Shown: positions 1-64,000 of the stretch, one piece after another | Position numbering within the stretch: position 1 is the stretch's first letter | How the letters are laid out: the number at the start of each line of letters is the position of its first letter | Virus record (IMG/VR): IMGVR_UViG_3300014208_000023 | Coordinates: 128,001 to 192,000 of that record | Length of the DNA: 64,000 nucleotides | Strand: one strand, 5' to 3' | Source of the DNA: a virus | Lineage: Duplodnaviria > Caudoviricetes | Made by a program: the position numbers and the translations under genes | The notes under the pieces: generated by a model | What the model saw: only the letters and a program-made list of their open reading frames with translations | The model's database searches: none | Told to the model about the DNA's origin: nothing

Positions 1-678
1 AAACTTTTCGACTGTTTGACTACTAGTGATAGGAATGGCAAAACTGTCATTACCTGACTTAATGGAGAGGGCATTATAGATGACCGTTTGTCCATCAGCG
101 GTATGCGCAATAGTATTATCGATTTTATACTGTCTCGGTAATATATTATATCCCCAAGGCTTGTTGTCTGCGGTTCCTGCATTAAATTGCACATCTCCGA
201 TTGGAACTTGAATTTTATCAAAGTTTTCGGATAACTTAAGAGTTTGAATTGTTGAAAAAAAGTTGTTTGGATCTTTAATGCAATCCACCTCCTTACCATT
301 ACATATGATTTTTGGAACTGGAGTAACCGTAGTTAGCGTAACCACTACGGTAGATGGAATGTTAGTTACGATCTGCCCCTTAGAATTGGCAACAACAACA
401 TTAATTGCTGAAATTTGACCACCCAATGTATTTAGGTTTTTTTGGATCTCATCAAGGCTTACTTGATTTTGTTTAACGAAATCCTCAAATCCTTTTTGAT
501 TAACGTATTGTGATTGCGAACGAACAATATCGTCCTTGAGGCGTTGCATCTCAATTACGGAATTTTGAATTTGTAGGGCCTGCTTGTTGAACATATATTG
601 CTGGTAGGCAATAAATCCTCCAGCAGAAACCACAAGAACACCAATAATGATTAATAGTATTTTATTCAGCGTCGTCAT
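1..678 (-). CDS. Membrane-anchored hypothetical protein, truncated by the window edge (not in ORF track)
   Basis: Manual translation from ATG at 678 gives MTTLNKILLIIIGVLVVSAGGFIAYQQYMFNKQALQIQNSVIEMQRLKDD..., open to base 1. It has one N-terminal hydrophobic helix followed by a coiled-coil-like stretch and overlaps the stop of the upstream gene. Confidence 0.75.
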   Translation of the reverse strand, partial: MTTLNKILLIIIGVLVVSAGGFIAYQQYMFNKQALQIQNSVIEMQRLKDDIVRSQSQYVNQKGFEDFVKQNQVSLDEIQKNLNTLGGQISAINVVVANSKGQIVTNIPSTVVVTLTTVTPVPKIICNGKEVDCIKDPNNFFSTIQTLKLSENFDKIQVPIGDVQFNAGTADNKPWGYNILPRQYKIDNTIAHTADGQTVIYNALSIKSGNDSFAIPITSSQTVEKF

Positions 679-865
679 TTCTTTTATCCTGCTTTAGCAT
701 TTGTCGCATTACCCCATAAACGCATTCACGGCTACATAATTCATATTTTATGTCATTTTGGACAAATTTAAAATCAGCTTTATAAAGAAACTGTTTAGCC
801 GGTTTGTCCATCCATTGAGGAGATTCTCCACAATAATCACATAGTAGCGTTATTCTGGTTGCCAT
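662..865 (-). CDS. Small hypothetical protein with zinc-ribbon-like cysteines
   Basis: CDYC and CSREC motifs. ATG at 865 is preferred over the track GTG at 880 because GGAGGA precedes it and it overlaps the GT2 stop (TAATG). Confidence 0.65.
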   Translation of the reverse strand: MATRITLLCDYCGESPQWMDKPAKQFLYKADFKFVQNDIKYELCSRECVYGVMRQMLKQDKRNDDAE

Positions 866-1575
866 TATTTCTTCCTCCACACTTCAAGAAATACTTTTTT
901 GGATTGACCATATAGTTTAGCCGTATTAATTTGCTTGCTAGTAATCTTTCCAAAATGACTAACTGAATTATTAGGAATAAGTGATAATGGTAGTCCCATC
1001 TCGGATGCCTTAAAGCTTAAATGAGTATCTTCAAAATAAGCAAAATATAGTTTGCTATTGAATGGCCCCTCATTACCTTCTTCAATTAACTTATCAAAAG
1101 TTTTCTTTGTGGCCGTAAGCATCCAGCCGCTTAAGTAGTTGAACTTCTTCTCTCCATCAGTTTCATAGCAAAACTGAAACTCCCGTTTTGGATCTACAAA
1201 TCCGCCAGTTGGAGACATTATTTGATTTGGATTTTCCTGTAACGCATTTAGATATACATCAGTCCATATTGAAAGGTTAGCATAAACCTTAATATCATTA
1301 TTCAAAAACATAACGGCATCATGCTTGGCAATTGCGTAGCCACGATTACAAGCCGCGCCAAACCCAGTATTTTCGTTATTCCGAATATACACTAGATTAG
1401 GCATCTTTTTGACAAGCTGTGTCATCCCTTCTACGGTGCCATCGGTACTAGCATTATCTACGACGATGATCTCATGCAGATCAGCATCTAGGAAGGCTAG
1501 GTCCTTTAAGCAGGCATTAGTAAAGTTCCATCTATTATAGACCGGAATGACAATCGAAAGTTTATTTTGCTTCAT
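865..1575 (-). CDS. Glycosyltransferase family 2 (GT-A fold)
   Basis: SIVIPVYN, IIVVDNASTDGT, NTGFGAACNRG, VMFLNND (DxD-like) and FAYFEDTHLS motifs. Likely start is ATG 1575; the track extends to TTG 1629. Confidence 0.92.
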   Translation of the reverse strand: MKQNKLSIVIPVYNRWNFTNACLKDLAFLDADLHEIIVVDNASTDGTVEGMTQLVKKMPNLVYIRNNENTGFGAACNRGYAIAKHDAVMFLNNDIKVYANLSIWTDVYLNALQENPNQIMSPTGGFVDPKREFQFCYETDGEKKFNYLSGWMLTATKKTFDKLIEEGNEGPFNSKLYFAYFEDTHLSFKASEMGLPLSLIPNNSVSHFGKITSKQINTAKLYGQSKKVFLEVWRKK

Positions 1576-1902
1576 CTCGGTATTTCTTACGAGCATAAAA
1601 TTTCTTCTCGACAACTTTCTGTAACCCAAAAAGATTTAGTAGTAGTAACACATAGTAAGTAATACTAATCAAATAATAGATCAAGAATAGTATGCAGGGA
1701 TAATATAGAGCGGAGCGGCTATGTTGGCTGGGATATGATATTAAGATAGTTTATGTCTTTATAGTGGCCTAGGTTCTATAGTCGTCTTGCTATGATATAT
1801 AGTAGTAGTTGTAGGGCCGCCATCCGTTATCCTATGATCTTTTTAGTTGTCGAGAACTCTTCCGTCGCAGCACATATAGTTTCTGCATAGGAGCCGAAAT
1901 CG

Positions 1903-2247
1903 ATGGATAACGTGAGTTTATTAAAGTTTAAGTATTTGATGGCAGAATACAAATCAAGCCATGATCCTAAATTTGCAGTAGATATTTGTGAGATGTTTGT
2001 AAATGGAACATTACAAGCAAAAGGAACTACGAAAGATGGTAAGATATTATTTATTGTTTCTTCTAAATACAGAAGTAAATGTTCTAAATGTGGAGATCAT
2101 TATGAATATGGGGATTCTATATTTGTAAGAGATCAAAAGGCTTGGCATTTAAAATGTGCCAGTAATGATGACCTTGAACATACATATTTTAAAGATTGCC
2201 TTGAAAAAGGTTTAGTGGATGATTTTGAAAGGAATATTAAGCAATGA
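1903..2247 (+). CDS. Hypothetical protein with possible Zn-binding motif
   Basis: AGGAG upstream of ATG; CSKC...HLKC; coupled to the next ORF (ATGA overlap). Confidence 0.7.
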   Translation: MDNVSLLKFKYLMAEYKSSHDPKFAVDICEMFVNGTLQAKGTTKDGKILFIVSSKYRSKCSKCGDHYEYGDSIFVRDQKAWHLKCASNDDLEHTYFKDCLEKGLVDDFERNIKQ

Positions 2248-2522
2248 AACAAGCTAGAGGAAAATTAGAAGTATTTATGCAACATATGGTTGTAAAATAT
2301 GATGGGATGATAACTGAGGATGGTGATAGAATTTCAATTTTTGATGAAAAAACAGAACAGGCTCATAGTTATCCAAGTCAGTGGTGTCATATTATTTGGG
2401 ATAAGATTATAGTTCCAAAAAAAATAGAAACAAGATCGTGCATACAAATTGGTTGTTACAAAGATTCTAACCTATTAACAGAATACTGTTCAAGTCACTC
2501 GTTATATGGAAGCAGATACTAA
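2244..2522 (+). CDS. Hypothetical protein
   Basis: ATGA overlap with previous ORF; 92 aa; Cys/His-rich C-terminus. Confidence 0.6.
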   Translation: MKQARGKLEVFMQHMVVKYDGMITEDGDRISIFDEKTEQAHSYPSQWCHIIWDKIIVPKKIETRSCIQIGCYKDSNLLTEYCSSHSLYGSRY

Positions 2523-2542
2523 ATTTTAGGAGATAAAAAAGA

Positions 2543-4954
2543 ATGATGAAGAATATTAGGATATTAATTTTATTTTGCATTGCAGTATTTGCGATGCCAT
2601 TAGCAGCACTAACATCATGCGCTACTACAGCTGACATTGCTCATCCGTATCGCGGAACCAACGTAGCAGGAGGGGACCTAGTATGGGGTCAGGCAAACTT
2701 TCAAAGTCCAGTTGCAAATACCGATTATTTATTTGTATCAAATCAGGACATTGATTATTTAGTTTCCAAAAAGGTTGGTTTCATACGCCTATTAATCTCA
2801 TGGGAAGCATTACAGCCAACTCTAAATGGCCCGCTAGCAGTTAATTCTTATTCGCAAGATTTAGACTCTAGAATAGCATACGCCACCAGTAAAGGTCTTA
2901 ATGTTTTAATTGAGCCTCACGGTGGTGATGGAACAAACTTCGCAAGATATAAGGGAGAGCTGATTGGAAGCACGGCCGTACCAAATTCATCTTTCGCTGA
3001 TTTTTGGACGAAGATGGCCAGTAAGTATAAGTCCAACCCAAAAGTTCTTTACGGACTCTCAAATGAACCGCACGACATGAGTACGGTTCAGTGGTTTTCG
3101 GCAGCTCAAGCCGCCATAACTGGAATTAGATCAACTGGCTCTATGCAAATGATCTTCGTTCCTGGAAATGGTTGGAGTGGATCAAGCACTTGGACTAACC
3201 CAAACGTAGATACTGCAACTGTTAAAGTGGCAAACTCAACTGCATTCTTAACTCTAAAAGATCCTGCAAACAATTTAGTTGCAAGCATTCATATGTATCT
3301 CGATTCTAATGGTGGAGGGGGAACTACAGGTATAGTGAGCGCAACTATTGGAGTTGAAAGGCTAACTGCCGCTGTTAATTGGGCAAAGGCGAATAGTGTC
3401 AGACTTCACTTGAGTGAAATTGCCGGTAGTCAAGCCAATCCGCTAGCTTCGACTGCCATAAAGAATCTTTTTGATTATATTCAGGCAAATAATACAACCG
3501 TAATTGGTTGGTCATGGTGGGCTTATGGTCCTCCAAGTTGGTGGGGAGGCTATATGTTTACGTTATGTCCTACCAGTAATTATACGGTTGATAATGCTAA
3601 AATGGCATGGCTCGCTCCATACCTAGTTCAGCTATCAACGGTAGGGCCGCCTACTCCAGTTCCAGCTACAGATTCTGGAACCATTGCTGATTCTAGTGTT
3701 CCACCGTCAGTTGTTGATGCTGCTACTGGATCATCAACCAAGCCAACTGCTCCAATAGCATTTACTAAAAATGCGATATTCACTACTAACAGTGGGCAAA
3801 CAAACTGGGTTTATGTTCCAAACAGTTATGATAATACGCACAATACTCCAACGAAACTTTTCGTTTGGCTACATGGATGCGGAGGCCAAAGCCGGTATGA
3901 CATATCTATGGTTTCTTATATGCCAAACCAGGACTGGATAAGTCTTGCTCCTGGTGGACGAGAGACTACTTGTTGGTCTGGCGGACTATCAGTTGATGGG
4001 CCAAAGATATTGGCCTCAATTGCTGATTTGAAAACACATTTCAATATCGATCCAACTCGTATAGTGCTTGGTGGATACTCTTCAGGAGGAGATGTTGGTT
4101 ATCCACTAATATTCTCTAATTCAAATATGTTTGCCGGAGGATTATTCGAAAATACTTCTCCAAAAAGCTATGGCGGAATGACTCTTGCTGCAACTGCCAC
4201 TAACAAGTTCCACCTAGCTCACCTAGCTCATACAAGCGACAATACTGATAATGGAAACTATTCACCAGCAACAGTAAGGTCTAACTATGTAACGCTAGCT
4301 GGATATGGCTTCAAGACTGAGCCAGTAATTGAAAAGCCAGGAACACATTGGGACTCTGACACGGCAACTTCTGGAACCGCTTATGACCTTCGCACATTCC
4401 TGCTTCCATTCCTAAATGTTGGTTGGACCAATGGAACTGCTATGGTAGATGCTGGAACGGTAGATGCAGCACCTCCACCACCAGCGGCATGTACTTATAC
4501 ATATTCTGCGTGGGGAGCATGTCAATCATCAGGAACGCAGACTAGAACTGTAACCGGGTCATCTCCGGTGCCATGTACTGCTATGGCCCAAACATTAAGT
4601 CAGTCATGCACCTATGTACCGCCAGTAGTTGATGCCGGAACGACTCTTCTAACTTTCTATGCAAGAAGAGTGGTTTATAATCAAGGAACAACATATACTT
4701 GTATGTATTTCTATGTTAAAAATACGTCAGCAACTAGCACTAATTGGACACTAATGTATGTTAATTCTTATGATTCAAAACTTACAAGCTGGTGGTCAAT
4801 GAAAACTGGTCAAGTAGTTGGATCATATGGATCTATAAAGTTTGCGCCAGTAGATGTAATATCCATTCCTGCCAAGACTGAATTGAAAGTTGGAGGAGCT
4901 TGCTTTGATTTTGGCCCCCTAAAACGAGTTCCGATCGTATCGGGAGTCAAGTAA
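2543..4954 (+). CDS. Multidomain lipoprotein: GH5 endoglucanase (subfamily 5-like) + alpha/beta-hydrolase esterase + TSP1-like repeat + possible CBM2-like domain
   Basis: AGGAG RBS and a signal peptide ending in lipobox LTSC. GH5 motifs FIRLLISWEALQP, LIEPH, GLSNEPH (acid/base), IHMYLD, LHLSEIAG (nucleophile) and GWSWWAYG. Esterase motifs WLHGCGG and GYSSG. CTYTYSAWGACQSSGTQTRTV is TSP1-like; the C-terminus is an aromatic-rich beta domain. Confidence 0.88.
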   Translation: MMKNIRILILFCIAVFAMPLAALTSCATTADIAHPYRGTNVAGGDLVWGQANFQSPVANTDYLFVSNQDIDYLVSKKVGFIRLLISWEALQPTLNGPLAVNSYSQDLDSRIAYATSKGLNVLIEPHGGDGTNFARYKGELIGSTAVPNSSFADFWTKMASKYKSNPKVLYGLSNEPHDMSTVQWFSAAQAAITGIRSTGSMQMIFVPGNGWSGSSTWTNPNVDTATVKVANSTAFLTLKDPANNLVASIHMYLDSNGGGGTTGIVSATIGVERLTAAVNWAKANSVRLHLSEIAGSQANPLASTAIKNLFDYIQANNTTVIGWSWWAYGPPSWWGGYMFTLCPTSNYTVDNAKMAWLAPYLVQLSTVGPPTPVPATDSGTIADSSVPPSVVDAATGSSTKPTAPIAFTKNAIFTTNSGQTNWVYVPNSYDNTHNTPTKLFVWLHGCGGQSRYDISMVSYMPNQDWISLAPGGRETTCWSGGLSVDGPKILASIADLKTHFNIDPTRIVLGGYSSGGDVGYPLIFSNSNMFAGGLFENTSPKSYGGMTLAATATNKFHLAHLAHTSDNTDNGNYSPATVRSNYVTLAGYGFKTEPVIEKPGTHWDSDTATSGTAYDLRTFLLPFLNVGWTNGTAMVDAGTVDAAPPPPAACTYTYSAWGACQSSGTQTRTVTGSSPVPCTAMAQTLSQSCTYVPPVVDAGTTLLTFYARRVVYNQGTTYTCMYFYVKNTSATSTNWTLMYVNSYDSKLTSWWSMKTGQVVGSYGSIKFAPVDVISIPAKTELKVGGACFDFGPLKRVPIVSGVK

Positions 4955-5018
4955 ATCAGTGACTGCTTTCCGCTCGTGACGGCGCGGGTTTCATAATAAA
5001 CGTAAAGAATCTGTCCCT

Positions 5019-5050
5019 AGGAGCCCTATCTAATAACTGATAGGGCTCCT
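5019..5050. terminator. Intrinsic terminator, likely bidirectional, between convergent genes
   Basis: Perfect 12-bp stem aggagccctatc/gatagggctcct with 8-nt loop, followed by ttgtttatttt on the plus strand. Confidence 0.85.
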
Positions 5051-5054
5051 TTGT

Positions 5055-6164
5055 TTATTTTACTAGCGCTAATACTTTTTTAGCGACCTCAAGCCAATCA
5101 TAGTTTAGCTTAATTGCCGTAGGGCTAAATGATCTGCTATTAACGCTAGCTACCGCTGCCTTTAATTTATTTATTCCATCAGATGGGTCAGGCATAAATG
5201 CTTTTGTTCCAGGCTTACTTTGATAATATAAATAATTTGGAGGAACATTAAACTCTTTGCCTTCAATTAGAAAAGCGTTTGAATGATCTAGAAAATCAGT
5301 AAAGCCGCCGTAGTTAGACGCTACCGGAATTAATCCACAAGCCATTCCTTCTAGCGGAACCATTCCGAATCCCTCGCAATGGCTAGGTGAAAACGTTATA
5401 TCACAAGCTTTATATAGAGAATATATATTTGGTATAAACTCTTTAACAATTTCTACTTCTGCATGATTAGGAAATTTGCTATTAAAGTTTTGAAATACAT
5501 CTTTAAAAGACAACTCAAATTGTTGAGTAGGCGTCCTATCTTGTATCTTTAATACTAAACAAACATCTGATTCTTTAGTGAAAGCTCTGCCGAACATCTC
5601 CAGCGCACCAGTGAAGTTTTTCCTTCTATGAATCTGGCCAAGGTTAATAAGTATCTTAACCGACTTCTTGGTTTTTAGCTGGTATGGAACGGCCGCATCT
5701 ATTTCCTTGTTATTGATGCCGTGCGGAATGACTACGACCTTATCATCAGGGACTCCACTTTCTAGGAATACCTGGCGAGCAAAATTAGATGGCGCCAGTA
5801 TCTTATCGCAGTATTGGTGCGCCTTGGCAAAACCTACTGGCAATGAGTTTTTACCAGCAAACTCATAGCAGTATATTCCAAATCTATTCTTGGCGCTATG
5901 CTGAAGGTATGGATTGAAATTTTTCATAGCGGTATATGATATTGTCATATCATAATTATTGCCTGGGATATTGCCAAACATAACTTTATTATTATCTCCA
6001 TAACATACTAGATTTTTTTCTAGGTCTTGTGGAAAATACTTGTTACCATTAGTAGAAAAAATATCTACTGAATGATTCAGATCTATTAGGCTACGACATA
6101 TGTTTTGAGCAACAATTGCCCAAGAATGATTTTGGGCAGCAAATCCTTGATAGCAAATACGCAT
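5055..6164 (-). CDS. Glycosyltransferase family 4 (GT-B fold)
   Basis: ILAPSNFARQVF, VVVIPHGIN, and SPSHCEGFGMVPLEGMACG...VASNYGGFTDFL (EX7E motif). Confidence 0.92.
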   Translation of the reverse strand: MRICYQGFAAQNHSWAIVAQNICRSLIDLNHSVDIFSTNGNKYFPQDLEKNLVCYGDNNKVMFGNIPGNNYDMTISYTAMKNFNPYLQHSAKNRFGIYCYEFAGKNSLPVGFAKAHQYCDKILAPSNFARQVFLESGVPDDKVVVIPHGINNKEIDAAVPYQLKTKKSVKILINLGQIHRRKNFTGALEMFGRAFTKESDVCLVLKIQDRTPTQQFELSFKDVFQNFNSKFPNHAEVEIVKEFIPNIYSLYKACDITFSPSHCEGFGMVPLEGMACGLIPVASNYGGFTDFLDHSNAFLIEGKEFNVPPNYLYYQSKPGTKAFMPDPSDGINKLKAAVASVNSRSFSPTAIKLNYDWLEVAKKVLALVK

Positions 6165-6184
6165 ACTTGCTATATAGCTAGCCT

Positions 6185-9100
6185 TTATAGGCCTAGAAGA
6201 TTTATTGTCTTATTATCATCAATTACTATTGGTGCATTATTCCATCCAGCTTTTTTAAGATAGACGGTAATTTGCACCTTCGTATTTTGAGTTTGCTCAA
6301 CGGCATCTTGATATAGATTGCTGAACTTAAGCGAAAGAAGGCCAGTGTTATAATTTACGCTAACACCAATTCTATTATCAACTATAACTCCAGTATATCC
6401 GTCAGTAGTTATGCCATTCAATTGTGGGGAGAATGATAGAACTCCAACAGACACTCTAATCTGATTATTTGTAAAGCCAGATAGCGATACTAAACTATTA
6501 TCAGCAAATCTCATGGCTTTATAGCCTATTCTTGTATAGCCAGTTCCAGCATAATCCGCAATAAAGTCAGTTAATAGATTAACTACTTTCTCACTACCGA
6601 AAATCTCAACTGCTGGTATCTCGAAAGATACTGTTCCCATTTCAAAATCAACCTTGAAATATCCACCAGTAGGCGTAGTTATCTGGCCTCCAACATTCAT
6701 TACCAAATTACTTGGTATGAACATATCATTGCGACCAGGATCGAATGCTGGTGTTTCTGGGAAAGTTTGAGTAACGTTTAGATTTGTTGTGCTTGGATTT
6801 ACCAAATATCCAGTAGCAGTATTGAATGCTGCTGGAACCATTTTTGGATTAGAATTAACGACTATGTTATGCTCTTTCCAGCTTAACTGCTTAATGATAC
6901 TGAAGTTAATTGGAGTAACCTTAATATTTTGACCGGACCAGCTGGCATAACCATCAATAAATACATCTGGTTTGGCGTGTAGCGTAGTTGATCGATTAGC
7001 ATCTACTCCAGGATAGTCGTCGGCCCTATCAACATATTTTTCAACCGTTAATTTTACAGCAGTAAATGTCGTACCAATCTTATTAGCAGGACTTGTTGTT
7101 GCTGGGAATGGAGGTAACAAATTAATATAGTTAGTTATGTATGTTACATCGGTGCTAGAGACGGTCATATCTCCATCGATATCTGCCCTTAATACTTTTA
7201 AGAATAAATCAGAAGTATATTCGAGTTTAACTATAGTTACGTTTGTATTACTAAGTAAATTAGTTATTCTAAATGAGCTATTGTTATATAAGCTAGTTGT
7301 TGAATTGAGTATATTGACTTTATGTGTGTCTAGGTTTATAACGCTAGAAAAGTTTGCCGATATACTAGAGAAACTAGCGGATGTTCCATTAGCAACAAGA
7401 ACTCCATCAATTCCGCTTTGAACAACTACACTATTGACATCTAGTAATTGCCATGACAAAGCCGAATCAGTTACGAAATCAGTAGTATGAACTAGATATT
7501 CAGATGTAGTTGGAAGGGTATTTAGTTGTGTTCCAAGTAACTCCTGTGACGCTAGAAGATCATCGGTATCAATTATTCCATCACCGTTTATGTCTCCATA
7601 CATAAGCGTATGAAGCTCAGCCTTTACTATTCTGTAGTATATAGATGGCGTAAGCGTGTTAGGTATTATTTTTGCCTGATTTAATTTGCCCGAATCAAGA
7701 TCTGCTAATAGCGTAATTAGATTTTGGTCGTATCTATAACCATCAGAATAGCCATCTATAATTTTAAATACTATTTCATTTCCAACCATTCCATAATGAT
7801 GGAATGCCGCGTTAGAAATTTGACCAGCAATAGAAGATGATTTAATATTCTGATCAGTAATTGTTCCAAGAAGTAATGGTTCAGACACTGCCTTAATGGA
7901 GTCAAGCGCAATAGTGTTTAGTAAAGATAATTCTGGTGTAAATTGTTTTTGAGAATTAATTGGATTGCCAGTTCTCTCATTTTGAATTGGCGCACTTTCA
8001 GTTATTGCGGCCTTCATTACAGCATAGTATAAATCATTTCTCAAGAAAGAGTTATTGCTAAAGCTATAATCAATTGTAGTTCCGGTATTGCTATCAATAG
8101 TTGTTTTTGGTATTTGTATTCCACTACCATTATCATAGGCTTGGCCATCAGAAACTTTTGCAATATCGGAATATGTTCTAAACCATAGAGCCTCTTCAGG
8201 CACATCTACCCATACACTACCATTAAATAGCGTTTCACGAGTATTTGTTTCAGCATTACTTCCTACCGCAACTTGCATTTCACATGTGTCGGCAGATCCG
8301 GCTCGTTTAACGGTTATTACGTAATAATGTCCAGATGTGATTAGTGATCCAGAACCGACTGGCGTATTACTAAAGATAAAATCAACTGGCTGAGGAACGG
8401 TATTTAATTGAATGCCGTTAGCAAGCATTGAGTTATAGTCAAGACTTATCTGCGCCAGTGGAATATTGGTTGGATCAAAATCAATGGCTAAATTAGGAAC
8501 AATATCAGTTGATGACTGAACTGTTGATTGTAATGCATAGATACTAACTATAAGATCTCCGGTCCAAACTAAATTAGATGGAACTGAATTATTTATCGTA
8601 GATAATAGTAAGCTTACTTTTTGAATATTGTTTGATGTAGATAGAAATTTCTGGCCAATCTGCGAGCTGACATCATTTTCAGCTATTCCTCGTAATTGCT
8701 TGTATCCGGTCTTAATGTTTAGAGCATCTATGTTATAGCTTGGTAGGGCCGTAGATAATAAATTAAATAGAGTTCCACCAGTGGCAACGAAAAAATCTCT
8801 GAACACTAGATTAGGCTCAATATCCTGAGAAATCATAATTGGGTCTCTAGAAAGAGACATGGGCATGGCCTCGCGGATAACTATTCTTCCGCCTAAATTA
8901 AATGATTGTAAGGATCCGCCAACAAAGTCATTGAGAAATATTGCTAAAATATTGCGATAGTGTTTTTTTGATATTTGCTTTTCATTTTTGGCAAAAACGA
9001 ATGTATCGTATTGTAGATTATTTTCAAAATCTAGGCCTATTACGATTATCTTAACTGTTTTATTGCCGGCGGCCAACGATCCCGTAAGTTCAATCTCTAA

Positions 9101-9355
9101 TTGATTTCCATTATTGCTATCCGAAGGCTGCGCTTGGGCGACTATAACTTTACCATCTAAAAGGTCACCAGATAGGCTTGTGTCAAATAAAACACCCTGA
9201 ACTAGATTTTCTGGAAGAACACCAGAACCTAAATGATTGCTTATAAAAGCAGAGTGCTGCTGCTCGTTATGGTTTTGCTCGACTGTGAGATTGGTATCAT
9301 CCACACTCTGTGCATCTGACCAAATATTCTGGGGTGTTGAAATGGGTATTCTCAT
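6185..9355 (-). CDS. Large virion structural protein (baseplate/fibre-associated) with dockerin/EF-hand-like motifs
   Basis: 1056 aa, beta-rich, last gene of the baseplate operon; GDINGDGIIDTDDL and ADIDGDMTVSSTDV; four DGY motifs. Confidence 0.65.
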   Translation of the reverse strand: MRIPISTPQNIWSDAQSVDDTNLTVEQNHNEQQHSAFISNHLGSGVLPENLVQGVLFDTSLSGDLLDGKVIVAQAQPSDSNNGNQLEIELTGSLAAGNKTVKIIVIGLDFENNLQYDTFVFAKNEKQISKKHYRNILAIFLNDFVGGSLQSFNLGGRIVIREAMPMSLSRDPIMISQDIEPNLVFRDFFVATGGTLFNLLSTALPSYNIDALNIKTGYKQLRGIAENDVSSQIGQKFLSTSNNIQKVSLLLSTINNSVPSNLVWTGDLIVSIYALQSTVQSSTDIVPNLAIDFDPTNIPLAQISLDYNSMLANGIQLNTVPQPVDFIFSNTPVGSGSLITSGHYYVITVKRAGSADTCEMQVAVGSNAETNTRETLFNGSVWVDVPEEALWFRTYSDIAKVSDGQAYDNGSGIQIPKTTIDSNTGTTIDYSFSNNSFLRNDLYYAVMKAAITESAPIQNERTGNPINSQKQFTPELSLLNTIALDSIKAVSEPLLLGTITDQNIKSSSIAGQISNAAFHHYGMVGNEIVFKIIDGYSDGYRYDQNLITLLADLDSGKLNQAKIIPNTLTPSIYYRIVKAELHTLMYGDINGDGIIDTDDLLASQELLGTQLNTLPTTSEYLVHTTDFVTDSALSWQLLDVNSVVVQSGIDGVLVANGTSASFSSISANFSSVINLDTHKVNILNSTTSLYNNSSFRITNLLSNTNVTIVKLEYTSDLFLKVLRADIDGDMTVSSTDVTYITNYINLLPPFPATTSPANKIGTTFTAVKLTVEKYVDRADDYPGVDANRSTTLHAKPDVFIDGYASWSGQNIKVTPINFSIIKQLSWKEHNIVVNSNPKMVPAAFNTATGYLVNPSTTNLNVTQTFPETPAFDPGRNDMFIPSNLVMNVGGQITTPTGGYFKVDFEMGTVSFEIPAVEIFGSEKVVNLLTDFIADYAGTGYTRIGYKAMRFADNSLVSLSGFTNNQIRVSVGVLSFSPQLNGITTDGYTGVIVDNRIGVSVNYNTGLLSLKFSNLYQDAVEQTQNTKVQITVYLKKAGWNNAPIVIDDNKTINLLGL

Positions 9356-9360
9356 ATGTC

Positions 9361-12300
9361 CTAGCGGTAGTTAATAAATACTCTGGAGTTTGCTGGCTTG
9401 AGAGTAGAAATTAAGTCTTCCATTACAGTTTTTGCTTTACTATTCTCTCTTAATATACCAAAACTATCAAAGACATTTATAGTAATATCGAATAAACCAG
9501 TCTTCTTATTTTTAATTACGGCAAAATCTGTTGTTATTTCTGATAACTTATTGAAATCTAACAATAAAGTAGTGTATAAATCTTCAGTTGCTGGAAACAC
9601 TACATCTATATTTGTGCTATACCCTGGGTCAATAGGCTCTCCAAAAGGCTTAAATACTGGCCTAGCAACATTACTTATGCGAAGATTATCAATCAATGCC
9701 ATGGCGCCAAGAGTTTGTGTATAATCAGATCCTATTGTAAATTCATTAATGGTATCAGCAAATGACATGGCTGACTGTATAGAGTTATGGCCTACATACG
9801 AAGAACCGAATACCATATTTTCACCAAATAATAGTCCAGATCCAAAAAGAACGTTACCTTGCTCATATCCATCTATAAAGAACCTGATCTCATCAGTTCC
9901 TAGGCCTTGATTTATGATATATTGAGCCCTAAGCTTATGCCATGTATTTTTAGCCCAAAATATAGGAGCGCGAACTTGATGGCTTATTCCAGCACCATCA
10001 ATAGTGAAATTGATGTATCCATAAGGATCTTTATATATAGACATTCTATCGCCAGATAGACCAGTAGGAATATAGATCACTACTATAGATGTTTTTTGAT
10101 TTGGTAACTTCTTATTAAGAAGAAGCGTTTGTGCGTCAGAACTAATGCTTCCACCTGCAAAATAATCCGTATCTTGAGCTCCATTAGCAAGCTTTATGCC
10201 CAATACACTAGATGCTCTTCCAGCTATAGTTACCGTTGCGTTATTTGTGCTTACAATTCGCTCGGTCACGATTCCTGTAGCGTCAAAATAGAATCTATAA
10301 TTGGGATCATTTCCAGTATCATTTAATGGATTTACCCATAACTCTATGGTTCCCTCTGTTTTTGTATTTAAGATGCCAGTATTATCTATAAGTAATGGGC
10401 GATCAGTAAATGATATGCTTTTATTAAAATTACTATTTACACAAGACGCCGACTGTATAAATCCTTTTGTTGCGGTCAGATACACATCCGTATTGTTTGT
10501 TAGCGTAGTCGTATCAAAATCTAATAACATAAGTGTATTTGAATTTGGTTTAATTGCTTTCAAAGAATTGTAGTGTTTGGTTACGCCATCAGCATTAGAG
10601 GCTAGAGTTTCTCCGATTCTTGTGTCAGACAATTTAGTGTCTAAAACAACGAAATCATCTATTATTGCTTTTGACTGATGACTACCATCAAGATCAGATC
10701 CAATAAATCCTCGAAGATTTCCAGTTTCTATTGGTATAGATAGCCCGGTATGATAATCAAGCTCGTAAAGGCCTTGTTTTAATAAATATGGAATACCAGG
10801 AAATAATGACTGTTCAAAAGTAAATTTTCCATTTTGTAATCCGCTACGCGCTTCGCTTACATTAAGTATTTCATAGTTGCCGTCAGTAAATGTTCCTGCC
10901 AAATCACTAGATATAGTGATTGATGTTAGGTCATCTGATACTGCACTTATTAAGTATTGGCCAGCAACTGGAGCTGGAGAATATATTATTAAATAATTTC
11001 CAATATTCTCTTTAGAGAATTGATTAGTTAAGTCTTGGACTGTATTAGCCCCAGATGTTCCTGCCAAAGTATTTCCAACTAGCATCTGATAGCTGTATCT
11101 AATTACTGGAACCAATAAGCTATTCTCTTGCGTAGTTATAGTTTCTTTTTCAGAAATCTTAACAGTGCAACATCCTCTGGCAGTATTGACTGGCTTACAT
11201 GTTACAACTATATAATCAGTTAAAGATACTTTGCCAGCAGTATATTTGGTTCCGTTCTCCGAGAACGTTAAGGTCTCCGTAGCAGCAGCCACGCCATTAA
11301 TTGTTCCAACGATATCTACTGATACGCTGCTTGAATAATCGATATTGTCACCACTTATTGTTACGGAAAGAGTTCTTCCATTATCACTGAGAGATGGTTG
11401 ATCAGTCAATATATTATTTGAGGTAAATACGCCTAAAGATAGGGTTGAGTTGGTTGGGCCAACAACCGTGGTATCTAAAAGAGTATGGTATATTTTCACA
11501 TCTTCCAAGGTTATTGGAGATGGAAGCCTGGTATTTAATATATTTGAAGTATTACCCCAAAGATAGTATTTATTTTTGACTCTACCATGATTAAGGCCTA
11601 GAGTTCTAATTAAGGCGATATCATTTTTTGTAGCGCCGGCCTTAATGGTAAGAACATTACCATAATAACCGTCTCTAGTTATTTCATAAGACGGAAATAG
11701 AGCACGTTGCCCAGGTAGTTCGGTCTCATCGGTAGAATAGATATAAAAAGATGTTCCAGATGTTGTTAGAGGCATAACATCTGATAGTGTAAGCGTATTG
11801 CCAGATACACCAGCGACAATATAATACGATGCGAATCCAACTTGATTTATTTTAATCAAATCCCCAACGACAACGCCTGCCGTTTGAAAGTTATGGCCAA
11901 CAGAAGAAACCACATTACTTAATGCGGTTGTGACCAAATCAATATCCTCTATTGTAGTATGGATTACTGAAACGGCTATATTTTTAAATAAATTAATTTG
12001 CGTAGTAACGGAGAATGAAGTTTTATTTATAGAAAATTTGCAATTAGTTGCAGACACTGGCATTGCAGATGCCAGCGTTAATGTATTGCCATTAACATTA
12101 GTTATTGAGTATCCAGAAGTATTAAAATCAACCTCATCTATATAGATTGTGTCGCCTATATTAATTCCTAGATCAGTAAAATTTAGAGAAGATGTCACGG
12201 TAAAAATACCGGCACTAGTAACCAAATCTGTTGATCCAACTATGCTTTTTAATATTTGGCCTATAATATCTTCAGTTGAAATTGTTCTAAATTTTTGATG

Positions 12301-12546
12301 AAGCAATTCAGATACTTGCCCACCATATTTAATTACATTAGGAACCTCAACTCCATCTATAAATAGGTGCATCTCATCTTGCTTGGTCAATGAGTTTAAG
12401 ACCCAGCTCGTGGCTACGTGATGCTGTTGCCCAGCCTTCCAAGATGATACGTCTGCGCTTACAACATAAATGTTGCCCTTATTATCGGTTATTTTATAGT
12501 TCAAATAGCCGGAAGCGTCTCTAAATAAAGAAAATCTATTTTTCAT
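9361..12546 (-). CDS. LamG/concanavalin-like baseplate protein; C-terminal half of a split gene
   Basis: Begins with the second half of a LamG domain (KNRFSLFRDASGYLNY...WKAGQQHHVATSW...DEMHLFIDGVE). It also contains a complete second LamG domain (EGTIELWVNP...DRMSIYKDPYGYINF...DEIRFFIDGYE). Confidence 0.75.
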   Translation of the reverse strand: MKNRFSLFRDASGYLNYKITDNKGNIYVVSADVSSWKAGQQHHVATSWVLNSLTKQDEMHLFIDGVEVPNVIKYGGQVSELLHQKFRTISTEDIIGQILKSIVGSTDLVTSAGIFTVTSSLNFTDLGINIGDTIYIDEVDFNTSGYSITNVNGNTLTLASAMPVSATNCKFSINKTSFSVTTQINLFKNIAVSVIHTTIEDIDLVTTALSNVVSSVGHNFQTAGVVVGDLIKINQVGFASYYIVAGVSGNTLTLSDVMPLTTSGTSFYIYSTDETELPGQRALFPSYEITRDGYYGNVLTIKAGATKNDIALIRTLGLNHGRVKNKYYLWGNTSNILNTRLPSPITLEDVKIYHTLLDTTVVGPTNSTLSLGVFTSNNILTDQPSLSDNGRTLSVTISGDNIDYSSSVSVDIVGTINGVAAATETLTFSENGTKYTAGKVSLTDYIVVTCKPVNTARGCCTVKISEKETITTQENSLLVPVIRYSYQMLVGNTLAGTSGANTVQDLTNQFSKENIGNYLIIYSPAPVAGQYLISAVSDDLTSITISSDLAGTFTDGNYEILNVSEARSGLQNGKFTFEQSLFPGIPYLLKQGLYELDYHTGLSIPIETGNLRGFIGSDLDGSHQSKAIIDDFVVLDTKLSDTRIGETLASNADGVTKHYNSLKAIKPNSNTLMLLDFDTTTLTNNTDVYLTATKGFIQSASCVNSNFNKSISFTDRPLLIDNTGILNTKTEGTIELWVNPLNDTGNDPNYRFYFDATGIVTERIVSTNNATVTIAGRASSVLGIKLANGAQDTDYFAGGSISSDAQTLLLNKKLPNQKTSIVVIYIPTGLSGDRMSIYKDPYGYINFTIDGAGISHQVRAPIFWAKNTWHKLRAQYIINQGLGTDEIRFFIDGYEQGNVLFGSGLLFGENMVFGSSYVGHNSIQSAMSFADTINEFTIGSDYTQTLGAMALIDNLRISNVARPVFKPFGEPIDPGYSTNIDVVFPATEDLYTTLLLDFNKLSEITTDFAVIKNKKTGLFDITINVFDSFGILRENSKAKTVMEDLISTLKPANSRVFINYR

Positions 12547-12593
12547 AATTAATTACAATATAATGCGGGTTTATGTCTAATAGTTATTATTGC

Positions 12594-14800
12594 TGGAGCG
12601 TGTCGAGCGTCATCTCTCACCTCCACTCATCATGCCGGCGCTATGGTGGTAACCGTGCCGCTCGAACCGCGATACTTGAGCGCTCCAGCCTCAACATATA
12701 GCACCCCGCCCGCCGTCGGGTTCGCCGTCGGGACCGTTCCCGCGTTGTCAATGCCGATGACGCCGCCTCCGCCGCCGAGATCTGCCGCGCCCGCTCCAAT
12801 CTGGAGCCCGTCAGGCGTTACCTGAAATGCGCTCGTCCCGTTGAGCGAGAAAACGTGCTTAGTGAAGGCGTCGTAATTGAGCTGATATGCCTGGATTGCA
12901 CCGAACAGAGAGAGCGAAGTGCCGAACGTCCACGACGATCCGCCACCGTCTGTTGTAAGCAGGGCGCGATCTGTGCCGTCGAAGTTACATACTAGCTGTG
13001 ATCGAGTCACAGCCCCCGTGCCGATGCGGATTGCGCCGGCCGCGGCCACCGTGTCGATACCGAAATCGCCGTGCGCCGTGAGGCCGCCGAGCGGAGAGAA
13101 GCTCTCGAATGCCGCCGCGGCGAAGGATACGGCCCCTGCCGCGACTGTTGCGTCACACACCGAGTCGAGCGTGAACTCCGTGGTGCCGGAGCCGCCCGGT
13201 TGCGCGATGATCTTCTTGGTGCCGGTGACGCCAGCAATAGCGATGTACTGCCCGACGACCATATCCGAATAATCACTTACGGTGATGCTCGCACTACCAC
13301 TCGTCGCCGCGCCCACCGTCGCCCCCCCGTTGAGCGTCCCCATTGTGCCAGACGTGAGGCACCGCTGACCGAGCTCTCCGCCAGAGACGGGTTGAGCTTG
13401 CCACACAACGTCGCCACGTTCGTACGTGAGATCAGCGCCGCTGTACTTCGTCGTTTTCGGTGACGTCTCAGACGTGAAGATGATCGCCGCGTTTGAACTG
13501 TCCGAGCGGCCAAGCATGATACCATTTTCGGCCCAAGGCACCGGCTGCCGCGGGCACGCTTGACTTGTGAGAAACGTCAGTACCCGATCGTAAATGCCGT
13601 TGTTCTGTAGAACGAACGATTTGGTAGTCTCATGATAGTTAAGTGAGTGCCTGTTCTGGACGTTGCTACCTGCGTCGTCGTACGACGCAAACGAGAACGT
13701 CGCCATGTCGGTACCTAGAGCCCCGATAGCGCCCTCAACCTTGCGCGTGCCTCGATCGGCTATGTACCGGAGTGGAGCGTTCGAGGCCGCGCCGTGCGAA
13801 AGTAGGAAAGCTGTCGAGTCTGTCGTGAGCATCCCCGCATTGAAGGTGCCGCCGATGATCGTAGCCTGACCGAGCATATGGTTCAGCGGACCTTCCTCAC
13901 AGTAGCAGCCAATGAAGTTGGATCGGTTGGAGTCCTGCGCCGTGCGGTAGTTGCTGATTGCGTTCCCCTGCGCCGTGCACGCTACATACGTGTTGCCAAA
14001 CGACTCATCATAGAATCCGTAGCCGGTGTTGAACGAAGAGTTGATGCCGATGAGAGCGCTCGCGTTCGAGTCGCCGCCGTACATGCGACAGCCATCGCCC
14101 TTGCATTGCCCGATGTTGATGTTCGAGAACACCGACGAGTCAATGTTTCCGGCGGCCGATGTGTCACCGACTAGGCCGTGCCCGCCAAAGCCTTGAATGT
14201 CTACGCTCTCCACGGTGCACTGCACGTGCACCGAAAGCCCGTTGCCCGAGACTGTGCCTGCTGCCATGCAGAATAGGGTCATATTCCGCAACACGGAGTG
14301 GTCCGCGCGTGGGTCGAACGCCGGATCGTGCCAGAGATGCACGCCGTCAACGTCGGCGGGGAACACGAGCATCGTTCCCGGCGACGTGCGGTACGACACG
14401 AGCTCCGGATTCGACTTGCCCGATCCCTCTAAGACGATAGTTTGCCTGACGTCGAGCGGGCCGGAAAGGTAGAAGTGCCCGTTCGCAACGAGCTTCGTGA
14501 CCCGGTTGCTATCGGCTTTCATCGCCGCGAGCGCAGCATTGAAAGCTGCGAGGTTGTCCGTCCCCGTCGTGCCGTTCCAGTCAGCTACCGCACCGTAGTC
14601 CTCGACGTCGTAGTGGCCCGGCATTACGGCCTTGCCTGCACGCAGCTTGGATCCGCGCTTCTTCCAGACCTCTCCGGTGGCAAGCGAGTCGTTAGTCTCG
14701 ACGCGCACGCCCTTGATGCCAACCACGCGGTCAATGTTGATGCCAGTGCTCGATGCTATGTCATCTGCGACTGTCGCTCCTCCGCCGGCCCCACGAACAC
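12594..14800. mobile_element. Recently acquired high-GC segment inside the baseplate operon (no transposase or integrase)
   Basis: Sampled lines are 50-70% GC versus about 30-40% in the flanks. The segment ends abruptly near 12594, just after an orphan GGAGGTG RBS and ATG ACG CTC GAC ACG CTC CAG. Confidence 0.7.
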
Positions 14801-14834
14801 CATCAAGCACAGTTTGTACCGTTTTTTTTGACAT
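12630..14834 (-). CDS. Tailspike/tail-fibre-like protein with pectin-lyase-like beta-helix (putative depolymerase); high GC
   Basis: [31 protein letters not shown] at the beta-helix entry, beta-helix-like repeats, and a fibre-type C-terminus [34 protein letters not shown]. Confidence 0.75.
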
Positions 14835-14959
14835 ATCTAATATCCCATTCTAAATACATAACGAATCACTATTGTCTAATAATAAATTATTATCATCTGC
14901 TAATAATAGTAATCTTGCTAATTCCAAAACATCCGCTTGAGTTAAGGCATTATTTATAT

Positions 14960-17900
14960 TTATTGCCTCTGACTCCCAAAATCAAATAAATAATGCTCAT
15001 AATCTGCCGTTAAAGTAATGCCTTCATGAGTCGAAGCCGCATCTACTATGCTATAAGTTATTTTATTATTTCCACTTCTTAATTTACCATTTGAGGTTAT
15101 TGAGTCAGATGTTTTTTTGATATCATAAAATGAACCATTTGTAGTTATTTTGATGATATGTGACGACGCTACGTATCCATCTCTATAGCCATCAGAATAT
15201 CCATCATAGCCATCAGAATATCCATCCGTATATCCATCAACAACATCAACAATATCAACGCACCATCTATTAAATATTCTGGTGCTATCTGGAACTATAT
15301 AGATATATATTCCATCCTTATTTTTATTTGGCAACCCTAACAAATCGTTATTCAAATTATTTATTGTAAATACACCATTAATAGATTTTGGATGATTCTC
15401 ACCTGGTCCAATAAAAACTTCACGATCATGAATTGATCGACCTGCTTTTGTAATTTCAAAAGATAAATCTGCCTGATTATCTATCCCATTCCACTGTGGA
15501 ACAACCCACATTTCCATTGTTCCCTCTTCAATTTTAAGGTTGGAAATTACTGGAAAACTAACCGTCTGATCTGGATTAGATACTAGAATGCCATTGCCAT
15601 GTTTTGCTGGAAGTATTTCGAGCTCACCAGTTGTCTTTACTTTTTGTCTAGAAAGAAGGCTGCTTCCAAGTGACCAATTTGTGAATGCGGCCTCTATTAT
15701 TTCTGGCGGAACATGAGTAATGCTCTGGACTATGTTTCGCAAAGAGCTTACCGTTGGGCCCTGAGTAAATGACTGCATTGCCGCAACAAGAGCATCGCGA
15801 TACCTCTCACGCGAGAAGTCTATATTTAGATTATTTAAAATAGGGATATCGATAAGTGTTCCGAAATTTTTAAGCAAGGCATCACGCAATGCTCCGGCCT
15901 TATAGGTTACGTAATATTTATTTCCGGGCTCTACCGTTGTAGATTTAGAGAAATCTAATATATTGTCTCCATGCTCATAGCTTAAAATTATCTCATCGGC
16001 AAGATAGCTGTAATCTATTAGATAGTCTCCTCGACTATAATCGACGACTATTCTTGATAAATCAGCTATCGTAAATGAGTATGTAACCAATACTGCATCG
16101 CCCGTAACTGGAGTATTTACGCCAGATAGGGTTAGCGTTAAAGGAGAGCCGGCAACAACAATACCTGAACCATCCCAAAGTTGAGCACTATCAGATAGTC
16201 TAGTAACACTAACAGTTACGCTTATATTTGGAGAAATATATGGAAGATTAGTATTAGTAACAATAATATGATTTAGACCAGAAAGCTGAACTGATTGATA
16301 CTCGCGATATTGTTTGGTAGAGACACTTATTGTTTTTCCATTTACAGTGGCAGATGTAGCAAAATTAATTGGACTAACATTATTTAAAAGGTCTTCCCTT
16401 TCGAATAATCCTCTTACATATTTGACATAGTCAGTTACACCAGGTATGAAGGTTGCCGATTCAAATACTCCAATATTTCCATTATATATTTGATATGGAA
16501 GAGTTGCGACACCACCTAAGAAGTTTTCAGCAGTAGTATCAAATACTGATGGAAGAATAAGAGAATCAGTGAATGAAGTATATTCAAATGATCTTACCTT
16601 ATCAGCCAAAGAGTTTAGCTTATAATACATATCAGATATTGTTATGATATGTGGATGCTGCGTTTTAACGTATCCTCTTTTATAAAATACGGTTCCTATT
16701 GATAGATCCTGGTCTGTAGCAACCACAACCCAAATCACGCCATTTTTATAATCTACTTGATATTCTCCAATTTGAGTTAGTTTGGAATTATTTTGACTTT
16801 CAGTAAGTCCGATATCATAATAAAACTCGGAAGAGAACGTGACAGTATCAGAAAATGTTATGCTTTTATTTTGAGAGTGAGCTATACCATCTTCAGACGC
16901 AGCAATAATGTTATTGTTGAGAAGGAATATTTTAAATAGTTTTTTAGTTACAGAAAGAGTAGTGGTTGTGCTAACGAAAAGAGTTTCATTTGGAACATCA
17001 TCAAATGACACACGCTCTCTAGTTAAATCAGTAATTTTTGGGGGTGTTTGGTATGTAAAAAATACTTTGCTTTGATTCCATCGCGATACATTATAAACTT
17101 CGCCGCTAGTTTCATTAAAAATTCTAAATACATTAGTTATTGGAAAGTTTAATGGCCTAATTACATTTAGCGCCTCTAGTCTATTTTCAATTCTTTCCGA
17201 TAACTCTTCCTTATGGACTTCTGCAAAATAATCTACATCTTTAACTAGAACTTTATCAAAACTATATGTAATAGCGGCTGGCGATCCGGTTAAGTTACCT
17301 AAAGGTAGAGCTACGATATCTGACGCGGAATCATCATATACATAGTCTATTTCTGATTGAAAGGGATATCGATAATAATATATTGCAAGTGGAGGGTAGG
17401 CGCCCGTTCCAGATCTATTATTGTCTTCACCAAACACATATACTGTTCCAGTAGAGTAATCTACCGAATATTCTCCAACTCGTGATGGTAACGATTCTAG
17501 TCTAAAAGGTATTTCATAAACAAACGCTGGGTGAGCAGTATTGCTTCCGGGAAAAGCATTTGGGTCAGAGAAGGATATATTACCAACTTTTCCATTTATA
17601 TTATTGGCGCTTACGATCGGAGCGTGCTTTAGATTAAATACATTTTCTATTGCTGGCAGCACTTCTCTTCCAGAAGGAAGAACGGCATTAGCTATAATAG
17701 TTGCTGGATCGATTACCTTGCCCTGATCTTTATACTGATAATCTATAGTTATAGATGCTATATTCTCTAAAGAGAATGATGTATTTGATAATACCTTATC
17801 GCTTAATCTAAATTGGTTTTCTCCTAGCGAAACATATGTAAATGCATAGCTAGGATCATATTTAGAATTTTGGACTTGGTATCCATAAATAGTTTTATCA

Positions 17901-18706
17901 TATGAAAACGCAGGTAATATTGAATTATAAATTATCGTAACGCTATTAAGTATAGTTACTGGAAACTTTTTTGCATTTATGGTAAGCGTTTTTAAATTGA
18001 AACTTCCTATAGAATCGGAATTACTTAAAGTAAGTGTTTCGACCATATTGGCACTTAACAATGACCGTGGAAAATCTGGAAATTCACTTTCATTAATGGT
18101 TTCCGTTAAGGGAGCATTCGTTGGAGTTAGGGCAACGCGACTTATCTCATATGCTCCCTCTTGATTTAACCTGTCGTGCGCACTTGTTCCTCTGGTTTTT
18201 AATTCATCAGTTACCGTGAATGATAAGTAATTATCGTTTTTTGTTTGGCCTATACTATATAGTGCTTTTGATAATGATAATGATAGTCCGTCAATATATG
18301 TTGATAAAATCGATGGTGACTCTAAATCATATACATTCTTTGATAAAAAACCTAATAAAGCGTCTTTAATGGGGTTGCTTGCTTCAAGTGGCCCTACGAA
18401 ATAATGTTTATTCGTAGCACCATCATTTAAAATTACGGCATCACCATTTAGTGATTTAAAAATAACCGTATCAGTACTTTTAAAGTTTATTACATATGTT
18501 GCTTGAGATACTATTGGTTGTGTAATAATGTTTAAAACATTATCGACAATATCTATTTCAAGAATAGTTGGTGCAAGAACGCCATTAGTTTCAGAAGTAA
18601 TTGAAACATTATCAATCCCTATTAATGGGCTCAACGATGAGCTGAACTTTGCAGATAAATGAGTGCTATCAGTTACTGTAAATGATAATAATCTTAAATT
18701 TGCCAT
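14960..18706 (-). CDS. Baseplate wedge subunit (T4 gp7/P2 gpI-like region); N-terminal half of a split gene
   Basis: Directly follows baseplate J. Contains RERYRDALVAAMQSFTQGPTVSSLRNIVQSIT and ends inside a LamG domain (EGTMEMWVVP...YEHYLFDFGSQRQ*). Confidence 0.7.
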   Translation of the reverse strand: MANLRLLSFTVTDSTHLSAKFSSSLSPLIGIDNVSITSETNGVLAPTILEIDIVDNVLNIITQPIVSQATYVINFKSTDTVIFKSLNGDAVILNDGATNKHYFVGPLEASNPIKDALLGFLSKNVYDLESPSILSTYIDGLSLSLSKALYSIGQTKNDNYLSFTVTDELKTRGTSAHDRLNQEGAYEISRVALTPTNAPLTETINESEFPDFPRSLLSANMVETLTLSNSDSIGSFNLKTLTINAKKFPVTILNSVTIIYNSILPAFSYDKTIYGYQVQNSKYDPSYAFTYVSLGENQFRLSDKVLSNTSFSLENIASITIDYQYKDQGKVIDPATIIANAVLPSGREVLPAIENVFNLKHAPIVSANNINGKVGNISFSDPNAFPGSNTAHPAFVYEIPFRLESLPSRVGEYSVDYSTGTVYVFGEDNNRSGTGAYPPLAIYYYRYPFQSEIDYVYDDSASDIVALPLGNLTGSPAAITYSFDKVLVKDVDYFAEVHKEELSERIENRLEALNVIRPLNFPITNVFRIFNETSGEVYNVSRWNQSKVFFTYQTPPKITDLTRERVSFDDVPNETLFVSTTTTLSVTKKLFKIFLLNNNIIAASEDGIAHSQNKSITFSDTVTFSSEFYYDIGLTESQNNSKLTQIGEYQVDYKNGVIWVVVATDQDLSIGTVFYKRGYVKTQHPHIITISDMYYKLNSLADKVRSFEYTSFTDSLILPSVFDTTAENFLGGVATLPYQIYNGNIGVFESATFIPGVTDYVKYVRGLFEREDLLNNVSPINFATSATVNGKTISVSTKQYREYQSVQLSGLNHIIVTNTNLPYISPNISVTVSVTRLSDSAQLWDGSGIVVAGSPLTLTLSGVNTPVTGDAVLVTYSFTIADLSRIVVDYSRGDYLIDYSYLADEIILSYEHGDNILDFSKSTTVEPGNKYYVTYKAGALRDALLKNFGTLIDIPILNNLNIDFSRERYRDALVAAMQSFTQGPTVSSLRNIVQSITHVPPEIIEAAFTNWSLGSSLLSRQKVKTTGELEILPAKHGNGILVSNPDQTVSFPVISNLKIEEGTMEMWVVPQWNGIDNQADLSFEITKAGRSIHDREVFIGPGENHPKSINGVFTINNLNNDLLGLPNKNKDGIYIYIVPDSTRIFNRWCVDIVDVVDGYTDGYSDGYDGYSDGYRDGYVASSHIIKITTNGSFYDIKKTSDSITSNGKLRSGNNKITYSIVDAASTHEGITLTADYEHYLFDFGSQRQ
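15173..15238 (-). repeat. In-frame tandem repeat encoding six DGY units (DGYT DGYS DGY DGYS DGYR DGY)
   Basis: Read directly from DNA and protein; degenerate 9-12 nt units. Confidence 0.95.
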
Positions 18707-18707
18707 A

Positions 18708-21700
18708 TTAACGAGATTCCTGATTTACAATAATATCATTTGCAGAAAAGAACTGATCCGCTTCAGCAACAAGAGATAGCTTCTGCCCAACTACTCCATT
18801 TTTATTGAAATAAATAATACGAGCCCGATCAACACCATCAACTCCTTGTGCTGCCACTGCTAGGTCAGAAGCATTTATTACATCTCCCAATGTTCCAGTA
18901 TTGATTGCGCTTGTTATTCTATCTTTTGTATTTTGTTTAACTATTGCAGCAGAGCTATTGAATTCTGTTTTGATAACTATATTTAGCGTAGCATTAACTA
19001 GAACCTCTTTAGCCTCTCTAACCAGTACATCGGCATTTATTGGTCTAGAAGACTCTATTGCAAATGTGGTATCAGCAATGACTTGGTTAAAATTGCTTCT
19101 AATCAAAATTCTCTCATTTTGCTTTGGCGCAAGATAATCATAAAATGCTCTATATCTTGATCCGGTTGTTGGTTGAGTAAAAAATGAAATTGTAAATCTA
19201 GCAGATTGAGAAGAATTAAATCCGCTGGATACATATAGTTTATTCAATAAAGCAAATTTCTTATTAGTATATAGCGTACCATTTCTTGTAAAATATATAT
19301 TTTCAGAATCACCATCAGTAGCATACACAAAACTAACTCTTAACTTATCTCCTATTATTGGGGCCGAAGCAACGTTTGCGACCGTAGATGGTAAAATAAA
19401 ATCCATTTTTGATAACGAAGAGTTTATATTCATAATGTTTGAATATAGTAGGTCATTATAAATTTCAGTTCCAGCTACGTCATATGTAATGGCTGATGAT
19501 AATACTTGATCGTCAGTAGTAGTTAATACTTTTTCTACCTTTAAAACTCTAACTACAGATTTATCAGAACCTATTACTGATGTAGATGCTGCTCCCAAAA
19601 ATGTTTTCATCGCCTCTAGCAGGTTTTGCTTTAATCCATTTTGGGTGGCGGTAAATATAATGTTAGAAACTTTTGTAGTTGTTGTACCGGTGGCAGTAAG
19701 AATGCCGCTATTAGTAAGCTGATCGGTTAGAGTTATAGCTAGTCTAGTTGGAGATTGTCTTAATGTTTTATTTCCAAATACAATAACGAGAACATTATCT
19801 CCGGCTATAGCATTGGTTGAGCTAACCAAATTGAGCGTATTTGATGACATACTAGATGTGCTAGGCATCCATAAGTCTTTATTGTCTAGTAATCTAATTA
19901 CGCTTATTTGATTGTTGGATACATAGCTGGTTAGCGGACTTATAATAATGCTGTTAGAATTAACATATTGAATAATATTAAATGTGCCATTATTGTTTAT
20001 GTTGGCAGCATTAGATATTATTATCTGCTTTGATTTTATCTGTGATATTGTGGAAAAGTTTATACTGATACTATCAAAGGTAATGCTTTCAGAACTAACG
20101 CTAGAGATATAACCATCTGTGGCTGATGAAATAACCAATCCAGTAGTAGGATCTATTATTTCAAACTTTAGCCCAGTTGCGCTTGTAAAATTATTTAGTG
20201 GGCAGTATAGGTTGTTTGTAGAAAAATTATAGCTTAATGGATGTAAGTTATATTTTATAACTTCATTTGAAAATGTAAATGGTTGTCCGCGAGAAATATC
20301 AGTTGCCTTATAAACGACAATAACCTGATCTCCAACGGCTGGACCATTGAGCCCAGAGAAGGTTAAAACGTAGTTACTGCTTCCATCGACACTGACGGTT
20401 CCGTAACCATCACTATTCCAGTATTCTTTACCAGAAACTATATTCATTACGGTAATGACATTAGCGGCGGTTAGAGAATACTGCGTCGATAATAGACTTA
20501 ATGTTACATAAAAATTATTAGATACATCCTTTTGAACAGTTTGGTTCTGCCTGCTTATACAATTTGAGATTACGGTATTTTTACTTCCAGTATTTGTTCC
20601 TAAAACAAATCCATTACCGTCTCTGCTAATTGGTAGGTTAGTTACACTGAATGCCAATAAATCTTGCGATGATGAAACATAAGTCACAAGAAGATTTATT
20701 TGAGATGGAGTTCCAGTAATATTTCCTGATGGAACAGTCATATCACCAGAGATAAAACTTCCATTGGAATTTGTCACATTAAATACATCAATAGAGTTAT
20801 ATATTATAATAACATTATCACCTATGATCGCTTCTGTATCAGTAGGAAGAATAATACTTACATTATATTTTATATCAATACCAACTGCGACTCTATTATT
20901 TAGAAATAGCCCATCAGAAGATGCTGTTGAATATAATTCTTTTTCAGTATTAGTTAATTTAATACCGGATACACTATCTATTTGAGCATCTATTGCCGAT
21001 AGGCTTATAGCAAGACGATCAGAGAAATTTATTACTGTGCTGGCTTCCACCGTGCCAACAATTACATTGTAGGTGTTAGCAGATATTACCGAAGATATTG
21101 GTAGAGATGAGCTTCCAGTATAAAATGTGTTATCAGCATTTAGTCTAAATAGAACTTTTTCTGTTCTAACGGAATTAGATAGCCCCCAGTCAATGCTATC
21201 TACACTGCTTCTGGGATTGTTGGTAAGTAGCTTACCATCATAATCGCTAAACGCATCATAATCAATAATCCAAGTATAATCTACCTGAAGTATATCGCTT
21301 GCTGATGGTAGAGTATTTCCGCTAATCTGTATTCTTCCAGAATTATTGAATGGCGTTCCGTTGTCAAGATTCTGATTGGTTACCGTATAACGCTCTCCAG
21401 TATTTGAATTAAGAACCCTGCTAACGTTACTACAAGGAGTATGTAGTAATTGAACTATTGACCTGTCAGAGTTTAATACTGTGCTATTTTCATTATTGAC
21501 TGGAACATTTTGCTGTATGGTTGGTATTTCAATTACATCGGTGAATGTAGCCGCGTCCTGACCATTAAATTGAGCTTTGATAATATCTTCTTGAAAATCA
21601 GATACCCTATCACTTACCCAGACAAATGTATCTCTAGCCCAATTGCTTCCGGCATAAGCACCAGTATCTTTTACAAGATCATAGTTACCAGTAACACGAC

Positions 21701-22778
21701 CCAATGAATCTACTGATTTTGGAATAAAATTTCCACCGCTTAACGATCCGGTTACTTCTAAAAGATCTTTTATTGGTTGAGAAGGCACAATGCCAGCAGC
21801 AATATTGTCTATTCTCTTACGAGTTATAGTTTTGTTTTCGTCACCAGTAATTTGACCTAAAACAACATCATTAGCAGTATTTGTAGGATCATTACTATTA
21901 CTTTTATCTCTATAAATAAAGGTATCAATATTTTCATTAGTATTGCTTCCAAGGACAACAACATCTACTTTGCCGCCAGTTCCTTCAGACACTATGCTTT
22001 TGGTTTCGTCTTCAGCAGTTTTTACTATTGTTCCGTCACGCGTCATGAGAACATCGCCAGGACTAATAACTAAAGCATCCTGCACTGCCGAATTAGTTAG
22101 CGCTGTATTTTTATATCCAAGAGCTGTTCCTATATTGGATCCGCTAAATATAGCCAACACTCTGTTTCTATATGACGTATCATCTTCTTGATTTGCTCCG
22201 CCTTGAAAAGCGAATACATTAGTTACATTAGATACTCCTGGGATTGAAGTTCTAACTAGACTGTATTTTGATATATTTCCCTGCGCTCCTGGAACACTGG
22301 CCCTAACCGATACCTCTACCGCAAATGGGTCTGTAATATTTAAAAAGTTTAGGTCATTTTGATATTTAGTAGCTATTGAGCGATAGTAATTGCTTTTAGA
22401 TGAATCAACGCTGAATCCATTTGTAACAACAAAGTTAGATCCATTTTGAGCGGAAATAGAATCGCCCGAATTAACTGCTACATTGGCCGGAAGAGAACTA
22501 AATGTCAATAAGGCTATACCAGTAGATGATGATGCAGTTTTTTTGGTGGCTCCAAGATTCTGCCCTAATTTCTCTAAATCAGATCCCGAAACTAATCGTA
22601 ATGATTGAAGATTTGAAATTGCCGCAACTTCATCATGAAGAAGGGCTATTTGACTGCCTGGAGCATCTATGAATAGATCTCGGGCAACAGTACCATCTTT
22701 GGTATCCAAATCAGGCTGAGAAGCCTTATAGTATTCTATAAGCTCTAGTACGATTTCATTAAGAGATTTAATAGCCAT
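18708..22778 (-). CDS. Baseplate J-like wedge protein (T4 gp6-like), greatly extended
   Basis: VRASVPGAQGNI...IPGVSNVTNVFAFQGGANQEDDTSYRNRV and C-terminal INASDLAVAAQGVDGVDRARI; follows the gp25-like gene. Confidence 0.88.
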   Translation of the reverse strand: MAIKSLNEIVLELIEYYKASQPDLDTKDGTVARDLFIDAPGSQIALLHDEVAAISNLQSLRLVSGSDLEKLGQNLGATKKTASSSTGIALLTFSSLPANVAVNSGDSISAQNGSNFVVTNGFSVDSSKSNYYRSIATKYQNDLNFLNITDPFAVEVSVRASVPGAQGNISKYSLVRTSIPGVSNVTNVFAFQGGANQEDDTSYRNRVLAIFSGSNIGTALGYKNTALTNSAVQDALVISPGDVLMTRDGTIVKTAEDETKSIVSEGTGGKVDVVVLGSNTNENIDTFIYRDKSNSNDPTNTANDVVLGQITGDENKTITRKRIDNIAAGIVPSQPIKDLLEVTGSLSGGNFIPKSVDSLGRVTGNYDLVKDTGAYAGSNWARDTFVWVSDRVSDFQEDIIKAQFNGQDAATFTDVIEIPTIQQNVPVNNENSTVLNSDRSIVQLLHTPCSNVSRVLNSNTGERYTVTNQNLDNGTPFNNSGRIQISGNTLPSASDILQVDYTWIIDYDAFSDYDGKLLTNNPRSSVDSIDWGLSNSVRTEKVLFRLNADNTFYTGSSSLPISSVISANTYNVIVGTVEASTVINFSDRLAISLSAIDAQIDSVSGIKLTNTEKELYSTASSDGLFLNNRVAVGIDIKYNVSIILPTDTEAIIGDNVIIIYNSIDVFNVTNSNGSFISGDMTVPSGNITGTPSQINLLVTYVSSSQDLLAFSVTNLPISRDGNGFVLGTNTGSKNTVISNCISRQNQTVQKDVSNNFYVTLSLLSTQYSLTAANVITVMNIVSGKEYWNSDGYGTVSVDGSSNYVLTFSGLNGPAVGDQVIVVYKATDISRGQPFTFSNEVIKYNLHPLSYNFSTNNLYCPLNNFTSATGLKFEIIDPTTGLVISSATDGYISSVSSESITFDSISINFSTISQIKSKQIIISNAANINNNGTFNIIQYVNSNSIIISPLTSYVSNNQISVIRLLDNKDLWMPSTSSMSSNTLNLVSSTNAIAGDNVLVIVFGNKTLRQSPTRLAITLTDQLTNSGILTATGTTTTKVSNIIFTATQNGLKQNLLEAMKTFLGAASTSVIGSDKSVVRVLKVEKVLTTTDDQVLSSAITYDVAGTEIYNDLLYSNIMNINSSLSKMDFILPSTVANVASAPIIGDKLRVSFVYATDGDSENIYFTRNGTLYTNKKFALLNKLYVSSGFNSSQSARFTISFFTQPTTGSRYRAFYDYLAPKQNERILIRSNFNQVIADTTFAIESSRPINADVLVREAKEVLVNATLNIVIKTEFNSSAAIVKQNTKDRITSAINTGTLGDVINASDLAVAAQGVDGVDRARIIYFNKNGVVGQKLSLVAEADQFFSANDIIVNQESR

Positions 22779-22784
22779 TGGTCC

Positions 22785-23210
22785 TTATTGTGGATTAAAA
22801 GAAACATTTACGGTTCCAAAAGCTTTTGTCAAGACTTTTATGAAAACTTTTAATACTCTCATGTCCTGGTCACTTCTTTGTATGGAGATCCCTTGAATAT
22901 ATGAAATTTGTTCATCTGCCGTCATTTTTTGACCCGTAGATGCTTGTAACGTTTGTAGCTCTTTTAATATATCTATTGCATTTTGTAATTGTGATTGGGC
23001 TACATTATCGGTTATTTCTCTTGGTAAAGGGCTTCCTATTAGGCTTGATGATACCATAGACCCATACCAGGAATGCAGTGGGTTAGCGCCAAGCTCTGTG
23101 GTGGCAATCTTAACAAGATCCTGTGCTAACTTGTCTTTTCCACGTAAAGTGGCCAAGTTACCGTTCTCGATCTTAAGATCTCCAGCCACGATTTTTAGGT
23201 CAAATGACAT
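22785..23210 (-). CDS. Baseplate wedge/sheath initiator, GPW/gp25 family
   Basis: 141 aa; GKDKLAQDLVKIATTELGANPLHSWYGS; directly upstream of baseplate J. Confidence 0.82.
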   Translation of the reverse strand: MSFDLKIVAGDLKIENGNLATLRGKDKLAQDLVKIATTELGANPLHSWYGSMVSSSLIGSPLPREITDNVAQSQLQNAIDILKELQTLQASTGQKMTADEQISYIQGISIQRSDQDMRVLKVFIKVLTKAFGTVNVSFNPQ

Positions 23211-23919
23211 TTAATTTGCCTCTACGATTTCCGTCTTGCAAATTCTTTTTTGATGAATATGGTCTTAAATTTTTCAGTTCCCAGCATTTTTTGAAATTTT
23301 CGTTAGCCATACTATCATATGGTAAAAGTGACTGCGGTATAATATGATCGATATTCCAAGTCCAAGTAGAAACGTCGTCATCATTCCAATTTTTGCTATA
23401 ATTACCATAATTACTCCAATTCATCCAATATTCAAATTTATTTTCAATATATAGTTTTAATTCATTTATTGAATAATCTAAATATGAAAGAATACTTTTT
23501 TTATTTTTGAAATTACCGGTAAAAAATAAATGAGCCCTTACTGCTCTTGATATATTTGAATGTAACCTATAATTATGGGATTTATATCTATTTTTAGATT
23601 GTTTTTTACGATTTTTAATTATTTTATCTTGATTATTTTTTGCATACTCTATTTGATAATTTTTACGACTAATTTTATATGATTCACTATCTTTAATGGC
23701 CAAATATCGTTCAGTAGATTGAGAAATTATTTTTTCTTTTTTAATTTCATAATATTTTTTATTGTATATATCAAAATATTGCTTTTGGCATAATTTACAC
23801 GTATGCCTATGGTATATTTTTGTATCGCTTACTTTTTTGACGACTGAAAAATCAGCAATACTGCGATTCGTAAGACATTTTCTACATATTCGCATACTTT
23901 TACTCAACCTAAACCTCAC
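23200..23919 (-). CDS. Putative HNH-type homing endonuclease with N-terminal CxxC zinc finger
   Basis: CRKC...CKLC and WNIDHIIP...CWELKNLRPYSSKKN. Lys/Tyr-rich, very AT-rich, overlaps the gp25-like start. Confidence 0.75.
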   Translation of the reverse strand: MRFRLSKSMRICRKCLTNRSIADFSVVKKVSDTKIYHRHTCKLCQKQYFDIYNKKYYEIKKEKIISQSTERYLAIKDSESYKISRKNYQIEYAKNNQDKIIKNRKKQSKNRYKSHNYRLHSNISRAVRAHLFFTGNFKNKKSILSYLDYSINELKLYIENKFEYWMNWSNYGNYSKNWNDDDVSTWTWNIDHIIPQSLLPYDSMANENFKKCWELKNLRPYSSKKNLQDGNRRGKLNVI

Positions 23920-23946
23920 GGTAATGCAATAAAATCGATATCCTGC

Positions 23947-25515
23947 CTAGGATGACGTAAATGCCTTACCATTGTATAATTGATTGAAATATAGCTGTAT
24001 TAGAGAATAAACGTCTTTTAGTTTAGACTCAAACTCTTTAAGTGATTCTATAACGTCTTCTGACCTAGAAATACCCGTAACATTTAGATTTGGTCTATGT
24101 TTTAGTAATCTATCGTAGGCCCTCGCGTCTATTAGGCCGGCCAGCTTATCGCGGTCCATTAGCCATAGCGCAGATTGAATGGCCACAATGTCTATTAATC
24201 CGAGACCGCTAAACTCTCCCATTATATATTCTATGTTTTGTAATGATGTTACCGCATCATTGCACGCATTCTTACGAAGAGCATTTAATTCGTCTAATTG
24301 GTCCTTAACGGATGTTTCAGTTACCTTATCTGCAGAAAAAACAATATCATCAATATTGGAAAACACAAAGCTTCCCTCATCTATCTTTTCTGATTTACCA
24401 AAATCAGAAGCAAAAGCAAAGTCATCTAATGATGATTTTGAGAATAAATCCAATATGTTACGCTCTAACTCTTGATTATTGTTATCTCTTTCTACTCCTT
24501 GAATACGAACTGTTCCCTCCATTCCCTGAATAGGATCTGGTATAGGCTGGAAATTTATAGTTTTTCGAGTATCAATTACTTCTTTAATACTTTTAACTAA
24601 AGTATTTATTAGTGCCCTCATAATTTTAAAATAATTATTGAAAACGGCAGCATCCGATGTTTGTAATTCTTTTTCTGGATTATGAGCTATTTTTAATAGG
24701 GTGGCATCAGTAACATTTTTATCTTTTTTAATGTCCTCAATAATCTGATTTATATTAACGCTGCTTTTTACTGTATTCTTATTGTTAAGGCGAACGCTTA
24801 TAACTCTTTCAATATAAGGTCTTTTATATGATGACTGGGCAAAACAAGCTAATTGAGAAAAATCGACTAAAAATGGAGCAGCAATAATATTTGTATCAGG
24901 ATAAACAACTATTCTGGGATCCACCACAAATGGCTTTAATGGATGAGTTGAGGATAATAATCCACTTGTTTTTAGAGCGCCAAATAAAGCTGTTTTATCA
25001 GAACTTACGCTATAAAATTTTGATAGCTCATTTATTCTATCATTTATGGTTTGAACTTGTGATTTATCAAAATCTAACGGATCGGTTTTTCCAAATTGAT
25101 TTTCGAAAGATCTAATATAAAGAGATCCTAATGCTACCGCTTTAGAATTGAATCCTCCTTCAGAAAATAATTTCGAATAAGTTTTAAAAACTGCTTCTCG
25201 TGGATTTAATTGTTGTGAGACAAAGTTCTTATTACCTACAACTCCTTGAGCTATTGTTTTATTATCAGTGGTTCCAACAGTATCCATATTTAGATTTACA
25301 TCGTAACCTGGACTAAAATATTCGAAATTATTTTTAACTACTGGAAAGCCAATCATTCTATAAAAAGCATTTACTCTAGACTCAAGGAAGCCATCGCCTT
25401 TAGTCTGGCTACGTATAGCATCAATCGGATCTAGTAGTGAAGATACTAGCTTCTCCATTTTAAGATCAAAAATGTCTTGGTTATCTTTATGGGACTCTTG
25501 CTGGGACGTAGCCAT
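23947..25515 (-). CDS. Hypothetical baseplate-operon protein
   Basis: 522 aa ORF tightly packed in the structural operon; no recognised motif. Confidence 0.6.
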   Translation of the reverse strand: MATSQQESHKDNQDIFDLKMEKLVSSLLDPIDAIRSQTKGDGFLESRVNAFYRMIGFPVVKNNFEYFSPGYDVNLNMDTVGTTDNKTIAQGVVGNKNFVSQQLNPREAVFKTYSKLFSEGGFNSKAVALGSLYIRSFENQFGKTDPLDFDKSQVQTINDRINELSKFYSVSSDKTALFGALKTSGLLSSTHPLKPFVVDPRIVVYPDTNIIAAPFLVDFSQLACFAQSSYKRPYIERVISVRLNNKNTVKSSVNINQIIEDIKKDKNVTDATLLKIAHNPEKELQTSDAAVFNNYFKIMRALINTLVKSIKEVIDTRKTINFQPIPDPIQGMEGTVRIQGVERDNNNQELERNILDLFSKSSLDDFAFASDFGKSEKIDEGSFVFSNIDDIVFSADKVTETSVKDQLDELNALRKNACNDAVTSLQNIEYIMGEFSGLGLIDIVAIQSALWLMDRDKLAGLIDARAYDRLLKHRPNLNVTGISRSEDVIESLKEFESKLKDVYSLIQLYFNQLYNGKAFTSS

Positions 25516-25518
25516 AAA

Positions 25519-27594
25519 CTATGCTCCTCTGCCAACATCTGTATCGGGGCGTCTTGGCGATCCCTCACCACCCTGAAGGAGTTGTGATTTGACGAATGTA
25601 TAGGCCAAGCTCTTCAATGAAAGAGACGGAGTTAATGCTAGATCGGTTGCATTATTGAGAATTCCAATGACACTATTTTCATAAGAAACTTGAACCTCTC
25701 CATTACCAGACTCATTACTAGTTATTTTGGCAATAAAATATTGTGAACCATCATATACGAACTCACTTATTTCGCCAAATGTAATAGTAGCGGATATTTT
25801 TGAGGCTATGGTGGCAGCAATATCAGGCGGAAGATTTACGGACATTGATGTTCCAGACGAATCGTTAAGAGAAACGGATACATCAACGCTTGAGGTAGTG
25901 AATTGAATCTCTGGTAGTGCTGAAAAATCACTCTTATAGGGATCATATCCGGCTGACACAGTAGCAACCAAGGCATCTGCTGCGCTTGAACGAAGGCTAC
26001 TTAAGCATGTTAATATGTCTTCTTTAAATTTTAGCGTACTTGCCGTAGATATTTTCTTTCTATAAGTAATAATTGCATCAGTTATACATTGTTGTGATGC
26101 CGCCATGTCCGGAAGCAATGCGACTATTCCAGCAAGCTTTGCTCCATTTGCATTAAATCTATCCCCAATAGTCGCAGCCAACCAATCACGTTCAGCGGCA
26201 ACTTCAGGAACACATCCTAAAGTAATTAAGCTGTGCGAAACTAATACTGGATGATTTATTGTAAATGTATATGTTATATTTGTAAAATATAATGCATCAT
26301 CAAAGACTGGAAGGGTTGCAGAATTAAATGTTGGATTATGAAGAAATTTATTTATAGTATATGGAAAACCATCATCAGGATTAATTATTGGAGTATCATC
26401 AAGTTCGGTGATAACTCCACCAATAAGATTTAATGTTCCATTAGTTGGAGCAACATAAGTGTTGCTATAATCAAGTAATCCTGCTGTTGGAGGCGCCTTT
26501 ACTATTACATTTTTTATCTTAACATATCTTGCCACTCCAACTCTACCAAAAGATGCTGGGGTATAAAAAACTTCAAAATTTATATAGTAAGGTGCTCCAG
26601 TATAATTTGTTTGTTCTGTATAATTTGTTCCTGCTGGAAAAAATACTGTTCCTGCGGCCTCTACGGGAAGATCCCATGCGCTAGTTATGTTTATAAATTT
26701 TTGGCTTTGTCCAAGCGTAGAATCATAAAACTGCCAACTTTCCTCTCTAACACTAGAGAAGAATGGAAACGGCAATCCGCCGTCAAGGCCTACGGCGCTT
26801 AAATATTGAAGATATCCACTAGTATTTACAATTGTTGTATTGTCTCTGATAAATTGCGGGCATACTTCTGGCGTACAGCAACCATCAGCACTACCATCAC
26901 CGCTATCGCAAGGAGGTATTCTAAAAGAAAGACTTGCTAATCCTTTAATGATTTGAAGTATAGTATTAAACACCGCAAATAAAATAAATAAGTTTTGTAG
27001 TAAGCAAAGCAAATCGCCAATTTTTTTAACGATAGCTATGATGCTATCATTATTAAGTGCCGTAGCTGCTTTAGATAGCAATACAAGATTTCTTATTATT
27101 GTCTCTATGATTTGAATTAATCTATTTATAATATATTCTATCAGCGCTATAATAAGCAATATCAAAGCAATAATCATTAAGAGTAATGCAAAGAATGGGA
27201 ATAGGGCCAAAAATTCTGGAATACAAACTCTGAAAAGTCTTCGCAGAGTTCTTATTAACTTAAATGGATTTGGAATAGAACAAAGAACTTCTATTATACA
27301 AAGAATTAGATTTAGAACTGGTAAGAAAAATTTATAGAGCATTAAAAATGGAAAGAATTTTTCCAATAAGCTCATTATACCGGCCATAACATCATTTAAA
27401 ACATCAGTATGAAATGCTGGCTTCATTAGGCCTGGAGGAAGCATCATTCCAAGAGAATCAAATAAATCCTGAAGATTATCCAGTGGAAGATCTGGAAAAG
27501 GAATTTCTAATGTTGGAAGATTAACAGATCCAAGACTAAATCCTGGTATAGATCCTGGCTCGAATGCATCTGAATCAAGAGGTATGCAGGGCAT
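25519..27594 (-). CDS. Hypothetical baseplate-operon protein with long hydrophobic N-terminal helices
   Basis: 691 aa; FFALLLMIIALILLIIALIEYII and adjacent hydrophobic helices; Cys cluster CDSGDGSADGCCTPEVCP. Confidence 0.6.
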   Translation of the reverse strand: MPCIPLDSDAFEPGSIPGFSLGSVNLPTLEIPFPDLPLDNLQDLFDSLGMMLPPGLMKPAFHTDVLNDVMAGIMSLLEKFFPFLMLYKFFLPVLNLILCIIEVLCSIPNPFKLIRTLRRLFRVCIPEFLALFPFFALLLMIIALILLIIALIEYIINRLIQIIETIIRNLVLLSKAATALNNDSIIAIVKKIGDLLCLLQNLFILFAVFNTILQIIKGLASLSFRIPPCDSGDGSADGCCTPEVCPQFIRDNTTIVNTSGYLQYLSAVGLDGGLPFPFFSSVREESWQFYDSTLGQSQKFINITSAWDLPVEAAGTVFFPAGTNYTEQTNYTGAPYYINFEVFYTPASFGRVGVARYVKIKNVIVKAPPTAGLLDYSNTYVAPTNGTLNLIGGVITELDDTPIINPDDGFPYTINKFLHNPTFNSATLPVFDDALYFTNITYTFTINHPVLVSHSLITLGCVPEVAAERDWLAATIGDRFNANGAKLAGIVALLPDMAASQQCITDAIITYRKKISTASTLKFKEDILTCLSSLRSSAADALVATVSAGYDPYKSDFSALPEIQFTTSSVDVSVSLNDSSGTSMSVNLPPDIAATIASKISATITFGEISEFVYDGSQYFIAKITSNESGNGEVQVSYENSVIGILNNATDLALTPSLSLKSLAYTFVKSQLLQGGEGSPRRPDTDVGRGA

Positions 27595-28421
27595 TATCTT
27601 CTATTACCATCTAAATAATTTTGTTTAGCGGAGTACGGCCGTAAATTAGAAAGATCCCAACATTTTTGGAATTCTTCGCATTCCATATCTTCATAGTGGA
27701 AAGTTGAGTGAGGAATTATATGATCTATTTGCCAGGCCCAGGTATTAGGGTCATTATCATTCCAGGTTTTAGAGTTATAAATACCATAATTATTTTTATT
27801 CATCCAAAATTCAAATTGATTTTCTATATGTAATTTAAGATCATTTATTGAATAGTTTAAATTTTTAAGAAAAGAATTTTTCTTATAATTGCCTTTAGAT
27901 TTTAGAGCACGCCTAATGCTTCTTGAAAAATTTTCTCGCAATTTAAAAGATAAGTTTTCTTTTCTATTTAATTTTGCTTTTTCTCTTCTTCGTTTTTTTA
28001 TTTCTTCTTTATTATTACCTCTATATTTTAGAGATCTTATTTTTTCTTTTATATTATTTTCTTTTCTATATTCCAAACCATAATTTAATGCGTCTTCTTT
28101 ATTATTATAATACCAATTTAAACTTATTTTTTTTCTTTTTTCTAAATTATTTAATATCCATTTATTTTTAGATTTTAAATCTTTTTCTTTTCTACAATTA
28201 TTGCAAAATTTAGTATTTCCATTTTTAATAATAATTATAGCGTTACATTTTTGGCACGATTTTTGCAAATTTATATTGTTTTTTTGTAAATACCACTCTC
28301 TTTTATGAGAGGCCACACAGACGTTACATATTGCGCAATGTTTTCCAGTATCAGTCCTCAATTTAAAGGAGCCAATATCTTTTTTTTCATTACATTTAGA
28401 GCAAATTTTATCGCCGAGCAT
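27594..28421 (-). CDS. Putative HNH-type homing endonuclease (paralog of 23200..23919)
   Basis: CSKC...CAIC...CQKC...CNNC and WQIDHIIP...CWDLSNLRPYSAKQNYLDGNRR. Confidence 0.75.
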   Translation of the reverse strand: MLGDKICSKCNEKKDIGSFKLRTDTGKHCAICNVCVASHKREWYLQKNNINLQKSCQKCNAIIIIKNGNTKFCNNCRKEKDLKSKNKWILNNLEKRKKISLNWYYNNKEDALNYGLEYRKENNIKEKIRSLKYRGNNKEEIKKRRREKAKLNRKENLSFKLRENFSRSIRRALKSKGNYKKNSFLKNLNYSINDLKLHIENQFEFWMNKNNYGIYNSKTWNDNDPNTWAWQIDHIIPHSTFHYEDMECEEFQKCWDLSNLRPYSAKQNYLDGNRR

Positions 28422-28448
28422 TCTACTATTATATATCCTAAAAAAATA

Positions 28449-30446
28449 CTATTTAAACGCACCCTTACTTGAATCCTTAATAACGCTTCTGCCATTAAGT
28501 ATTATATTTTCTGCATCCATCGTAATTCTGGCGGCACTTCTAAACATCATATCTCCAGTGCTATAAACGACATATCTTGCTTGGGTGGTCACAGAAACTC
28601 CGCTCTTATCTACTCTAAATACGGTCATATTTCCTGCGCCGTCAGCAACCTTAAGATCGAATACTTTAGGTCCATGGTTATCGGTATTGATGTCGGAATT
28701 TCCTAGCTCAAGAAACACATTGCCATCCAAACTAGCCGCTACGCTAATTTCATTCTTATCTTGGCCAATACTTGCAACTACTCCGCCTTCAGTATCTAAC
28801 CAAAGAGATTGACTATCTACTTCGTTAGCCCCTATATTAAGCTCAAGAGATCCGTCAAAATTCATACTACCACTTCTTCCGCCAGCATTAGCATCTGGAC
28901 CAGATACTATAATTTCTTTGCTTACAATATCTGCTACCGGATCAATGAATCCGCCATCCAATAGTGTTGTTGTAGAATATTCTCCTGGATTATAGAATTG
29001 AACTCCGCTTGAGTGTCGTATTACTTTGGCTATGTCATGATAGACAGTTCCATGTCCAATATAAACAGGAGATTTAGGATCCGAGAATCTATCTACTGGA
29101 GCAGCTTTTCCCTTATCCTTATCAACTAGCTTAATAGAATCGTTTTCTATATATTTTTCAATTAGAATATCTTTGTATTCGGTATTAAATATGGCCTCAT
29201 CTGCACCTTTTATTTTATCTGCAAATACAGTAGAATAATTTTCGTATCTAGTATGTAGTGGAATATTTCCAGTACTACTTGATGCGGGAACATTTAGCTT
29301 GAACTGGCCCTCCTTATCAATATCAATAAAGAACCTACTCCGATCTCGCGCGAAATTTGAGGTATCTGATACATTTGGAGGACTAGATTTTTGTGACTCT
29401 TTTCTAGCATTTATTTCAAAATGATAAGCTAGGCTTCTACGCTCAAGTCGCTTTATTGCTTCATATATATTTTTATTTGCTGCCGAAGTAGTAGATTTTA
29501 TCTTGACTATTGAAAAGTCTTCTTCACCAATAGGAAGGACATTTCTATTTATATCAAGAATGTTTCCATAGATATCTACTACGGTTCCTTTAATCGTCTC
29601 CATAAGATGATTGGGATATGTTAGGCTTAAGCTTAATGTGTCTGCTCTGCTATTTCTTCTGCTAATGAATACGGCATTATCATTATCTGATGTTTGTCCA
29701 TTATAATCTTTTAATTCTTGATCATTACTTTTTACTTTAGCAAGATCTTCATATTCGAAAATAACTTCTCTTTTTTCTATTCTGGCAGGATTTCTAGCAA
29801 TGGAGCCGTAACTAGAGGTTGTAGTTTGTGCTACTGGGTCCAAACCAATTTCTTTTAGAACGGAATTGAATGATGTGTCGCTAGTTCTGGAAAAAGTGCT
29901 GAAATTTTCTTGTGGTTTCTTATCGCGAAGAATAGTTCCAATTATTTCTCTTCCAGCCTGAGTGATTGTATATGAATTGGAAAATGAATTAATTGTTAAT
30001 TTTTGCGCCGTATTATAAACGACATTATCTTTATATGTTCCAATTTTAATTTGTTCGGAGTTTAAGCTAATAGGCGCATTAGGGTGAGCCTGTATTGTTA
30101 AATCTCCCCTCTTAAGTGATGGAATTTTAATTTCAGTTGGGCTTACTTTACTATTGCTGGCCGGGTCTCTGGCCAAGAAGGCTAAAATATAATAGTGGTG
30201 GCCAGCTTCTGCCTGCACTACCGCAACCGGAGTTCCCTCCGCAACAAGCCCTCCTATGAATCCGCCACCAGACGATAAGTATGATAGAGGCAACTGGGCT
30301 TTAGATAAATGACTTTTTCTAGAGCGTAATGATGTATCGCCCATATTATTAGCGAAAGAAATATCAACCGTCATGGTGTCTGGATACACCTTCTCTATGG
30401 TAGCAAGCCTTACTAGGCCGGTCGGTTTAAAAATTGGTGAGTTCAT
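28449..30446 (-). CDS. Baseplate central spike (gp5/VgrG C-terminal-like)
   Basis: N-terminal OB-fold-like segment (LATIEKVYPDTMTVDISF...GTPVAVV) and C-terminal beta-repeat (DMMFRSAARITMDAENIILNG); follows the hub gene. Confidence 0.65.
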   Translation of the reverse strand: MNSPIFKPTGLVRLATIEKVYPDTMTVDISFANNMGDTSLRSRKSHLSKAQLPLSYLSSGGGFIGGLVAEGTPVAVVQAEAGHHYYILAFLARDPASNSKVSPTEIKIPSLKRGDLTIQAHPNAPISLNSEQIKIGTYKDNVVYNTAQKLTINSFSNSYTITQAGREIIGTILRDKKPQENFSTFSRTSDTSFNSVLKEIGLDPVAQTTTSSYGSIARNPARIEKREVIFEYEDLAKVKSNDQELKDYNGQTSDNDNAVFISRRNSRADTLSLSLTYPNHLMETIKGTVVDIYGNILDINRNVLPIGEEDFSIVKIKSTTSAANKNIYEAIKRLERRSLAYHFEINARKESQKSSPPNVSDTSNFARDRSRFFIDIDKEGQFKLNVPASSSTGNIPLHTRYENYSTVFADKIKGADEAIFNTEYKDILIEKYIENDSIKLVDKDKGKAAPVDRFSDPKSPVYIGHGTVYHDIAKVIRHSSGVQFYNPGEYSTTTLLDGGFIDPVADIVSKEIIVSGPDANAGGRSGSMNFDGSLELNIGANEVDSQSLWLDTEGGVVASIGQDKNEISVAASLDGNVFLELGNSDINTDNHGPKVFDLKVADGAGNMTVFRVDKSGVSVTTQARYVVYSTGDMMFRSAARITMDAENIILNGRSVIKDSSKGAFK

Positions 30447-33400
30447 TTTTTGGTTGGCCCAAACGTAATCCAGAAATCTATAATATGATTGTGCAGAGCG
30501 CCATCTATCTTGGCTTGAGGGTCATCTTTTCCCTGGGGTTTCTTCTCTAATACCGTTTTTGCTAAATAGAATGCTTTTCTTGATGGATATCTGTATTCTC
30601 CGATAATGGCAGGGCTAGAATCTACCGGCTGAACTACAACCTGATTTTTGCCTTTAAAATTCATCAATCTTTTAAGATTTTTTTCCTTGCCAGGAGGAGT
30701 GCTTTCGCCACTTAATTCTGGTCCGCCGAGGATATAATCATTTATTTTATTAGCAAAACTTTCCATAGTAGGATTAACGCTATTAAATTGAGATTGGCTA
30801 TTGTGATATATCCGTAATTCTAATATTGGTTTAAAATCATTTGTTGCTAATGATAATGTTGTTGCCGCTTGAGTTATAACCTGATCTAGAACTGCTCTAT
30901 TTGTTTCCGCTAACTGATTAAGGAATATATCAAGATCGGTAGTTGTCAATAGATTAACCGCTACTGCACCCAAGTTTTCTTGACGAAAAACGTTACCCTG
31001 GCGTTTATGACTTAAATTTGGCAAAATCTTATTGTTTTTATAAAGCACTTTTCCAATAACATCTAGTGGTGTTGGAATATATTCTCCTGGATTGTGCCCA
31101 TATTTTATTTGCATTGATGTTGAAAAACTTTTACCATAATTAAAAGTATGACTTACCGAATCAACATAAAACAATAAGTCTCTATCTTCAATATAAACAA
31201 CTTCACCGGGCTGCTGATACTCATTTCCAACTATAGACACTTCTCCTTGCAATACTTCTTTCCTTGCCTTATTAAGTATTGATACTGCATATGGAGCTAG
31301 CTGTGACGCTGGATCATGAAGGAATGGAGCATCTACTTGCTGTGGGAGTGATATTCCATACATTCTCCATAAATCATAATCAACCGCAGTCGCTGATGCC
31401 ATAGCGTTGCCGTTGGTTCCTATCACCGCTAGTTCGGCAGGCAAATTCATTTTTTGCAAATCAAAAGTTCCAACAACATTTACTGCAGTAAATACTGGTT
31501 TGGTTTCATTTATCTGATATGAAACAATGTCTCTATTTTTTAGAACATATCGTTTAGACGATCCTACACCAATATCATCATAGCTTTCATCCTCTATCAT
31601 ATGCTCAAACATTTGAGGGACATCACTACTTTTAGATAGACTGGGAAATAATAGATTATTTTGTCCAGATTTTTTATCTAGAGAAAGCCCTTCTTTTAAA
31701 TTTTTGAGAGCATTGGCGGCAGACTTAATGGCTTGCTCTCTATCAGAAAGTAGTTGAGCAATTTTGTTAGTAATCTGAAGAACTGCCAAATTTTTTGAAT
31801 TGAGAGCAATAGCATCAGTGCTAGTTGCGCCAAATTCTTGCTCTATATTGAATACCTCTCCGGTTCTTGACGCTAGCCTGTCTTTTATGTTTTGAAATCT
31901 ATCAGTTGATCCGGCCAAGCTTTGTATTTCAGTTAAGCTTTTAAATTGATTTGACGCACCATATGCTGGAGCTCCTGATTGAATAAATTGAGCCCTACCA
32001 GTGCTACCGAAAACTGCCAAATTTGCTTGCGAATTCAATTGTTGCGCTACGCCATCAAGATAGGTTGGATCGGCCTTTAATTTAACCGTAGTAACATTTT
32101 TAGTTATAGAGCCAAGGGTGTCTGATAAGAAACTAAAGTTACCCCCACTAATTACGTTTGACTCTCCTATAGTAGAATTGATGAGCTGTGTAGCTTGTCC
32201 GTCATCAGTTTTGCCAAGAGCAAAGCAATATAGTCTAATGCGGTCCTCAAGAATTTCAATTCTTTTATATACATCACTTATTTGAGTGATGAATAAGTCT
32301 TCTAAGAATTGAGGGAAAACTTGAATACCAGTCTCATCTTTTTGTTGCAACATTTTATAGAAAACGGAGCTTGGCATCCTATTGTATTTTGGATTCCTTA
32401 TTTCTATATGTCCTTGTGTATTGCAAAATACTTCAAGCTTTAGCTTATCAGCTACTGATATTATTTGTTGTGATACCGTAGTATAATCGCTCTTAAAGAT
32501 ACTTAAATTAGCAAATGATTGTTCGAATGCCTGAATGTCATAATCTTTATCATAAGTATCATCAACTATAAATAAATTAACATCTTCATTAGCTCTAACT
32601 TTCCAAGCTAATCTTCTGGTTAAGAATTTTATTTTTTTACGTAATTCTCTTCTACTTTTAACTGTTGGAGATAATTTACTATCTAATTTAAAATCAGTAT
32701 AATCATATGATATATCATTGCCAATTACTTTGATTGGAGGATTATCTTTATTATTAATCTCTTTATGTATGCTAGTTATTTTTTCTTGTATTGCGGTATC
32801 ATACTTTAACATGGCCGTTCTTAATCCGGCAACCGCAGTAGAGTCTGGGGCTAAAAACGCCATCTTATCCGCCAATGCCGCACGCTCTTCCGTTAGTTTT
32901 CGAAGATCGGAATCAAACTTAAGGGCAGTTAATTGGCTACCCATTATCTTTTCGAAACTAGCTTCATCCATAGTTAATAATTTGAATGGAATAAAGTTAC
33001 CGTAGATAGCATTCTTATTTTTTATGTCAGCGCGAAGGCCTCTAAAATAAGAAACCGCAGATGTCTGATTAGTTATAAAATCTCTAGATAGAGTTCCAGT
33101 TTTTGTTGCGCCTTGGTAGTATGTTGCATAATTATATGGCTCACCAGTTATCAATAGAGATAACACATTCATTATATCTTGACCGGAGAATGGATCTTCA
33201 GTTAGAGATTGTCCTCTAGGAGCTCCTGGCTGATAACTATCTCCAAATAAAACTAGTGAAGCAATTCCCTGTTTCCACCTATATACTAATCCCTCAGGAT
33301 CATAAAAAGGCTGTTCCTGTTGTTTTCCTTTAATAGGTTGTGGAATATTTGAGCTAACTCTATTGAAATATCCGGCCTCTGTTGGAACGGATCCTGCTAA

Positions 33401-35167
33401 TGGGCCATTGTTATTTTTAACGAATACCGATTTGAATATCTGTTTATTTTCAGACAATAACTCTGGGTCTTTTCCATTGGCTATTCCAGTTTCAACGCCG
33501 GATACCGTATCATATTTAAGATCGAATGGGGTAAGCGGATCGAACAAAACTCCATTATAAACATCCATTGATGGATTTATATTTACTATTCCGTGCTCGA
33601 AAAATTTAGCGTTATCGCCGCCAGAAGCACTTACTTGATATCCTCCGTTTGAATATCTAGATATCGCTTGCTCAAAAATTCCGGTAAATATGCAGGCGCC
33701 TTGTTTGTCAGCAACGAACTGACTACGAAGAGCGAGCCATAGCGGAGTTGGAAAATCACTGCCGACGAAAATTGATTTTTCTACCGAATACCCGGCATTT
33801 ACATTTAAGGCGTCTTTTATGTTTTGAGTTAAGTCGCTTATACCCTGCATAAGCTTCAGTCCAGTTACTCCGCTTTGTAATCCTCCAGTTATTTTGGAGT
33901 CTAGTTTCTTTTTTGAATTAACAAATATGCTAATGCTATCCATTGGCTGAATAATGAGCTTATTCATATAATGAAGACGAAGTTTTTGTCTTAAAACATT
34001 TAATCTATTATTTTTATCACTGTTAGACGTTACTGCTCTTCGTTTGCTATTTTCAGTTAGCGATAACTGATTATACATTGCACTAACTATATTAACAAAT
34101 AATTTGGCTTCAGTCTTCGAAAGGCCTTGTTCTCCATATTCTTTATTGTAAGCAGGATTTTCTAATAGTATAGTGGAATCTATGGCAGAATCAACTGCCG
34201 CACTTCCAAATAAATTGGTGCCGCTACTTATATTGAAATTAATCTCTATTCCAGCAACATCTATTATTGCCCTAATACGCTTGCTAACTAATGTGCCCGG
34301 CTCTAATATAAATCGTATTGGATTAACATTTCTAGATGCTCTTTCTAGACTTAACTGACCTTTTTGTATTTCTAAAGTATCTTCGGCAAATTTAGTTAAA
34401 AGCTGAAAACCTTTATTGTTATAAAGAGCATTATTTGCGGAAGATATTGCGGTTTCAATATCATTGCTAGTAATGGTCATTATGTTATATGGGTCAGAGA
34501 AATTTATATTAAATCTTCCCTGTCCGAACTGCAGTCCGGTGGTAGTTGAAAAATCCATCGCGGTAGTAAATTCGATTACTCCAGTTCCCTCACCAAAACC
34601 ATTGGTATTGCTTGGGTTGCTTTGCCACGTAGTATATCTGGCATCCGTATTAAACGCCAGAATTCTTCTGACCCTATTAACGGTATCTTTGAACTTGCCG
34701 AGATTAACTCCAACCGCATCTAGCGCATCTACTGCTCCAAATAAAATTGGCAATAGGTGATAATCTACCTCTCCAATTTGCGTAGATATTTGAGCTATCT
34801 TGGTAAGCTTTTCATAATTACTAATTTGCTTACATTTATTTTGAAATAATGTTTTTGTAGCAAGAAGAAATATTCTTTCATCTTTATCCATTAAGTCTGG
34901 TCGAAAATTCTCAGCTAAAGAAGCAAATGCCCTCTTCTTAACTAAAATCGTGGCTTCTGGTTCCTGAAGCAAAATATCTAACTGTTTTGGCGTTGCGTCG
35001 CCAAAATGATTTCTAAAATATCCCTGTTCGGTATATGAGCGCTGGGCAGATCTATCATATTTATTTGCGAACGAACCTAAATTCGCAGATTTTACTTTAT
35101 TTTCGCCCGTGTAAAATTGCTGATCCAGCGCATCACCTAAATTTGAAAGAAAATCATCAACACTCAT
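30443..35167 (-). CDS. Baseplate hub protein (gp27/VgrG N-terminal-like), very large
   Basis: 1574 aa after the tube initiator; C-terminal GEVSIVGNEYQQPGEVVYIEDRDLLFYVDSVSHTFNYGKSFSTSMQIKYG is typical of hub barrels. Confidence 0.7.
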   Translation of the reverse strand: MSVDDFLSNLGDALDQQFYTGENKVKSANLGSFANKYDRSAQRSYTEQGYFRNHFGDATPKQLDILLQEPEATILVKKRAFASLAENFRPDLMDKDERIFLLATKTLFQNKCKQISNYEKLTKIAQISTQIGEVDYHLLPILFGAVDALDAVGVNLGKFKDTVNRVRRILAFNTDARYTTWQSNPSNTNGFGEGTGVIEFTTAMDFSTTTGLQFGQGRFNINFSDPYNIMTITSNDIETAISSANNALYNNKGFQLLTKFAEDTLEIQKGQLSLERASRNVNPIRFILEPGTLVSKRIRAIIDVAGIEINFNISSGTNLFGSAAVDSAIDSTILLENPAYNKEYGEQGLSKTEAKLFVNIVSAMYNQLSLTENSKRRAVTSNSDKNNRLNVLRQKLRLHYMNKLIIQPMDSISIFVNSKKKLDSKITGGLQSGVTGLKLMQGISDLTQNIKDALNVNAGYSVEKSIFVGSDFPTPLWLALRSQFVADKQGACIFTGIFEQAISRYSNGGYQVSASGGDNAKFFEHGIVNINPSMDVYNGVLFDPLTPFDLKYDTVSGVETGIANGKDPELLSENKQIFKSVFVKNNNGPLAGSVPTEAGYFNRVSSNIPQPIKGKQQEQPFYDPEGLVYRWKQGIASLVLFGDSYQPGAPRGQSLTEDPFSGQDIMNVLSLLITGEPYNYATYYQGATKTGTLSRDFITNQTSAVSYFRGLRADIKNKNAIYGNFIPFKLLTMDEASFEKIMGSQLTALKFDSDLRKLTEERAALADKMAFLAPDSTAVAGLRTAMLKYDTAIQEKITSIHKEINNKDNPPIKVIGNDISYDYTDFKLDSKLSPTVKSRRELRKKIKFLTRRLAWKVRANEDVNLFIVDDTYDKDYDIQAFEQSFANLSIFKSDYTTVSQQIISVADKLKLEVFCNTQGHIEIRNPKYNRMPSSVFYKMLQQKDETGIQVFPQFLEDLFITQISDVYKRIEILEDRIRLYCFALGKTDDGQATQLINSTIGESNVISGGNFSFLSDTLGSITKNVTTVKLKADPTYLDGVAQQLNSQANLAVFGSTGRAQFIQSGAPAYGASNQFKSLTEIQSLAGSTDRFQNIKDRLASRTGEVFNIEQEFGATSTDAIALNSKNLAVLQITNKIAQLLSDREQAIKSAANALKNLKEGLSLDKKSGQNNLLFPSLSKSSDVPQMFEHMIEDESYDDIGVGSSKRYVLKNRDIVSYQINETKPVFTAVNVVGTFDLQKMNLPAELAVIGTNGNAMASATAVDYDLWRMYGISLPQQVDAPFLHDPASQLAPYAVSILNKARKEVLQGEVSIVGNEYQQPGEVVYIEDRDLLFYVDSVSHTFNYGKSFSTSMQIKYGHNPGEYIPTPLDVIGKVLYKNNKILPNLSHKRQGNVFRQENLGAVAVNLLTTTDLDIFLNQLAETNRAVLDQVITQAATTLSLATNDFKPILELRIYHNSQSQFNSVNPTMESFANKINDYILGGPELSGESTPPGKEKNLKRLMNFKGKNQVVVQPVDSSPAIIGEYRYPSRKAFYLAKTVLEKKPQGKDDPQAKIDGALHNHIIDFWITFGPTKK

Positions 35168-35176
35168 ATTTACTTT

Positions 35177-36088
35177 TTAAATTCCAAATGGATTACTGCC
35201 GCCGCTACCAAATTCGGATTTGATTCCGGTTTTTGGTAAATGCCCACCAATACCAGAATAAGATAGTGGAACTGAAGAAGAGCTTCCTGGATCAATGAAG
35301 CCATCAACTGCGCTTCTTTGATTTGCAAATGTATTTGTTCTATATCCTCTTCTTTGAGTTACTACGAATTTAATGCTGTATTTGAAAAAGCCCATCTGAT
35401 CTACGCTCTCTGTAATATTCATAGATGAGAAGTATCCTCTAAAAACCCACCCTGAATAATAGAACTCAATACCTGTAGCCATAGCGGCCAAAGATGGAAC
35501 ATCTTTTGGAAGAACACTCTGCCCAGTTGGGCTACCGCCAATTAAACCAGCAACCGACGCGCCAGCAGCACCTAAAATGCCACCTATTCCTGCACCTCCC
35601 AAAGCGCTATCAACAAGATCATTAATGCCGGACACTGTGCTATCCGCAGCCATTGTTAGAGCAATGCTGTCAAACATATATTGTTCTGCTCTGTATATTT
35701 CAAATAGAACGTTTAGGCCTTCAACTCCAGAACTACCGGTGTGTCCCTCAAGTGATAGTTCAGAAAGATCTTCTCCCCAATATTGAATAATAAATCCGCC
35801 TTTTGTTCTTTCTTTATTTATTAACTTGGTATTGGTATAATTTATGGATTGTGGATTTATAAACATTGGTATTATTCCAACCTCTGGAACGAACCAATGG
35901 GCAACATGTCTTGTTAGACGGCCTTTACGGCCTGGCCTTATTTTTGATGCAGGAAGACCATTACCGTCAGCCGTAGGCATAGGTGGAGTTATAAAGCCAT
36001 TTTGTTCAAAATCTTGAATAGTATAGCTTTTTTCACCGCTATCAGCAGTGCCAGCAAGATTTTCTATTATATCATTAAGTAGTGGCAT
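35177..36088 (-). CDS. Tail tube initiator/baseplate tube-cap-like protein
   Basis: FINPQSINYTNTKLINKERTKGGFIIQYWGEDLSELSLEGHTG; directly downstream of the tape measure. Confidence 0.7.
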   Translation of the reverse strand: MPLLNDIIENLAGTADSGEKSYTIQDFEQNGFITPPMPTADGNGLPASKIRPGRKGRLTRHVAHWFVPEVGIIPMFINPQSINYTNTKLINKERTKGGFIIQYWGEDLSELSLEGHTGSSGVEGLNVLFEIYRAEQYMFDSIALTMAADSTVSGINDLVDSALGGAGIGGILGAAGASVAGLIGGSPTGQSVLPKDVPSLAAMATGIEFYYSGWVFRGYFSSMNITESVDQMGFFKYSIKFVVTQRRGYRTNTFANQRSAVDGFIDPGSSSSVPLSYSGIGGHLPKTGIKSEFGSGGSNPFGI

Positions 36089-38274
36089 TAGTATCCTGGA
36101 TCATTTTTTGGTTTTATAAATGTAGAGCGATGAACTGGGCTGCGTCCCGGAGCAGCATTAAAACCATTCATATCATCTTCTTGATTGATGTTATTATTAG
36201 TAGATGATTGTTTTGCGGTAAAGAATTTTTCAAATTCTTTATTAGTTTCTACCTTAACTACTACGCTAATTTCTTTTTTTGACTGAATATTAGCATTCGT
36301 CACCGCGGCCATGGTTCCAGCACGATTTCTCTGATCCGCATTTCTTGTTAAATCTTTTCTATTAACAACATTACCGTTAGTTGCTCCTGTAAGTATATTT
36401 GGATCTGGCAAACTAGGAGTATTTTTTTGTATATCTTTATTTTTATTATTTTCTTTTAATTTATCATTAAGCATTTTTAATGCAGATGCGCCACCTGTTA
36501 CATCACCTAATGCGCCTTCAGTCATTGACTTAATTCCACCCAAACTCTCTTTCAATCCTACTGATAGCTGTTCATATGCATCAATCATAGTTTGAGAGTT
36601 TATTTTTTTACCTTCATTTTCTGTAACGCCCTTTAATTCTCTAGATTCTTTATCGCCACCTCTGCTCTGGGCCGCCATCGCTCCAGATGATAGCAGCTGT
36701 AATATATTGGAGTTTCCAGATCCTAAATTTTCCCTCATACGCATTAGCGCTGACATTTGAGTTGCCATGGCGGTTCTTTCGCTAGCCAAAGCAACCTTAT
36801 TAAGTATTGTATTAGTTTCTTTTTGCAAGCTATTACCTTGGTTAGCTACAGATTCTAGTGCTTTATCTCCTACCTTTGCCGCCTTACCTAAATTACCTGA
36901 AGCCAATGCATCAAGTAATTTAGTTGCCTTTTCATCGGCACCAGGACCAGAGCCAACCATATTTCCGAATACTCCGCTTTTCATCATCTCTCGCTGCTTA
37001 ACGAACTGCGCTGCGGCATCTTGGCTTTTGGTAGCCTCATCTGATGTAACAATTCTGCCTCCGAATTGCTGCTTCATAGTATTTAGAACCATCATCATTA
37101 CTTCATCGGACTTTCCTTCACGATTTAGTTTTTCCATTTGCATCGCTCCCTGAAATCCTCCAGGGCCACCGGAACGTGCAGATACAAAGGCTTTAGTTCC
37201 AATAGTTAGCTCGCCAACTGACTTTATCATTCCTTGAATAATATCTGTAGAGGCGCTTGATGTTAGTCCAGTATTGCGTAATGCATCCATAAACTTCATC
37301 ATTACTCTGGCCGCCGCTTCAGTGTTATTACCAACATACTTAAATTGTTCAGCTACTTTTCCAAGAAATCCAGCGGTCTCGCCAAATTGCATATTAAGAT
37401 CTTTAGATAGCGTAGACATCGTGGCAAAAAGGGTAAGACCTTTACCAGCCTTATCATTAACGGCCCCCATTGGATTACCAAGATTGACGTATGCAGTGCT
37501 CATTGCCTTCATAACGGCATCCATATTTTGACCTGAACCAGTCATAACTTTCATGGCTGCATTTAGTGAAGACATTTCGCCACCTAGATTTTCACTCATA
37601 GTGATGTTTTCATCCATCACGCCAGGAATAGCATTAAAAGCTTCCGCATATTTTCCAACAGACGCAATAGTCATTCCGTTAGCTTCTGCTACGTTTGATA
37701 GGCTATTCTCATACTTTTGAGTTGTAGCCGCAAGATTTCCAATAATATCACCTTGGTCATCAAACATTTTATTTAAGTTGCCACCTGCAGAAAGCATTCC
37801 CACCATTTGGGCCTCTGCTCTTTGTCCAAATGAAGCATTATCTTTAATATTTGATAGCATTAAATTAAATGTTTTACCTCCAGGAACTTTCTCCATTAGT
37901 TGAGTTAGATGTGTCCATTCAGATCCCATCGATGAAATTTGTTCTTGAATTGTTCCAAAAGTAGCGGTAGATGCTGATAATCCTGAAAACACATCTTTTG
38001 TTTTTGTTATTTCACGAAAAGTAATATAACTTTTACTGAATTTTTCAAAAATTTCTTTGTTTTCAACAACTAGATTATTGATCTCTTTGAATTTTTTAAA
38101 TGTATCTATACCGATTTGTGACAAATCATCAAAAGCAGTTTTAAGCATTCCAGTTAAGGATGCGCTTATATTTTTAATACCTTCTTCTCTTGAAGCTAAA
38201 AATAATTCTTGAGCCTTATTATCTTCTGCTAAAATTTCTGCTGCAGTTTTTGCTTTTGTAGGAGTTTCAGACAT
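36088..38274 (-). CDS. Tape measure protein
   Basis: 728 aa, helical and Ala/Met/Gly-rich; canonical position after tube and chaperones. Confidence 0.78.
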   Translation of the reverse strand: MSETPTKAKTAAEILAEDNKAQELFLASREEGIKNISASLTGMLKTAFDDLSQIGIDTFKKFKEINNLVVENKEIFEKFSKSYITFREITKTKDVFSGLSASTATFGTIQEQISSMGSEWTHLTQLMEKVPGGKTFNLMLSNIKDNASFGQRAEAQMVGMLSAGGNLNKMFDDQGDIIGNLAATTQKYENSLSNVAEANGMTIASVGKYAEAFNAIPGVMDENITMSENLGGEMSSLNAAMKVMTGSGQNMDAVMKAMSTAYVNLGNPMGAVNDKAGKGLTLFATMSTLSKDLNMQFGETAGFLGKVAEQFKYVGNNTEAAARVMMKFMDALRNTGLTSSASTDIIQGMIKSVGELTIGTKAFVSARSGGPGGFQGAMQMEKLNREGKSDEVMMMVLNTMKQQFGGRIVTSDEATKSQDAAAQFVKQREMMKSGVFGNMVGSGPGADEKATKLLDALASGNLGKAAKVGDKALESVANQGNSLQKETNTILNKVALASERTAMATQMSALMRMRENLGSGNSNILQLLSSGAMAAQSRGGDKESRELKGVTENEGKKINSQTMIDAYEQLSVGLKESLGGIKSMTEGALGDVTGGASALKMLNDKLKENNKNKDIQKNTPSLPDPNILTGATNGNVVNRKDLTRNADQRNRAGTMAAVTNANIQSKKEISVVVKVETNKEFEKFFTAKQSSTNNNINQEDDMNGFNAAPGRSPVHRSTFIKPKNDPGY

Positions 38275-38626
38275 TTATTTTTTTTCTTTTTCGTCTCCGA
38301 GGGGTTAATCTTGCTCTTTCTCTTTCTATTTCGTCACTCATTTCTTTAACAAGTCTAGAAGAGGCTTCAAAATCTTCATCTGAAGAAACCATTGTTTCTG
38401 AATCAGATCCCATGGCTTGCTTAACGCCTTCAGGGTTCATAAAAGATGCGGTTAGATAGCTATTATTTTCCAACAATTTCCAGCTGTCTTGATAGTCCTC
38501 AGCCCAACTATGCTGCATCCAAGCAAGCATGACGGGGTTAAGTTTATCTAAATCCAGTTCGTCAGGAAATTTTCGATATGTTTTACACAGGAACCACAAA
38601 AATCGATGTTCTGGGTCCCTTACTAT
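38267..38626 (-). CDS. C-terminal extension of the tail assembly chaperone (lambda gpGT-like), reached by -1 frameshift
   Basis: The -1 frame is open from the A7 run (IVRDPEHRFLWFLCKTYRKF...) into track ORF 38267..38599, whose TTG start has no RBS. Confidence 0.8.
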   Translation of the reverse strand: MVRDPEHRFLWFLCKTYRKFPDELDLDKLNPVMLAWMQHSWAEDYQDSWKLLENNSYLTASFMNPEGVKQAMGSDSETMVSSDEDFEASSRLVKEMSDEIERERARLTPRRRKRKKINV

Positions 38627-39228
38627 TTTTTTAGTTCTTCAGAAACCTCTTTCATATCTTCAACGGTTTTAATTGAAAATTGAGAATCTGAAGTTGTTTT
38701 TAATTCTTGGTATGCCGTAAATAGTTGATCGGTAACGGTTTCTTCAAGATCTTCTAGCATTTTAATCTTATCAGATAGACTATTTACTTTAACCATAACG
38801 GCTATTTCGTGCTGATCAATTTTTATTAAAGAATGAGCTAGAGTGTTAAACTTAAGGTTATAGGCCTCATCTACCTTATTGCTAACATCAACTAGCGTTA
38901 GATATACTTGGCGCTGCTCTCTGGACTTTAATGTGCGCAAAGTAAAGGTAACTCCTCCAATTTTTACATCTTTTGTCATCTTACCAATATCACACAGATA
39001 CTCTAATCTGGTTTTTGACTGCTGGCTAATTGGTGGATTTATCTTCTCTTTTCTTGCGCGGCGTAGGGCCTCTTCTTCTTCGGCAGATACCTCGAATGAA
39101 TCTAGCGGCTGGCCATATGAAGAAAAGCTCTCGTCTGGCATATCTTCATCTCCGCCAATCATGGGAAATTCGCGCATCGTTCGGCTACCAACTGATTTTT
39201 TTAGAACAGGCTTTTGAAAATCTGACAT
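38623..39228 (-). CDS. Tail assembly chaperone (gpG-like)
   Basis: AAGGAG RBS; KDVKIGGVTFTLRTLKSREQ motif; lies between tube and tape measure; ends CTA AAA AAA TAG. Confidence 0.8.
   Translation of the reverse strand: MSDFQKPVLKKSVGSRTMREFPMIGGDEDMPDESFSSYGQPLDSFEVSAEEEEALRRARKEKINPPISQQSKTRLEYLCDIGKMTKDVKIGGVTFTLRTLKSREQRQVYLTLVDVSNKVDEAYNLKFNTLAHSLIKIDQHEIAVMVKVNSLSDKIKMLEDLEETVTDQLFTAYQELKTTSDSQFSIKTVEDMKEVSEELKK
38626..38632 (-). other. -1 ribosomal frameshift slippery site (A AAA AAA)
   Basis: X XXY YYZ heptamer in correct phase immediately before the TAG stop. Confidence 0.78.
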
Positions 39229-39292
39229 TTTTCTCCTTTAAACATTACTGGGCTTAAATATGCTATATCTTGCCTTATGGGCTTTATTAAAT

Positions 39293-39328
39293 AATAATGC
39301 CACACTACATTAATAGCGTGGCATTATT
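39293..39328 (-). terminator. Hairpin after the tail tube gene, probable terminator
   Basis: 11-bp arms aataatgccac/gtggcattatt; AT-rich tail on the minus strand. Confidence 0.6.
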
Positions 39329-39347
39329 GGTATTTAGTAGGGCTTAA

Positions 39348-39974
39348 TTATACGTTTGTAAAGAAATCGTGAATAAGATCTGGGGCATCCATAGTTCCAC
39401 GGGTTCTTCCAACGTCAGCGGCCTGTTCAACCGAGTTAAGCTGCATAATTGCTCCGCCACGCTCTCCACCAGTTGCTGCTGGTTGATTGCCTTTGATTGA
39501 GCTTTGAATAGCTTCTGCAACCCATTCCATTGAATCGAAAATTAGCCAGTTATCAACCTGGTAGTCGTATGAAATATTGCTAATCCATACATTTTTAATC
39601 TTCGTTACGATTGGGCTATTAACATCTCCGCCCCAGAAATCGTAAATTTCAATATCAAATGGAATTCTTTGTGAATGAACGTGAAGGAAGTCTCTTCCGA
39701 AAGCTTCGCTTGCACGAAGCCGATCGAAACGAACACGTCGGCAAGTGCCAGAAATATCAGTGGATTTCGTAGGCGCCGAGTCGATATGACCATCGGTTCC
39801 AACTTCATCCACCATAGTAATGGTGCGTTGCTCTCTGACAGATAGGGTTTGAATGGCTCCTACTGGAGTATTTCCAACCTTGATAAGAACTTGAGTTGAA
39901 AGTCCAACTCCGGTTCTATTTCTGCCACCAGGGCCATAAATATTACTTCCAGTTTGAGGATAAGGTCCAGCCAT
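39348..39974 (-). CDS. Tail tube protein
   Basis: Follows the sheath; QVLIKVGNTPVGAIQTLSVREQR...FDIEIYD...KIKNVWISNISYDY; GGAG RBS. Confidence 0.85.
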   Translation of the reverse strand: MAGPYPQTGSNIYGPGGRNRTGVGLSTQVLIKVGNTPVGAIQTLSVREQRTITMVDEVGTDGHIDSAPTKSTDISGTCRRVRFDRLRASEAFGRDFLHVHSQRIPFDIEIYDFWGGDVNSPIVTKIKNVWISNISYDYQVDNWLIFDSMEWVAEAIQSSIKGNQPAATGGERGGAIMQLNSVEQAADVGRTRGTMDAPDLIHDFFTNV

Positions 39975-40022
39975 TTAAAGTTCTCCAGTATTATACATTT
40001 TTATGCGAATTATTCATTCTGA

Positions 40023-42824
40023 TTAGTTTAGAAGGCCTACAGAAACCGATACGTATATGAAGTTGATAGAATAGACTGGCTGAACTCTAGCAGTTACATT
40101 ATACTGTGTTGGCACTACGGCATCTCGTTTAACCGTTAGATCCTTATAGTCAGTTATCAACTTCTGGGAAATAAATCCTTGAAGCAGACCGTCTGCCCTG
40201 GTAGCTATGGTTGGAATAGTATCGAGCTCTTCTGGATTACCAATGAATCCATCAAGTCCGGTTCTAAAGTTCTTGGCAATTCTGTCGCGAATGAAGACGA
40301 TTGATATCTCTTCTTCCTCAACGAAACCGCTCTGGCTTGTCGTAATTCCCCAAACACAGCGGCCTCCTCCTGCCACTGGCTGAAGTGCGCAGACTCCGGC
40401 CGTAGCAAGCTGACGTAGCGTACGATTGCTGAATTGACGGTTACGAAGAATCGTGAATCCAGTTAGAATCTTACGAGTAAGTGGAACCGCGATATTGATT
40501 GAGCCGCTGAAATATCCGGCAGCTGCTGCCGCGACATAGAAGCCGTCAATGATTTGATTGTCTGTTCCTACCTGAACAACGATCTGGTCAGGGAAGAAAT
40601 AAACACATCTGAATGTGTTACCAAATGCATCGGCTACCGAGTAGTTAGTTAGGTCTTCAGTATTTCCAGCGAGGATTTCTGCCGCACTATCTCCCTGTAG
40701 TCCTTCTAGGATGCCGATATCTTCTACGGCCGCAGATGATGCGCCGGTTAAGTTATCTGGCGTTAGACCATTGATTGCTCCGCATAGTAAAATTCGCTCT
40801 TTCTTATTGAGAGAATTACTCATCGTCTTACAGTGAGCAAGTGTGTTCTGGAATATCGCAGAAATCGTTTGTGTTGGAAGTGGAACAACCATATCTACTT
40901 CTTGAGTTTCAAGAGAAGCAATGGCATTTGTCCATCCGGCGTCGAAGAATGACTCATCTCTACGATCGACAACCGTTACTCGAAGAGCGTGATTGTTTGT
41001 AACGACGTTATGATTTACAACAACATAGCTGCTTGTTGCGGTTGGATCAATTACCTCGAACTGAAGTGAATGCTCACTAGTGAAGCACTTGGCCATTGTA
41101 ATGGTGTCGGTTCCTGAATTGTATCCGGTAATATCAAAGATTCCGATATTTGCTGGATTAGTTGAGGCGGTAATTTCAAGGTCAAATCCGCTAGTGAATG
41201 GCGTTAGTGACGTAAAATCAACGGCAGCGCTTGTTAGTGTCGCGCTCGTTCCCGATCCAGTTATAACTCCATCGGTTCCAGTAGATCCTGGAACTATGGC
41301 TCCACTTACTGAATTTATTAGTCTAAAACTAACTGAGCTTTCATTAATAAATGCAGCGAATGGCGTGGTTGATAGAGTGGTGCTTAACACTTGTGCCGTT
41401 GCATCTTCTACAATTTCTAGGGCGCCTCTTCTAACATTTAGAATTCTGAACGTTCCATTATTGGCAGCATTAAGAGCATCTACTATTTTTAGCGCTTTTC
41501 CAACATAGCTAGAATCGAACGTCTTTACTGACGTGCTAAATGTTGCATTGATTTGCGTAGTTAGATCTCTATCTAGATAACCATCAGTGCCAAAATTAAC
41601 GGTCTCATCTTGATTAATTACTGAATATGAGAATGAATTTCCGGCTGGAACACTTGAATTATCAAATACAAATGTATTTACTGAAGGTTGTCCTGATGTT
41701 CCTAGCGTAAAGAAAGCAAATTTGTTAGGTAGAAGTTGAGTCTCTACTCCAGTCGTTGGGTGAGTTACGAAGAAATGAATCGTCGTATCGGTTCCAGGTT
41801 GGACGCCTGGAGGAAGTGGTAATACGAAATCTTCTAAAGTGGTAGATAGCGCATCAACAGACGCAGAAAGTTCATATGAAGTTCTGCGCGGTATTGATGG
41901 GGCTGCTTGAACAGTCATTATACCAGGCGTAATGTTTGCAAAAGCTATTTGTGCGCCTAGAGAAAGTGTGTTATCTAGGCTTGCCGCTCCATGCTTCGTA
42001 TTAATTTGCTGAGTATTATCGAAAAATACCGGATCATTAAGATCGGTCGTAGCTATGTAGGTGGCCGTAAGGCTGTCATTTTTCTTTAGAGATCCGCCTA
42101 ATACCTTAACAGTAAATAGATCTCCTTCTCGCAAAGCAGTTGTGTTATCAAAAATACTGAAAGTTAGTATTGTGTTAGTGGCTGAGGTTCCATTAGAAAC
42201 CCAAACAACCGGATTACCGTTTGCATCAAGAATATTTCCGGATACTGAACCAAATGCTACGAAACGAGCTGTTCCAGAAACTGGTTGGTTGCTAACGTTA
42301 CGCTGAACTGAAATACACTTGATTGTCCAAGTTTCAGTTGGAGCATTAACATCAGATAGTGTCAAATTAGCTATATAGCCATCACCAACGTTAGAAGACC
42401 CAGATAGGAAAAAAGCTCCTCCTTGATCTACCAAAGCGCCTCTTTGTAGCTCAATTCTTCCGGTCGCTATATCTAGGCGATAATCATATATTGAACTAAA
42501 AGCTAGACTATCTATGGTTGCCTCAAGACCAACTAATGGCAATCCGTTTTTGAATAAGCTAGTGCGATTAGAAACTACAGGGGCATTTTGTAGAAGAAAA
42601 TGCCTGCCGTCGCTGCTAGTACTCGAAGTATAACTAGAATTAAGTCCGTCATTTCCTTCACCTAAGGCTTGTGAAACAAGCGTCTCGCTTCGGCTTCCTA
42701 GGCCGATAAGAGCAGCTACGCGAATCCCTCCAGGAACCGAGGCTCCGGCTGATTGCGTGGTTATATTTGTGACTACAGAAGGGAGAATTTCTCCGCCACC
42801 TGGAATGTTTGCGCTGCCAGCCAT
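40023..42824 (-). CDS. Contractile tail sheath protein with large inserted domains
   Basis: N-terminal PSVVTNIT...VAALIG and C-terminal sheath fold (LATAGVCALQPVAGGGRCVWGITT...EISIVFIRDRIAK...YNVTARVQPVYSINFIYVSVSV); 933 aa. Confidence 0.9.
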   Translation of the reverse strand: MAGSANIPGGGEILPSVVTNITTQSAGASVPGGIRVAALIGLGSRSETLVSQALGEGNDGLNSSYTSSTSSDGRHFLLQNAPVVSNRTSLFKNGLPLVGLEATIDSLAFSSIYDYRLDIATGRIELQRGALVDQGGAFFLSGSSNVGDGYIANLTLSDVNAPTETWTIKCISVQRNVSNQPVSGTARFVAFGSVSGNILDANGNPVVWVSNGTSATNTILTFSIFDNTTALREGDLFTVKVLGGSLKKNDSLTATYIATTDLNDPVFFDNTQQINTKHGAASLDNTLSLGAQIAFANITPGIMTVQAAPSIPRRTSYELSASVDALSTTLEDFVLPLPPGVQPGTDTTIHFFVTHPTTGVETQLLPNKFAFFTLGTSGQPSVNTFVFDNSSVPAGNSFSYSVINQDETVNFGTDGYLDRDLTTQINATFSTSVKTFDSSYVGKALKIVDALNAANNGTFRILNVRRGALEIVEDATAQVLSTTLSTTPFAAFINESSVSFRLINSVSGAIVPGSTGTDGVITGSGTSATLTSAAVDFTSLTPFTSGFDLEITASTNPANIGIFDITGYNSGTDTITMAKCFTSEHSLQFEVIDPTATSSYVVVNHNVVTNNHALRVTVVDRRDESFFDAGWTNAIASLETQEVDMVVPLPTQTISAIFQNTLAHCKTMSNSLNKKERILLCGAINGLTPDNLTGASSAAVEDIGILEGLQGDSAAEILAGNTEDLTNYSVADAFGNTFRCVYFFPDQIVVQVGTDNQIIDGFYVAAAAAGYFSGSINIAVPLTRKILTGFTILRNRQFSNRTLRQLATAGVCALQPVAGGGRCVWGITTSQSGFVEEEEISIVFIRDRIAKNFRTGLDGFIGNPEELDTIPTIATRADGLLQGFISQKLITDYKDLTVKRDAVVPTQYNVTARVQPVYSINFIYVSVSVGLLN

Positions 42825-42899
42825 TAGTAGCTCCCACCATTGATTGTTCTTGAAGTATGATACATATTCACCATCAGAATTATATTAGTTTATTGCTAT

Positions 42900-43694
42900 T
42901 TACAGATTGTTGATTACATCCGTAAGCGTTTGTTGTATGTTTATAGTCAAATTTGGAGAAACTGGAGAGCTATTATCAACCCTGCCAAATTCTATACTTG
43001 TATTGATTGAATCGATAATATTTCTTATTGGAATATGCCTGCGCCATTCTGATCTATATTGTAAAGTAACCATTTGCTTGAAAAGGGTATCAGTGCGGTC
43101 AATTGCCTCATTTGGCGCACCAGCACTAACTCCACCAGGTTTAATGCCTACGCCATTTTTTTCCATATCATCACAAGCTATCTGCGTAAATAATAGTGAA
43201 ACAAGCTCTACTAAATCGTCCCTAGTTCTGGGGTCTCGGGCAATAACTTCAATAGTTATAGTGCCTTCCCAGCTTCCTGCGAATATAAAGTGAGATGGTG
43301 TAGGTATTGTTGCAATATTTCCATAACCGTCTTCAAAAACAAGATTATCCCACTGAACATTGGCTCTTTCTCTGTTGAAAGAGATTGGAACAGAATTAGC
43401 TCCTCCGTGCCTTATAATTAATGCCGGGTAATATACGACATCATATCTATGTGACGAGTTAATATATAGACGCGTAGTTAAATTATCTTTGTATCCAGCC
43501 GTTTGTGGTAAATTTGTATGATCAGGAGTCTGTGGAAATCCAAAATGATCCGTAGCAAAATGATACATAGAGTCTCTTGCAAAAAAATCTCGTAATTGCT
43601 GAATAACTAATTCCTTTGGCCATAGGATCATAGATCCTTGGACTATATTATATAGTCCATAAAGATCGCTATGGAAAGTATTATTAGTTGTCAT
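42900..43694 (-). CDS. Tail terminator/sheath stabiliser-like protein
   Basis: Directly upstream of the sheath; YPALIIRHG...GSWEGTITIEVIARDPRTRDDLVELVSLLF. Confidence 0.6.
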   Translation of the reverse strand: MTTNNTFHSDLYGLYNIVQGSMILWPKELVIQQLRDFFARDSMYHFATDHFGFPQTPDHTNLPQTAGYKDNLTTRLYINSSHRYDVVYYPALIIRHGGANSVPISFNRERANVQWDNLVFEDGYGNIATIPTPSHFIFAGSWEGTITIEVIARDPRTRDDLVELVSLLFTQIACDDMEKNGVGIKPGGVSAGAPNEAIDRTDTLFKQMVTLQYRSEWRRHIPIRNIIDSINTSIEFGRVDNSSPVSPNLTINIQQTLTDVINNL

Positions 43695-43695
43695 T

Positions 43696-46600
43696 TTATA
43701 TTCTAGAGCCGATAGTAAATTCTTGAGTTGGAGTTATTGAGCTAAAGCTCCAAGAAACCCCAGAACCAGTTACGACTGCGGCTATTTTATATAGAAGAAT
43801 AACATCATTAAAATTACTTACAGAATCAGTTAATGGAATTGCTTGCAAATTAGCAAGAGTAGCCGATCTTACCGCATATTGAATTGGAGACGCGATTGTT
43901 GGATTTATTACGTAGAATATTTTATTCGTTAATCCAGTAGAATCTGCTATTAATTCTATTTGCCCTCTAGTATTAGCGCATAGTAACCAATTAATTGTAT
44001 TAGTTGGTGGAGATGGAGTAATGTTATCTCGAAGAATAGGTATAGTTGTGACTGAATTGTTTATTTGGACAATTTTACCATCTATAAGTGCAGTTCCGCC
44101 AGTTAGTAAAACATTACTTCCAGATATAGTTACTGCAAATCCATTGAGAACTCTATTATGCATCATAACTCTAGATATTGAAGTAATAAAGTTAAGTGCA
44201 GATTTAGTCAAATGCTCTTCGCTTATATTTCCAAACTCTCTCTTATCTTGGAGATGAGTCATAGATTTAGTCGTGTCATTCATCTGACAAGTAGAGAGCA
44301 GCATCTCTTCTTGATTTAAAGATAACGATTTGAATAGTTGAATATCTAAAGTTTCCGTTCCGCCAAACGTGCTAACTGTAGTATCTAAATCAATTATAAA
44401 ATCAATATAATCAATATTAGTTTCGTCATAAAACCTAATTACTTCGCCTTTTTTACCAGCAGTGGTGGGGCCAACTTTTGACCCAGAAACATTACCTAGA
44501 TAGCCAGAATATACTCCTGTATCGGTTGTATATGCCGTAATGGTTAGCCTGATTTCTTTATAATCACCAACTGTATATCCCCTAAGCTTCGGAGAAACAT
44601 TATACATATTTATATTGCCTATGTTACCGGCAATAAGAAAACGCGCGCGCTCGTGTGTGAATGTGTGCCCATTTTTATCAACATAGTTTTCAAAATATCT
44701 CTTGAATGGACCAAGAGATGTTGCGTCCGCCACATTTTGAGCATTGAATGAAACGCTATCGTTTGTAAAATATATATTTACCGGAATGCTCGTTGTTGTG
44801 GGGGCGGGACTAGATCCGGCACCATGCACTCCGTCATAAACGGTAATGTTAGCATATCCATCTTGAGAGCCGCAATTGAAATAAGCTATGTTCTTAATGG
44901 TAAAGCGGCCATAGTCTCTTAAGTTGAACGATGGGTTTGTAGTTGCGATAGCCGGCTGAACTACGATAGTTTTTCCGATAGCCAAAGATGAACTTGAAAC
45001 ATCTTCAGTTAGTTGATAAACAACCTCAACTCTATTGGAGAGTATTTTGGTAGCTGGGGCAGGAAGTATAGTTGCTTTAAAATAACCATCACCATTAACA
45101 TCTACCGTATTAGTTATAGCTAACGGATCCGAATAAAGCGTATCTCGTTCGGTTCCATCCACATAAAAGAAATTTCTCTTGAGTGGCGTGAACATTATCG
45201 TAGGGCTAATAAATGCTGCTACTGATGTTGAGTATGACGCGGCCGGAGGAGGGCTTGCCATATTGCTTCCAAGAACACCAAATCCAAGAGGGTCTATTGA
45301 ATTATATGAATCAACTACGTTTTGTGGGAAGGCCGCAATAGAAGATGTTGTATATGCGCCAGTAGTATCTACGGTTCCGCTAATTATGCTAAACCCACTA
45401 TTGTTATAGTGATCGGCCATTGCTATACCGAACTGCCCTTCATGTTCAAACGCTAAAAATCTATAGTTGAAACCACTAGCTCTGAATGCAGCATTAGTAG
45501 AATTCACTATACCTGATAGCGTATATTTTCCAGGAGTAATTCCCTTATTGCCAGTCACATCAACTGCTGGCAATGTAAATATTGAAGAGACATCTCCATT
45601 TTGGAATAAGCATAAATAGAGCTTGTAATGTGATGCCGATAACTGTGATGGGTTAAAGTTTATACTCAAAGTCATGGCTCCACGAGGACTTGCAACCATT
45701 AAGGTTTCATATTCTCCAAAACTATTAGGAACTCTAATGTTGGCAAGAGCATGTTGCTTATCTCTATTGAATAGAGACCTATTTATTTGTGCGTAACCAG
45801 ACGAAGATCCAGTTTTATTTCTTCCATTTATTCTTACGGCATATGTTCTAGTTGTAACATTAACTATTGCTTTAACTGACTCAATAGTAAATTGATAAGC
45901 TATACCGGTACCATAGTTAATTGTTAGTAAGTCACCGGGCTTAACCAATGCAAAGTGAGCGTCAAAAATATAGCCATCAGAATCCGCCACTGTTGGATTA
46001 AAAAGAATAACGTCATCGCCATTATCAATATCATCAACTGGATTTGATGATGTTGGTCCTGGAGGGTTATTTAACCAATATGCAGTTACCGGCGTTGGTG
46101 GAACTAATAGCGTTCCGTATCCATCAATTAATAGTGGGGTAGATCTGGAATGTCTTGAGATACCATCACCAAAAAGATTTTGAGTTCTACCGCCAAGCAG
46201 TAGAAGGCTTGAACTATCGATGTAATTAACTATTTTTTGTACATCAGTATTTGATTGTGGAATGCTACTAAAATTAGCGGTATTAACATGAACGCCAGAA
46301 GCATTGTGTGCAAAATTAGTTGGAGGAACGGTTCCGCCAGTTAATGATGTAACACCAGAAGACCCATCAGATTTTTCATGAACAACAAGATCGTTGCTGA
46401 TGTCTTCAGCAATTGTTTTGAGATTAGTTGTATTTCTGCTTACTACAGAAGTTCCTATAGAAGTAGTTCCAGTTGCTGGGCTAGTCTTAACTAATGAAAC
46501 CCCGGCTCCGACATCAATATGAGATAAAATGTGACGATCATCAGTACCATCTAAATGTGGCTGAAGCTTTATTCCAGTTAAAGAAAGGAAACCTCCTAAT

Positions 46601-46962
46601 ACATCAACAGCATTACTTAAGTTTAAATATAGTGTATGTAATGATCCGGTAGAATAAGTAAGTGCAAGCTTGCTCTCATCAATGGCCGCAGTAGGTGATA
46701 TTTCAGAGTTGGTTATTGGTAAAGCAATAAGTCCTATTCCCAATAACGCAGATGGCTTTATTGTTCCGTCAGCATTCATGGAAATGGCTAAACGATCCGC
46801 AATAGATGCTAGCGATCCCTTGCCACCAATACCAACCTCCTCTTCTAATGAAAAGATGGCCGATCTAGTTGCATTTATGGCTATACCACCAATTTCAACT
46901 ACGTTGTCATCGACACGAGGTAAGGATGCGTCGTCATCTAAAGATGTGGGGAAGTTGGTCAT
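43696..46962 (-). CDS. Large virion fibre/collar-like structural protein
   Basis: 1088 aa; N-terminal TNFPTSLDD...INATRSAIFSLEEEVG attachment-type segment; beta-rich; four DGY motifs. Confidence 0.6.
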   Translation of the reverse strand: MTNFPTSLDDDASLPRVDDNVVEIGGIAINATRSAIFSLEEEVGIGGKGSLASIADRLAISMNADGTIKPSALLGIGLIALPITNSEISPTAAIDESKLALTYSTGSLHTLYLNLSNAVDVLGGFLSLTGIKLQPHLDGTDDRHILSHIDVGAGVSLVKTSPATGTTSIGTSVVSRNTTNLKTIAEDISNDLVVHEKSDGSSGVTSLTGGTVPPTNFAHNASGVHVNTANFSSIPQSNTDVQKIVNYIDSSSLLLLGGRTQNLFGDGISRHSRSTPLLIDGYGTLLVPPTPVTAYWLNNPPGPTSSNPVDDIDNGDDVILFNPTVADSDGYIFDAHFALVKPGDLLTINYGTGIAYQFTIESVKAIVNVTTRTYAVRINGRNKTGSSSGYAQINRSLFNRDKQHALANIRVPNSFGEYETLMVASPRGAMTLSINFNPSQLSASHYKLYLCLFQNGDVSSIFTLPAVDVTGNKGITPGKYTLSGIVNSTNAAFRASGFNYRFLAFEHEGQFGIAMADHYNNSGFSIISGTVDTTGAYTTSSIAAFPQNVVDSYNSIDPLGFGVLGSNMASPPPAASYSTSVAAFISPTIMFTPLKRNFFYVDGTERDTLYSDPLAITNTVDVNGDGYFKATILPAPATKILSNRVEVVYQLTEDVSSSSLAIGKTIVVQPAIATTNPSFNLRDYGRFTIKNIAYFNCGSQDGYANITVYDGVHGAGSSPAPTTTSIPVNIYFTNDSVSFNAQNVADATSLGPFKRYFENYVDKNGHTFTHERARFLIAGNIGNINMYNVSPKLRGYTVGDYKEIRLTITAYTTDTGVYSGYLGNVSGSKVGPTTAGKKGEVIRFYDETNIDYIDFIIDLDTTVSTFGGTETLDIQLFKSLSLNQEEMLLSTCQMNDTTKSMTHLQDKREFGNISEEHLTKSALNFITSISRVMMHNRVLNGFAVTISGSNVLLTGGTALIDGKIVQINNSVTTIPILRDNITPSPPTNTINWLLCANTRGQIELIADSTGLTNKIFYVINPTIASPIQYAVRSATLANLQAIPLTDSVSNFNDVILLYKIAAVVTGSGVSWSFSSITPTQEFTIGSRI

Positions 46963-47000
46963 TTCATAGAAAATGCTAGATTATTGGCCTATTGCCAAAA

Positions 47001-47348
47001 CTACTGACTTCTAATATTTTGAATGTCAGTAGCGGTAGCTCCAGCAGCATAAATACCAGCTATTACTGTAATGGCGGAGCAAAACTCCATACCACTTATT
47101 TTTGAGCTGAAAAGAGCTATTGTAGTAACGATAAGCACTAGAATAGAGAAAGTTCCTTTTTTAGAACCTAATAACCCTCTCATTCCTAATGTAAGATAAT
47201 AGCCAATACTATTCTTTTTTCGAATTAAGGGATTGTGCTGATCTGACGCAATAACGACAGAACGACTAGTAGTGCTTGTTGTTGGATCCGTTAATAGAGG
47301 CCCAGAGGTATTTTCTGTTACTACTGTAGTTGTTACTTGATTATCCAT
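47001..47348 (-). CDS. Small two-helix membrane protein (holin-like candidate)
   Basis: KKGTFSILVLIVTTIALFSS and FCSAITVIAGIYAAGATA hydrophobic segments. Confidence 0.5.
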   Translation of the reverse strand: MDNQVTTTVVTENTSGPLLTDPTTSTTSRSVVIASDQHNPLIRKKNSIGYYLTLGMRGLLGSKKGTFSILVLIVTTIALFSSKISGMEFCSAITVIAGIYAAGATATDIQNIRSQ

Positions 47349-47375
47349 GATAGTATTATTCCTTTTAATTACTTT

Positions 47376-48224
47376 TTATTCAATCCACGTAACAATTATT
47401 TTTCCAGATCCGCCGACGCCACCCGCGCCAGCAACACGAAGAGCACCTCCTAAATTTTGTTGCCCACCAGCGCTACCTCCACCACCTCCAGCCCCACTAT
47501 TTGCCGATGCAGACGAACCTACTGCTCCGTTACCAAATGCCCCACCAAGATTACCATCAGCACCGGCCGCGCCTGCACCGCCGACTCCAAATGGACCACC
47601 ACCGCCGCCACCGCCACCACCGCCGCCAAGATAGGTGGCGTCTGTTGCTCCTTGAATGCCACCAAGGCCACCAGCATATCCCTGTATTGATGGGTTGCCA
47701 TCTACTGATGCAAAAGCAGGCACCGCATTTAATCCTCCACCTCCTGCTCCAGGTGTAATTTCAGCAAGCTGACCGTAATTTACAACATCAATACGTCCTT
47801 GATGATATAATGTTGTTACTGCGGAGCTTAATGCAACCGGAGAGCCTCCAAATACAAATTTTGCAGTAGTTGCAGGCGTCGAAGACGAGCTACACCCTCC
47901 GCCGGCTCCTTTAAATGTTGCTAAAGACCCAAATGATGATGATACTCCGTCACCACCAGCAGTACTAGCAGCCCCACTAGTACCACCGCTTCCAATTGTT
48001 ATCGTGTAACTGGTTCCTGGTACTACCGTAAGCGACACGCTATTAAGCTGGGCTCCGGCGCCGCCACCACCACCTGAGCCACTTTGCGCAGCCGTAGTAC
48101 TTGATGGGGTTCCTCCCCCTCCGCCGCCGCCGCCGCCGCAACCAATAACAATTATTTCCGTAATACCATTGGGTACTATCCAAGAACCATTACTTAAGAA
48201 TGTTTTACTAACTAATTTACTCAT
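47376..48224 (-). CDS. Glycine-rich tail fibre-type protein
   Basis: TFLSNGSWIVPNGITEIIVIGCGGGGGGGGG...GAGGVGGSGKIIVTW, the usual phage glycine-rich domain pattern. Confidence 0.8.
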   Translation of the reverse strand: MSKLVSKTFLSNGSWIVPNGITEIIVIGCGGGGGGGGGTPSSTTAAQSGSGGGGGAGAQLNSVSLTVVPGTSYTITIGSGGTSGAASTAGGDGVSSSFGSLATFKGAGGGCSSSSTPATTAKFVFGGSPVALSSAVTTLYHQGRIDVVNYGQLAEITPGAGGGGLNAVPAFASVDGNPSIQGYAGGLGGIQGATDATYLGGGGGGGGGGGPFGVGGAGAAGADGNLGGAFGNGAVGSSASANSGAGGGGGSAGGQQNLGGALRVAGAGGVGGSGKIIVTWIE

Positions 48225-48250
48225 TTATTTCCATTTTAATATAATTTATA

Positions 48251-50596
48251 TTAAATCATATACCAATCTGTTCCATTTGCAATAAATTCCCAAGATCCAA
48301 AATTTGCCGAAAATGTTATTGCAGAATTCAAAGTCTCTAATTTATTACCAGTAATAACATTAAATATCAAATCATACATTAAGCTAGGGCTCCAAGTTGA
48401 AGCGGAATACGTAGCAAGATTACCAGCTGGACCGCTAGCCCCATTTATAACCTCAACATAATTAGTTATATCTCCACCAGAATATGATAAAACAACAACA
48501 TAATTAGTTGCATCAGTAAGTGAAATTTGATTTGCGCCAGAAAATGTAAAACTTGTTAAAGTTGGGCTTCCTGATAAAGAAGCTGATGATACAACATCAG
48601 ATGTTGCCAGCGCCGCCCCAGTTGGAACGCTTGAAGTTCCAAATACTCCTGAATGAGCATAAATTGATGCTGTCATGTTTCCAGTAGGAGAGCCAACTTT
48701 ATTGATTAAAAACTTACAGGATGTTAGTAATTTGCCTACATTAATAGCGGTAAAAGATTGCGATACCGCTTGGTTATGAGAAGCATCGCTTGATAAATTC
48801 AAAGCGGTACCAGTATCACTATAATTAATATCATTTCCTGGTGAAACTATTATATTATAGGTTCCAGCCAAACCATCCCTATCTTTAATAATTAAATTTC
48901 TTCCAAGTGTAGGTTCTGGCAATATAATAGTTGCATTTGCGGCTATGGTAGTCAAATCTACTAATATAATATAGTCAGCAATTCCACCAGCATCAATAGA
49001 GTATGGTGTTGAGCTAATTGTTTTGGTACGAAGATATAATGCTCCATCCAAACTAATTGAACCACCATTTGCTGGGGTAATTATATTTGCAGCATTAACA
49101 GTAATATTGGCGGTTGTTGCAGTTGTATTTGCGGTCACTGCGGTTATTGTTGATGTTGTTCCAGCATTTAATACTACATTATTTACGGCTCCCATAAATA
49201 ATCCATTAGTAGAATCTATATTTGTAGATCCACCACTAAATAAGAAAAGATCTAATAATCGAGATTCTACTAAAACCTCTCCAGATGATGATGCGGTAAA
49301 TCCTGTGCCAGATAAATTACCGTTACATATAAATGATGAATACTGATTAAAAGTAGCAGATATTCCAGCATCAATAATTACTGGATCTCCACCAATTAAT
49401 GCTCCAGCCTTACTAATTATAAAATTATTTGAAACAATATTTATATTAGAAATATCTCCAGCCGCCGGAGGTGCAGCAATTACAGCTTTAATATAACATA
49501 AAGTGGTTAATGCCGCATGATTTCCATAAAACTCATTATCGCTTATTAACGCATTATTATCATTCATATGAATAATACAGTTTTTCTCAACGGTGGCGCC
49601 ATCAGCATCTAAATATCCGTGAGATCTAATTTTACAATTAGATACTTCTAAATAATCATTTCTTCCACCGGTAGAATTAAATGATATTGGTTGCGAAAAT
49701 CCATCGATAAATGAATTGGTAATTTTAAGAAAAGTGCCGGTAGTAATTGTCGTTACTACATCTAGTTTAACTGCGAATCTTGTTGCTGAACTTACCACCT
49801 CAGCTACGTTAAGTGCTCTTCCAAGAATTTTAACACCATCAATTTCTAGATGAGACCCTTGCTCTTGCATTATTAATTGAGACTCGCCAGTTACATTTTG
49901 TGGCAATCCGTAAAAAACGTCACCGAGTAAAGTTGGCTCAATAAAGTTGTCACAAATAGTAACATTTACTATTTTACTGGCCCTGGCAAACATAAACTTA
50001 TTTTCAGTATCTACTGAATTGTCTATTTCTGTTCTTACTGTATCGGTTTTAATTTTAAATAATGGAATTGGAGTTGCAAGGCCATTTATTTGTGGTGGAG
50101 ATAGGGCCAGATTTAAACAAGTGGCATTTATAATTTTAGTTCCGAGGCCTTCACCATAAATAGTAATTCCTGGTGGAACATCAATCGTATTTACAATATA
50201 ATATGTTCCAGCAGGTATAAATATTACGCCGCCTCTAGTTAATCTCTCATATCCTGCAGGTATGCCGGTATTGGCCGCTAGTGCTGCAAATAAAGGATTT
50301 AAAAATGTATCTAGTGCTGGAATGATATTGCTAAAATAGAAATTGGGCGCTGGATTCGTATATGAGTTATATCCATCTGGAACAGCCATGAAAGCTATTC
50401 CGGCCCCAGCCATTGACGCTATGAATGTATTGATATTATCAATCGATCCCTGAACGTTAGTGGCACCTCCAACTCCTGGCGAGTTATGTATATCAACGGC
50501 ATTATGATTAAAATCATTGCCATTTACGTGTTTGCGGAAATCGAAAAGATCGGCAGCAATTCTTCCATTGCCAGGTGTGAAAGGTCCATTTACCAT
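48251..50596 (-). CDS. Fibre/spike protein with pectin-lyase-like beta-helix
   Basis: RGGVIFIPAGTYYIVNTIDVPPGITIYGEGLGTKI followed by beta-helix-like repeats and a beta-sandwich C-terminus. Confidence 0.7.
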   Translation of the reverse strand: MVNGPFTPGNGRIAADLFDFRKHVNGNDFNHNAVDIHNSPGVGGATNVQGSIDNINTFIASMAGAGIAFMAVPDGYNSYTNPAPNFYFSNIIPALDTFLNPLFAALAANTGIPAGYERLTRGGVIFIPAGTYYIVNTIDVPPGITIYGEGLGTKIINATCLNLALSPPQINGLATPIPLFKIKTDTVRTEIDNSVDTENKFMFARASKIVNVTICDNFIEPTLLGDVFYGLPQNVTGESQLIMQEQGSHLEIDGVKILGRALNVAEVVSSATRFAVKLDVVTTITTGTFLKITNSFIDGFSQPISFNSTGGRNDYLEVSNCKIRSHGYLDADGATVEKNCIIHMNDNNALISDNEFYGNHAALTTLCYIKAVIAAPPAAGDISNINIVSNNFIISKAGALIGGDPVIIDAGISATFNQYSSFICNGNLSGTGFTASSSGEVLVESRLLDLFLFSGGSTNIDSTNGLFMGAVNNVVLNAGTTSTITAVTANTTATTANITVNAANIITPANGGSISLDGALYLRTKTISSTPYSIDAGGIADYIILVDLTTIAANATIILPEPTLGRNLIIKDRDGLAGTYNIIVSPGNDINYSDTGTALNLSSDASHNQAVSQSFTAINVGKLLTSCKFLINKVGSPTGNMTASIYAHSGVFGTSSVPTGAALATSDVVSSASLSGSPTLTSFTFSGANQISLTDATNYVVVLSYSGGDITNYVEVINGASGPAGNLATYSASTWSPSLMYDLIFNVITGNKLETLNSAITFSANFGSWEFIANGTDWYMI

Positions 50597-50623
50597 TTGT
50601 AATTAGATGCCAAAATATTGAGG

Positions 50624-52255
50624 TTAAGGAGCAACCCAAATTAGGGAGTGTATATGTCCTATGCCATTTTCTCCTGGAACTTGAGAGCCATCTAAAACTA
50701 TTCCTCCCCTGACGACGTGGCTATGTCCTTGAACTATAGAGGTAATTCCATCAACTTGCAGCGGATTAATGGTTTTATCTGACACCTGAATAGTATGCGT
50801 ATGAGGAGGGAAGCCAATAGATGTAGCTATACTAGTAGATAGGGCTCTAAAGATATTTATGCCAACAGAGCCATCAGAATTAGTATTTACATTCTCATAA
50901 ATTGGAACCATATAAATTGGATCCGTTTTACGAATTCTTTGTAAGGTAAATCTTTGTAGCCCAGAATTATCTAGAATAAACTTATTTCTAGTTACATTAA
51001 GGACTTCATATCTAAACTCCTCATTGCCGGCCTGGTCAAATCTAACTATAAAGTCTCTCTCGTGAATAGTTGGAACTGTTAAGGTCCAACAATTTGGTTT
51101 TAGATTAGATTCTAGGCCGCTTTCTGTAGGATCAACCGTTTCTACCGTAGGATCAAAACGAACCATAATTTTTCTATCAGAGCGTCTTGGGCTGAAATAT
51201 TGCTGCCATCCAACTACGAATCCAGTTCCAAAACATTTATTGCATCGCCCCTCAGGATACTCTCTCATACTATAACACGTGCAGGTAACGCCGGTCCATT
51301 GACGACGAACCAATACTACTGGCTCACCATCAACATTAAGAAGGGTTTCTTGCCTCTGTAAATTTTGAATAACCGGAGATACTCCTCTTATAATAAAAGA
51401 GCCAGTATAACCATCTATACATCCTCTAGTTCCACCAATATAGCTTCCAATGCATTTCCCAGAAAGAACTAATCTTGGATCACTATGATATTGATTATAG
51501 TCATATGAAGGAAAATTAAGATTGATTTGATCGCTTACCGTCATATCAGTATTTAATAAATCTACTGTTTTTTGATGATAACCATCAGTTGGCAAGTATT
51601 TCTGATTTATTACTCCAAATCTAGATTCACACTCAAATACTCTTGTATTATCTTCCTCATCAACTAGTGGCCATAAGGTAACATTTGGGTCCCAAGACTG
51701 ATATCCATCTGATCCACTAATATAATGTGCGTGCGGAGTTGTGGTTCCATAACCTCGTTCGGATACTACTAAATCTCCATATCCATCTATTGATGAATAA
51801 GTTATTAATTCATTTCCAATTTTAACTATTCCAGATGATGGAAATCCATCGACATCAACCAAAGGTATTAGCGTTGAAACTGAAGAGATATCACTAAAAA
51901 GAAGTGACTTTGGTAACACGCGAAGATTACCATAAACTATCGGCAGTGTAGCAAAATTAAATACGCTAGAGTTATATTCAAAAGCTCTTATGCCAAAATG
52001 ATACATCGTTCCTGGCGTCAAATCTTCAATAGTTGCAGAAGTATATCCGTCCAAACATATGAATGAAGGATCCTGATCGAAATGATCGGTAGTAAAATCA
52101 GGGCTTTGTCTATCATTAAAATATATGTTATAAGCAATTTTATTTGTAACTAGCACCGGATATGCTTTGGCCCACGTCACTGTTATAGACGTTCCATTAA
52201 AGTCGGAATTGGCAGCAGTAATTCCAATTATGCTTTTATTTAAGTAGTAAGGCAA
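50624..52255 (-). CDS. Head-closure/neck protein with N-terminal FN3 domain, Zn finger and C-terminal HxH motifs
   Basis: TTG start with AAGGA RBS. FN3 motif ATIEDLTPGTMYHFGIRAFEYN; CTC...CNKCFGTG; DFIVRFD...RYEVLNVTR; HTH, HSH and HIH at the C-terminus; five DGY motifs. Confidence 0.65.
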   Translation of the reverse strand: MPYYLNKSIIGITAANSDFNGTSITVTWAKAYPVLVTNKIAYNIYFNDRQSPDFTTDHFDQDPSFICLDGYTSATIEDLTPGTMYHFGIRAFEYNSSVFNFATLPIVYGNLRVLPKSLLFSDISSVSTLIPLVDVDGFPSSGIVKIGNELITYSSIDGYGDLVVSERGYGTTTPHAHYISGSDGYQSWDPNVTLWPLVDEEDNTRVFECESRFGVINQKYLPTDGYHQKTVDLLNTDMTVSDQINLNFPSYDYNQYHSDPRLVLSGKCIGSYIGGTRGCIDGYTGSFIIRGVSPVIQNLQRQETLLNVDGEPVVLVRRQWTGVTCTCYSMREYPEGRCNKCFGTGFVVGWQQYFSPRRSDRKIMVRFDPTVETVDPTESGLESNLKPNCWTLTVPTIHERDFIVRFDQAGNEEFRYEVLNVTRNKFILDNSGLQRFTLQRIRKTDPIYMVPIYENVNTNSDGSVGINIFRALSTSIATSIGFPPHTHTIQVSDKTINPLQVDGITSIVQGHSHVVRGGIVLDGSQVPGENGIGHIHSLIWVAP

Positions 52256-52269
52256 GGTATCCTTTTAAA

Positions 52270-52282
52270 ATACGAGAATATT
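52270..52282 (-). promoter_or_regulatory. Putative late-promoter motif AATATTCTCGTAT
   Basis: 12/13 identical to the copy upstream of the capsid gene; 14 nt before the TTG start of the neck gene. Confidence 0.55.
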
Positions 52283-52288
52283 ATTGGG

Positions 52289-52780
52289 CTAATCATCAAT
52301 GCGACTAGCCAGCTCGTCTTTCTTTTCCTTACGTTCTTTCTTACCATCTACGTCGTGATGATTCAATAAATGTTCAATATATTTATTAGCCTCTTCATCG
52401 CCATACTGGTCATCCATATATTCGATTTGATATGTAAATGCCTCTATCTCGTCCTCGTTCTCCAAATACTCGCCATCGTTAGCGCCCTTGGTTGGCTTAT
52501 TACGAGTTGTCATTTGAAGAAAGTGAGATATCTCATGTAGAATATAATGAATATTATTCTTAAAATTATTATCTAATAATAGTTTCTTATTTAGGATTAT
52601 AACTCCACGAACTGTTTTGGCAGAAACATCAACATCATCTCCAAAACGAATGGGCACAAGATCAATAACATCTTCATTTACTTTAAAATCTTTGCACATT
52701 TTTTTATATGTTTCATCTTCACGAAGCATATCCTTACCTTCTTCTATTTTTTTAAGCAGCTCGGCCCTGGATTGTTCCAT
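52289..52780 (-). CDS. Putative zincin metallopeptidase-like protein
   Basis: HYILHEISHFLQ (HExxH) followed by YLENEDEIEAF. Confidence 0.65.
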   Translation of the reverse strand: MEQSRAELLKKIEEGKDMLREDETYKKMCKDFKVNEDVIDLVPIRFGDDVDVSAKTVRGVIILNKKLLLDNNFKNNIHYILHEISHFLQMTTRNKPTKGANDGEYLENEDEIEAFTYQIEYMDDQYGDEEANKYIEHLLNHHDVDGKKERKEKKDELASRIDD

Positions 52781-52782
52781 AA

Positions 52783-53685
52783 TTAAAATAGTCTCCGAGC
52801 GCGAAGAGTCGATAGTCTGCGTGCAAGTGGATTTGTTCCGTTGGTCATCGTTAGCGTTCCAAGTCCTTGTGGTCCTGGCTTCATTGATGCCTTAATTTGC
52901 TTCAATTTCTCAAGATGTGTTGTATGCATTTGTGAATACTGGCTATTCATTAGTTCCGAAACCGTTGGAACATTAACGGCAACCCCGTTATCAGTTATTT
53001 GCCACTCACGCCCACGTTCAATTAAAGCCTGGCTAGAGAGCGCGTAAATAGCGGCACCCTCTACTATGATATAATGGAAAAGGTCTATAATACTTGTGTT
53101 GTCAAAATTAAAGGTAGTAAAATGTGGGATAGCATTAAACTCTGCTAGGCTAGCTGCCAAAAACGTAACTAATGTATCTACGCTAAAAATATCGCAGTCA
53201 GTGTAATAAATATTACCAGCAGAATCCATTTCCTGTATCTTGCCAGAGCTATTTAATCTTGCCCGTAGCGTTTTAATGAGTTTATTTATGTTTAGAATAG
53301 ATGTTTGTGAGTAATGGAACCCAGGATCTTCACCCAAAGCATAATACCCATCAGGACTTATTACTGCAGGAAGATTGCTATCAAAAACAACGAAATTTTT
53401 CGTTTGTGTAGTTACATTACCGGCAATACTTCCCTGCCAAATATCACTCCAAACCCCTAAGGGCCCGGCCAGCCCTATATCGTAGGCATATGCGTATATT
53501 CCGACACCCATTCTCTGGACCCCAGAACTTGTTGGCGAAAACAAAACGCTACCAGAAGGCTGAACTATTGAGATAGTTGGAAAAGTATCGGTATCAGTGG
53601 GCACACCTAAATTATTGTAGAAAGTGGCAGTTAATACCACTCTATCCGTCACGCTTAAAAGTTCCCCTCTAGCTTTATTGACCAT
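52783..53685 (-). CDS. Head-tail connector/neck protein candidate
   Basis: ATG 53685 with AGGAG RBS (track start TTG 53715). Ig-like N-terminus and a helical adaptor-like C-terminus; first gene of the structural operon. Confidence 0.55.
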   Translation of the reverse strand: MVNKARGELLSVTDRVVLTATFYNNLGVPTDTDTFPTISIVQPSGSVLFSPTSSGVQRMGVGIYAYAYDIGLAGPLGVWSDIWQGSIAGNVTTQTKNFVVFDSNLPAVISPDGYYALGEDPGFHYSQTSILNINKLIKTLRARLNSSGKIQEMDSAGNIYYTDCDIFSVDTLVTFLAASLAEFNAIPHFTTFNFDNTSIIDLFHYIIVEGAAIYALSSQALIERGREWQITDNGVAVNVPTVSELMNSQYSQMHTTHLEKLKQIKASMKPGPQGLGTLTMTNGTNPLARRLSTLRARRLF

Positions 53686-53735
53686 TCCGCTCCTGGTATT
53701 ATGCGGGATTAGCAATAGTTTGATATCTTATAGCA

Positions 53736-54122
53736 ATGAAAAGTTTTTGGATCCAAAACATGTCTAACAGACTAATCTCATTGGGGGATTTAGGCATTTT
53801 ATTGCAACCATATCAAACAGTTAATCTATTAGATAGTAGGCATTATTTCTTCACAGAAGAACAAATACAAGCGTCATTAAAAAGCGGATCTCTTTTTAAG
53901 AGAAGTGACAAAATTGTTGTTAGAAAAATACCGCCGCCTAAAATTTTTAAAGGACCAAGCCCAATAGGTCTAGACGAGAAAAATGAATATCCATCAAAAA
54001 TACGTTCATTATTAGAACACAAAGAGTTTAATTATGATGAGCTTCAAATGTCCGATGAAGAATATGCCAAAGAAAATGCTGACTTGGCTGATGAGGATGA
54101 TTTAGGGAAATATAAAAAATAA
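53736..54122 (+). CDS. Hypothetical protein
   Basis: 128 aa, acidic C-terminus; divergent from the structural operon; coupled to the next gene. Confidence 0.65.
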   Translation: MKSFWIQNMSNRLISLGDLGILLQPYQTVNLLDSRHYFFTEEQIQASLKSGSLFKRSDKIVVRKIPPPKIFKGPSPIGLDEKNEYPSKIRSLLEHKEFNYDELQMSDEEYAKENADLADEDDLGKYKK

Positions 54123-54433
54123 TGGATATAGGATTAGTCAGCTTAATAGTATCTGGGTTCGTTGCTTCCGTAACGGCATTGAACTTCCTAAATACCATGT
54201 CGGTTCGAAAAGAAGCCGGGCTAGATAAGTTTGCCAAGGCCGCCGCCGTGGATAATGAGCTAATTGTTATAAGAAAAGACATAGCAGATGTCTATGCAAA
54301 ACTAGAAGACCATGGACAGAAGATAAGCAATCTTCAAGTGGGTCATGCCGTCCTGAATTCTCAGGTCGGGGCCCAGTTGAGGGAAGTTGAGAAGTTGGGG
54401 GACAAGTTAGATGAGTGGAGAAAAAATGAGTAA
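54122..54433 (+). CDS. Membrane-anchored coiled-coil protein
   Basis: N-terminal hydrophobic helix (IGLVSLIVSGFVASVTALNFL) followed by a heptad pattern; TAATG overlap. Confidence 0.6.
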   Translation: MDIGLVSLIVSGFVASVTALNFLNTMSVRKEAGLDKFAKAAAVDNELIVIRKDIADVYAKLEDHGQKISNLQVGHAVLNSQVGAQLREVEKLGDKLDEWRKNE

Positions 54434-54596
54434 TAATAGTTATTATGAATCACGTCAACAGCCTCAATTAGAGGTCGTTGAACTTGAGCAAGAAAACGAT
54501 CATGTAAAACTAATGAAGGCCTACCGTAAATTGAATCAAAAAATTGATTCATTAATTCAGAAGCGAAAAGCTCCAGAAAAAAACGATAAGCCCTAA
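54426..54596 (+). CDS. Small hypothetical coiled-coil protein
   Basis: GGAG upstream of ATG 54426; overlaps the previous stop. Confidence 0.5.
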   Translation: MSNNSYYESRQQPQLEVVELEQENDHVKLMKAYRKLNQKIDSLIQKRKAPEKNDKP

Positions 54597-54599
54597 TAG

Positions 54600-54833
54600 T
54601 TATTCAGAAACAGTAACTTCAATAGCCTTGGGTTGGTTTCGGACATTTACACCGAGCTTGAAACTAACTTTCTGATCTTTTTTAATAGTTTTAAATCCTT
54701 CACAGGAGATATCGCTGAAATGCACGAATAAATCAGTCTGCACGACACCTTCCTTCTCCCAATGGATAAACCCATATCCAAGTTTGTTAATGAAAAAAAC
54801 TACCTTACCTTCATATACTTTATCGTCACTCAT
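54600..54833 (-). CDS. Cold-shock domain protein (CspA family)
   Basis: GKVVFF, RNP1 GYGFI, RNP2 DLFVHF, GFKTIKKDQKVSF; 77 aa. Confidence 0.92.
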   Translation of the reverse strand: MSDDKVYEGKVVFFINKLGYGFIHWEKEGVVQTDLFVHFSDISCEGFKTIKKDQKVSFKLGVNVRNQPKAIEVTVSE

Positions 54834-54857
54834 TATATTTCCTTACTTTTCTTAATA

Positions 54858-55124
54858 TCACTCATCTAACGCTTTTTTAATTGCCGTCTCGGAAGCTCCA
54901 GCAATAGTAGTCCCTATTAGTCCCGATCGACTGGCACCAAAATAAATATCCATTTCTTGCAGTCCCTGAACAGCAATAATATCTCTTTCTTCTTTTGTTT
55001 TAGCATGCTTCATTGCCTCATCTACCTTTTTGAAAATATCCAAAATAGGCTTTTCATAACCAGAAACTCTTGCGTGTTCTAGTAAGTGGGCCCTAGTTTG
55101 CTGCTCGTTCATAGGCTTTGACAT
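54858..55124 (-). CDS. Hypothetical protein
   Basis: AAGGA RBS; 88 aa, helical. Confidence 0.6.
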   Translation of the reverse strand: MSKPMNEQQTRAHLLEHARVSGYEKPILDIFKKVDEAMKHAKTKEERDIIAVQGLQEMDIYFGASRSGLIGTTIAGASETAIKKALDE

Positions 55125-55149
55125 CTTAATCCTTTATATATCAATTACT

Positions 55150-55680
55150 TTATAATTTAGTTGCCGCCTTCAAGAAATTAACAATTACATGCATATTTCT
55201 TGATGAAATTACTTTTCTTTCCATCAATAATGCGCCAGCCTGCTTAACCGCACGAACATCAGTTTTGGCATAATCAAAGAAAGCTATATCGGCTAATTCT
55301 TTTAATGTTTCTATGTCATGTTTAGAAATCATTCCTTTATTCAATAGTAGCTGAAGAACCTCTACGGATGACATCTCATCTCCATCCATATACCATTTCT
55401 GCGTTCCATTAAAGAAGTTGGCGGCAGGACCATTTTCTCTATGCAATTTTCCGTTATGATACCATAGCTGATTGCCATCTGGATTTATTACTGCCGGACC
55501 ATCCAATCTGTGTAGCTGTCCTAAAGAGTTATAGTAACGCTTAATACCATTTTTATCAATACGAATGCCAGACTTGTCCGTTTGCTTAATTGGTTTTGGA
55601 ATATATTGTTTATATGGCTCATCATAGCTTAAATCAATATTTTTTGTTTTATGCTCAAAATCTTCGGCTAATTTTTTCAT
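55150..55680 (-). CDS. LHRxDGPA (MORN-variant-like) repeat protein
   Basis: RYYNSLGQLHRLDGPAV and WYHNGKLHRENGPAA repeats. Confidence 0.75.
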   Translation of the reverse strand: MKKLAEDFEHKTKNIDLSYDEPYKQYIPKPIKQTDKSGIRIDKNGIKRYYNSLGQLHRLDGPAVINPDGNQLWYHNGKLHRENGPAANFFNGTQKWYMDGDEMSSVEVLQLLLNKGMISKHDIETLKELADIAFFDYAKTDVRAVKQAGALLMERKVISSRNMHVIVNFLKAATKL

Positions 55681-55819
55681 CGCGGTTTTTGTTTATTCAG
55701 CAATAAAGTAAAAAATCTTATTCTTACATAGAAGATATGAAAATATTAAGCCACATATCAAATTTTATGAATTAAATGACAAATCGACACAAAAATAAAA
55801 AAAAATTACCAAAATAAGT

Positions 55820-55832
55820 AATATTCTCATAT
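55820..55832 (+). promoter_or_regulatory. Putative phage late-promoter motif AATATTCTCATAT upstream of the major capsid gene
   Basis: Best copy of a 13-nt motif (AATAWnnnnRYAT) also found upstream of at least seven other genes. Confidence 0.55.
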
Positions 55833-55892
55833 CCTTTTAGCAAGACGCTGGGCAACTGGCAATACTTTCTCTAACTAATTAGGATAAATCGA

Positions 55893-56900
55893 ATGAATAT
55901 GTTTAATAACAGAGGCGAAATGAATGCCTCTTCACTCAAAGATGCACTCGCGCAAATTAGCAAGTTCGCTTCACTAATGGATGACAACCTTCCATCAAAC
56001 GCTAACCTCTCGTCTTCAATTCCAGAAGGCCGCAGAGATGACCTAATCTCGCGCGCTATTTCTAGCACGGAAGGAAAACTCGTTCTAGCCCAGGCTATGG
56101 CGAATCCAATTCGTAAGAATCTTGACTACCACGGAATCGCGCGCAGAGCGCTCGTAGTTGATCCACTTCCCCAAGGAGCTCTCCCTGTTTATGATCGCGA
56201 TATCGACGTTACGGCCGTAGTTGTTTCTTCAAACGGTTCAGCTCCAGAGTCTCGCGTTTTCGGTGACCGTGTTACGGTTCCAGAATTCGAAATCATGAGC
56301 AACCCAACGGTTCGTATCGCGGAAGTCAAACGCCGTAGATTCAACGTAATCGACAGAGCTGTTCAGAAGGCTCGTCAAGAGATCATGGCGCAGGAAGACG
56401 CGAACGTTTTCGCGGCCCTTGATGCGGCTGCTTCAATTGAAAACACGGTTATGGACATCGCTGACGCAGGAATGCAGAAGCGTGACCTTCGCAACCTTAA
56501 AGTTCAGGTTGATCGTTGGGACCTCGTAACCAGCAAGTTCTTCATGAACATCAACGAGTACAACGATATCCTCGGTTGGGCTTCTGGTGGTGGTCAGGGC
56601 GTCGGCGGTGGTGAAGTTGATCCCGTTACGCAGCGCGAAATCCTCCAGACGGGCCTCTATGCTCACATCTGGGGAGCCGATATCCTCGTCAGCAAGATCG
56701 TTCCAGCGGGAACCGTCTATAGCTGTGCGGATCCAGAGTTCGTAGGCGTCATGCCAGTTCGCCAGGAATGTGAAGTTCTTCCTGCCGACGAGCCCCGCTT
56801 ACTCAAGCTCGGTTGGGTTGTTTCAGAGATCATCGGTCTCGCTATCGTCAATCCTCGCGGCTGCGCGAAGGGTACGAAGTCAACCCTCGTCGGAACCTGA
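55893..56900 (+). CDS. Major capsid protein (HK97 fold)
   Basis: LAQAMANPIRKNLDYHGIARRALVVDPLPQG, GTVYSCADPEFVGVMPV and GWVVSEIIGLAIVNPRG. From memory these resemble cluster C (Bxz1-like) myovirus capsid proteins. Strong codon bias; own promoter-like motif and terminator. Confidence 0.88.
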   Translation: MNMFNNRGEMNASSLKDALAQISKFASLMDDNLPSNANLSSSIPEGRRDDLISRAISSTEGKLVLAQAMANPIRKNLDYHGIARRALVVDPLPQGALPVYDRDIDVTAVVVSSNGSAPESRVFGDRVTVPEFEIMSNPTVRIAEVKRRRFNVIDRAVQKARQEIMAQEDANVFAALDAAASIENTVMDIADAGMQKRDLRNLKVQVDRWDLVTSKFFMNINEYNDILGWASGGGQGVGGGEVDPVTQREILQTGLYAHIWGADILVSKIVPAGTVYSCADPEFVGVMPVRQECEVLPADEPRLLKLGWVVSEIIGLAIVNPRGCAKGTKSTLVGT

Positions 56901-56906
56901 TAACTT

Positions 56907-56976
56907 GAGCTAACGTAAGTTAGCTCGTTAAAAGTGTAGGGAAGGATCGGAATGAAAATTCCGATCCTTTCTTTTT
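56907..56976 (+). terminator. Tandem GNRA hairpins; the second is an intrinsic terminator
   Basis: gagctaac-GTAA-gttagctc (56907..56926) and aaggatcggaat-GAAA-attccgatcctt (56942..56969), followed by tcttttt. Confidence 0.88.
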
Positions 56977-56995
56977 GTGCGTTATATTATAATAC

Positions 56996-57805
56996 ATGAT
57001 AAAATATAATGAATGGGTGGAAGCATTCCATCGAGACGGGTATTTGGTAATACCTAGCGTGCTTACTGAAGAAACTTGTAATGAGCTAAAAGACGATTTA
57101 GACGCCGCCATATATGATGGTGGAATAGGCAGGCGTAAATCAAAACTTAAAAAACGAATGTTTGAGCGTTCAAAAGCAAACCTAGAGCTATTTTGGCAGG
57201 ATCCAGTAGCAACATTTGCAGAAACACTAATTGCGGATAACGGGTCGCACGATGTTAAAGAATATAAGCGAGGTATTCCATCGGCAAACGAAACTCACGT
57301 TATTCATAACAATAGTTTTGTAATAAATGCTGGTCGTGATGGGCTTGGCGGAAGCTGCTGGCATCAAGACGACACTCCGCATATAACTTCTATTGATGGG
57401 CAGCCATTAACTAATGTAAGGCTAAATGTTTTGGCAATTACGTGCCTATACTATCTAACTGACGTATCTTCGGTAGAAAACGGACCAACCCAAGTAATAC
57501 CTGGAAGCCATTTGTTTGGCAGGCATTGTAATGGAGACATTACTGGCCTTGAAGATAAGATCGTATCCGCTACCGGACCAGTAGGAACTGCCGTTATTAT
57601 AAACAACCAGACTTGGCACAGAGGGTCTCCAAACCTATCTAATAGAGACAGGTATTGCACTCAAGTAACATATGCCAAACGTCTTATTGGCCATAAATAC
57701 GGCAATTTTATTGATTACCATATGCCAAAAGAGGTTTATAATGGGATAACCGATCCAAGAAAGCTCAGATTGCTAGGTTTTCTAGGGCATGGCGCTTATG
57801 GATAA
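56996..57805 (+). CDS. Phytanoyl-CoA dioxygenase (PhyH)-family Fe(II)/2-oxoglutarate dioxygenase
   Basis: FHRDGYLVIPSVL, WHQD (HxD), NGPTQVIPGSH, GTAVII...TWHRGSPNLSNRDR. Confidence 0.9.
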   Translation: MIKYNEWVEAFHRDGYLVIPSVLTEETCNELKDDLDAAIYDGGIGRRKSKLKKRMFERSKANLELFWQDPVATFAETLIADNGSHDVKEYKRGIPSANETHVIHNNSFVINAGRDGLGGSCWHQDDTPHITSIDGQPLTNVRLNVLAITCLYYLTDVSSVENGPTQVIPGSHLFGRHCNGDITGLEDKIVSATGPVGTAVIINNQTWHRGSPNLSNRDRYCTQVTYAKRLIGHKYGNFIDYHMPKEVYNGITDPRKLRLLGFLGHGAYG

Positions 57806-58120
57806 TCACCAACAACGCACGCAAACGGTTGCTGGGCCGCCAGTCTTCATTCTGAACCATATGCTTCCAGGACACCTACCAGAATAATCGAGAAATTTAG
57901 TCGTTAGAGCAGAGTCAAGCTCATCATGAACATCTACTCCATTAAAACTAACCTCTACTACGCTTGTATTGGTTTCATTTGAAAGGCTAAAATTGTTTAA
58001 CCCACTAACATTTATGGCAACATCTGGAAATGTTAGTGATGCAAATGCGCCACCTGCTGGTACAATTATTTTTCTAAAGTAGCAATTAGTATAACCTTGT
58101 TTGGCTCTTATTGTCGGCAT
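57806..58120 (-). CDS. Small beta-rich protein, paralog of 58973..59287; candidate virion decoration protein
   Basis: Shared pattern F.KIIV...SNE.N..VVE.SFNG..VH.ELD...IWF...G..T.RV.[CA]W; late-promoter-like motif 6 nt before ATG. Confidence 0.65.
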   Translation of the reverse strand: MPTIRAKQGYTNCYFRKIIVPAGGAFASLTFPDVAINVSGLNNFSLSNETNTSVVEVSFNGVDVHDELDSALTTKFLDYSGRCPGSIWFRMKTGGPATVCVRCW

Positions 58121-58145
58121 AACAATATACGCAATTATTAAGCTA

Positions 58146-58949
58146 TTAATTCAGTTTTTTATTTTGATTACCGAACTGTAGTTGAAAACTATCCATTAGT
58201 TTTTTGCCTTGATTTTTGGCATTATCAACAACTTTATGCAGGGCCTCATCAGGGGCCCCAGCCTTTCTTTTTAGCTCAAACTCCCAAGAGGCAGGAAAAT
58301 CTGGATGGTCCTCTAAAAGCTTACCGGCTTGCGACGGATGAATTGAAGATACATATTTTTTGAATAGTAAAAAGTATTCGCTAAATGGGGCTAGCTTGTT
58401 ATCAAAGTATTTTATTAGTTTTGGCATATCTTCTGGCCCAACCATCTTATCTCTTAGCATATCAGATAGTAGGCGAGAACGATATTGGTCTTTGTTATTC
58501 ATTGGCCAACCTTGGTATCGTAATTCTTCTAATTCAAGTATTTGACTGTCTTTATCTTTAACGCCAAGACGAGAAAATGCTACTTGACGAACTTTTGGAC
58601 TTTTATGATTCATAAACTGTTTTACATGCTTAAATCTAGTATCATTAAGTATATTTACCAAATCATCTTCATCCAATAGATTTTGTATTTCTAATATTTT
58701 ATTATCTAAATTCTTGCTTGGAGTAATATCAGGCATATCAAAAGCGTTTAGAATATGCATCGTAAGCAAATTGCTCGCGGCTTCACCTTTAGACAAAAGT
58801 GATTTGGTGGCATCTAAAATAGCCTGATATTTATCGTGACCCTCTGGCACTAAAAGAAAATTGTTACAAATCTTATTGGCTCTAGAATCATCTATTAAAT
58901 TAGATGATATTTTCAAAAATTCGCTGGCCAATTTTAATAATTTACTCAT
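58146..58949 (-). CDS. Hypothetical helical protein
   Basis: Likely ATG 58949 (MSKLLKLASEF); late-promoter-like motif upstream. Confidence 0.65.
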   Translation of the reverse strand: MSKLLKLASEFLKISSNLIDDSRANKICNNFLLVPEGHDKYQAILDATKSLLSKGEAASNLLTMHILNAFDMPDITPSKNLDNKILEIQNLLDEDDLVNILNDTRFKHVKQFMNHKSPKVRQVAFSRLGVKDKDSQILELEELRYQGWPMNNKDQYRSRLLSDMLRDKMVGPEDMPKLIKYFDNKLAPFSEYFLLFKKYVSSIHPSQAGKLLEDHPDFPASWEFELKRKAGAPDEALHKVVDNAKNQGKKLMDSFQLQFGNQNKKLN

Positions 58950-58972
58950 TTTCTTTAAAATATACAAAATTA

Positions 58973-59287
58973 TTATCTAGTAGCCCAAGCATCTACTCTA
59001 ATTGTTACTGGACCAGAGCTTCCATCTTTAATTTTAAACCATATTTTCGATACAACTCTGTTATCAAAAGTAATTCCTCTGCTTGGTAAAGAAGGATCTA
59101 ATTCTCCATGCACCGCGTTTCCATTAAAGCTATATTCTACTATTCCAGAATTATTTTCATTTAAAAACATGACGGATTCAGTAGCAAATGTAATTATGGC
59201 ATCACAAGTATCAGAAAATGTATTGTTGGTTACAATTATTTTCTTATAAAAATTAAAATCAAAACCTAATGTAATTTTATTTGCCAT
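58973..59287 (-). CDS. Small beta-rich protein, paralog of 57806..58120
   Basis: FYKKIIV...NENNSGIVEYSFNGNAVHGELDP...KIWFKIKDGSSGPVTIRVDAW. Confidence 0.65.
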   Translation of the reverse strand: MANKITLGFDFNFYKKIIVTNNTFSDTCDAIITFATESVMFLNENNSGIVEYSFNGNAVHGELDPSLPSRGITFDNRVVSKIWFKIKDGSSGPVTIRVDAWATR

Positions 59288-59293
59288 AATTTC

Positions 59294-60070
59294 CTACAAA
59301 AATAATCTTACGTCAAAAGAACTAAACCAATTTGCTCCAGAAGCACTTGATGGTTTAATATAAGATATTATTTTAATTGGTCCTTTTAGAATAATCGGCG
59401 CCACGATAGGTCTAATTATTGATCCGCTAGTAGTAATAAATATATTTTCAGTTATCTGAATTTCAGGTTGATTTGGTAATTTGCTTTTTAATAAAAAATA
59501 TCCACTTAGATTGGTGTCCGATCCACAAGTTACCGCTAAAATATTAATTTTTTGTCCACCACCAACATAATAGTGTCCCCAAAAAGTTTGAGTATCGGCG
59601 ACAGCAATTGTCCCTATAGTTCCACCATCACCAGAATTATTTACGAATAATGAAATAATTCCAGCATTAGTATTTCCAGAATCAGCCGACACTACTTTAA
59701 TATTTTGAATATAACAAATATCGTTATTTTGTGTTGGAACGAAAGTAGTTCCATTAAGAAGAACTATTTCTTCTCGTGGTCCCTCGAAAAATTGCGTAAA
59801 ATAAGTAATTTTAATTGATTGGGCCCCAGTTCCTCCCTGAACATCATTAACGTTGTTAGATGCTACTGATCTTTGAGCATTAGAAGATTGTTCAGTATAT
59901 GTGGTGCCCAATACTTTAGCCAAACTAACGCTTGAAGTAGATATTTTTCCTATTACAATTTCGCCAACAACCTCTGGATCTGTTGATATTACTTTTAAGG
60001 CATTATCTTTTGTTACTTGAGCTTTAAATCCATTACCCGAACCATCTACTATTAAAGATGATATTGACAT
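59294..60070 (-). CDS. Beta-rich putative virion protein
   Basis: N-terminus IVDGSGNGFKAQVTKDNALKV is shared with the upstream gene; beta-sandwich composition. Confidence 0.6.
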   Translation of the reverse strand: MSISSLIVDGSGNGFKAQVTKDNALKVISTDPEVVGEIVIGKISTSSVSLAKVLGTTYTEQSSNAQRSVASNNVNDVQGGTGAQSIKITYFTQFFEGPREEIVLLNGTTFVPTQNNDICYIQNIKVVSADSGNTNAGIISLFVNNSGDGGTIGTIAVADTQTFWGHYYVGGGQKINILAVTCGSDTNLSGYFLLKSKLPNQPEIQITENIFITTSGSIIRPIVAPIILKGPIKIISYIKPSSASGANWFSSFDVRLFL

Positions 60071-60071
60071 A

Positions 60072-60662
60072 TTAGATCTCGTTTACATCTAAAAACTGTA
60101 TAACATATGCTACGCCAACTTTTATACTGGTATTTCCTGTAGGTGGTTGTACTGTAGTAGTAAGATTTGCTCCAACTGGAAGTATAACTCCTGGAGAAAC
60201 TAAATCAGTTCTTGGCGTAGAATAAATTCTAGACAATCCAAGCGTACCGCCAGTTATTGTCTTACCTTCCCCACCAACAAATGCAGATATTTGAGCCGGA
60301 ACAGTGCTTCCCAAATTTCTATTGGAGACTGATGGGGCTGATCCTGCAGAAATAATTGTTCCACCAATTGAGTTGATATAACTTTTAACAATTATATCTC
60401 CAACAACGTTGCTATTACCAAATGAATATAATATTGTTGATAATTGCAAAAGCAGAGTATTATGAGTATTTTTTACATAAATAACTGCTGATTCTCCGGC
60501 TGTAGTTAGCGTCACAACGCCCGTATCTACGTAATAACCATTAAATCCAATTGAGCCGGCCTCTAATCCAGTATAAGATACTGCTGCGGCCTTAATTCTA
60601 TTGTTGGAAGTGACTCCAGTTAATTTTCCAGACCCAGTACCATCACTTATTACTATTGACAT
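60072..60662 (-). CDS. Beta-rich putative virion protein
   Basis: N-terminus ISDGTGSGKLTGVTSNNRIKA; Gly/Thr/Val-rich. Confidence 0.6.
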   Translation of the reverse strand: MSIVISDGTGSGKLTGVTSNNRIKAAAVSYTGLEAGSIGFNGYYVDTGVVTLTTAGESAVIYVKNTHNTLLLQLSTILYSFGNSNVVGDIIVKSYINSIGGTIISAGSAPSVSNRNLGSTVPAQISAFVGGEGKTITGGTLGLSRIYSTPRTDLVSPGVILPVGANLTTTVQPPTGNTSIKVGVAYVIQFLDVNEI

Positions 60663-60681
60663 TTAAACCCCCCGGTCAATG

Positions 60682-60930
60682 TTATGAGTTACAAATATTG
60701 GATAAATAAAAATTCATTTTTTTAAGCTCTGCCAATATTTCTTTCAATGTATCACTTGAAAATTGATCTGACACAACCAATGCAGGAGCTCCGTCTTTGT
60801 TAACAAACAAGGACGTTACTTTATTTTCTTTACTTATTCCAGAAATTAATACTGGATTTGAGGTTGCACCTGATCCTTCGGGAGTCTGTCCTTGTATGTC
60901 TATATTTTTTGGTGTAGCAAACCCACTCAT
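60682..60930 (-). CDS. Small hypothetical protein
   Basis: GGAG RBS; beta N-terminus plus helical C-terminus (TLKEILAELKKMNFYL). Confidence 0.6.
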   Translation of the reverse strand: MSGFATPKNIDIQGQTPEGSGATSNPVLISGISKENKVTSLFVNKDGAPALVVSDQFSSDTLKEILAELKKMNFYLSNICNS

Positions 60931-60972
60931 AGAATCTCCAAATTATTACTTTTGGAATACTATATTATGCAG

Positions 60973-61836
60973 TTATTCTACAATATATTTTCGTTTGGCA
61001 GTATGATAGCCAATATTAATCATATCTCTTATGTGTCCAGGATCGAACTTAAGAATGTGTTCGGTAAGGTTATTGTCTGGCCTAATAATCTGAATTTTTA
61101 TCTCTTTCTTGTCAGTTAATCCGGCCCTAGCTAATTTATTGTAAATTAAGACCTTTTCAAGATCATTAGATAGAATTTTATCTGTAGTAAGGTCAAGCGC
61201 CCTAAATACTACGTCTATTGATGTTGGGTTCTCATAAAATCGTTTAACTCTTAACTCTGGAGATGTAAATACTAAAGTAATCTCCTCTGCACCCATCTGT
61301 ATGGCTTGCTCTAATGGAGAGCACTGTTTAATTCCGGCATCAATAAAATAATGGTTATCTATTTTAACTGGAGTAAAGGCTCCTGGAAAAGTGGCCGAGG
61401 CCGCAATTGCTTTGAGAAAATTGGGGTGTGATGGATGAAAGCACATATATTTGCCAGAATCCACACTAACCGCGCCAGCTATGGTTACCTTGCCAGAAGA
61501 CCGTATCTTCTTAAGAGAAATTGTTTTCTCAATAAGCTTCTGCATTGGCCTGGAATTAAATATTGATGATTTCCATATGCCAGCTAGTCGCCCAAATAGA
61601 AACCAGTTAGTATAGATTTGATCGGCAGTTAAATTGCTCCAAAACCCCTCTAATTGGTCTGCGGCATCCTTTTCACTGCCAGTTTTGAACTGCGATAGAA
61701 AAGCCGCATTTATAGTTCCAGCTGATGAGCCTATATAAGCATCATATTGTAATTTAAGGTCTCCGAGTAAATACTTGATAGCGCCAACCTGAAATGAGCA
61801 CTTTTCTGCGCCCCCAGCCATTACCAAAGCTCTCAT
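60973..61836 (-). CDS. Patatin-like phospholipase
   Basis: ALVMAGGAEKCSFQVG (Gly-rich oxyanion loop), GSSAG nucleophile elbow, FIDAG (DGG-type Asp). Confidence 0.9.
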   Translation of the reverse strand: MRALVMAGGAEKCSFQVGAIKYLLGDLKLQYDAYIGSSAGTINAAFLSQFKTGSEKDAADQLEGFWSNLTADQIYTNWFLFGRLAGIWKSSIFNSRPMQKLIEKTISLKKIRSSGKVTIAGAVSVDSGKYMCFHPSHPNFLKAIAASATFPGAFTPVKIDNHYFIDAGIKQCSPLEQAIQMGAEEITLVFTSPELRVKRFYENPTSIDVVFRALDLTTDKILSNDLEKVLIYNKLARAGLTDKKEIKIQIIRPDNNLTEHILKFDPGHIRDMINIGYHTAKRKYIVE

Positions 61837-61860
61837 ATATATTCCTAATTAAATACGAAT

Positions 61861-62748
61861 TTATTGTTCTTCGTAAGTGCTCAAAATTTTAGTTATTTTA
61901 ATAGTCAAATCAACATAAAATGTATCTATTGATTTTGAATCGATCATTTTTAAGAAATTTTCAATAGCTATCGTTAGTGGCTGCTTTGAATAATCAAAAT
62001 CAATTTTAGTATCCCCAATAAATAATTTGCATGACGATAGATCATCATAAACTATATTACTTATTTTACCATTATCTTCATACCATACCGAAAAATATCT
62101 AGATTTATTAACGGCTCCATTACCAACAAATGAGCTAGTTTTTATCTGGCCAAAATCAAGATCAATACAATATGTTTGTCCAGATTTAGTCTCAATATGA
62201 TTTGTAATACAGATACTATCCGGATCTTTATCTATTAAAGATAAAATCATACTTAAATCATGTGGCCCATAATCCCATAGTGATGAAAATTCTTCTTTAG
62301 TTTTACTTGGGCCATATCCAGAACTAACAATACGAAGTATTTTTTTATTATCAACAATTTCTTTAAGCTTTTGAAAAGCTGGAGAAAACAAGTGGATATA
62401 ATCAACAAGTAATTTTTTATTTTTAGATCGTGAAGTAAGACTCTCTATTTGATCATTATCAATAAGAAGCGGTTTCTCTGCTAGAACTGGAATATCATAA
62501 TAAAGATAATCGATTGCAATAGTTCCAGTAAATATTGAGGCAACTATAATTCCATCCAAATTCTCTTTCTCTCTATGAAAATCCTGCCAATCAGTATATA
62601 GTTTACAAGTATCAGGAATAAAGCCTGGTCTTTCATTTTTTCTTCTGGCCATCGCCACTAGTTCGATATTAGGCATTGCAGCTATTGTTTTACAATAATT
62701 CTCGGCCCAACGACCGGCGCCCACTATTCCTAAATGATAAATTTTCAT
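61861..62748 (-). CDS. Gfo/Idh/MocA-family NAD(P)-dependent oxidoreductase
   Basis: LGIVGAGRWA Rossmann motif, VLAEKP, and WDYGPHDLSM catalytic segment. Confidence 0.9.
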   Translation of the reverse strand: MKIYHLGIVGAGRWAENYCKTIAAMPNIELVAMARRKNERPGFIPDTCKLYTDWQDFHREKENLDGIIVASIFTGTIAIDYLYYDIPVLAEKPLLIDNDQIESLTSRSKNKKLLVDYIHLFSPAFQKLKEIVDNKKILRIVSSGYGPSKTKEEFSSLWDYGPHDLSMILSLIDKDPDSICITNHIETKSGQTYCIDLDFGQIKTSSFVGNGAVNKSRYFSVWYEDNGKISNIVYDDLSSCKLFIGDTKIDFDYSKQPLTIAIENFLKMIDSKSIDTFYVDLTIKITKILSTYEEQ

Positions 62749-63365
62749 TTTTTTCCTTTTCGAACTTTACGCATTTTCTTTGCTTCGTTATAATCACTCT
62801 CCCATATAGAAATAACCTTATAGCCAGCTTTTACTATAAGAGCCTCTCTCTTTAGTGTATCTTGATATAACTTACCAAAAGTCTTCTTAGCAATCGGATT
62901 ACGATCGCTAGGATTATAGATTTTAGGGTTACCGTGCCAGAAGTCGCCCAGATACTCATACACGATCTTGTTTTTACGATCAATACCATCAGGCCGAATA
63001 GACTTATTGCCAATGACGAGGATATTATTGCGCTCTTTCACGCCCAGCTCATCCAGCCACTCTGTTTCACCCTTCGATATGCTGCCAGAACATTTCGGAC
63101 AACCCATTTTATGTAGAATATGGACAGCTGGGCTTATTTCAAATATACCATGTTTCCTGCACCCGATTGCGCCGGGGGTTAGGAAATCAACGAATACGAA
63201 TCTATCATAATTGTATTTGTTACGATGAAGCTTTTTTGCCTTTAGGATAAAATTCGCACGGACCGCATCCGTCTCTTGTTTGTTCTTGTACCCAATGCAC
63301 CATGGACACTCATTACTTAAGTAGTTTGAGGCATATCTCCCGTGTTTAGAGCATATAAATGCCAT
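62745..63365 (-). CDS. Putative homing endonuclease (Zn-finger repeat plus Vsr-like PD-(D/E)xK domain)
   Basis: KYNYD...CRKHGIF...GCPKC followed by RPDG...YEYLGDFWHG; inserted between two sugar-pathway genes. Confidence 0.72.
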   Translation of the reverse strand: MAFICSKHGRYASNYLSNECPWCIGYKNKQETDAVRANFILKAKKLHRNKYNYDRFVFVDFLTPGAIGCRKHGIFEISPAVHILHKMGCPKCSGSISKGETEWLDELGVKERNNILVIGNKSIRPDGIDRKNKIVYEYLGDFWHGNPKIYNPSDRNPIAKKTFGKLYQDTLKREALIVKAGYKVISIWESDYNEAKKMRKVRKGKK

Positions 63366-63376
63366 ACTATATGCGA

Positions 63377-64000
63377 TTATACGTAAAAGTTAGGGTTAGC
63401 CGCGTACCAGCTAATTGTCTTTCTAATTCCGTCATTGAAAGATACTTTTGGTATCCATCCGAGCTTTTTGATCTTTGAACAATCAACCGAATATCTAAAG
63501 TCATGGCCTTTACGATCTTCGACATGCTTAATCATGGCAATAGTTTCCATTAATCGACTAATCTCATCGACCATCTCAATGTTTGTTTTTTCTATGCCAG
63601 AACCTATATTGTAGGTCTCTCCGAGAACTCCTTTTTCAAGAACAGTCATGACGGCCGCATTATGATCTTCCACGAAGATCCATTCACGGAGATTTGCTCC
63701 AGAGCCATGAATAGGTATTTCGCGATTATTCATTAGTGAATCAATAACTACCGGTATTAGATTTCTTACCGGTTGGCGGCCGCCGTAATTATTACAGCAG
63801 CGCGTAATCATCGCTGGCAACTTATGAGTTTCAATCGCGGCCTTCACGAGTAGTTCAGCGGAAGCCTTCGTGGCAGAGTATGGGTTTCTTGGAGCCATAC
63901 AGTCTTCTTCGGTCCAGGGAATCTCATCTATTGATTTAAGTTGTCCATATACTTCGTCTGTAGAAATTTGGATAAATTTCTCTACGCCATATTTGACTGA
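63377..64000 (-). CDS. rfbB: dTDP-glucose 4,6-dehydratase, 5'-truncated by the window edge
   Basis: The frame stays open to base 64000 and reads KFIQISTDEVYG...PRNPYSATKAS (YxxxK), then GSGANLREWIFVEDH and EDRKGHDFRYSVD. Confidence 0.9.
   Translation of the reverse strand, partial: SVKYGVEKFIQISTDEVYGQLKSIDEIPWTEEDCMAPRNPYSATKASAELLVKAAIETHKLPAMITRCCNNYGGRQPVRNLIPVVIDSLMNNREIPIHGSGANLREWIFVEDHNAAVMTVLEKGVLGETYNIGSGIEKTNIEMVDEISRLMETIAMIKHVEDRKGHDFRYSVDCSKIKKLGWIPKVSFNDGIRKTISWYAANPNFYV

Follow-up and report, generated by a model that had tools for sequence, protein, structure and literature searches.

In a 428-kb phage and its whole clade, the neck, sheath, baseplate-rim and fibre proteins that face outward contain the tripeptide Asp-Gly-Tyr (DGY) about 10–25 times more often than expected by chance. 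Since this peripheral enrichment lies in surface loops and travels with a conserved pair of glycosyltransferase genes behind the tail-fibre genes, DGY would most likely, judging from the sequences, mark where a sugar coat is attached to the virus particle, a signal not described before. The window referred to below is the whole stretch of 64,000 nucleotides that was analysed. Its DGY-bearing virion ORFs and one tandem array are as follows (orthogroup values are DGY counted vs. expected):

6185..9355, minus strand: terminal tail fibre, 1056 aa; four DGY, at 534, 538, 801 and 985, all within the C-terminal half; dockerin-like Ca loop at 724–752; orthogroup, 377 vs. 15.2
9361..12546, minus strand: fibre protein with LamG-like N-terminus, 1061 aa; two DGY, at 292 and 892; orthogroup, 187 vs. 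13.3
14960..18706, minus strand: fibre protein, 1248 aa; six DGY, at residues 1157–1178; orthogroup, 174 vs. 15.1
15173..15238, minus strand: tandem DGY array inside fibre ORF 14960..18706, DGYxDGYxDGYDGYxDGYxDGY, including a recent 21-nt duplication
18708..22778, minus strand: baseplate J-like wedge protein with long C-terminal extension, 1356 aa; two DGY, at 790 and 888, both outside the J domain (66–280)
40023..42824, minus strand: tail sheath, 933 aa; two DGY, at 148 and 414, both in the middle region, which varies in length, with none in the conserved C-terminal sheath domain (845–929); orthogroup, 24 vs. 2.0
42900..43694, minus strand: p264, a 264-aa protein adjoining the sheath; one DGY, at 122 (DGYGN)
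43696..46962, minus strand: peripheral protein, 1088 aa; four DGY, at 280, 329, 625 and 701; homologues of 1,400–1,900 aa hold 3–9 DGY each, at shifting positions; orthogroup, 310 vs. 23.3
48251..50596, minus strand: 781-aa protein with a weak pectate-lyase-like match; one DGY, at 74; orthogroup, 35 vs. 4.0
50624..52255, minus strand: neck protein, 543 aa, with an fn3 domain and a neck/stopper-like fold, Cys4 and HxH motifs; five DGY, at 69, 157, 183, 224 and 281; orthogroup, 284 vs. 11.2
52783..53715, minus strand: p310, a head-proximal protein, 310 aa; one DGY, at 122; orthogroup, 57 vs. 3.0

The ten virion ORFs (8,640 aa) hold 28 in-frame DGY, which agrees ORF by ORF, positions included, with the count in the first-pass annotation; a per-protein composition null predicts 1.46 and a first-order Markov null 5.6. 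For the whole window (20,264 aa) the composition null predicts 3.09 and 29 are found, the 29th in a PhyH-like ORF at 56996. The enrichment survives the composition-shuffled null that had been proposed as a check, 1,000 within-protein shuffles of the window giving a mean of 3.09 and a maximum of 10. DGY is the strongest of all 8,000 tripeptides in the window (P = 9.5e-19); the smallest P of any tripeptide in any of the shuffles was 3e-8, and with each array counted as one site 22 sites are left (P = 9e-19). The remaining minus-strand ORFs of block 6185–53715 (6,951 aa) contain no DGY (P = 2e-6 under a uniform rate). This absence had been noted correctly, also for the high-GC tailspike (12630–14834) that is among these ORFs, but their extent had been put too low, at about 5,200 aa. 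Because DGY codons vary as much as the background (GAT/GAC, GGA/GGT/GGC/GGG, TAT/TAC) and 28 of the 30 minus-strand GAYGGNTAY matches are in frame, the signal is one of protein and not a DNA word. At the protein level DGY is enriched beyond both composition and dipeptide nulls, as for a linear motif (SLiM) under selection. The genome outside the window (110,207 aa) holds 23 DGY (13.5 expected), five of them in one small ORF with an array. That ORF encodes an early-region protein with no known place in the virion.

Across about 160 related loci the same orthologous groups are 7–24-fold enriched in DGY, with the same division between peripheral and inner proteins over a GC range of 24–48%. In these loci the fibres, sheath, neck, p264, p310 and a 104-aa protein are 9–36 times enriched; the tube, baseplate core, connector w52289, glycosyltransferases and epimerase are at or below expectation. 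DGY is confined to peripheral virion proteins, and an independent count of pooled relatives again placed it top among tripeptides (41 vs. 4.3; P = 5e-26).

The GT2, GT4 and RfbB genes that the first-pass annotation saw flanking the structural genes are real:

865..1629, minus strand: GT2-family glycosyltransferase, the syntenic partner of GT4
5055..6164, minus strand: GT4-family (GT-B) glycosyltransferase, candidate writer, directly downstream of the last fibre gene
63377..64000, minus strand: NDP-sugar epimerase/dehydratase (RfbB/Gmd-like), cut by the window end

The GT4 protein matches PF00534 (Glycos_transf_1) at 63.6 bits against a Pfam cut-off of 26.4 and has an EX7E motif (E264-x7-E272) that is invariant in five orthologues, which together place it in the GT4 family. 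A GH5 gene is inserted between GT4 and GT2 in the window. Clade-wide, the pair closes the fibre module, coming immediately behind its last fibre gene, and the order fibre–fibre–GT4–GT2 is kept at 41–57% identity. At 80 of 80 GT4 loci the fibres upstream are rich in DGY (905 vs. 91), and the large proteins downstream have none. With a divergent lineage included, in which the fibres are 5–6 times enriched and GT4 still follows them, DGY-enriched fibres are present at 82 of 82. All ten DGY-rich genomes checked have one GT4 orthologue each, four of them complete, and epimerase homologues lie near GT4–GT2 in 51 of 80 relatives' loci. As in phage virion glycosylation, these glycosyltransferases are phage-encoded and genetically linked to structural genes.

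A lineage nested inside the DGY-rich clade (P0148/P0136/P0138; support 100/100) has no DGY in its neck, p264 and J homologues or in its 2184-aa homologue. No GT4 or GT2 was found in the 65 kb of tail module read (contig, 170 kb), and the fibre block abuts the epimerase gene, which lies beyond GT4–GT2 in relatives. A depolymerase-like protein of this lineage carries four DGY that resemble repeat rungs. The lineage supplies a single independent contrast bearing on a possible co-variation of tag and glycosyltransferases; elsewhere both traits are clade-wide and possibly co-inherited.

Judged by synteny, the only conserved enzymes at the module are GT4, GT2 and the sugar epimerase; in relatives' loci PhyH, GH5 and a 335-aa ORF (55893–56900; no Pfam match) are not conserved along with the tag. 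This bears on the proposal that covalent chemistry on Tyr or Asp is carried out by some enzyme of host or phage and not by the neighbouring glycosyltransferases, for example Tyr phosphorylation, sulfation, nucleotidylylation, dityrosine formation or Asp-based cross-links that harden the tail surface. The strict requirement for Tyr and Asp, the location in surface loops and the chemical reactivity of Asp-Gly would suit such chemistry. However, an unsystematic look linked no kinase, sulfotransferase or similar gene to the module, synteny is conserved for the sugar genes only, and PhyH, the sole nearby oxygenase, is not conserved. We regard this explanation as unlikely.

Tripeptides related to DGY are scarce in the ten proteins (NGY, 0; EGY, 0; DGW, 0; DGF, 4), where Tyr comes next in 38% of DG dipeptides; in the clade Tyr follows DG in 1,824 of 6,058 cases and Asp precedes GY in 1,824 of 4,162. 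That Tyr is preferred to Phe is in keeping with a requirement for the hydroxyl. The counts also bear on whether DGY is a structural β-turn-plus-aromatic element of β-rich tail domains with no signal function, kept by inheritance or favoured convergently because it aids folding. Such an element would account for several classic hairpin turns (neck 20, 69 and 157; fibre 140 and 142), for the hydrophobic residue at the p264 Tyr position in other lineages and for the rung-like DGY of the depolymerase-like protein. Yet the turn-equivalent NGY, DGF and DGW are not enriched, β-rich inner tail proteins lack DGY, the sites lie in non-homologous proteins and turn over fast, and tandem arrays of period 3–4 cannot be hairpins. 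The nested lineage, moreover, keeps the folds without the motif (neck, 0; 2184-aa homologue, 0; p264, 0). With turn-equivalents unfavoured and these homologues devoid of DGY, a purely structural turn is largely rejected and, in our estimate, very improbable.

In coil or insertions we find 553 of 558 neck-family DGY (99%) and 216 of 298 fibre-family DGY (72%); solely from this loop location, we infer that the tyrosines are exposed. An alignment of 51 fibre homologues contains 38 DGY columns, 16 of them singletons, and at 15% of clade sites a second DGY lies at most five residues away, in doublets or arrays. As for a SLiM, the sites occupy loops or flexible regions and turn over while their density is kept. 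Selection on copy number, an idea first prompted by the tandem array, is now supported by the arrays together with the turnover of sites. The DGY of p264 is fixed in DGY-rich relatives, with DQVTN or DAFGG in its place in DGY-poor or DGY-weak lineages.

Loops, turnover and arrays suit a docking motif equally well. Here a phage decoration, fibre-attachment, chaperone or assembly protein would bind DGY loops non-covalently, and the glycosyltransferases would be unrelated neighbours. Multiple copies and arrays would give avidity, and a DGY array is also present in a small protein of the non-structural region. The most conserved neck sites (224 and 281) lie in a low-pLDDT stretch of the predicted model, a possible interface; residues 215–294 are unplaced by the monomer model, as expected of one, and because of this we keep some probability for docking. 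It is nonetheless unlikely: no candidate reader protein emerged, three residues provide little binding energy, a single partner would have to reach sites in very different folds and positions, and the joint absence of DGY and GT4–GT2 in the nested lineage would be coincidence.

An EF-hand/dockerin context ([DN]x[DN]xDG) is found at 41 of 1,824 clade sites (2.2%) and at one of 29 in the window, and a Ca loop was rejected as the general identity of DGY. The likeness to such loops (DxDxDG) is seen at some sites in homologues of the terminal fibre, where DGY forms positions 5–7 of dockerin-like loops. These true Ca-loop positions in dockerin-like repeats, though a minority, would agree with an intrinsically sticky, unmodified site whose Asp carboxylate and Tyr ring make weak, multivalent contacts with host surface polysaccharide, polymers in the environment or metal ions and so help the virion adhere. 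Carbohydrate-binding sites typically hold Asp and aromatic residues, the tag is restricted to the outer surface of tail and fibres, and arrays lie near a fibre C-terminus. Against this, Trp or Phe should stack equally well or better but DGW and DGF are not enriched, the great majority of DGY lack the EF-hand context, and the GT4–GT2 association and joint loss are left unexplained. A sticky site is thus quite unlikely.

The reading we favour, if tentatively, is that exposed loops of the virion may well be glycosylated by phage-encoded enzymes, with DGY as the sequon or recognition tag. More guardedly still, DGY could be the first defined Tyr O-glycosylation sequon, a portable three-residue tag read by a soluble GT-B/GT-A pair, with a tail glycan coat tuned by gain, loss and multiplication of tags. 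The loops that carry DGY would face the solvent, in the neck, the outer domains of the sheath, the rim of the baseplate and the fibres. In the cytoplasm, at a late stage of infection, the soluble glycosyltransferases of the phage would add a sugar or short glycan at or next to DGY, most plausibly to its Tyr hydroxyl. The putative writers are GT4, whose gene comes directly behind that of the last fibre, and its partner GT2, together with nucleotide-sugar enzymes that the phage also encodes, and the exterior of the tail would end up coated with glycan. Selection would bear on how many tags there are and how exposed they lie, not on where each one sits, which would explain the rapid turnover, doublets and arrays. 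We infer the modification of DGY, its Tyr acceptor, the writing role of GT4 and GT2 and the role of the coat. The first-pass proposal of a sequon for Tyr modification finds partial support in the null models, Tyr specificity, loop location and synteny; its weaker part is the putative link of GT4 and GT2 to DGY, which rests on synteny and one loss event.

Several points count against glycosylation. The glycosyltransferases might instead make a glycan for Ser/Thr residues in the fibres or for the host envelope, neck sites 224 and 281 may belong to an interface, and the fixed p264 Tyr becomes Phe or Val in other lineages, like a packed residue. A DGY array also occurs in the small early-region protein with no known virion role, and for the Tyr-linked glycans known from S-layers, transfer takes place outside the cytoplasm.

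We know of no sequon that uses Tyr, and found no publication describing a DGY tag. Sequon-directed glycosylation is familiar from N-x-S/T and from the Bacteroidota O-glycosylation motif, D-S/T-A/I/L/V/M/T. DGY resembles these systems in its three residues, Asp determinant, exposed sites, turnover at kept density and selected copy number. It differs in its would-be Tyr acceptor with Gly at −1 and Asp at −2, in its setting (cytoplasm, virus particle) and in the putative nature of the link between enzyme and motif. O-OTase motifs have been described, as have the soluble Tyr-glycosylating toxins Photorhabdus PaTox and the Yersinia effectors (PMC12645811). These toxins illustrate that a soluble bacterial glycosyltransferase can glycosylate protein Tyr directly from a nucleotide sugar; they are, however, GT-A enzymes that modify one Tyr of host Rho GTPases, are not motif-directed and have no sequence kinship to the phage GT4. 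Tyr O-glycosylation is also known from bacterial S-layer proteins (Paenibacillus alvei SpaA, Thermoanaerobacter; PMC2943079), which offer a stable Tyr O-glycan acceptor on a surface-displayed lattice with a few to several sites per protein. In S-layers the glycan is built on a lipid carrier and an O-oligosaccharyltransferase hands it over outside the cytoplasm, with no DGY consensus reported (PMC2943079), whereas the candidates in the phage are soluble transferases of the GT-B and GT-A types. In mycobacteriophages, phage-encoded glycosyltransferases glycosylate the virion (Freeman et al., 2023, as cited in PMC12619734). The likeness lies in glycosyltransferase genes beside structural genes and in a proposed cytoplasmic glycan coat on virion proteins. 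The mycobacteriophage glycans are located at C-termini of capsid and tail-tube subunits, with no known tripeptide sequon; in our phage, capsid-side and tube proteins are free of the tag, and a defined motif, DGY, whose modification is putative, is scattered through neck, sheath, baseplate and fibre loops.

These readings of DGY can be tested by co-expression and mass spectrometry, for which phage culture is unneeded. Whatever the chemistry, a 10–25-fold clade-wide enrichment on the outer virion surface only is a clear sign of an unknown process. Should DGY prove to be a glycosylation tag, Tyr-linked glycosylation of proteins would have its first sequon and phages their first case of motif-directed virion modification; glyco-engineering would gain a tag of three residues and the soluble enzyme pair that goes with it. 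Environmental huge phages of a widespread clade would then be coating the surface of their tails with sugars, which would matter for how they recognise hosts, how they withstand proteases and defences, and how stable their particles are.

The genome of this uncultured phage is a single contig of 428,320 bp with direct terminal repeats, and the window (genome positions 128,001-192,000) contains a long minus-strand structural block. Translation of the ORFs reproduced exactly the counts of the tripeptide Asp-Gly-Tyr (DGY) in the first-pass annotation, 28 copies in ten ORFs (8,640 aa); one further copy lies in a PhyH-like ORF. Per-protein composition predicts 1.46 copies for the ten ORFs and 3.09 for the window as a whole (20,264 aa), and a first-order Markov null predicts 5.6. 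DGY ranked first of 8,000 tripeptides (P 9.5e-19), followed by GGG (5.6e-5). In 1,000 within-protein shuffles the DGY count reached a maximum of 10, and the smallest P of any tripeptide was not below 3e-8. If every array is counted as one site, the total is 22 (P 9e-19). The reported absence of DGY from the other ORFs of the same structural block also held (0 in 6,951 aa, P 2e-6). Tyr follows 28 of the 74 DG dipeptides in the ten proteins; NGY, EGY and DGW do not occur there and DGF occurs four times. The nine-base words encoding DGY use every synonymous codon at background proportions, and 28 of the 30 strand-matched words are in frame. This places the signal at the protein level and rules out a DNA word (restriction, methylation or repeat element).

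The rest of the genome is near expectation (23 DGY versus 13.5), with five of the 23 in one small early-region ORF outside the window (genome 77984-78436, minus strand; L007:3985-4437, minus strand). These five copies form a second tandem array, packed into 30 residues. A complete 472-kb relative has a homolog of this ORF (E 6e-9) that is without the array, so the array was inserted into a real gene and is specific to the lineage.

Among the carriers, named by ORF start, are three to four fibres (6185, 9361, 14960) as well as baseplate-J-like protein 18708, in which the sites lie in the extension. DGY is also found in the sheath, where it is confined to the length-variable middle part, in a 264-aa (p264, ORF 42900) and a 1088-aa protein (ORF 43696) near the sheath, and in a 781-aa protein. 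The remaining carriers are a 310-aa head-proximal protein (p310, ORF 52783) and a 543-aa protein with an fn3 domain (ORF 50624), whose predicted model resembles phage neck and stopper proteins. DGY is absent from the tube-like protein, the large inner-tail and baseplate-core proteins, the gp25-like protein and the high-GC tailspike. The last (12630-14834, minus strand) is pectate-lyase-like, lies among the fibre genes and has a GC content of 0.53 versus about 0.36; its lack of DGY fits a recent import that has yet to gain the tag. Within residues 325-341 and 485-536 the neck protein (50624-52255, minus strand) has an invariant CxC...CxxC cluster and three invariant HxH motifs near the C-terminus, a pattern suggestive of metal sites as in some phage fibre tips.

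Homologs of the neck protein number 791, most of them on contigs of 200-480 kb; in the phage record collection, tblastn with the neck protein gave no match. We compared 80 loci centred on the neck gene and 80 centred on a GT4-family glycosyltransferase gene; all are from viral contigs (GC 24 to 48%), and the latter were found by an alignment-based scan. DGY was enriched 7-24-fold in all but one of the neck-centred loci, and the GT4-centred loci held 905 copies versus 91 expected. It is the top tripeptide in pooled relatives too (41 versus 4.3, P 5e-26). Non-redundant clade proteins (898,000 aa) contain 1,824 DGY; Y follows 30% of DG and D precedes 44% of GY. When proteins were grouped by orthology, the division into carriers and non-carriers was kept across the clade.

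DGY enrichment by orthogroup across the clade
Fibre 6185: 25-fold
Fibre 9361: 14-fold
Fibre 14960: 12-fold
Sheath: 12-fold
p264: 16-fold
1088-aa protein: 13-fold
781-aa protein: 9-fold
Neck: 25-fold
p310: 19-fold
104-aa protein: 36-fold
Connector w52289, tube, baseplate core, GT4, GT2, DUF16-like protein, epimerase: at or under expectation

Orthologs of the 104-aa protein (58973-59287, minus strand) in L011-L089 form the most DGY-dense group of the clade (21 in 3,289 aa, 36-fold); the window's own copy has none. We found no description of a DGY motif in phages in the literature.

Most DGY sites are not fixed and some are nearly so. Among 119 neck proteins, DGY occupies positions 224, 281, 183, 180 and 20 in 117, 104, 102, 97 and 80 sequences respectively, and the DGYGN of p264 is fixed in DGY-rich lineages. 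The 51 homologs of fibre 6185 have DGY at 38 alignment columns (31 in the C-terminal half), 16 of them singletons and one near-fixed (43/51). Lineages differ in the positions of DGY within the sheath and the 1088-aa family, where sites often fall in indels or form doublets, and 15% of clade sites have a second DGY within 5 residues. The proposal that DGY marks surface loops agrees with AlphaFold models of the neck protein (pLDDT 76) and the C-terminal half of fibre 6185 (pLDDT 74), both of which place the sites in loops. Relative to the models, coil or insertion accounts for 553 of 558 sites in the neck family and 216 of 298 in the fibre family (coil background about 64%), a location that suggests exposed Tyr side-chains. 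Some sites are tight hairpin turns in the models; others, the most conserved included, lie in long low-confidence loops. DGY could be a purely structural motif reflecting a turn preference. We consider this very improbable, since there is no enrichment of NGY, DGF or DGW, a period of 3-4 in the arrays is incompatible with hairpins, and a lineage nested within the clade has DGY-free versions of these proteins (see below).

Calcium loops of the EF-hand/dockerin type were rejected as a general cause because only 41 of the 1,824 sites (2.2%) have that context, although homologs of fibre 6185 contain dockerin-like DxDxDG loops that can hold DGY. This fibre (6185-9355, minus strand) and its homologs have two dockerin-like calcium-binding repeats (DVNGDG.. 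and DVDGDG.., residues 724-752), unusual for a phage fibre; such sequences may mark cohesin-type attachment or calcium-dependent folding.

Candidate sugar genes flank the structural block:
5055-6164, minus strand: GT4-family transferase, directly downstream of the last fibre gene
865-1629, minus strand: GT2, after GT4, with a GH5 gene inserted between
Just beyond the window on the GT4-GT2 flank: second GT2 and NDP-sugar dehydratase/epimerase
63377 onward (genome 191416-192315): another epimerase, opposite flank of the structural block
Genome 197326-199848, minus strand: 916-aa open frame with GT2 and GT4 domain matches (fused transferase), about 5 kb past the window end

The fused transferase and the epimerase on the far flank thus put sugar genes on both sides of the block. 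The gene order fibre(9361)-fibre(6185)-GT4-GT2 is identical in four relatives (41-51% identity); of the 80 loci, 67 have GT2, and 51 a homolog of the epimerase, no more than 10 kb from GT4. Each of the ten DGY-rich genomes queried (four of them complete) has one GT4 ortholog. GT4 retains the EX7E signature of its family. Searches of solved structures with GT4 and GT2 returned generic GT-B and GT-A relatives, uninformative on the acceptor, and chlorovirus B736L as a weak match (E 2e-4). Modelling GT4 in complex with the part of fibre 14960 that holds the DGY array gave an uncontrolled score of 0.00, which speaks neither for nor against an interaction.

Three further genes were rejected as parts of the system: the PhyH oxygenase (56996-57805), GH5 (2543-4954) and a 335-aa ORF (55893-56900). 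None shows conservation next to the module across the 80 + 80 loci, and they lie in higher-GC island sequence; the 335-aa ORF is without a Pfam hit. GH5 (plus strand, opposite to GT4 and GT2) encodes an 803-aa protein of the GH5 cellulase family (E 5e-47); the gene is inserted between GT4 and GT2 and is absent from that place in 80 related loci. The 335-aa ORF and the PhyH-family 2OG-Fe(II) oxygenase form a two-gene island (55893-57805, plus strand, GC 0.46), neither gene being conserved beside the neck genes in relatives.

DGY has disappeared from a few neck lineages; those that are DGY-poor or DGY-weak include P0148/P0136/P0138, P0154/P0158/P0168, P0161/P0174 and P0159-P0166. The neck homologs P0148/P0136/P0138 form a 100/100 clade well inside the DGY-rich sequences, with a protein carrying five DGY as sister. 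We inspected 65 kb of the 170-kb contig of this lineage gene by gene. DGY is absent from its neck protein, 2184-aa homolog of ORF 43696, p264, p310 and baseplate-J protein; the 2157-aa fibre has one and the sheath two. The sole cluster consists of four repeat-like copies in a depolymerase-like protein. p264 reads DQVTN where DGYGN is fixed in DGY-rich lineages. Within the 65 kb, neither GT4 (HMM, tblastn) nor GT2 (Pfam) was found at the fibre-block end; the fibre block is followed by a helicase and then by the epimerase homolog that sits beyond GT4-GT2 in relatives. The tail module of this contig (JGI 3300045700, Ga0486075_000049, 85.8-151.1 kb; L181, L185, L186, L188, L189, L191) is rearranged: compared with the neck-sheath-tube block, its baseplate-core genes and its baseplate-J/fibre block are in inverted orientation.

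In the DGY-weak P0165/P0166 lineage the neck-side proteins lost the tag, the fibres are still 5-6-fold enriched, and a divergent GT4 is kept right after them. Comparison genomes G006-G009 are uninformative as negative controls, being fragments that stop short of the fibre end; G008, which ends inside the last fibre, is DGY-weak rather than DGY-free. On the suggested check for co-occurrence of DGY with glycosyltransferases, the fibre tag accompanies GT4 in 82 of 82 loci. The two are jointly missing only once, in the 65 kb read of the 170-kb contig, and this one independent joint absence makes the DGY-GT4 link suggestive, not conclusive.

Virion glycosylation in mycobacteriophages is cited in PMC12619734, and Tyr-linked glycans occur on S-layers (PMC2943079). 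Soluble transferases that glycosylate Tyr are known, as are O-glycosylation sequons of bacteria, none of which is DGY (PMC12645811). Each ingredient of a glycosylation reading has precedent; the combination has none. A docking motif, the other role proposed for DGY in the first-pass annotation, appears unlikely to us, as do an intrinsic adhesive site and some other chemistry of Tyr or Asp, to about the same degree. The best-supported explanation, which we favour tentatively, is that DGY may be the tag, whether for recognition or as acceptor, at which phage-encoded enzymes glycosylate exposed loops of the virion.

Follow-up and report, generated by a model that had tools for sequence, protein, structure and literature searches.

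Background

Bacteriophage genes can be maintained as separate pieces after the invasion of foreign DNA, as described for nrdA of Aeromonas phage Aeh1, split by insertion of mobE, and for the T4 topoisomerase genes 39/60, split by insertion of mobA; for such loci the term "genes in pieces" is used, and reassembly of the separate polypeptides has been shown for Aeh1 NrdA (PMC2988022). Gene 43 is split at the same site in the Aeromonas phages 25 and 44RR, with seg43 in the gap in one phage and a short untranslated spacer in the other (PMC2988022). The tailspikes TSP1-4 of the Ackermannviridae phage CBA120 are exchangeable modules that have conserved N-terminal anchor domains (PMC8825819, PMC9965104).

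Here we describe a divided gene in a 428-kb phage from groundwater, analysed in a window of 64,000 nucleotides (positions 128,001 to 192,000 of IMG/VR record IMGVR_UViG_3300014208_000023). The locus is, with good probability, best explained as a "genes-in-pieces" structural gene whose gap serves as a cassette slot.

Results and discussion

A continuous gene in relatives is divided within a LamG-like domain

The genes concerned are the following.

9361..12546, minus strand: downstream half, P0003, 1061 aa, beginning MKNRFSLFRD
12630..14834, minus strand: cassette gene, P0001, 734 aa, between P0002 and P0003
14960..18706, minus strand: upstream half, P0002, 1248 aa, ending HYLFDFGSQRQ and stop
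18708..22778, minus strand: upstream neighbour, Baseplate J / gp6-like wedge protein, 1356 aa

The product of 18708..22778 matches Pfam PF04865 (E=2e-17) and PHROG 6, baseplate wedge subunit (E=1.3e-31), and the location of the split gene directly downstream of it is conserved in relatives. Neither half matched any PHROG, and a comparison of P0001, P0003 and the whole 9.3-kb region with INPHARED phage records gave no match. From its position beside the wedge gene, the split protein is presumably a baseplate-region component of the virion.

The first-pass annotation, made from the letters alone, had proposed that the ORFs 14960..18706 and 9361..12546 are consecutive halves of one protein, each otherwise uninterrupted and the downstream one with its own start; this holds, and both halves have their own start. 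A search of related phages found 38 in which the counterpart is a single continuous ORF of 2,100–2,600 aa, and these fused forms were placed in a tree with the split ones. P0002 aligns to residues 1-1231 of the fused protein P0004 (2493 aa) and P0003 to residues 1238-end, and the two halves align in the same two-part manner to P0005 (2203 aa). In the 22 of the 38 fused relatives whose junction was read, it consists of HY(L/I)xD(F/V)G, 1–6 unaligned, mostly acidic residues and (K)NR(F/L/I)S(L/I)(F/Y)KD; the split site is a 3–7-residue hairpin loop within a LamG-like domain. P0002 ends with the N-terminal strands of this domain (EGTMEMWVVP...HYLFDFG), followed by four out-of-frame codons and a stop, and P0003 starts with its central strands (MKNRFSLFRD...DEMHLFIDGVE). 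This first domain closes near residues 610-660 of P0003, which also contains a second, intact LamG domain. The junction pieces and the tail peptide considered below have no paralogue in the same genome, and the C-terminal 109 aa of P0002 gave no match among short proteins in a search meant to identify an 81-aa partial gene upstream of P0031. A candidate additional split form, L006, was dropped because a gap of Ns interrupts its scaffold at the junction.

The proposal that the halves complete one LamG-like fold was borne out in a fused relative. The Pfam family Laminin_G_3 (PF13385, cutoff 27.6 bits) matches P0003 at 34.1 bits, with profile position 44 at residue 3, and matches residues 1050-1340 of P0004 at 30.4 bits over profile positions 14-110, covering both sides of the junction. 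An AF2 model of a fused relative (864 residues, mean pLDDT 86.3) places the split site in a loop of 6 residues that connects strand 180-186 to strand 193-198. VIA-align superimposes this model, from its start to residues 830-864, on the PAPP-A LamG domain, laminin LG4-5/LG5, perlecan LG3 and pentraxins (Z 13.9–15.7, rmsd 2.3–3.4 Å, 140–170 aligned residues). A Foldseek search with the 864-residue model returned low-TM matches only and was uninformative.

The split has a single origin and both halves are under selection

Five split forms make up one clade (SH-aLRT 99), nested among fused forms and sister to the fused P0185, the junction of which reads HYLFDFG-KSLSC-NRFSIYKD. The split is common to the clade down to 57% identity, with cassette-bearing lineages at 74%, 58% and 57% identity. 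A metagenome scan with the clade alignment found one distant locus, L007, and no other.

Both halves are under purifying selection. Between two split phages, dN/dS is 0.076 for the upstream and 0.050 for the downstream half, and across the split clade it is 0.05–0.10. Compared with the relatives from runs X3 and X4, P0002 has 21 synonymous and 3 non-synonymous differences, and the two halves combined have 27 and 5, respectively. These values, the uninterrupted state of both halves and the length of P0003 (1061–1062 aa in six lineages) make it very improbable that the split is neutral or a sign of decay, with the broken LamG domain, or either or both of the halves, dispensable and heading for loss, even though the upstream half in the window has lost a conserved tail to a frameshift. 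On the basis of this selection and conservation, the two halves would reassemble non-covalently into a LamG β-sandwich.

Separate expression of the downstream half may depend on an internal promoter. The late-promoter motif that had been reported before P0003 holds weakly: the window copy CATAAACCCGCAT (12563..12575) deviates at one position from the degenerate motif AATAWWNNNRYAT. Enrichment of that motif in the window is only modest (23 matches, 13.9 ± 3.9 expected), and the exact 13-mer, with up to two mismatches allowed, matches itself alone. Exact copies of the motif are found 53 nt (L008) and 37 nt (L011) before the equivalent ATG in relatives. Taken with these copies, an internal promoter ahead of P0003 appears plausible; the window copy by itself is a weak indication of one.

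The gap holds variable cassettes

At least six different contents occupy the gap in all. Among relatives, one carries a 200-aa protein and a 603-aa TIG protein, another a 199-aa protein, another a 953-aa pectate-lyase-like protein and a GH5 cellulase, and another a 527-aa protein. The relatives' cassette proteins have a common N-terminus, MSK(R/K)I.EL..L......DL.P.VD...KKI, and variable enzymatic bodies (pectate-lyase β-helix). Pfam and PHROGs searches of the slot genes for HNH or GIY-YIG domains found none, the matches being to pectate-lyase-like, TIG and GH5 domains or nothing. In the genome of the window phage, the anchor-like N-terminus gave one weak match (E=0.17) inside an unrelated ATPase-like ORF, which was rejected. 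The gap is probably a cassette slot, an exchange hot spot for what, judging from their sequences, may be receptor-binding or glycan-degrading genes.

A cassette is present in all split lineages whose context is readable or listed, and the fused sister P0185 has no cassette-type gene within 10 kb and no tail; because of this distribution, insertion of a cassette is the most parsimonious cause of the split. The first-pass annotation had attributed the break to the gene now in the gap. The break did occur midway through a LamG domain of an ancestral gene encoding about 2,300 aa, and cassette insertion stands as the favoured cause; the present GC-rich gene did not make the break, which is older and clade-wide, and arrived as a later overwrite of a resident cassette gene.

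The cassette gene in the window is of recent foreign origin

Around P0001 three further elements can be delimited.

12547..12590, minus strand: AT-rich resident intergenic remnant before P0003, with the promoter-like 13-mer CATAAACCCGCAT
12587..12613, minus strand: donor next-gene stub, ATG plus 7 codons (MTLDTLQQ), read from the sequence
12591..14821, minus strand: donor-derived high-GC DNA, about 2.23 kb, boundaries ± 3 nt

The P0001 ORF has about 60% GC compared with about 35% in the flanks, and GC3 of the insert is 0.717 compared with 0.23–0.26 in neighbouring genes. In the alignment, homology to relatives covers the leader, the ribosome-binding site and the codons MSKK, and stops after ATGTCAAAAAAAA. 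P0001 is a chimeric ORF, in which the resident ribosome-binding site and MSKK are joined to foreign coding sequence, and it lacks the anchor-like N-terminus that belonged to the resident cassette gene. The donor stub is preceded by a GGAGG Shine-Dalgarno sequence at 12620-12624, and its stop was created at the recombination junction. Scans of the insert for terminators, sigma-70 promoters and repeats found no terminator, flanking inverted repeats or target-site duplication; the sole repeat was a 10-nt word, TATTAGAYAW, with three occurrences. A search for the donor of P0001 in genome and viral contig collections gave no match.

P0001 is predicted to be a tailspike-like right-handed β-helix protein with a tail-fibre-type C-terminal module; catalysis, trimer formation and attachment are putative. 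Residues 74-577 are 64% identical to its best relative, P0007, encoded on a phage contig with rIIB, and the C-terminal module has a paralogue at another place in the same genome, with 33% identity. The match of P0001 to PF12708 stays below the cutoff (19.8 bits, cutoff 27, E=7.5e-4), and PF12708 is present in its homologues. Foldseek gave probability 1.00 to the phiAB6, Fri1 gp49 and CBA120 TSP2 tailspikes with TM-scores of just 0.2–0.28, from a model of mean pLDDT 62 in which the N-terminal 70 and C-terminal 150 residues have low confidence.

An extreme GC jump in a metagenomic record could suggest that the high-GC insert, or the 1-nt deletion described below, is an assembly or sequencing artefact. 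Logan contigs from two runs of two studies (depths 16 and 26) are identical over 11800-15700, including both junctions, although these runs may be the source samples of the record. One edge of the insert coincides exactly with a resident start codon common to relatives and the other leads back into the resident intergenic region, and the same architecture with other cassettes occurs in one NCBI genome and in JGI and Logan contigs. We consider an artefact extremely unlikely, and misassembly across the junctions, a concern raised at the outset, is likewise unlikely on the agreement of these possibly non-independent contigs.

The upstream half has lost a conserved tail by a frameshift

Two features mark the end of the upstream half.

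14853..14975, minus strand: frameshifted tail remnant ESEAININNALTQADVLELARLLLLADDNNLLLDNSDSLCI, in the -1 frame only, with its stop at 14850-14852
14975..14977, minus strand: GGG run, one base short relative to all relatives, truncating P0002 at GSQRQ and stop

A C-terminal tail of about 42 aa is conserved in the other split relatives, and the remnant shares homology with the tails that P0181, P0182 and P0183 carry in frame. The -1 frame peptide that had been noticed at this junction (ESEAININN...LCI and stop) is present, not as junk but as the conserved ancestral tail, lost by a 1-nt deletion. In the alignment the base after TTTTGG is A in L008, G in L011 and T in L009; the run X3 relative has an additional base behind 14975. 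The substitutions between the window and relatives at 14967 and 14970 are synonymous in the ESEA frame only.

A -1 shift at TTTTGGG would reach the ancestral tail frame, and phage ribosomes can bypass short gaps, as in T4 gene 60. The halves might on these grounds be rejoined, by an intron, an intein, ribosomal bypass or programmed frameshifting, into one 2,300-aa protein. Such rejoining is highly improbable: an Rfam search of 12300-15200 found no intron or other RNA family at E<=1, Pfam scans found no Hint or intein domain, and the intervening DNA is wholly different between relatives and made up of ordinary genes with their own starts. Moreover, all relatives have a stop codon at the end of the tail, the sequence TTTTGGG does not fit the canonical X XXY YYZ pattern, and we know of no precedent for a 2.4-kb ribosomal bypass.

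A more speculative idea, possible but doubtful in our estimation, is that the split site is a plug-in socket, the tail and the conserved N-terminus of the first cassette protein having arrived together as a cognate docking pair. The tail is intact in the 3 of 3 readable lineages with the anchor gene and damaged in the 2 of 2 without it, an association that is suggestive without being significant. A complex prediction for the tail (P0181:1236-1288) and the 200-aa cassette protein of L008 scored 0.00, which, without controls, speaks neither for nor against such docking. If the socket is real, the slot product would be mounted on the baseplate beside the reassembled LamG domain; in the window phage the socket would have been dismantled, its anchor overwritten and its tail frameshifted, and the imported high-GC tailspike would either have a new mode of attachment or work as a free depolymerase. 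In the run X3 relative, one deletion would have taken away the cassette and half of the tail.

A cassette-less relative and the order of events

One near-identical freshwater relative, from run X3, lacks the cassette.

12547..14908, no strand assigned: segment missing in the run X3 relative, no gene in the gap

This is the closest relative of the window phage (about 90–99% nucleotide identity, contig by contig). In a single 481-nt contig of depth 4.5, on which the cassette-less form rests, position 12546 is joined to 14909 with one extra letter and the terminal ARLP and stop overlap the ATG (CCATGA), so that the halves persist as two ORFs with an ATGA stop/start overlap. Accordingly, a small non-coding insertion, or a short one, might have divided the gene at first, with cassettes acquired later, the ATGA form being nearer the ancestral state; there is a precedent in gene 43, where the endonuclease may have invaded an already split gene (PMC2988022). 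Three observations make this order unlikely. The cassette-less form is nested among the cassette-bearing lineages at 74%, 58% and 57% identity. Its tail breaks off half-way along the conserved motif, which fits a deletion extending from within the tail as far as the ATG. Both tail and cassette are missing from the fused sister lineage. The empty slot thus looks derived by deletion, and whether the cassette made the split or colonised an existing one is decided here by parsimony.

Under the favoured cassette-first history, an ancestor common to a clade of ~430-kb phages would have taken up a fibre-type gene, inserted at the hairpin loop of LamG-like domain 1, together with a leader that encoded the ~42-aa tail and a trailing intergenic region. 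From then on, two polypeptides of about 1,280 and 1,061 aa would both have been kept by selection and would have had to complete the β-sandwich non-covalently, and the gap would have become an exchange hot spot for probable receptor-binding or glycan-degrading genes. In the window phage, illegitimate recombination may then have overwritten the resident cassette gene from its fifth codon to past its stop, the incoming tailspike-like gene of ~2.2 kb being expressed from the resident ribosome-binding site and start codon, and a 1-nt deletion removed the conserved tail of the upstream half. The nearly un-ameliorated composition of the gene (GC3 0.72 compared with ~0.25) documents very recent gene flow between phages or hosts that differ greatly in base composition.

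Comparison with known systems

A large virion-type protein has here been cut within a β-sandwich and maintained as two chains over a long evolutionary time, which would extend "genes in pieces" from replication enzymes to structural proteins and offer a natural example of fragment complementation in the LamG fold, if, as we infer, the halves reassemble. The break is also a place to seek host-range determinants in huge uncultivated phages.

The domain resembles the LamG / concanavalin A-like jelly-roll (PF13385; laminin LG, pentraxins, CBM40) in fold and in its above-cutoff Pfam matches. It differs from the usual form in that it is discontinuous, its segments extending across about 830 residues and subdomains being inserted, and in that, in the split clade, it is shared between two polypeptide chains.

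As in nrdA and genes 39/60, a gene that is continuous in relatives has been cut in an important region by foreign DNA and its pieces are intact. In contrast to those cases, the host gene is a baseplate-region structural gene broken in a β-sandwich, reassembly is presumed rather than shown, the inserts are fibre, tailspike or glycanase genes instead of homing endonucleases, and the slot is variable, at least six contents being known for it. Like the gene 43 pair, the clade includes cassette-bearing phages and a cassette-less (ATGA) relative and poses the same question of which came first; there, an enzyme gene holds endonuclease cargo, whereas here the protein is of virion type and the empty form looks deletion-derived. 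The relatives' cassettes, with their conserved N-terminus and variable bodies, and the fold match of P0001 to TSP2 recall the CBA120 tailspikes, a likeness by layout; the genes here lie inside a split baseplate gene, not in a tailspike array, and in the window phage the anchor-like N-terminus has been replaced.

Organisation of the split gene and its fused relatives

The split gene belongs to a tightly packed predicted virion operon on the minus strand of the window, in a genome whose IMG/VR virus record is 428,320 bp long and has direct terminal repeats.

Genes of the operon around the break, in operon order (window coordinates)
18708..22778, minus strand: Baseplate-J/gp6-like wedge gene (Pfam PF04865, E=2e-17; PHROG 6, E=1.3e-31)
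14960..18706, minus strand: P0002, 1248 aa, upstream half, second in order
12630..14834, minus strand: P0001, 734 aa, cassette gene product, third in order
9361..12546, minus strand: P0003, 1061 aa, downstream half, fourth in order
6185..9355, minus strand: conserved 1056-aa gene, after the downstream half

The 1056-aa product has a Dockerin_1-like stretch at residues 724-752 (28.6 bits, Pfam cutoff 22.9, E=1.7e-6), of which precomputed Pfam listings give only a faint trace in its orthologues at L008 and L009, two loci of split relatives.

The first-pass annotation held that a baseplate gene had been broken in the middle of a LamG domain and that both halves persist as genes; this is real, and more structured than could be seen at the time. 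P0002 ends ...EGTMEMWVVP...ADYEHYLFDFGSQRQ and a stop, and P0003 begins MKNRFSLFRDASGYLNY...DEMHLFIDGVE. The fused homologue that the earlier proposal called for exists, as single ORFs in two IMG/VR relatives, P0004 (2493 aa) and P0005 (2203 aa), and in dozens of relatives of 2,100-2,500 aa whose match begins near residue 1,200 (HMMER with P0003 against 1.8 billion representatives). P0004 aligns with P0002 over residues 1-1231 and with P0003 from residue 1238 onward. In 22 fused relatives the junction reads HY(L/I)xD(F/V)G, a short linker and (K)NR(F/L/I)S(L/I)(F/Y)KD, the linker being 1-6 mostly acidic residues left unaligned between the two matches.

The ends of P0002 and P0003 belong to one LamG-like domain. 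The Pfam Laminin_G_3 match in P0003 sets in at residue 3 with profile position 44, and in fused P0004 the match crosses the junction (profile 14-110, 30.4 bits, cutoff 27.6). An AlphaFold2 model of residues 1039-1902 of another fused relative, P0033, built from a 26-row alignment (mean pLDDT 86.3, pTM 0.75), places the break in a loop of 6 residues that links strands 180-186 and 193-198. VIA-align matches this model to PAPP-A LamG, laminin LG4-5, LG5, perlecan LG3, pentraxins and CBM40 with Z of 13.9-15.7 over 140-170 aligned residues; because the match starts at the first residue and extends to residues 830-864, the domain is read as discontinuous, with large inserted subdomains, and on the model it is predicted to close near residue 610-660 of the downstream half. 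Within an insertion of LamG domain 1, P0002 carries a run of DGY repeats, VDGYTDGYSDGYDGYSDGYRDGY (window about 15190-15260, residues about 1157-1180), which in fused relatives leave only a weak trace (DGY in the consensus).

Age and conservation of the split

Searches with P0002 returned separately encoded upstream halves at 74% identity (P0181, 1288 aa, on a 431-kb NCBI contig, and P0182, 1286 aa) and farther off (P0183, 1278 aa, 58%; P0184, 1302 aa, 57%); all matches at 50% identity or less are fused forms, some of them interrupted by a contig end. A separate downstream half of exactly 1061 aa, P0031, is 69% identical to P0003. A maximum-likelihood tree, built for the downstream region with a quick IQ-TREE search and rooted at the midpoint, groups the five split forms in one clade (SH-aLRT 99) nested several nodes deep among 38 fused forms. 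The sister of this clade, the fused P0185, has the same gene order and the junction HYLFDFG-KSLSC-NRFSIYKD, and no cassette-type gene was found within 10 kb of it. An ENA scaffold considered as a further split form (L006, 558-1043) has an N gap exactly at the junction and is countable neither way.

Both halves are under strong purifying selection: dN/dS between L008 and L011, a further split locus, is 0.076 in the upstream half and 0.050 in the downstream one, values against the window are 0.055-0.10 where dS is computable, and synonymous to non-synonymous differences between the window and its close relatives in sequencing runs X3 and X4 number 21:3 and 6:2, respectively. The split is old, of single origin and conserved.

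In P0181, P0182 and P0183 the upstream half extends about 42 residues beyond FDFG, with the tail pattern ...N.ALTQ.DVL.L....L(I/L)T(D/E)....LLLE..(E/D)LL.I and a stop. The peptide that the first-pass annotation had read in the -1 frame at the left junction is present as described and proves homologous to this conserved tail, which is in frame in those three relatives; in the window it is encoded in the -1 frame only. In the DNA alignment, the base after TTTTGG is A in L008, G in L011 and T in L009, and is missing from the window; the X3 contig has one additional base behind 14975. Substitutions at 14967 and 14970 are synonymous in the tail frame only. Since its tail is frameshifted relative to these proteins, the 1248-aa product is a truncated form of a protein some 1,285 aa long.

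The break as a cassette slot

The split of the LamG domain, present across the clade, doubles as a cassette slot.

Contents of the slot in split forms
L008: 200-aa protein and 603-aa TIG-domain protein
L011: 199-aa protein
L009/L010: 953-aa Pect-lyase_RHGA_epim protein (tail-spike PHROG hits) and 362-aa GH5 cellulase
P0184 contig: 527-aa protein
Window: 734-aa high-GC protein (P0001)

The first cassette proteins of L008, L011 and L009 have in common an N-terminus, MSK(R/K)I.EL..L......DL.P.VD...KKI...LL, and a C-terminal domain of roughly 150 aa, between which the 953-aa protein carries an inserted beta-helix. The halves of L008 and L011 differ by a dN of only 0.05-0.08 and their cassette proteins are only 53% identical, a pattern typical of host-recognition modules. 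An unrelated phage contig (L013, IMGVR_UViG_3300001866_000057) encodes a 172-aa protein (5986-6504) that shows this N-terminal motif as ELGSLTEPADGDLVPVVDMSGTPTTKKI, and a 1650-aa tail protein (8-4960) in which ATEDGDTLLTEAGEVLLFE is similar to the split clade's tail motif; the contig hints that the two motifs may travel together more widely.

In the window the slot is occupied by a block of about 60% GC (peak 0.66) between flanks of about 35%. Homology to relatives continues through the tail, its stop, the RBS and ATGTCAAAAAAAA (MSKK) and ends at about 14822; the DNA from there to about 12591 is foreign. GC3 of P0001 is 0.717, versus 0.227-0.262 in four neighbouring genes; tailspike genes in other AT-rich phages have 0.29-0.39. 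The foreign fragment runs 40 nt past the P0001 stop, and this extension comprises a GGAGG Shine-Dalgarno and the opening 8 codons of a further gene (MTLDTLQQ), whose stop was created by the junction. The high-GC gene came in as a secondary overwrite. Over residues 74-577, P0001 shares 64% identity with a protein encoded on an rIIB-carrying phage contig; its identity to proteins that annotation or scoring links to GH28 or Pect-lyase is 28-36%. The quality of its model is moderate (pLDDT 62; core 71-330 high), and the model matches phage tailspike depolymerases with a Foldseek probability of 1.0 and a low TM-score. Its C-terminal module is 33% identical to an AT-rich paralogue elsewhere in the genome. 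A search for the donor of the P0001 DNA found none, and no homologue of the resident anchor-type protein is left in the phage's own genome. The window phage carries a fresh foreign gene, predicted to encode a tailspike, together with a frameshifted tail at the slot.

The paralogue, a 914-aa tail-fibre or tailspike-like protein (L002, G000:C1:310151-314014, ORF 355..3099), has native AT-rich codon usage (GC3 0.29), and the module common to it and P0001 reads GVIGID.A..VPT.NPT.G.VLY.E.GALK.R...G..TT. A second, much larger raised-GC region (G000:C1:45001-67000, about 61-83 kb before the window start; GC about 50-63% vs a genome mean of 39.7%; ORFs mostly short, on the minus strand) has no sequence relation to the P0001-bearing insert.

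An empty site, and candidate expression signals of the downstream half

Over 11800-15700 the window is matched without any difference by a Logan contig in each of two groundwater runs, which come from two studies. Misassembly, raised as a possibility at first, is opposed by this reproduction of both junctions, with the reservation that these runs are possibly the source samples. In X3, a freshwater run of a third study, short contigs are roughly 90-99% identical to the flanks, and in one of them (481 nt, depth 4.5) 12546 and 14909 are directly adjacent apart from a single additional letter. Reconstructed from its listed differences, this contig gives ...HYLFDFGESEAISANNALTQADVLELARLP and a stop that overlaps the start of MKNRFSLF... 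(CCATGA), so the gene stays split without a cassette. This empty form is read as a deletion derivative and not as the ancestral state, because it is the window's nearest kin, nested among cassette-bearing lineages, and because its tail stops half-way through the conserved motif.

The ATG of the downstream half is conserved (MKNRF in L008 and L009, MSRNRF in L011, MPNLKNRF in P0031). The late-promoter-like copy that had been credited with its expression, a 13-mer at 12563..12575 one mismatch from AATAWWNNNRYAT, is not evidence by itself, the motif being only modestly enriched in the window (23 matches vs 13.9 +/- 3.9 expected). Exact copies do precede the equivalent ATG, by 53 nt in L008 (16315-16327) and 37 nt in L011 (5941-5953), where about 0.01-0.02 copies per intergenic region are expected at the loci's own motif density, and an internal promoter before the downstream half is plausible. 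The ATGA overlap in X3 points instead to translational coupling. A 10-nt word, TATTAGAYAW, is present three times on the minus strand: immediately ahead of the cassette ATG (14833-14842), within the frameshifted tail (14872-14881) and in the remnant of resident intergenic sequence that directly follows the donor DNA (12573-12582). Its recurrence could be due to chance in AT-rich sequence, or the word could be a short element for recombination or regulation.

Comparison with known systems

A full-text search of open-access papers brought up no account of a tailspike cassette splitting a baseplate gene. Among the "genes in pieces" of the T4 family, Aeh1 nrdA is split by mobE and T4 genes 39/60 by mobA; in phages 25 and 44RR, one and the same split of gene 43 holds either an endonuclease gene or a spacer that is not translated (PMC2988022). 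The split baseplate-region gene works like these, but in this case a structural gene is affected, the cut falls within a beta-sandwich, and the slot carries no homing endonuclease but fibre, tailspike and glycanase genes that vary between phages.
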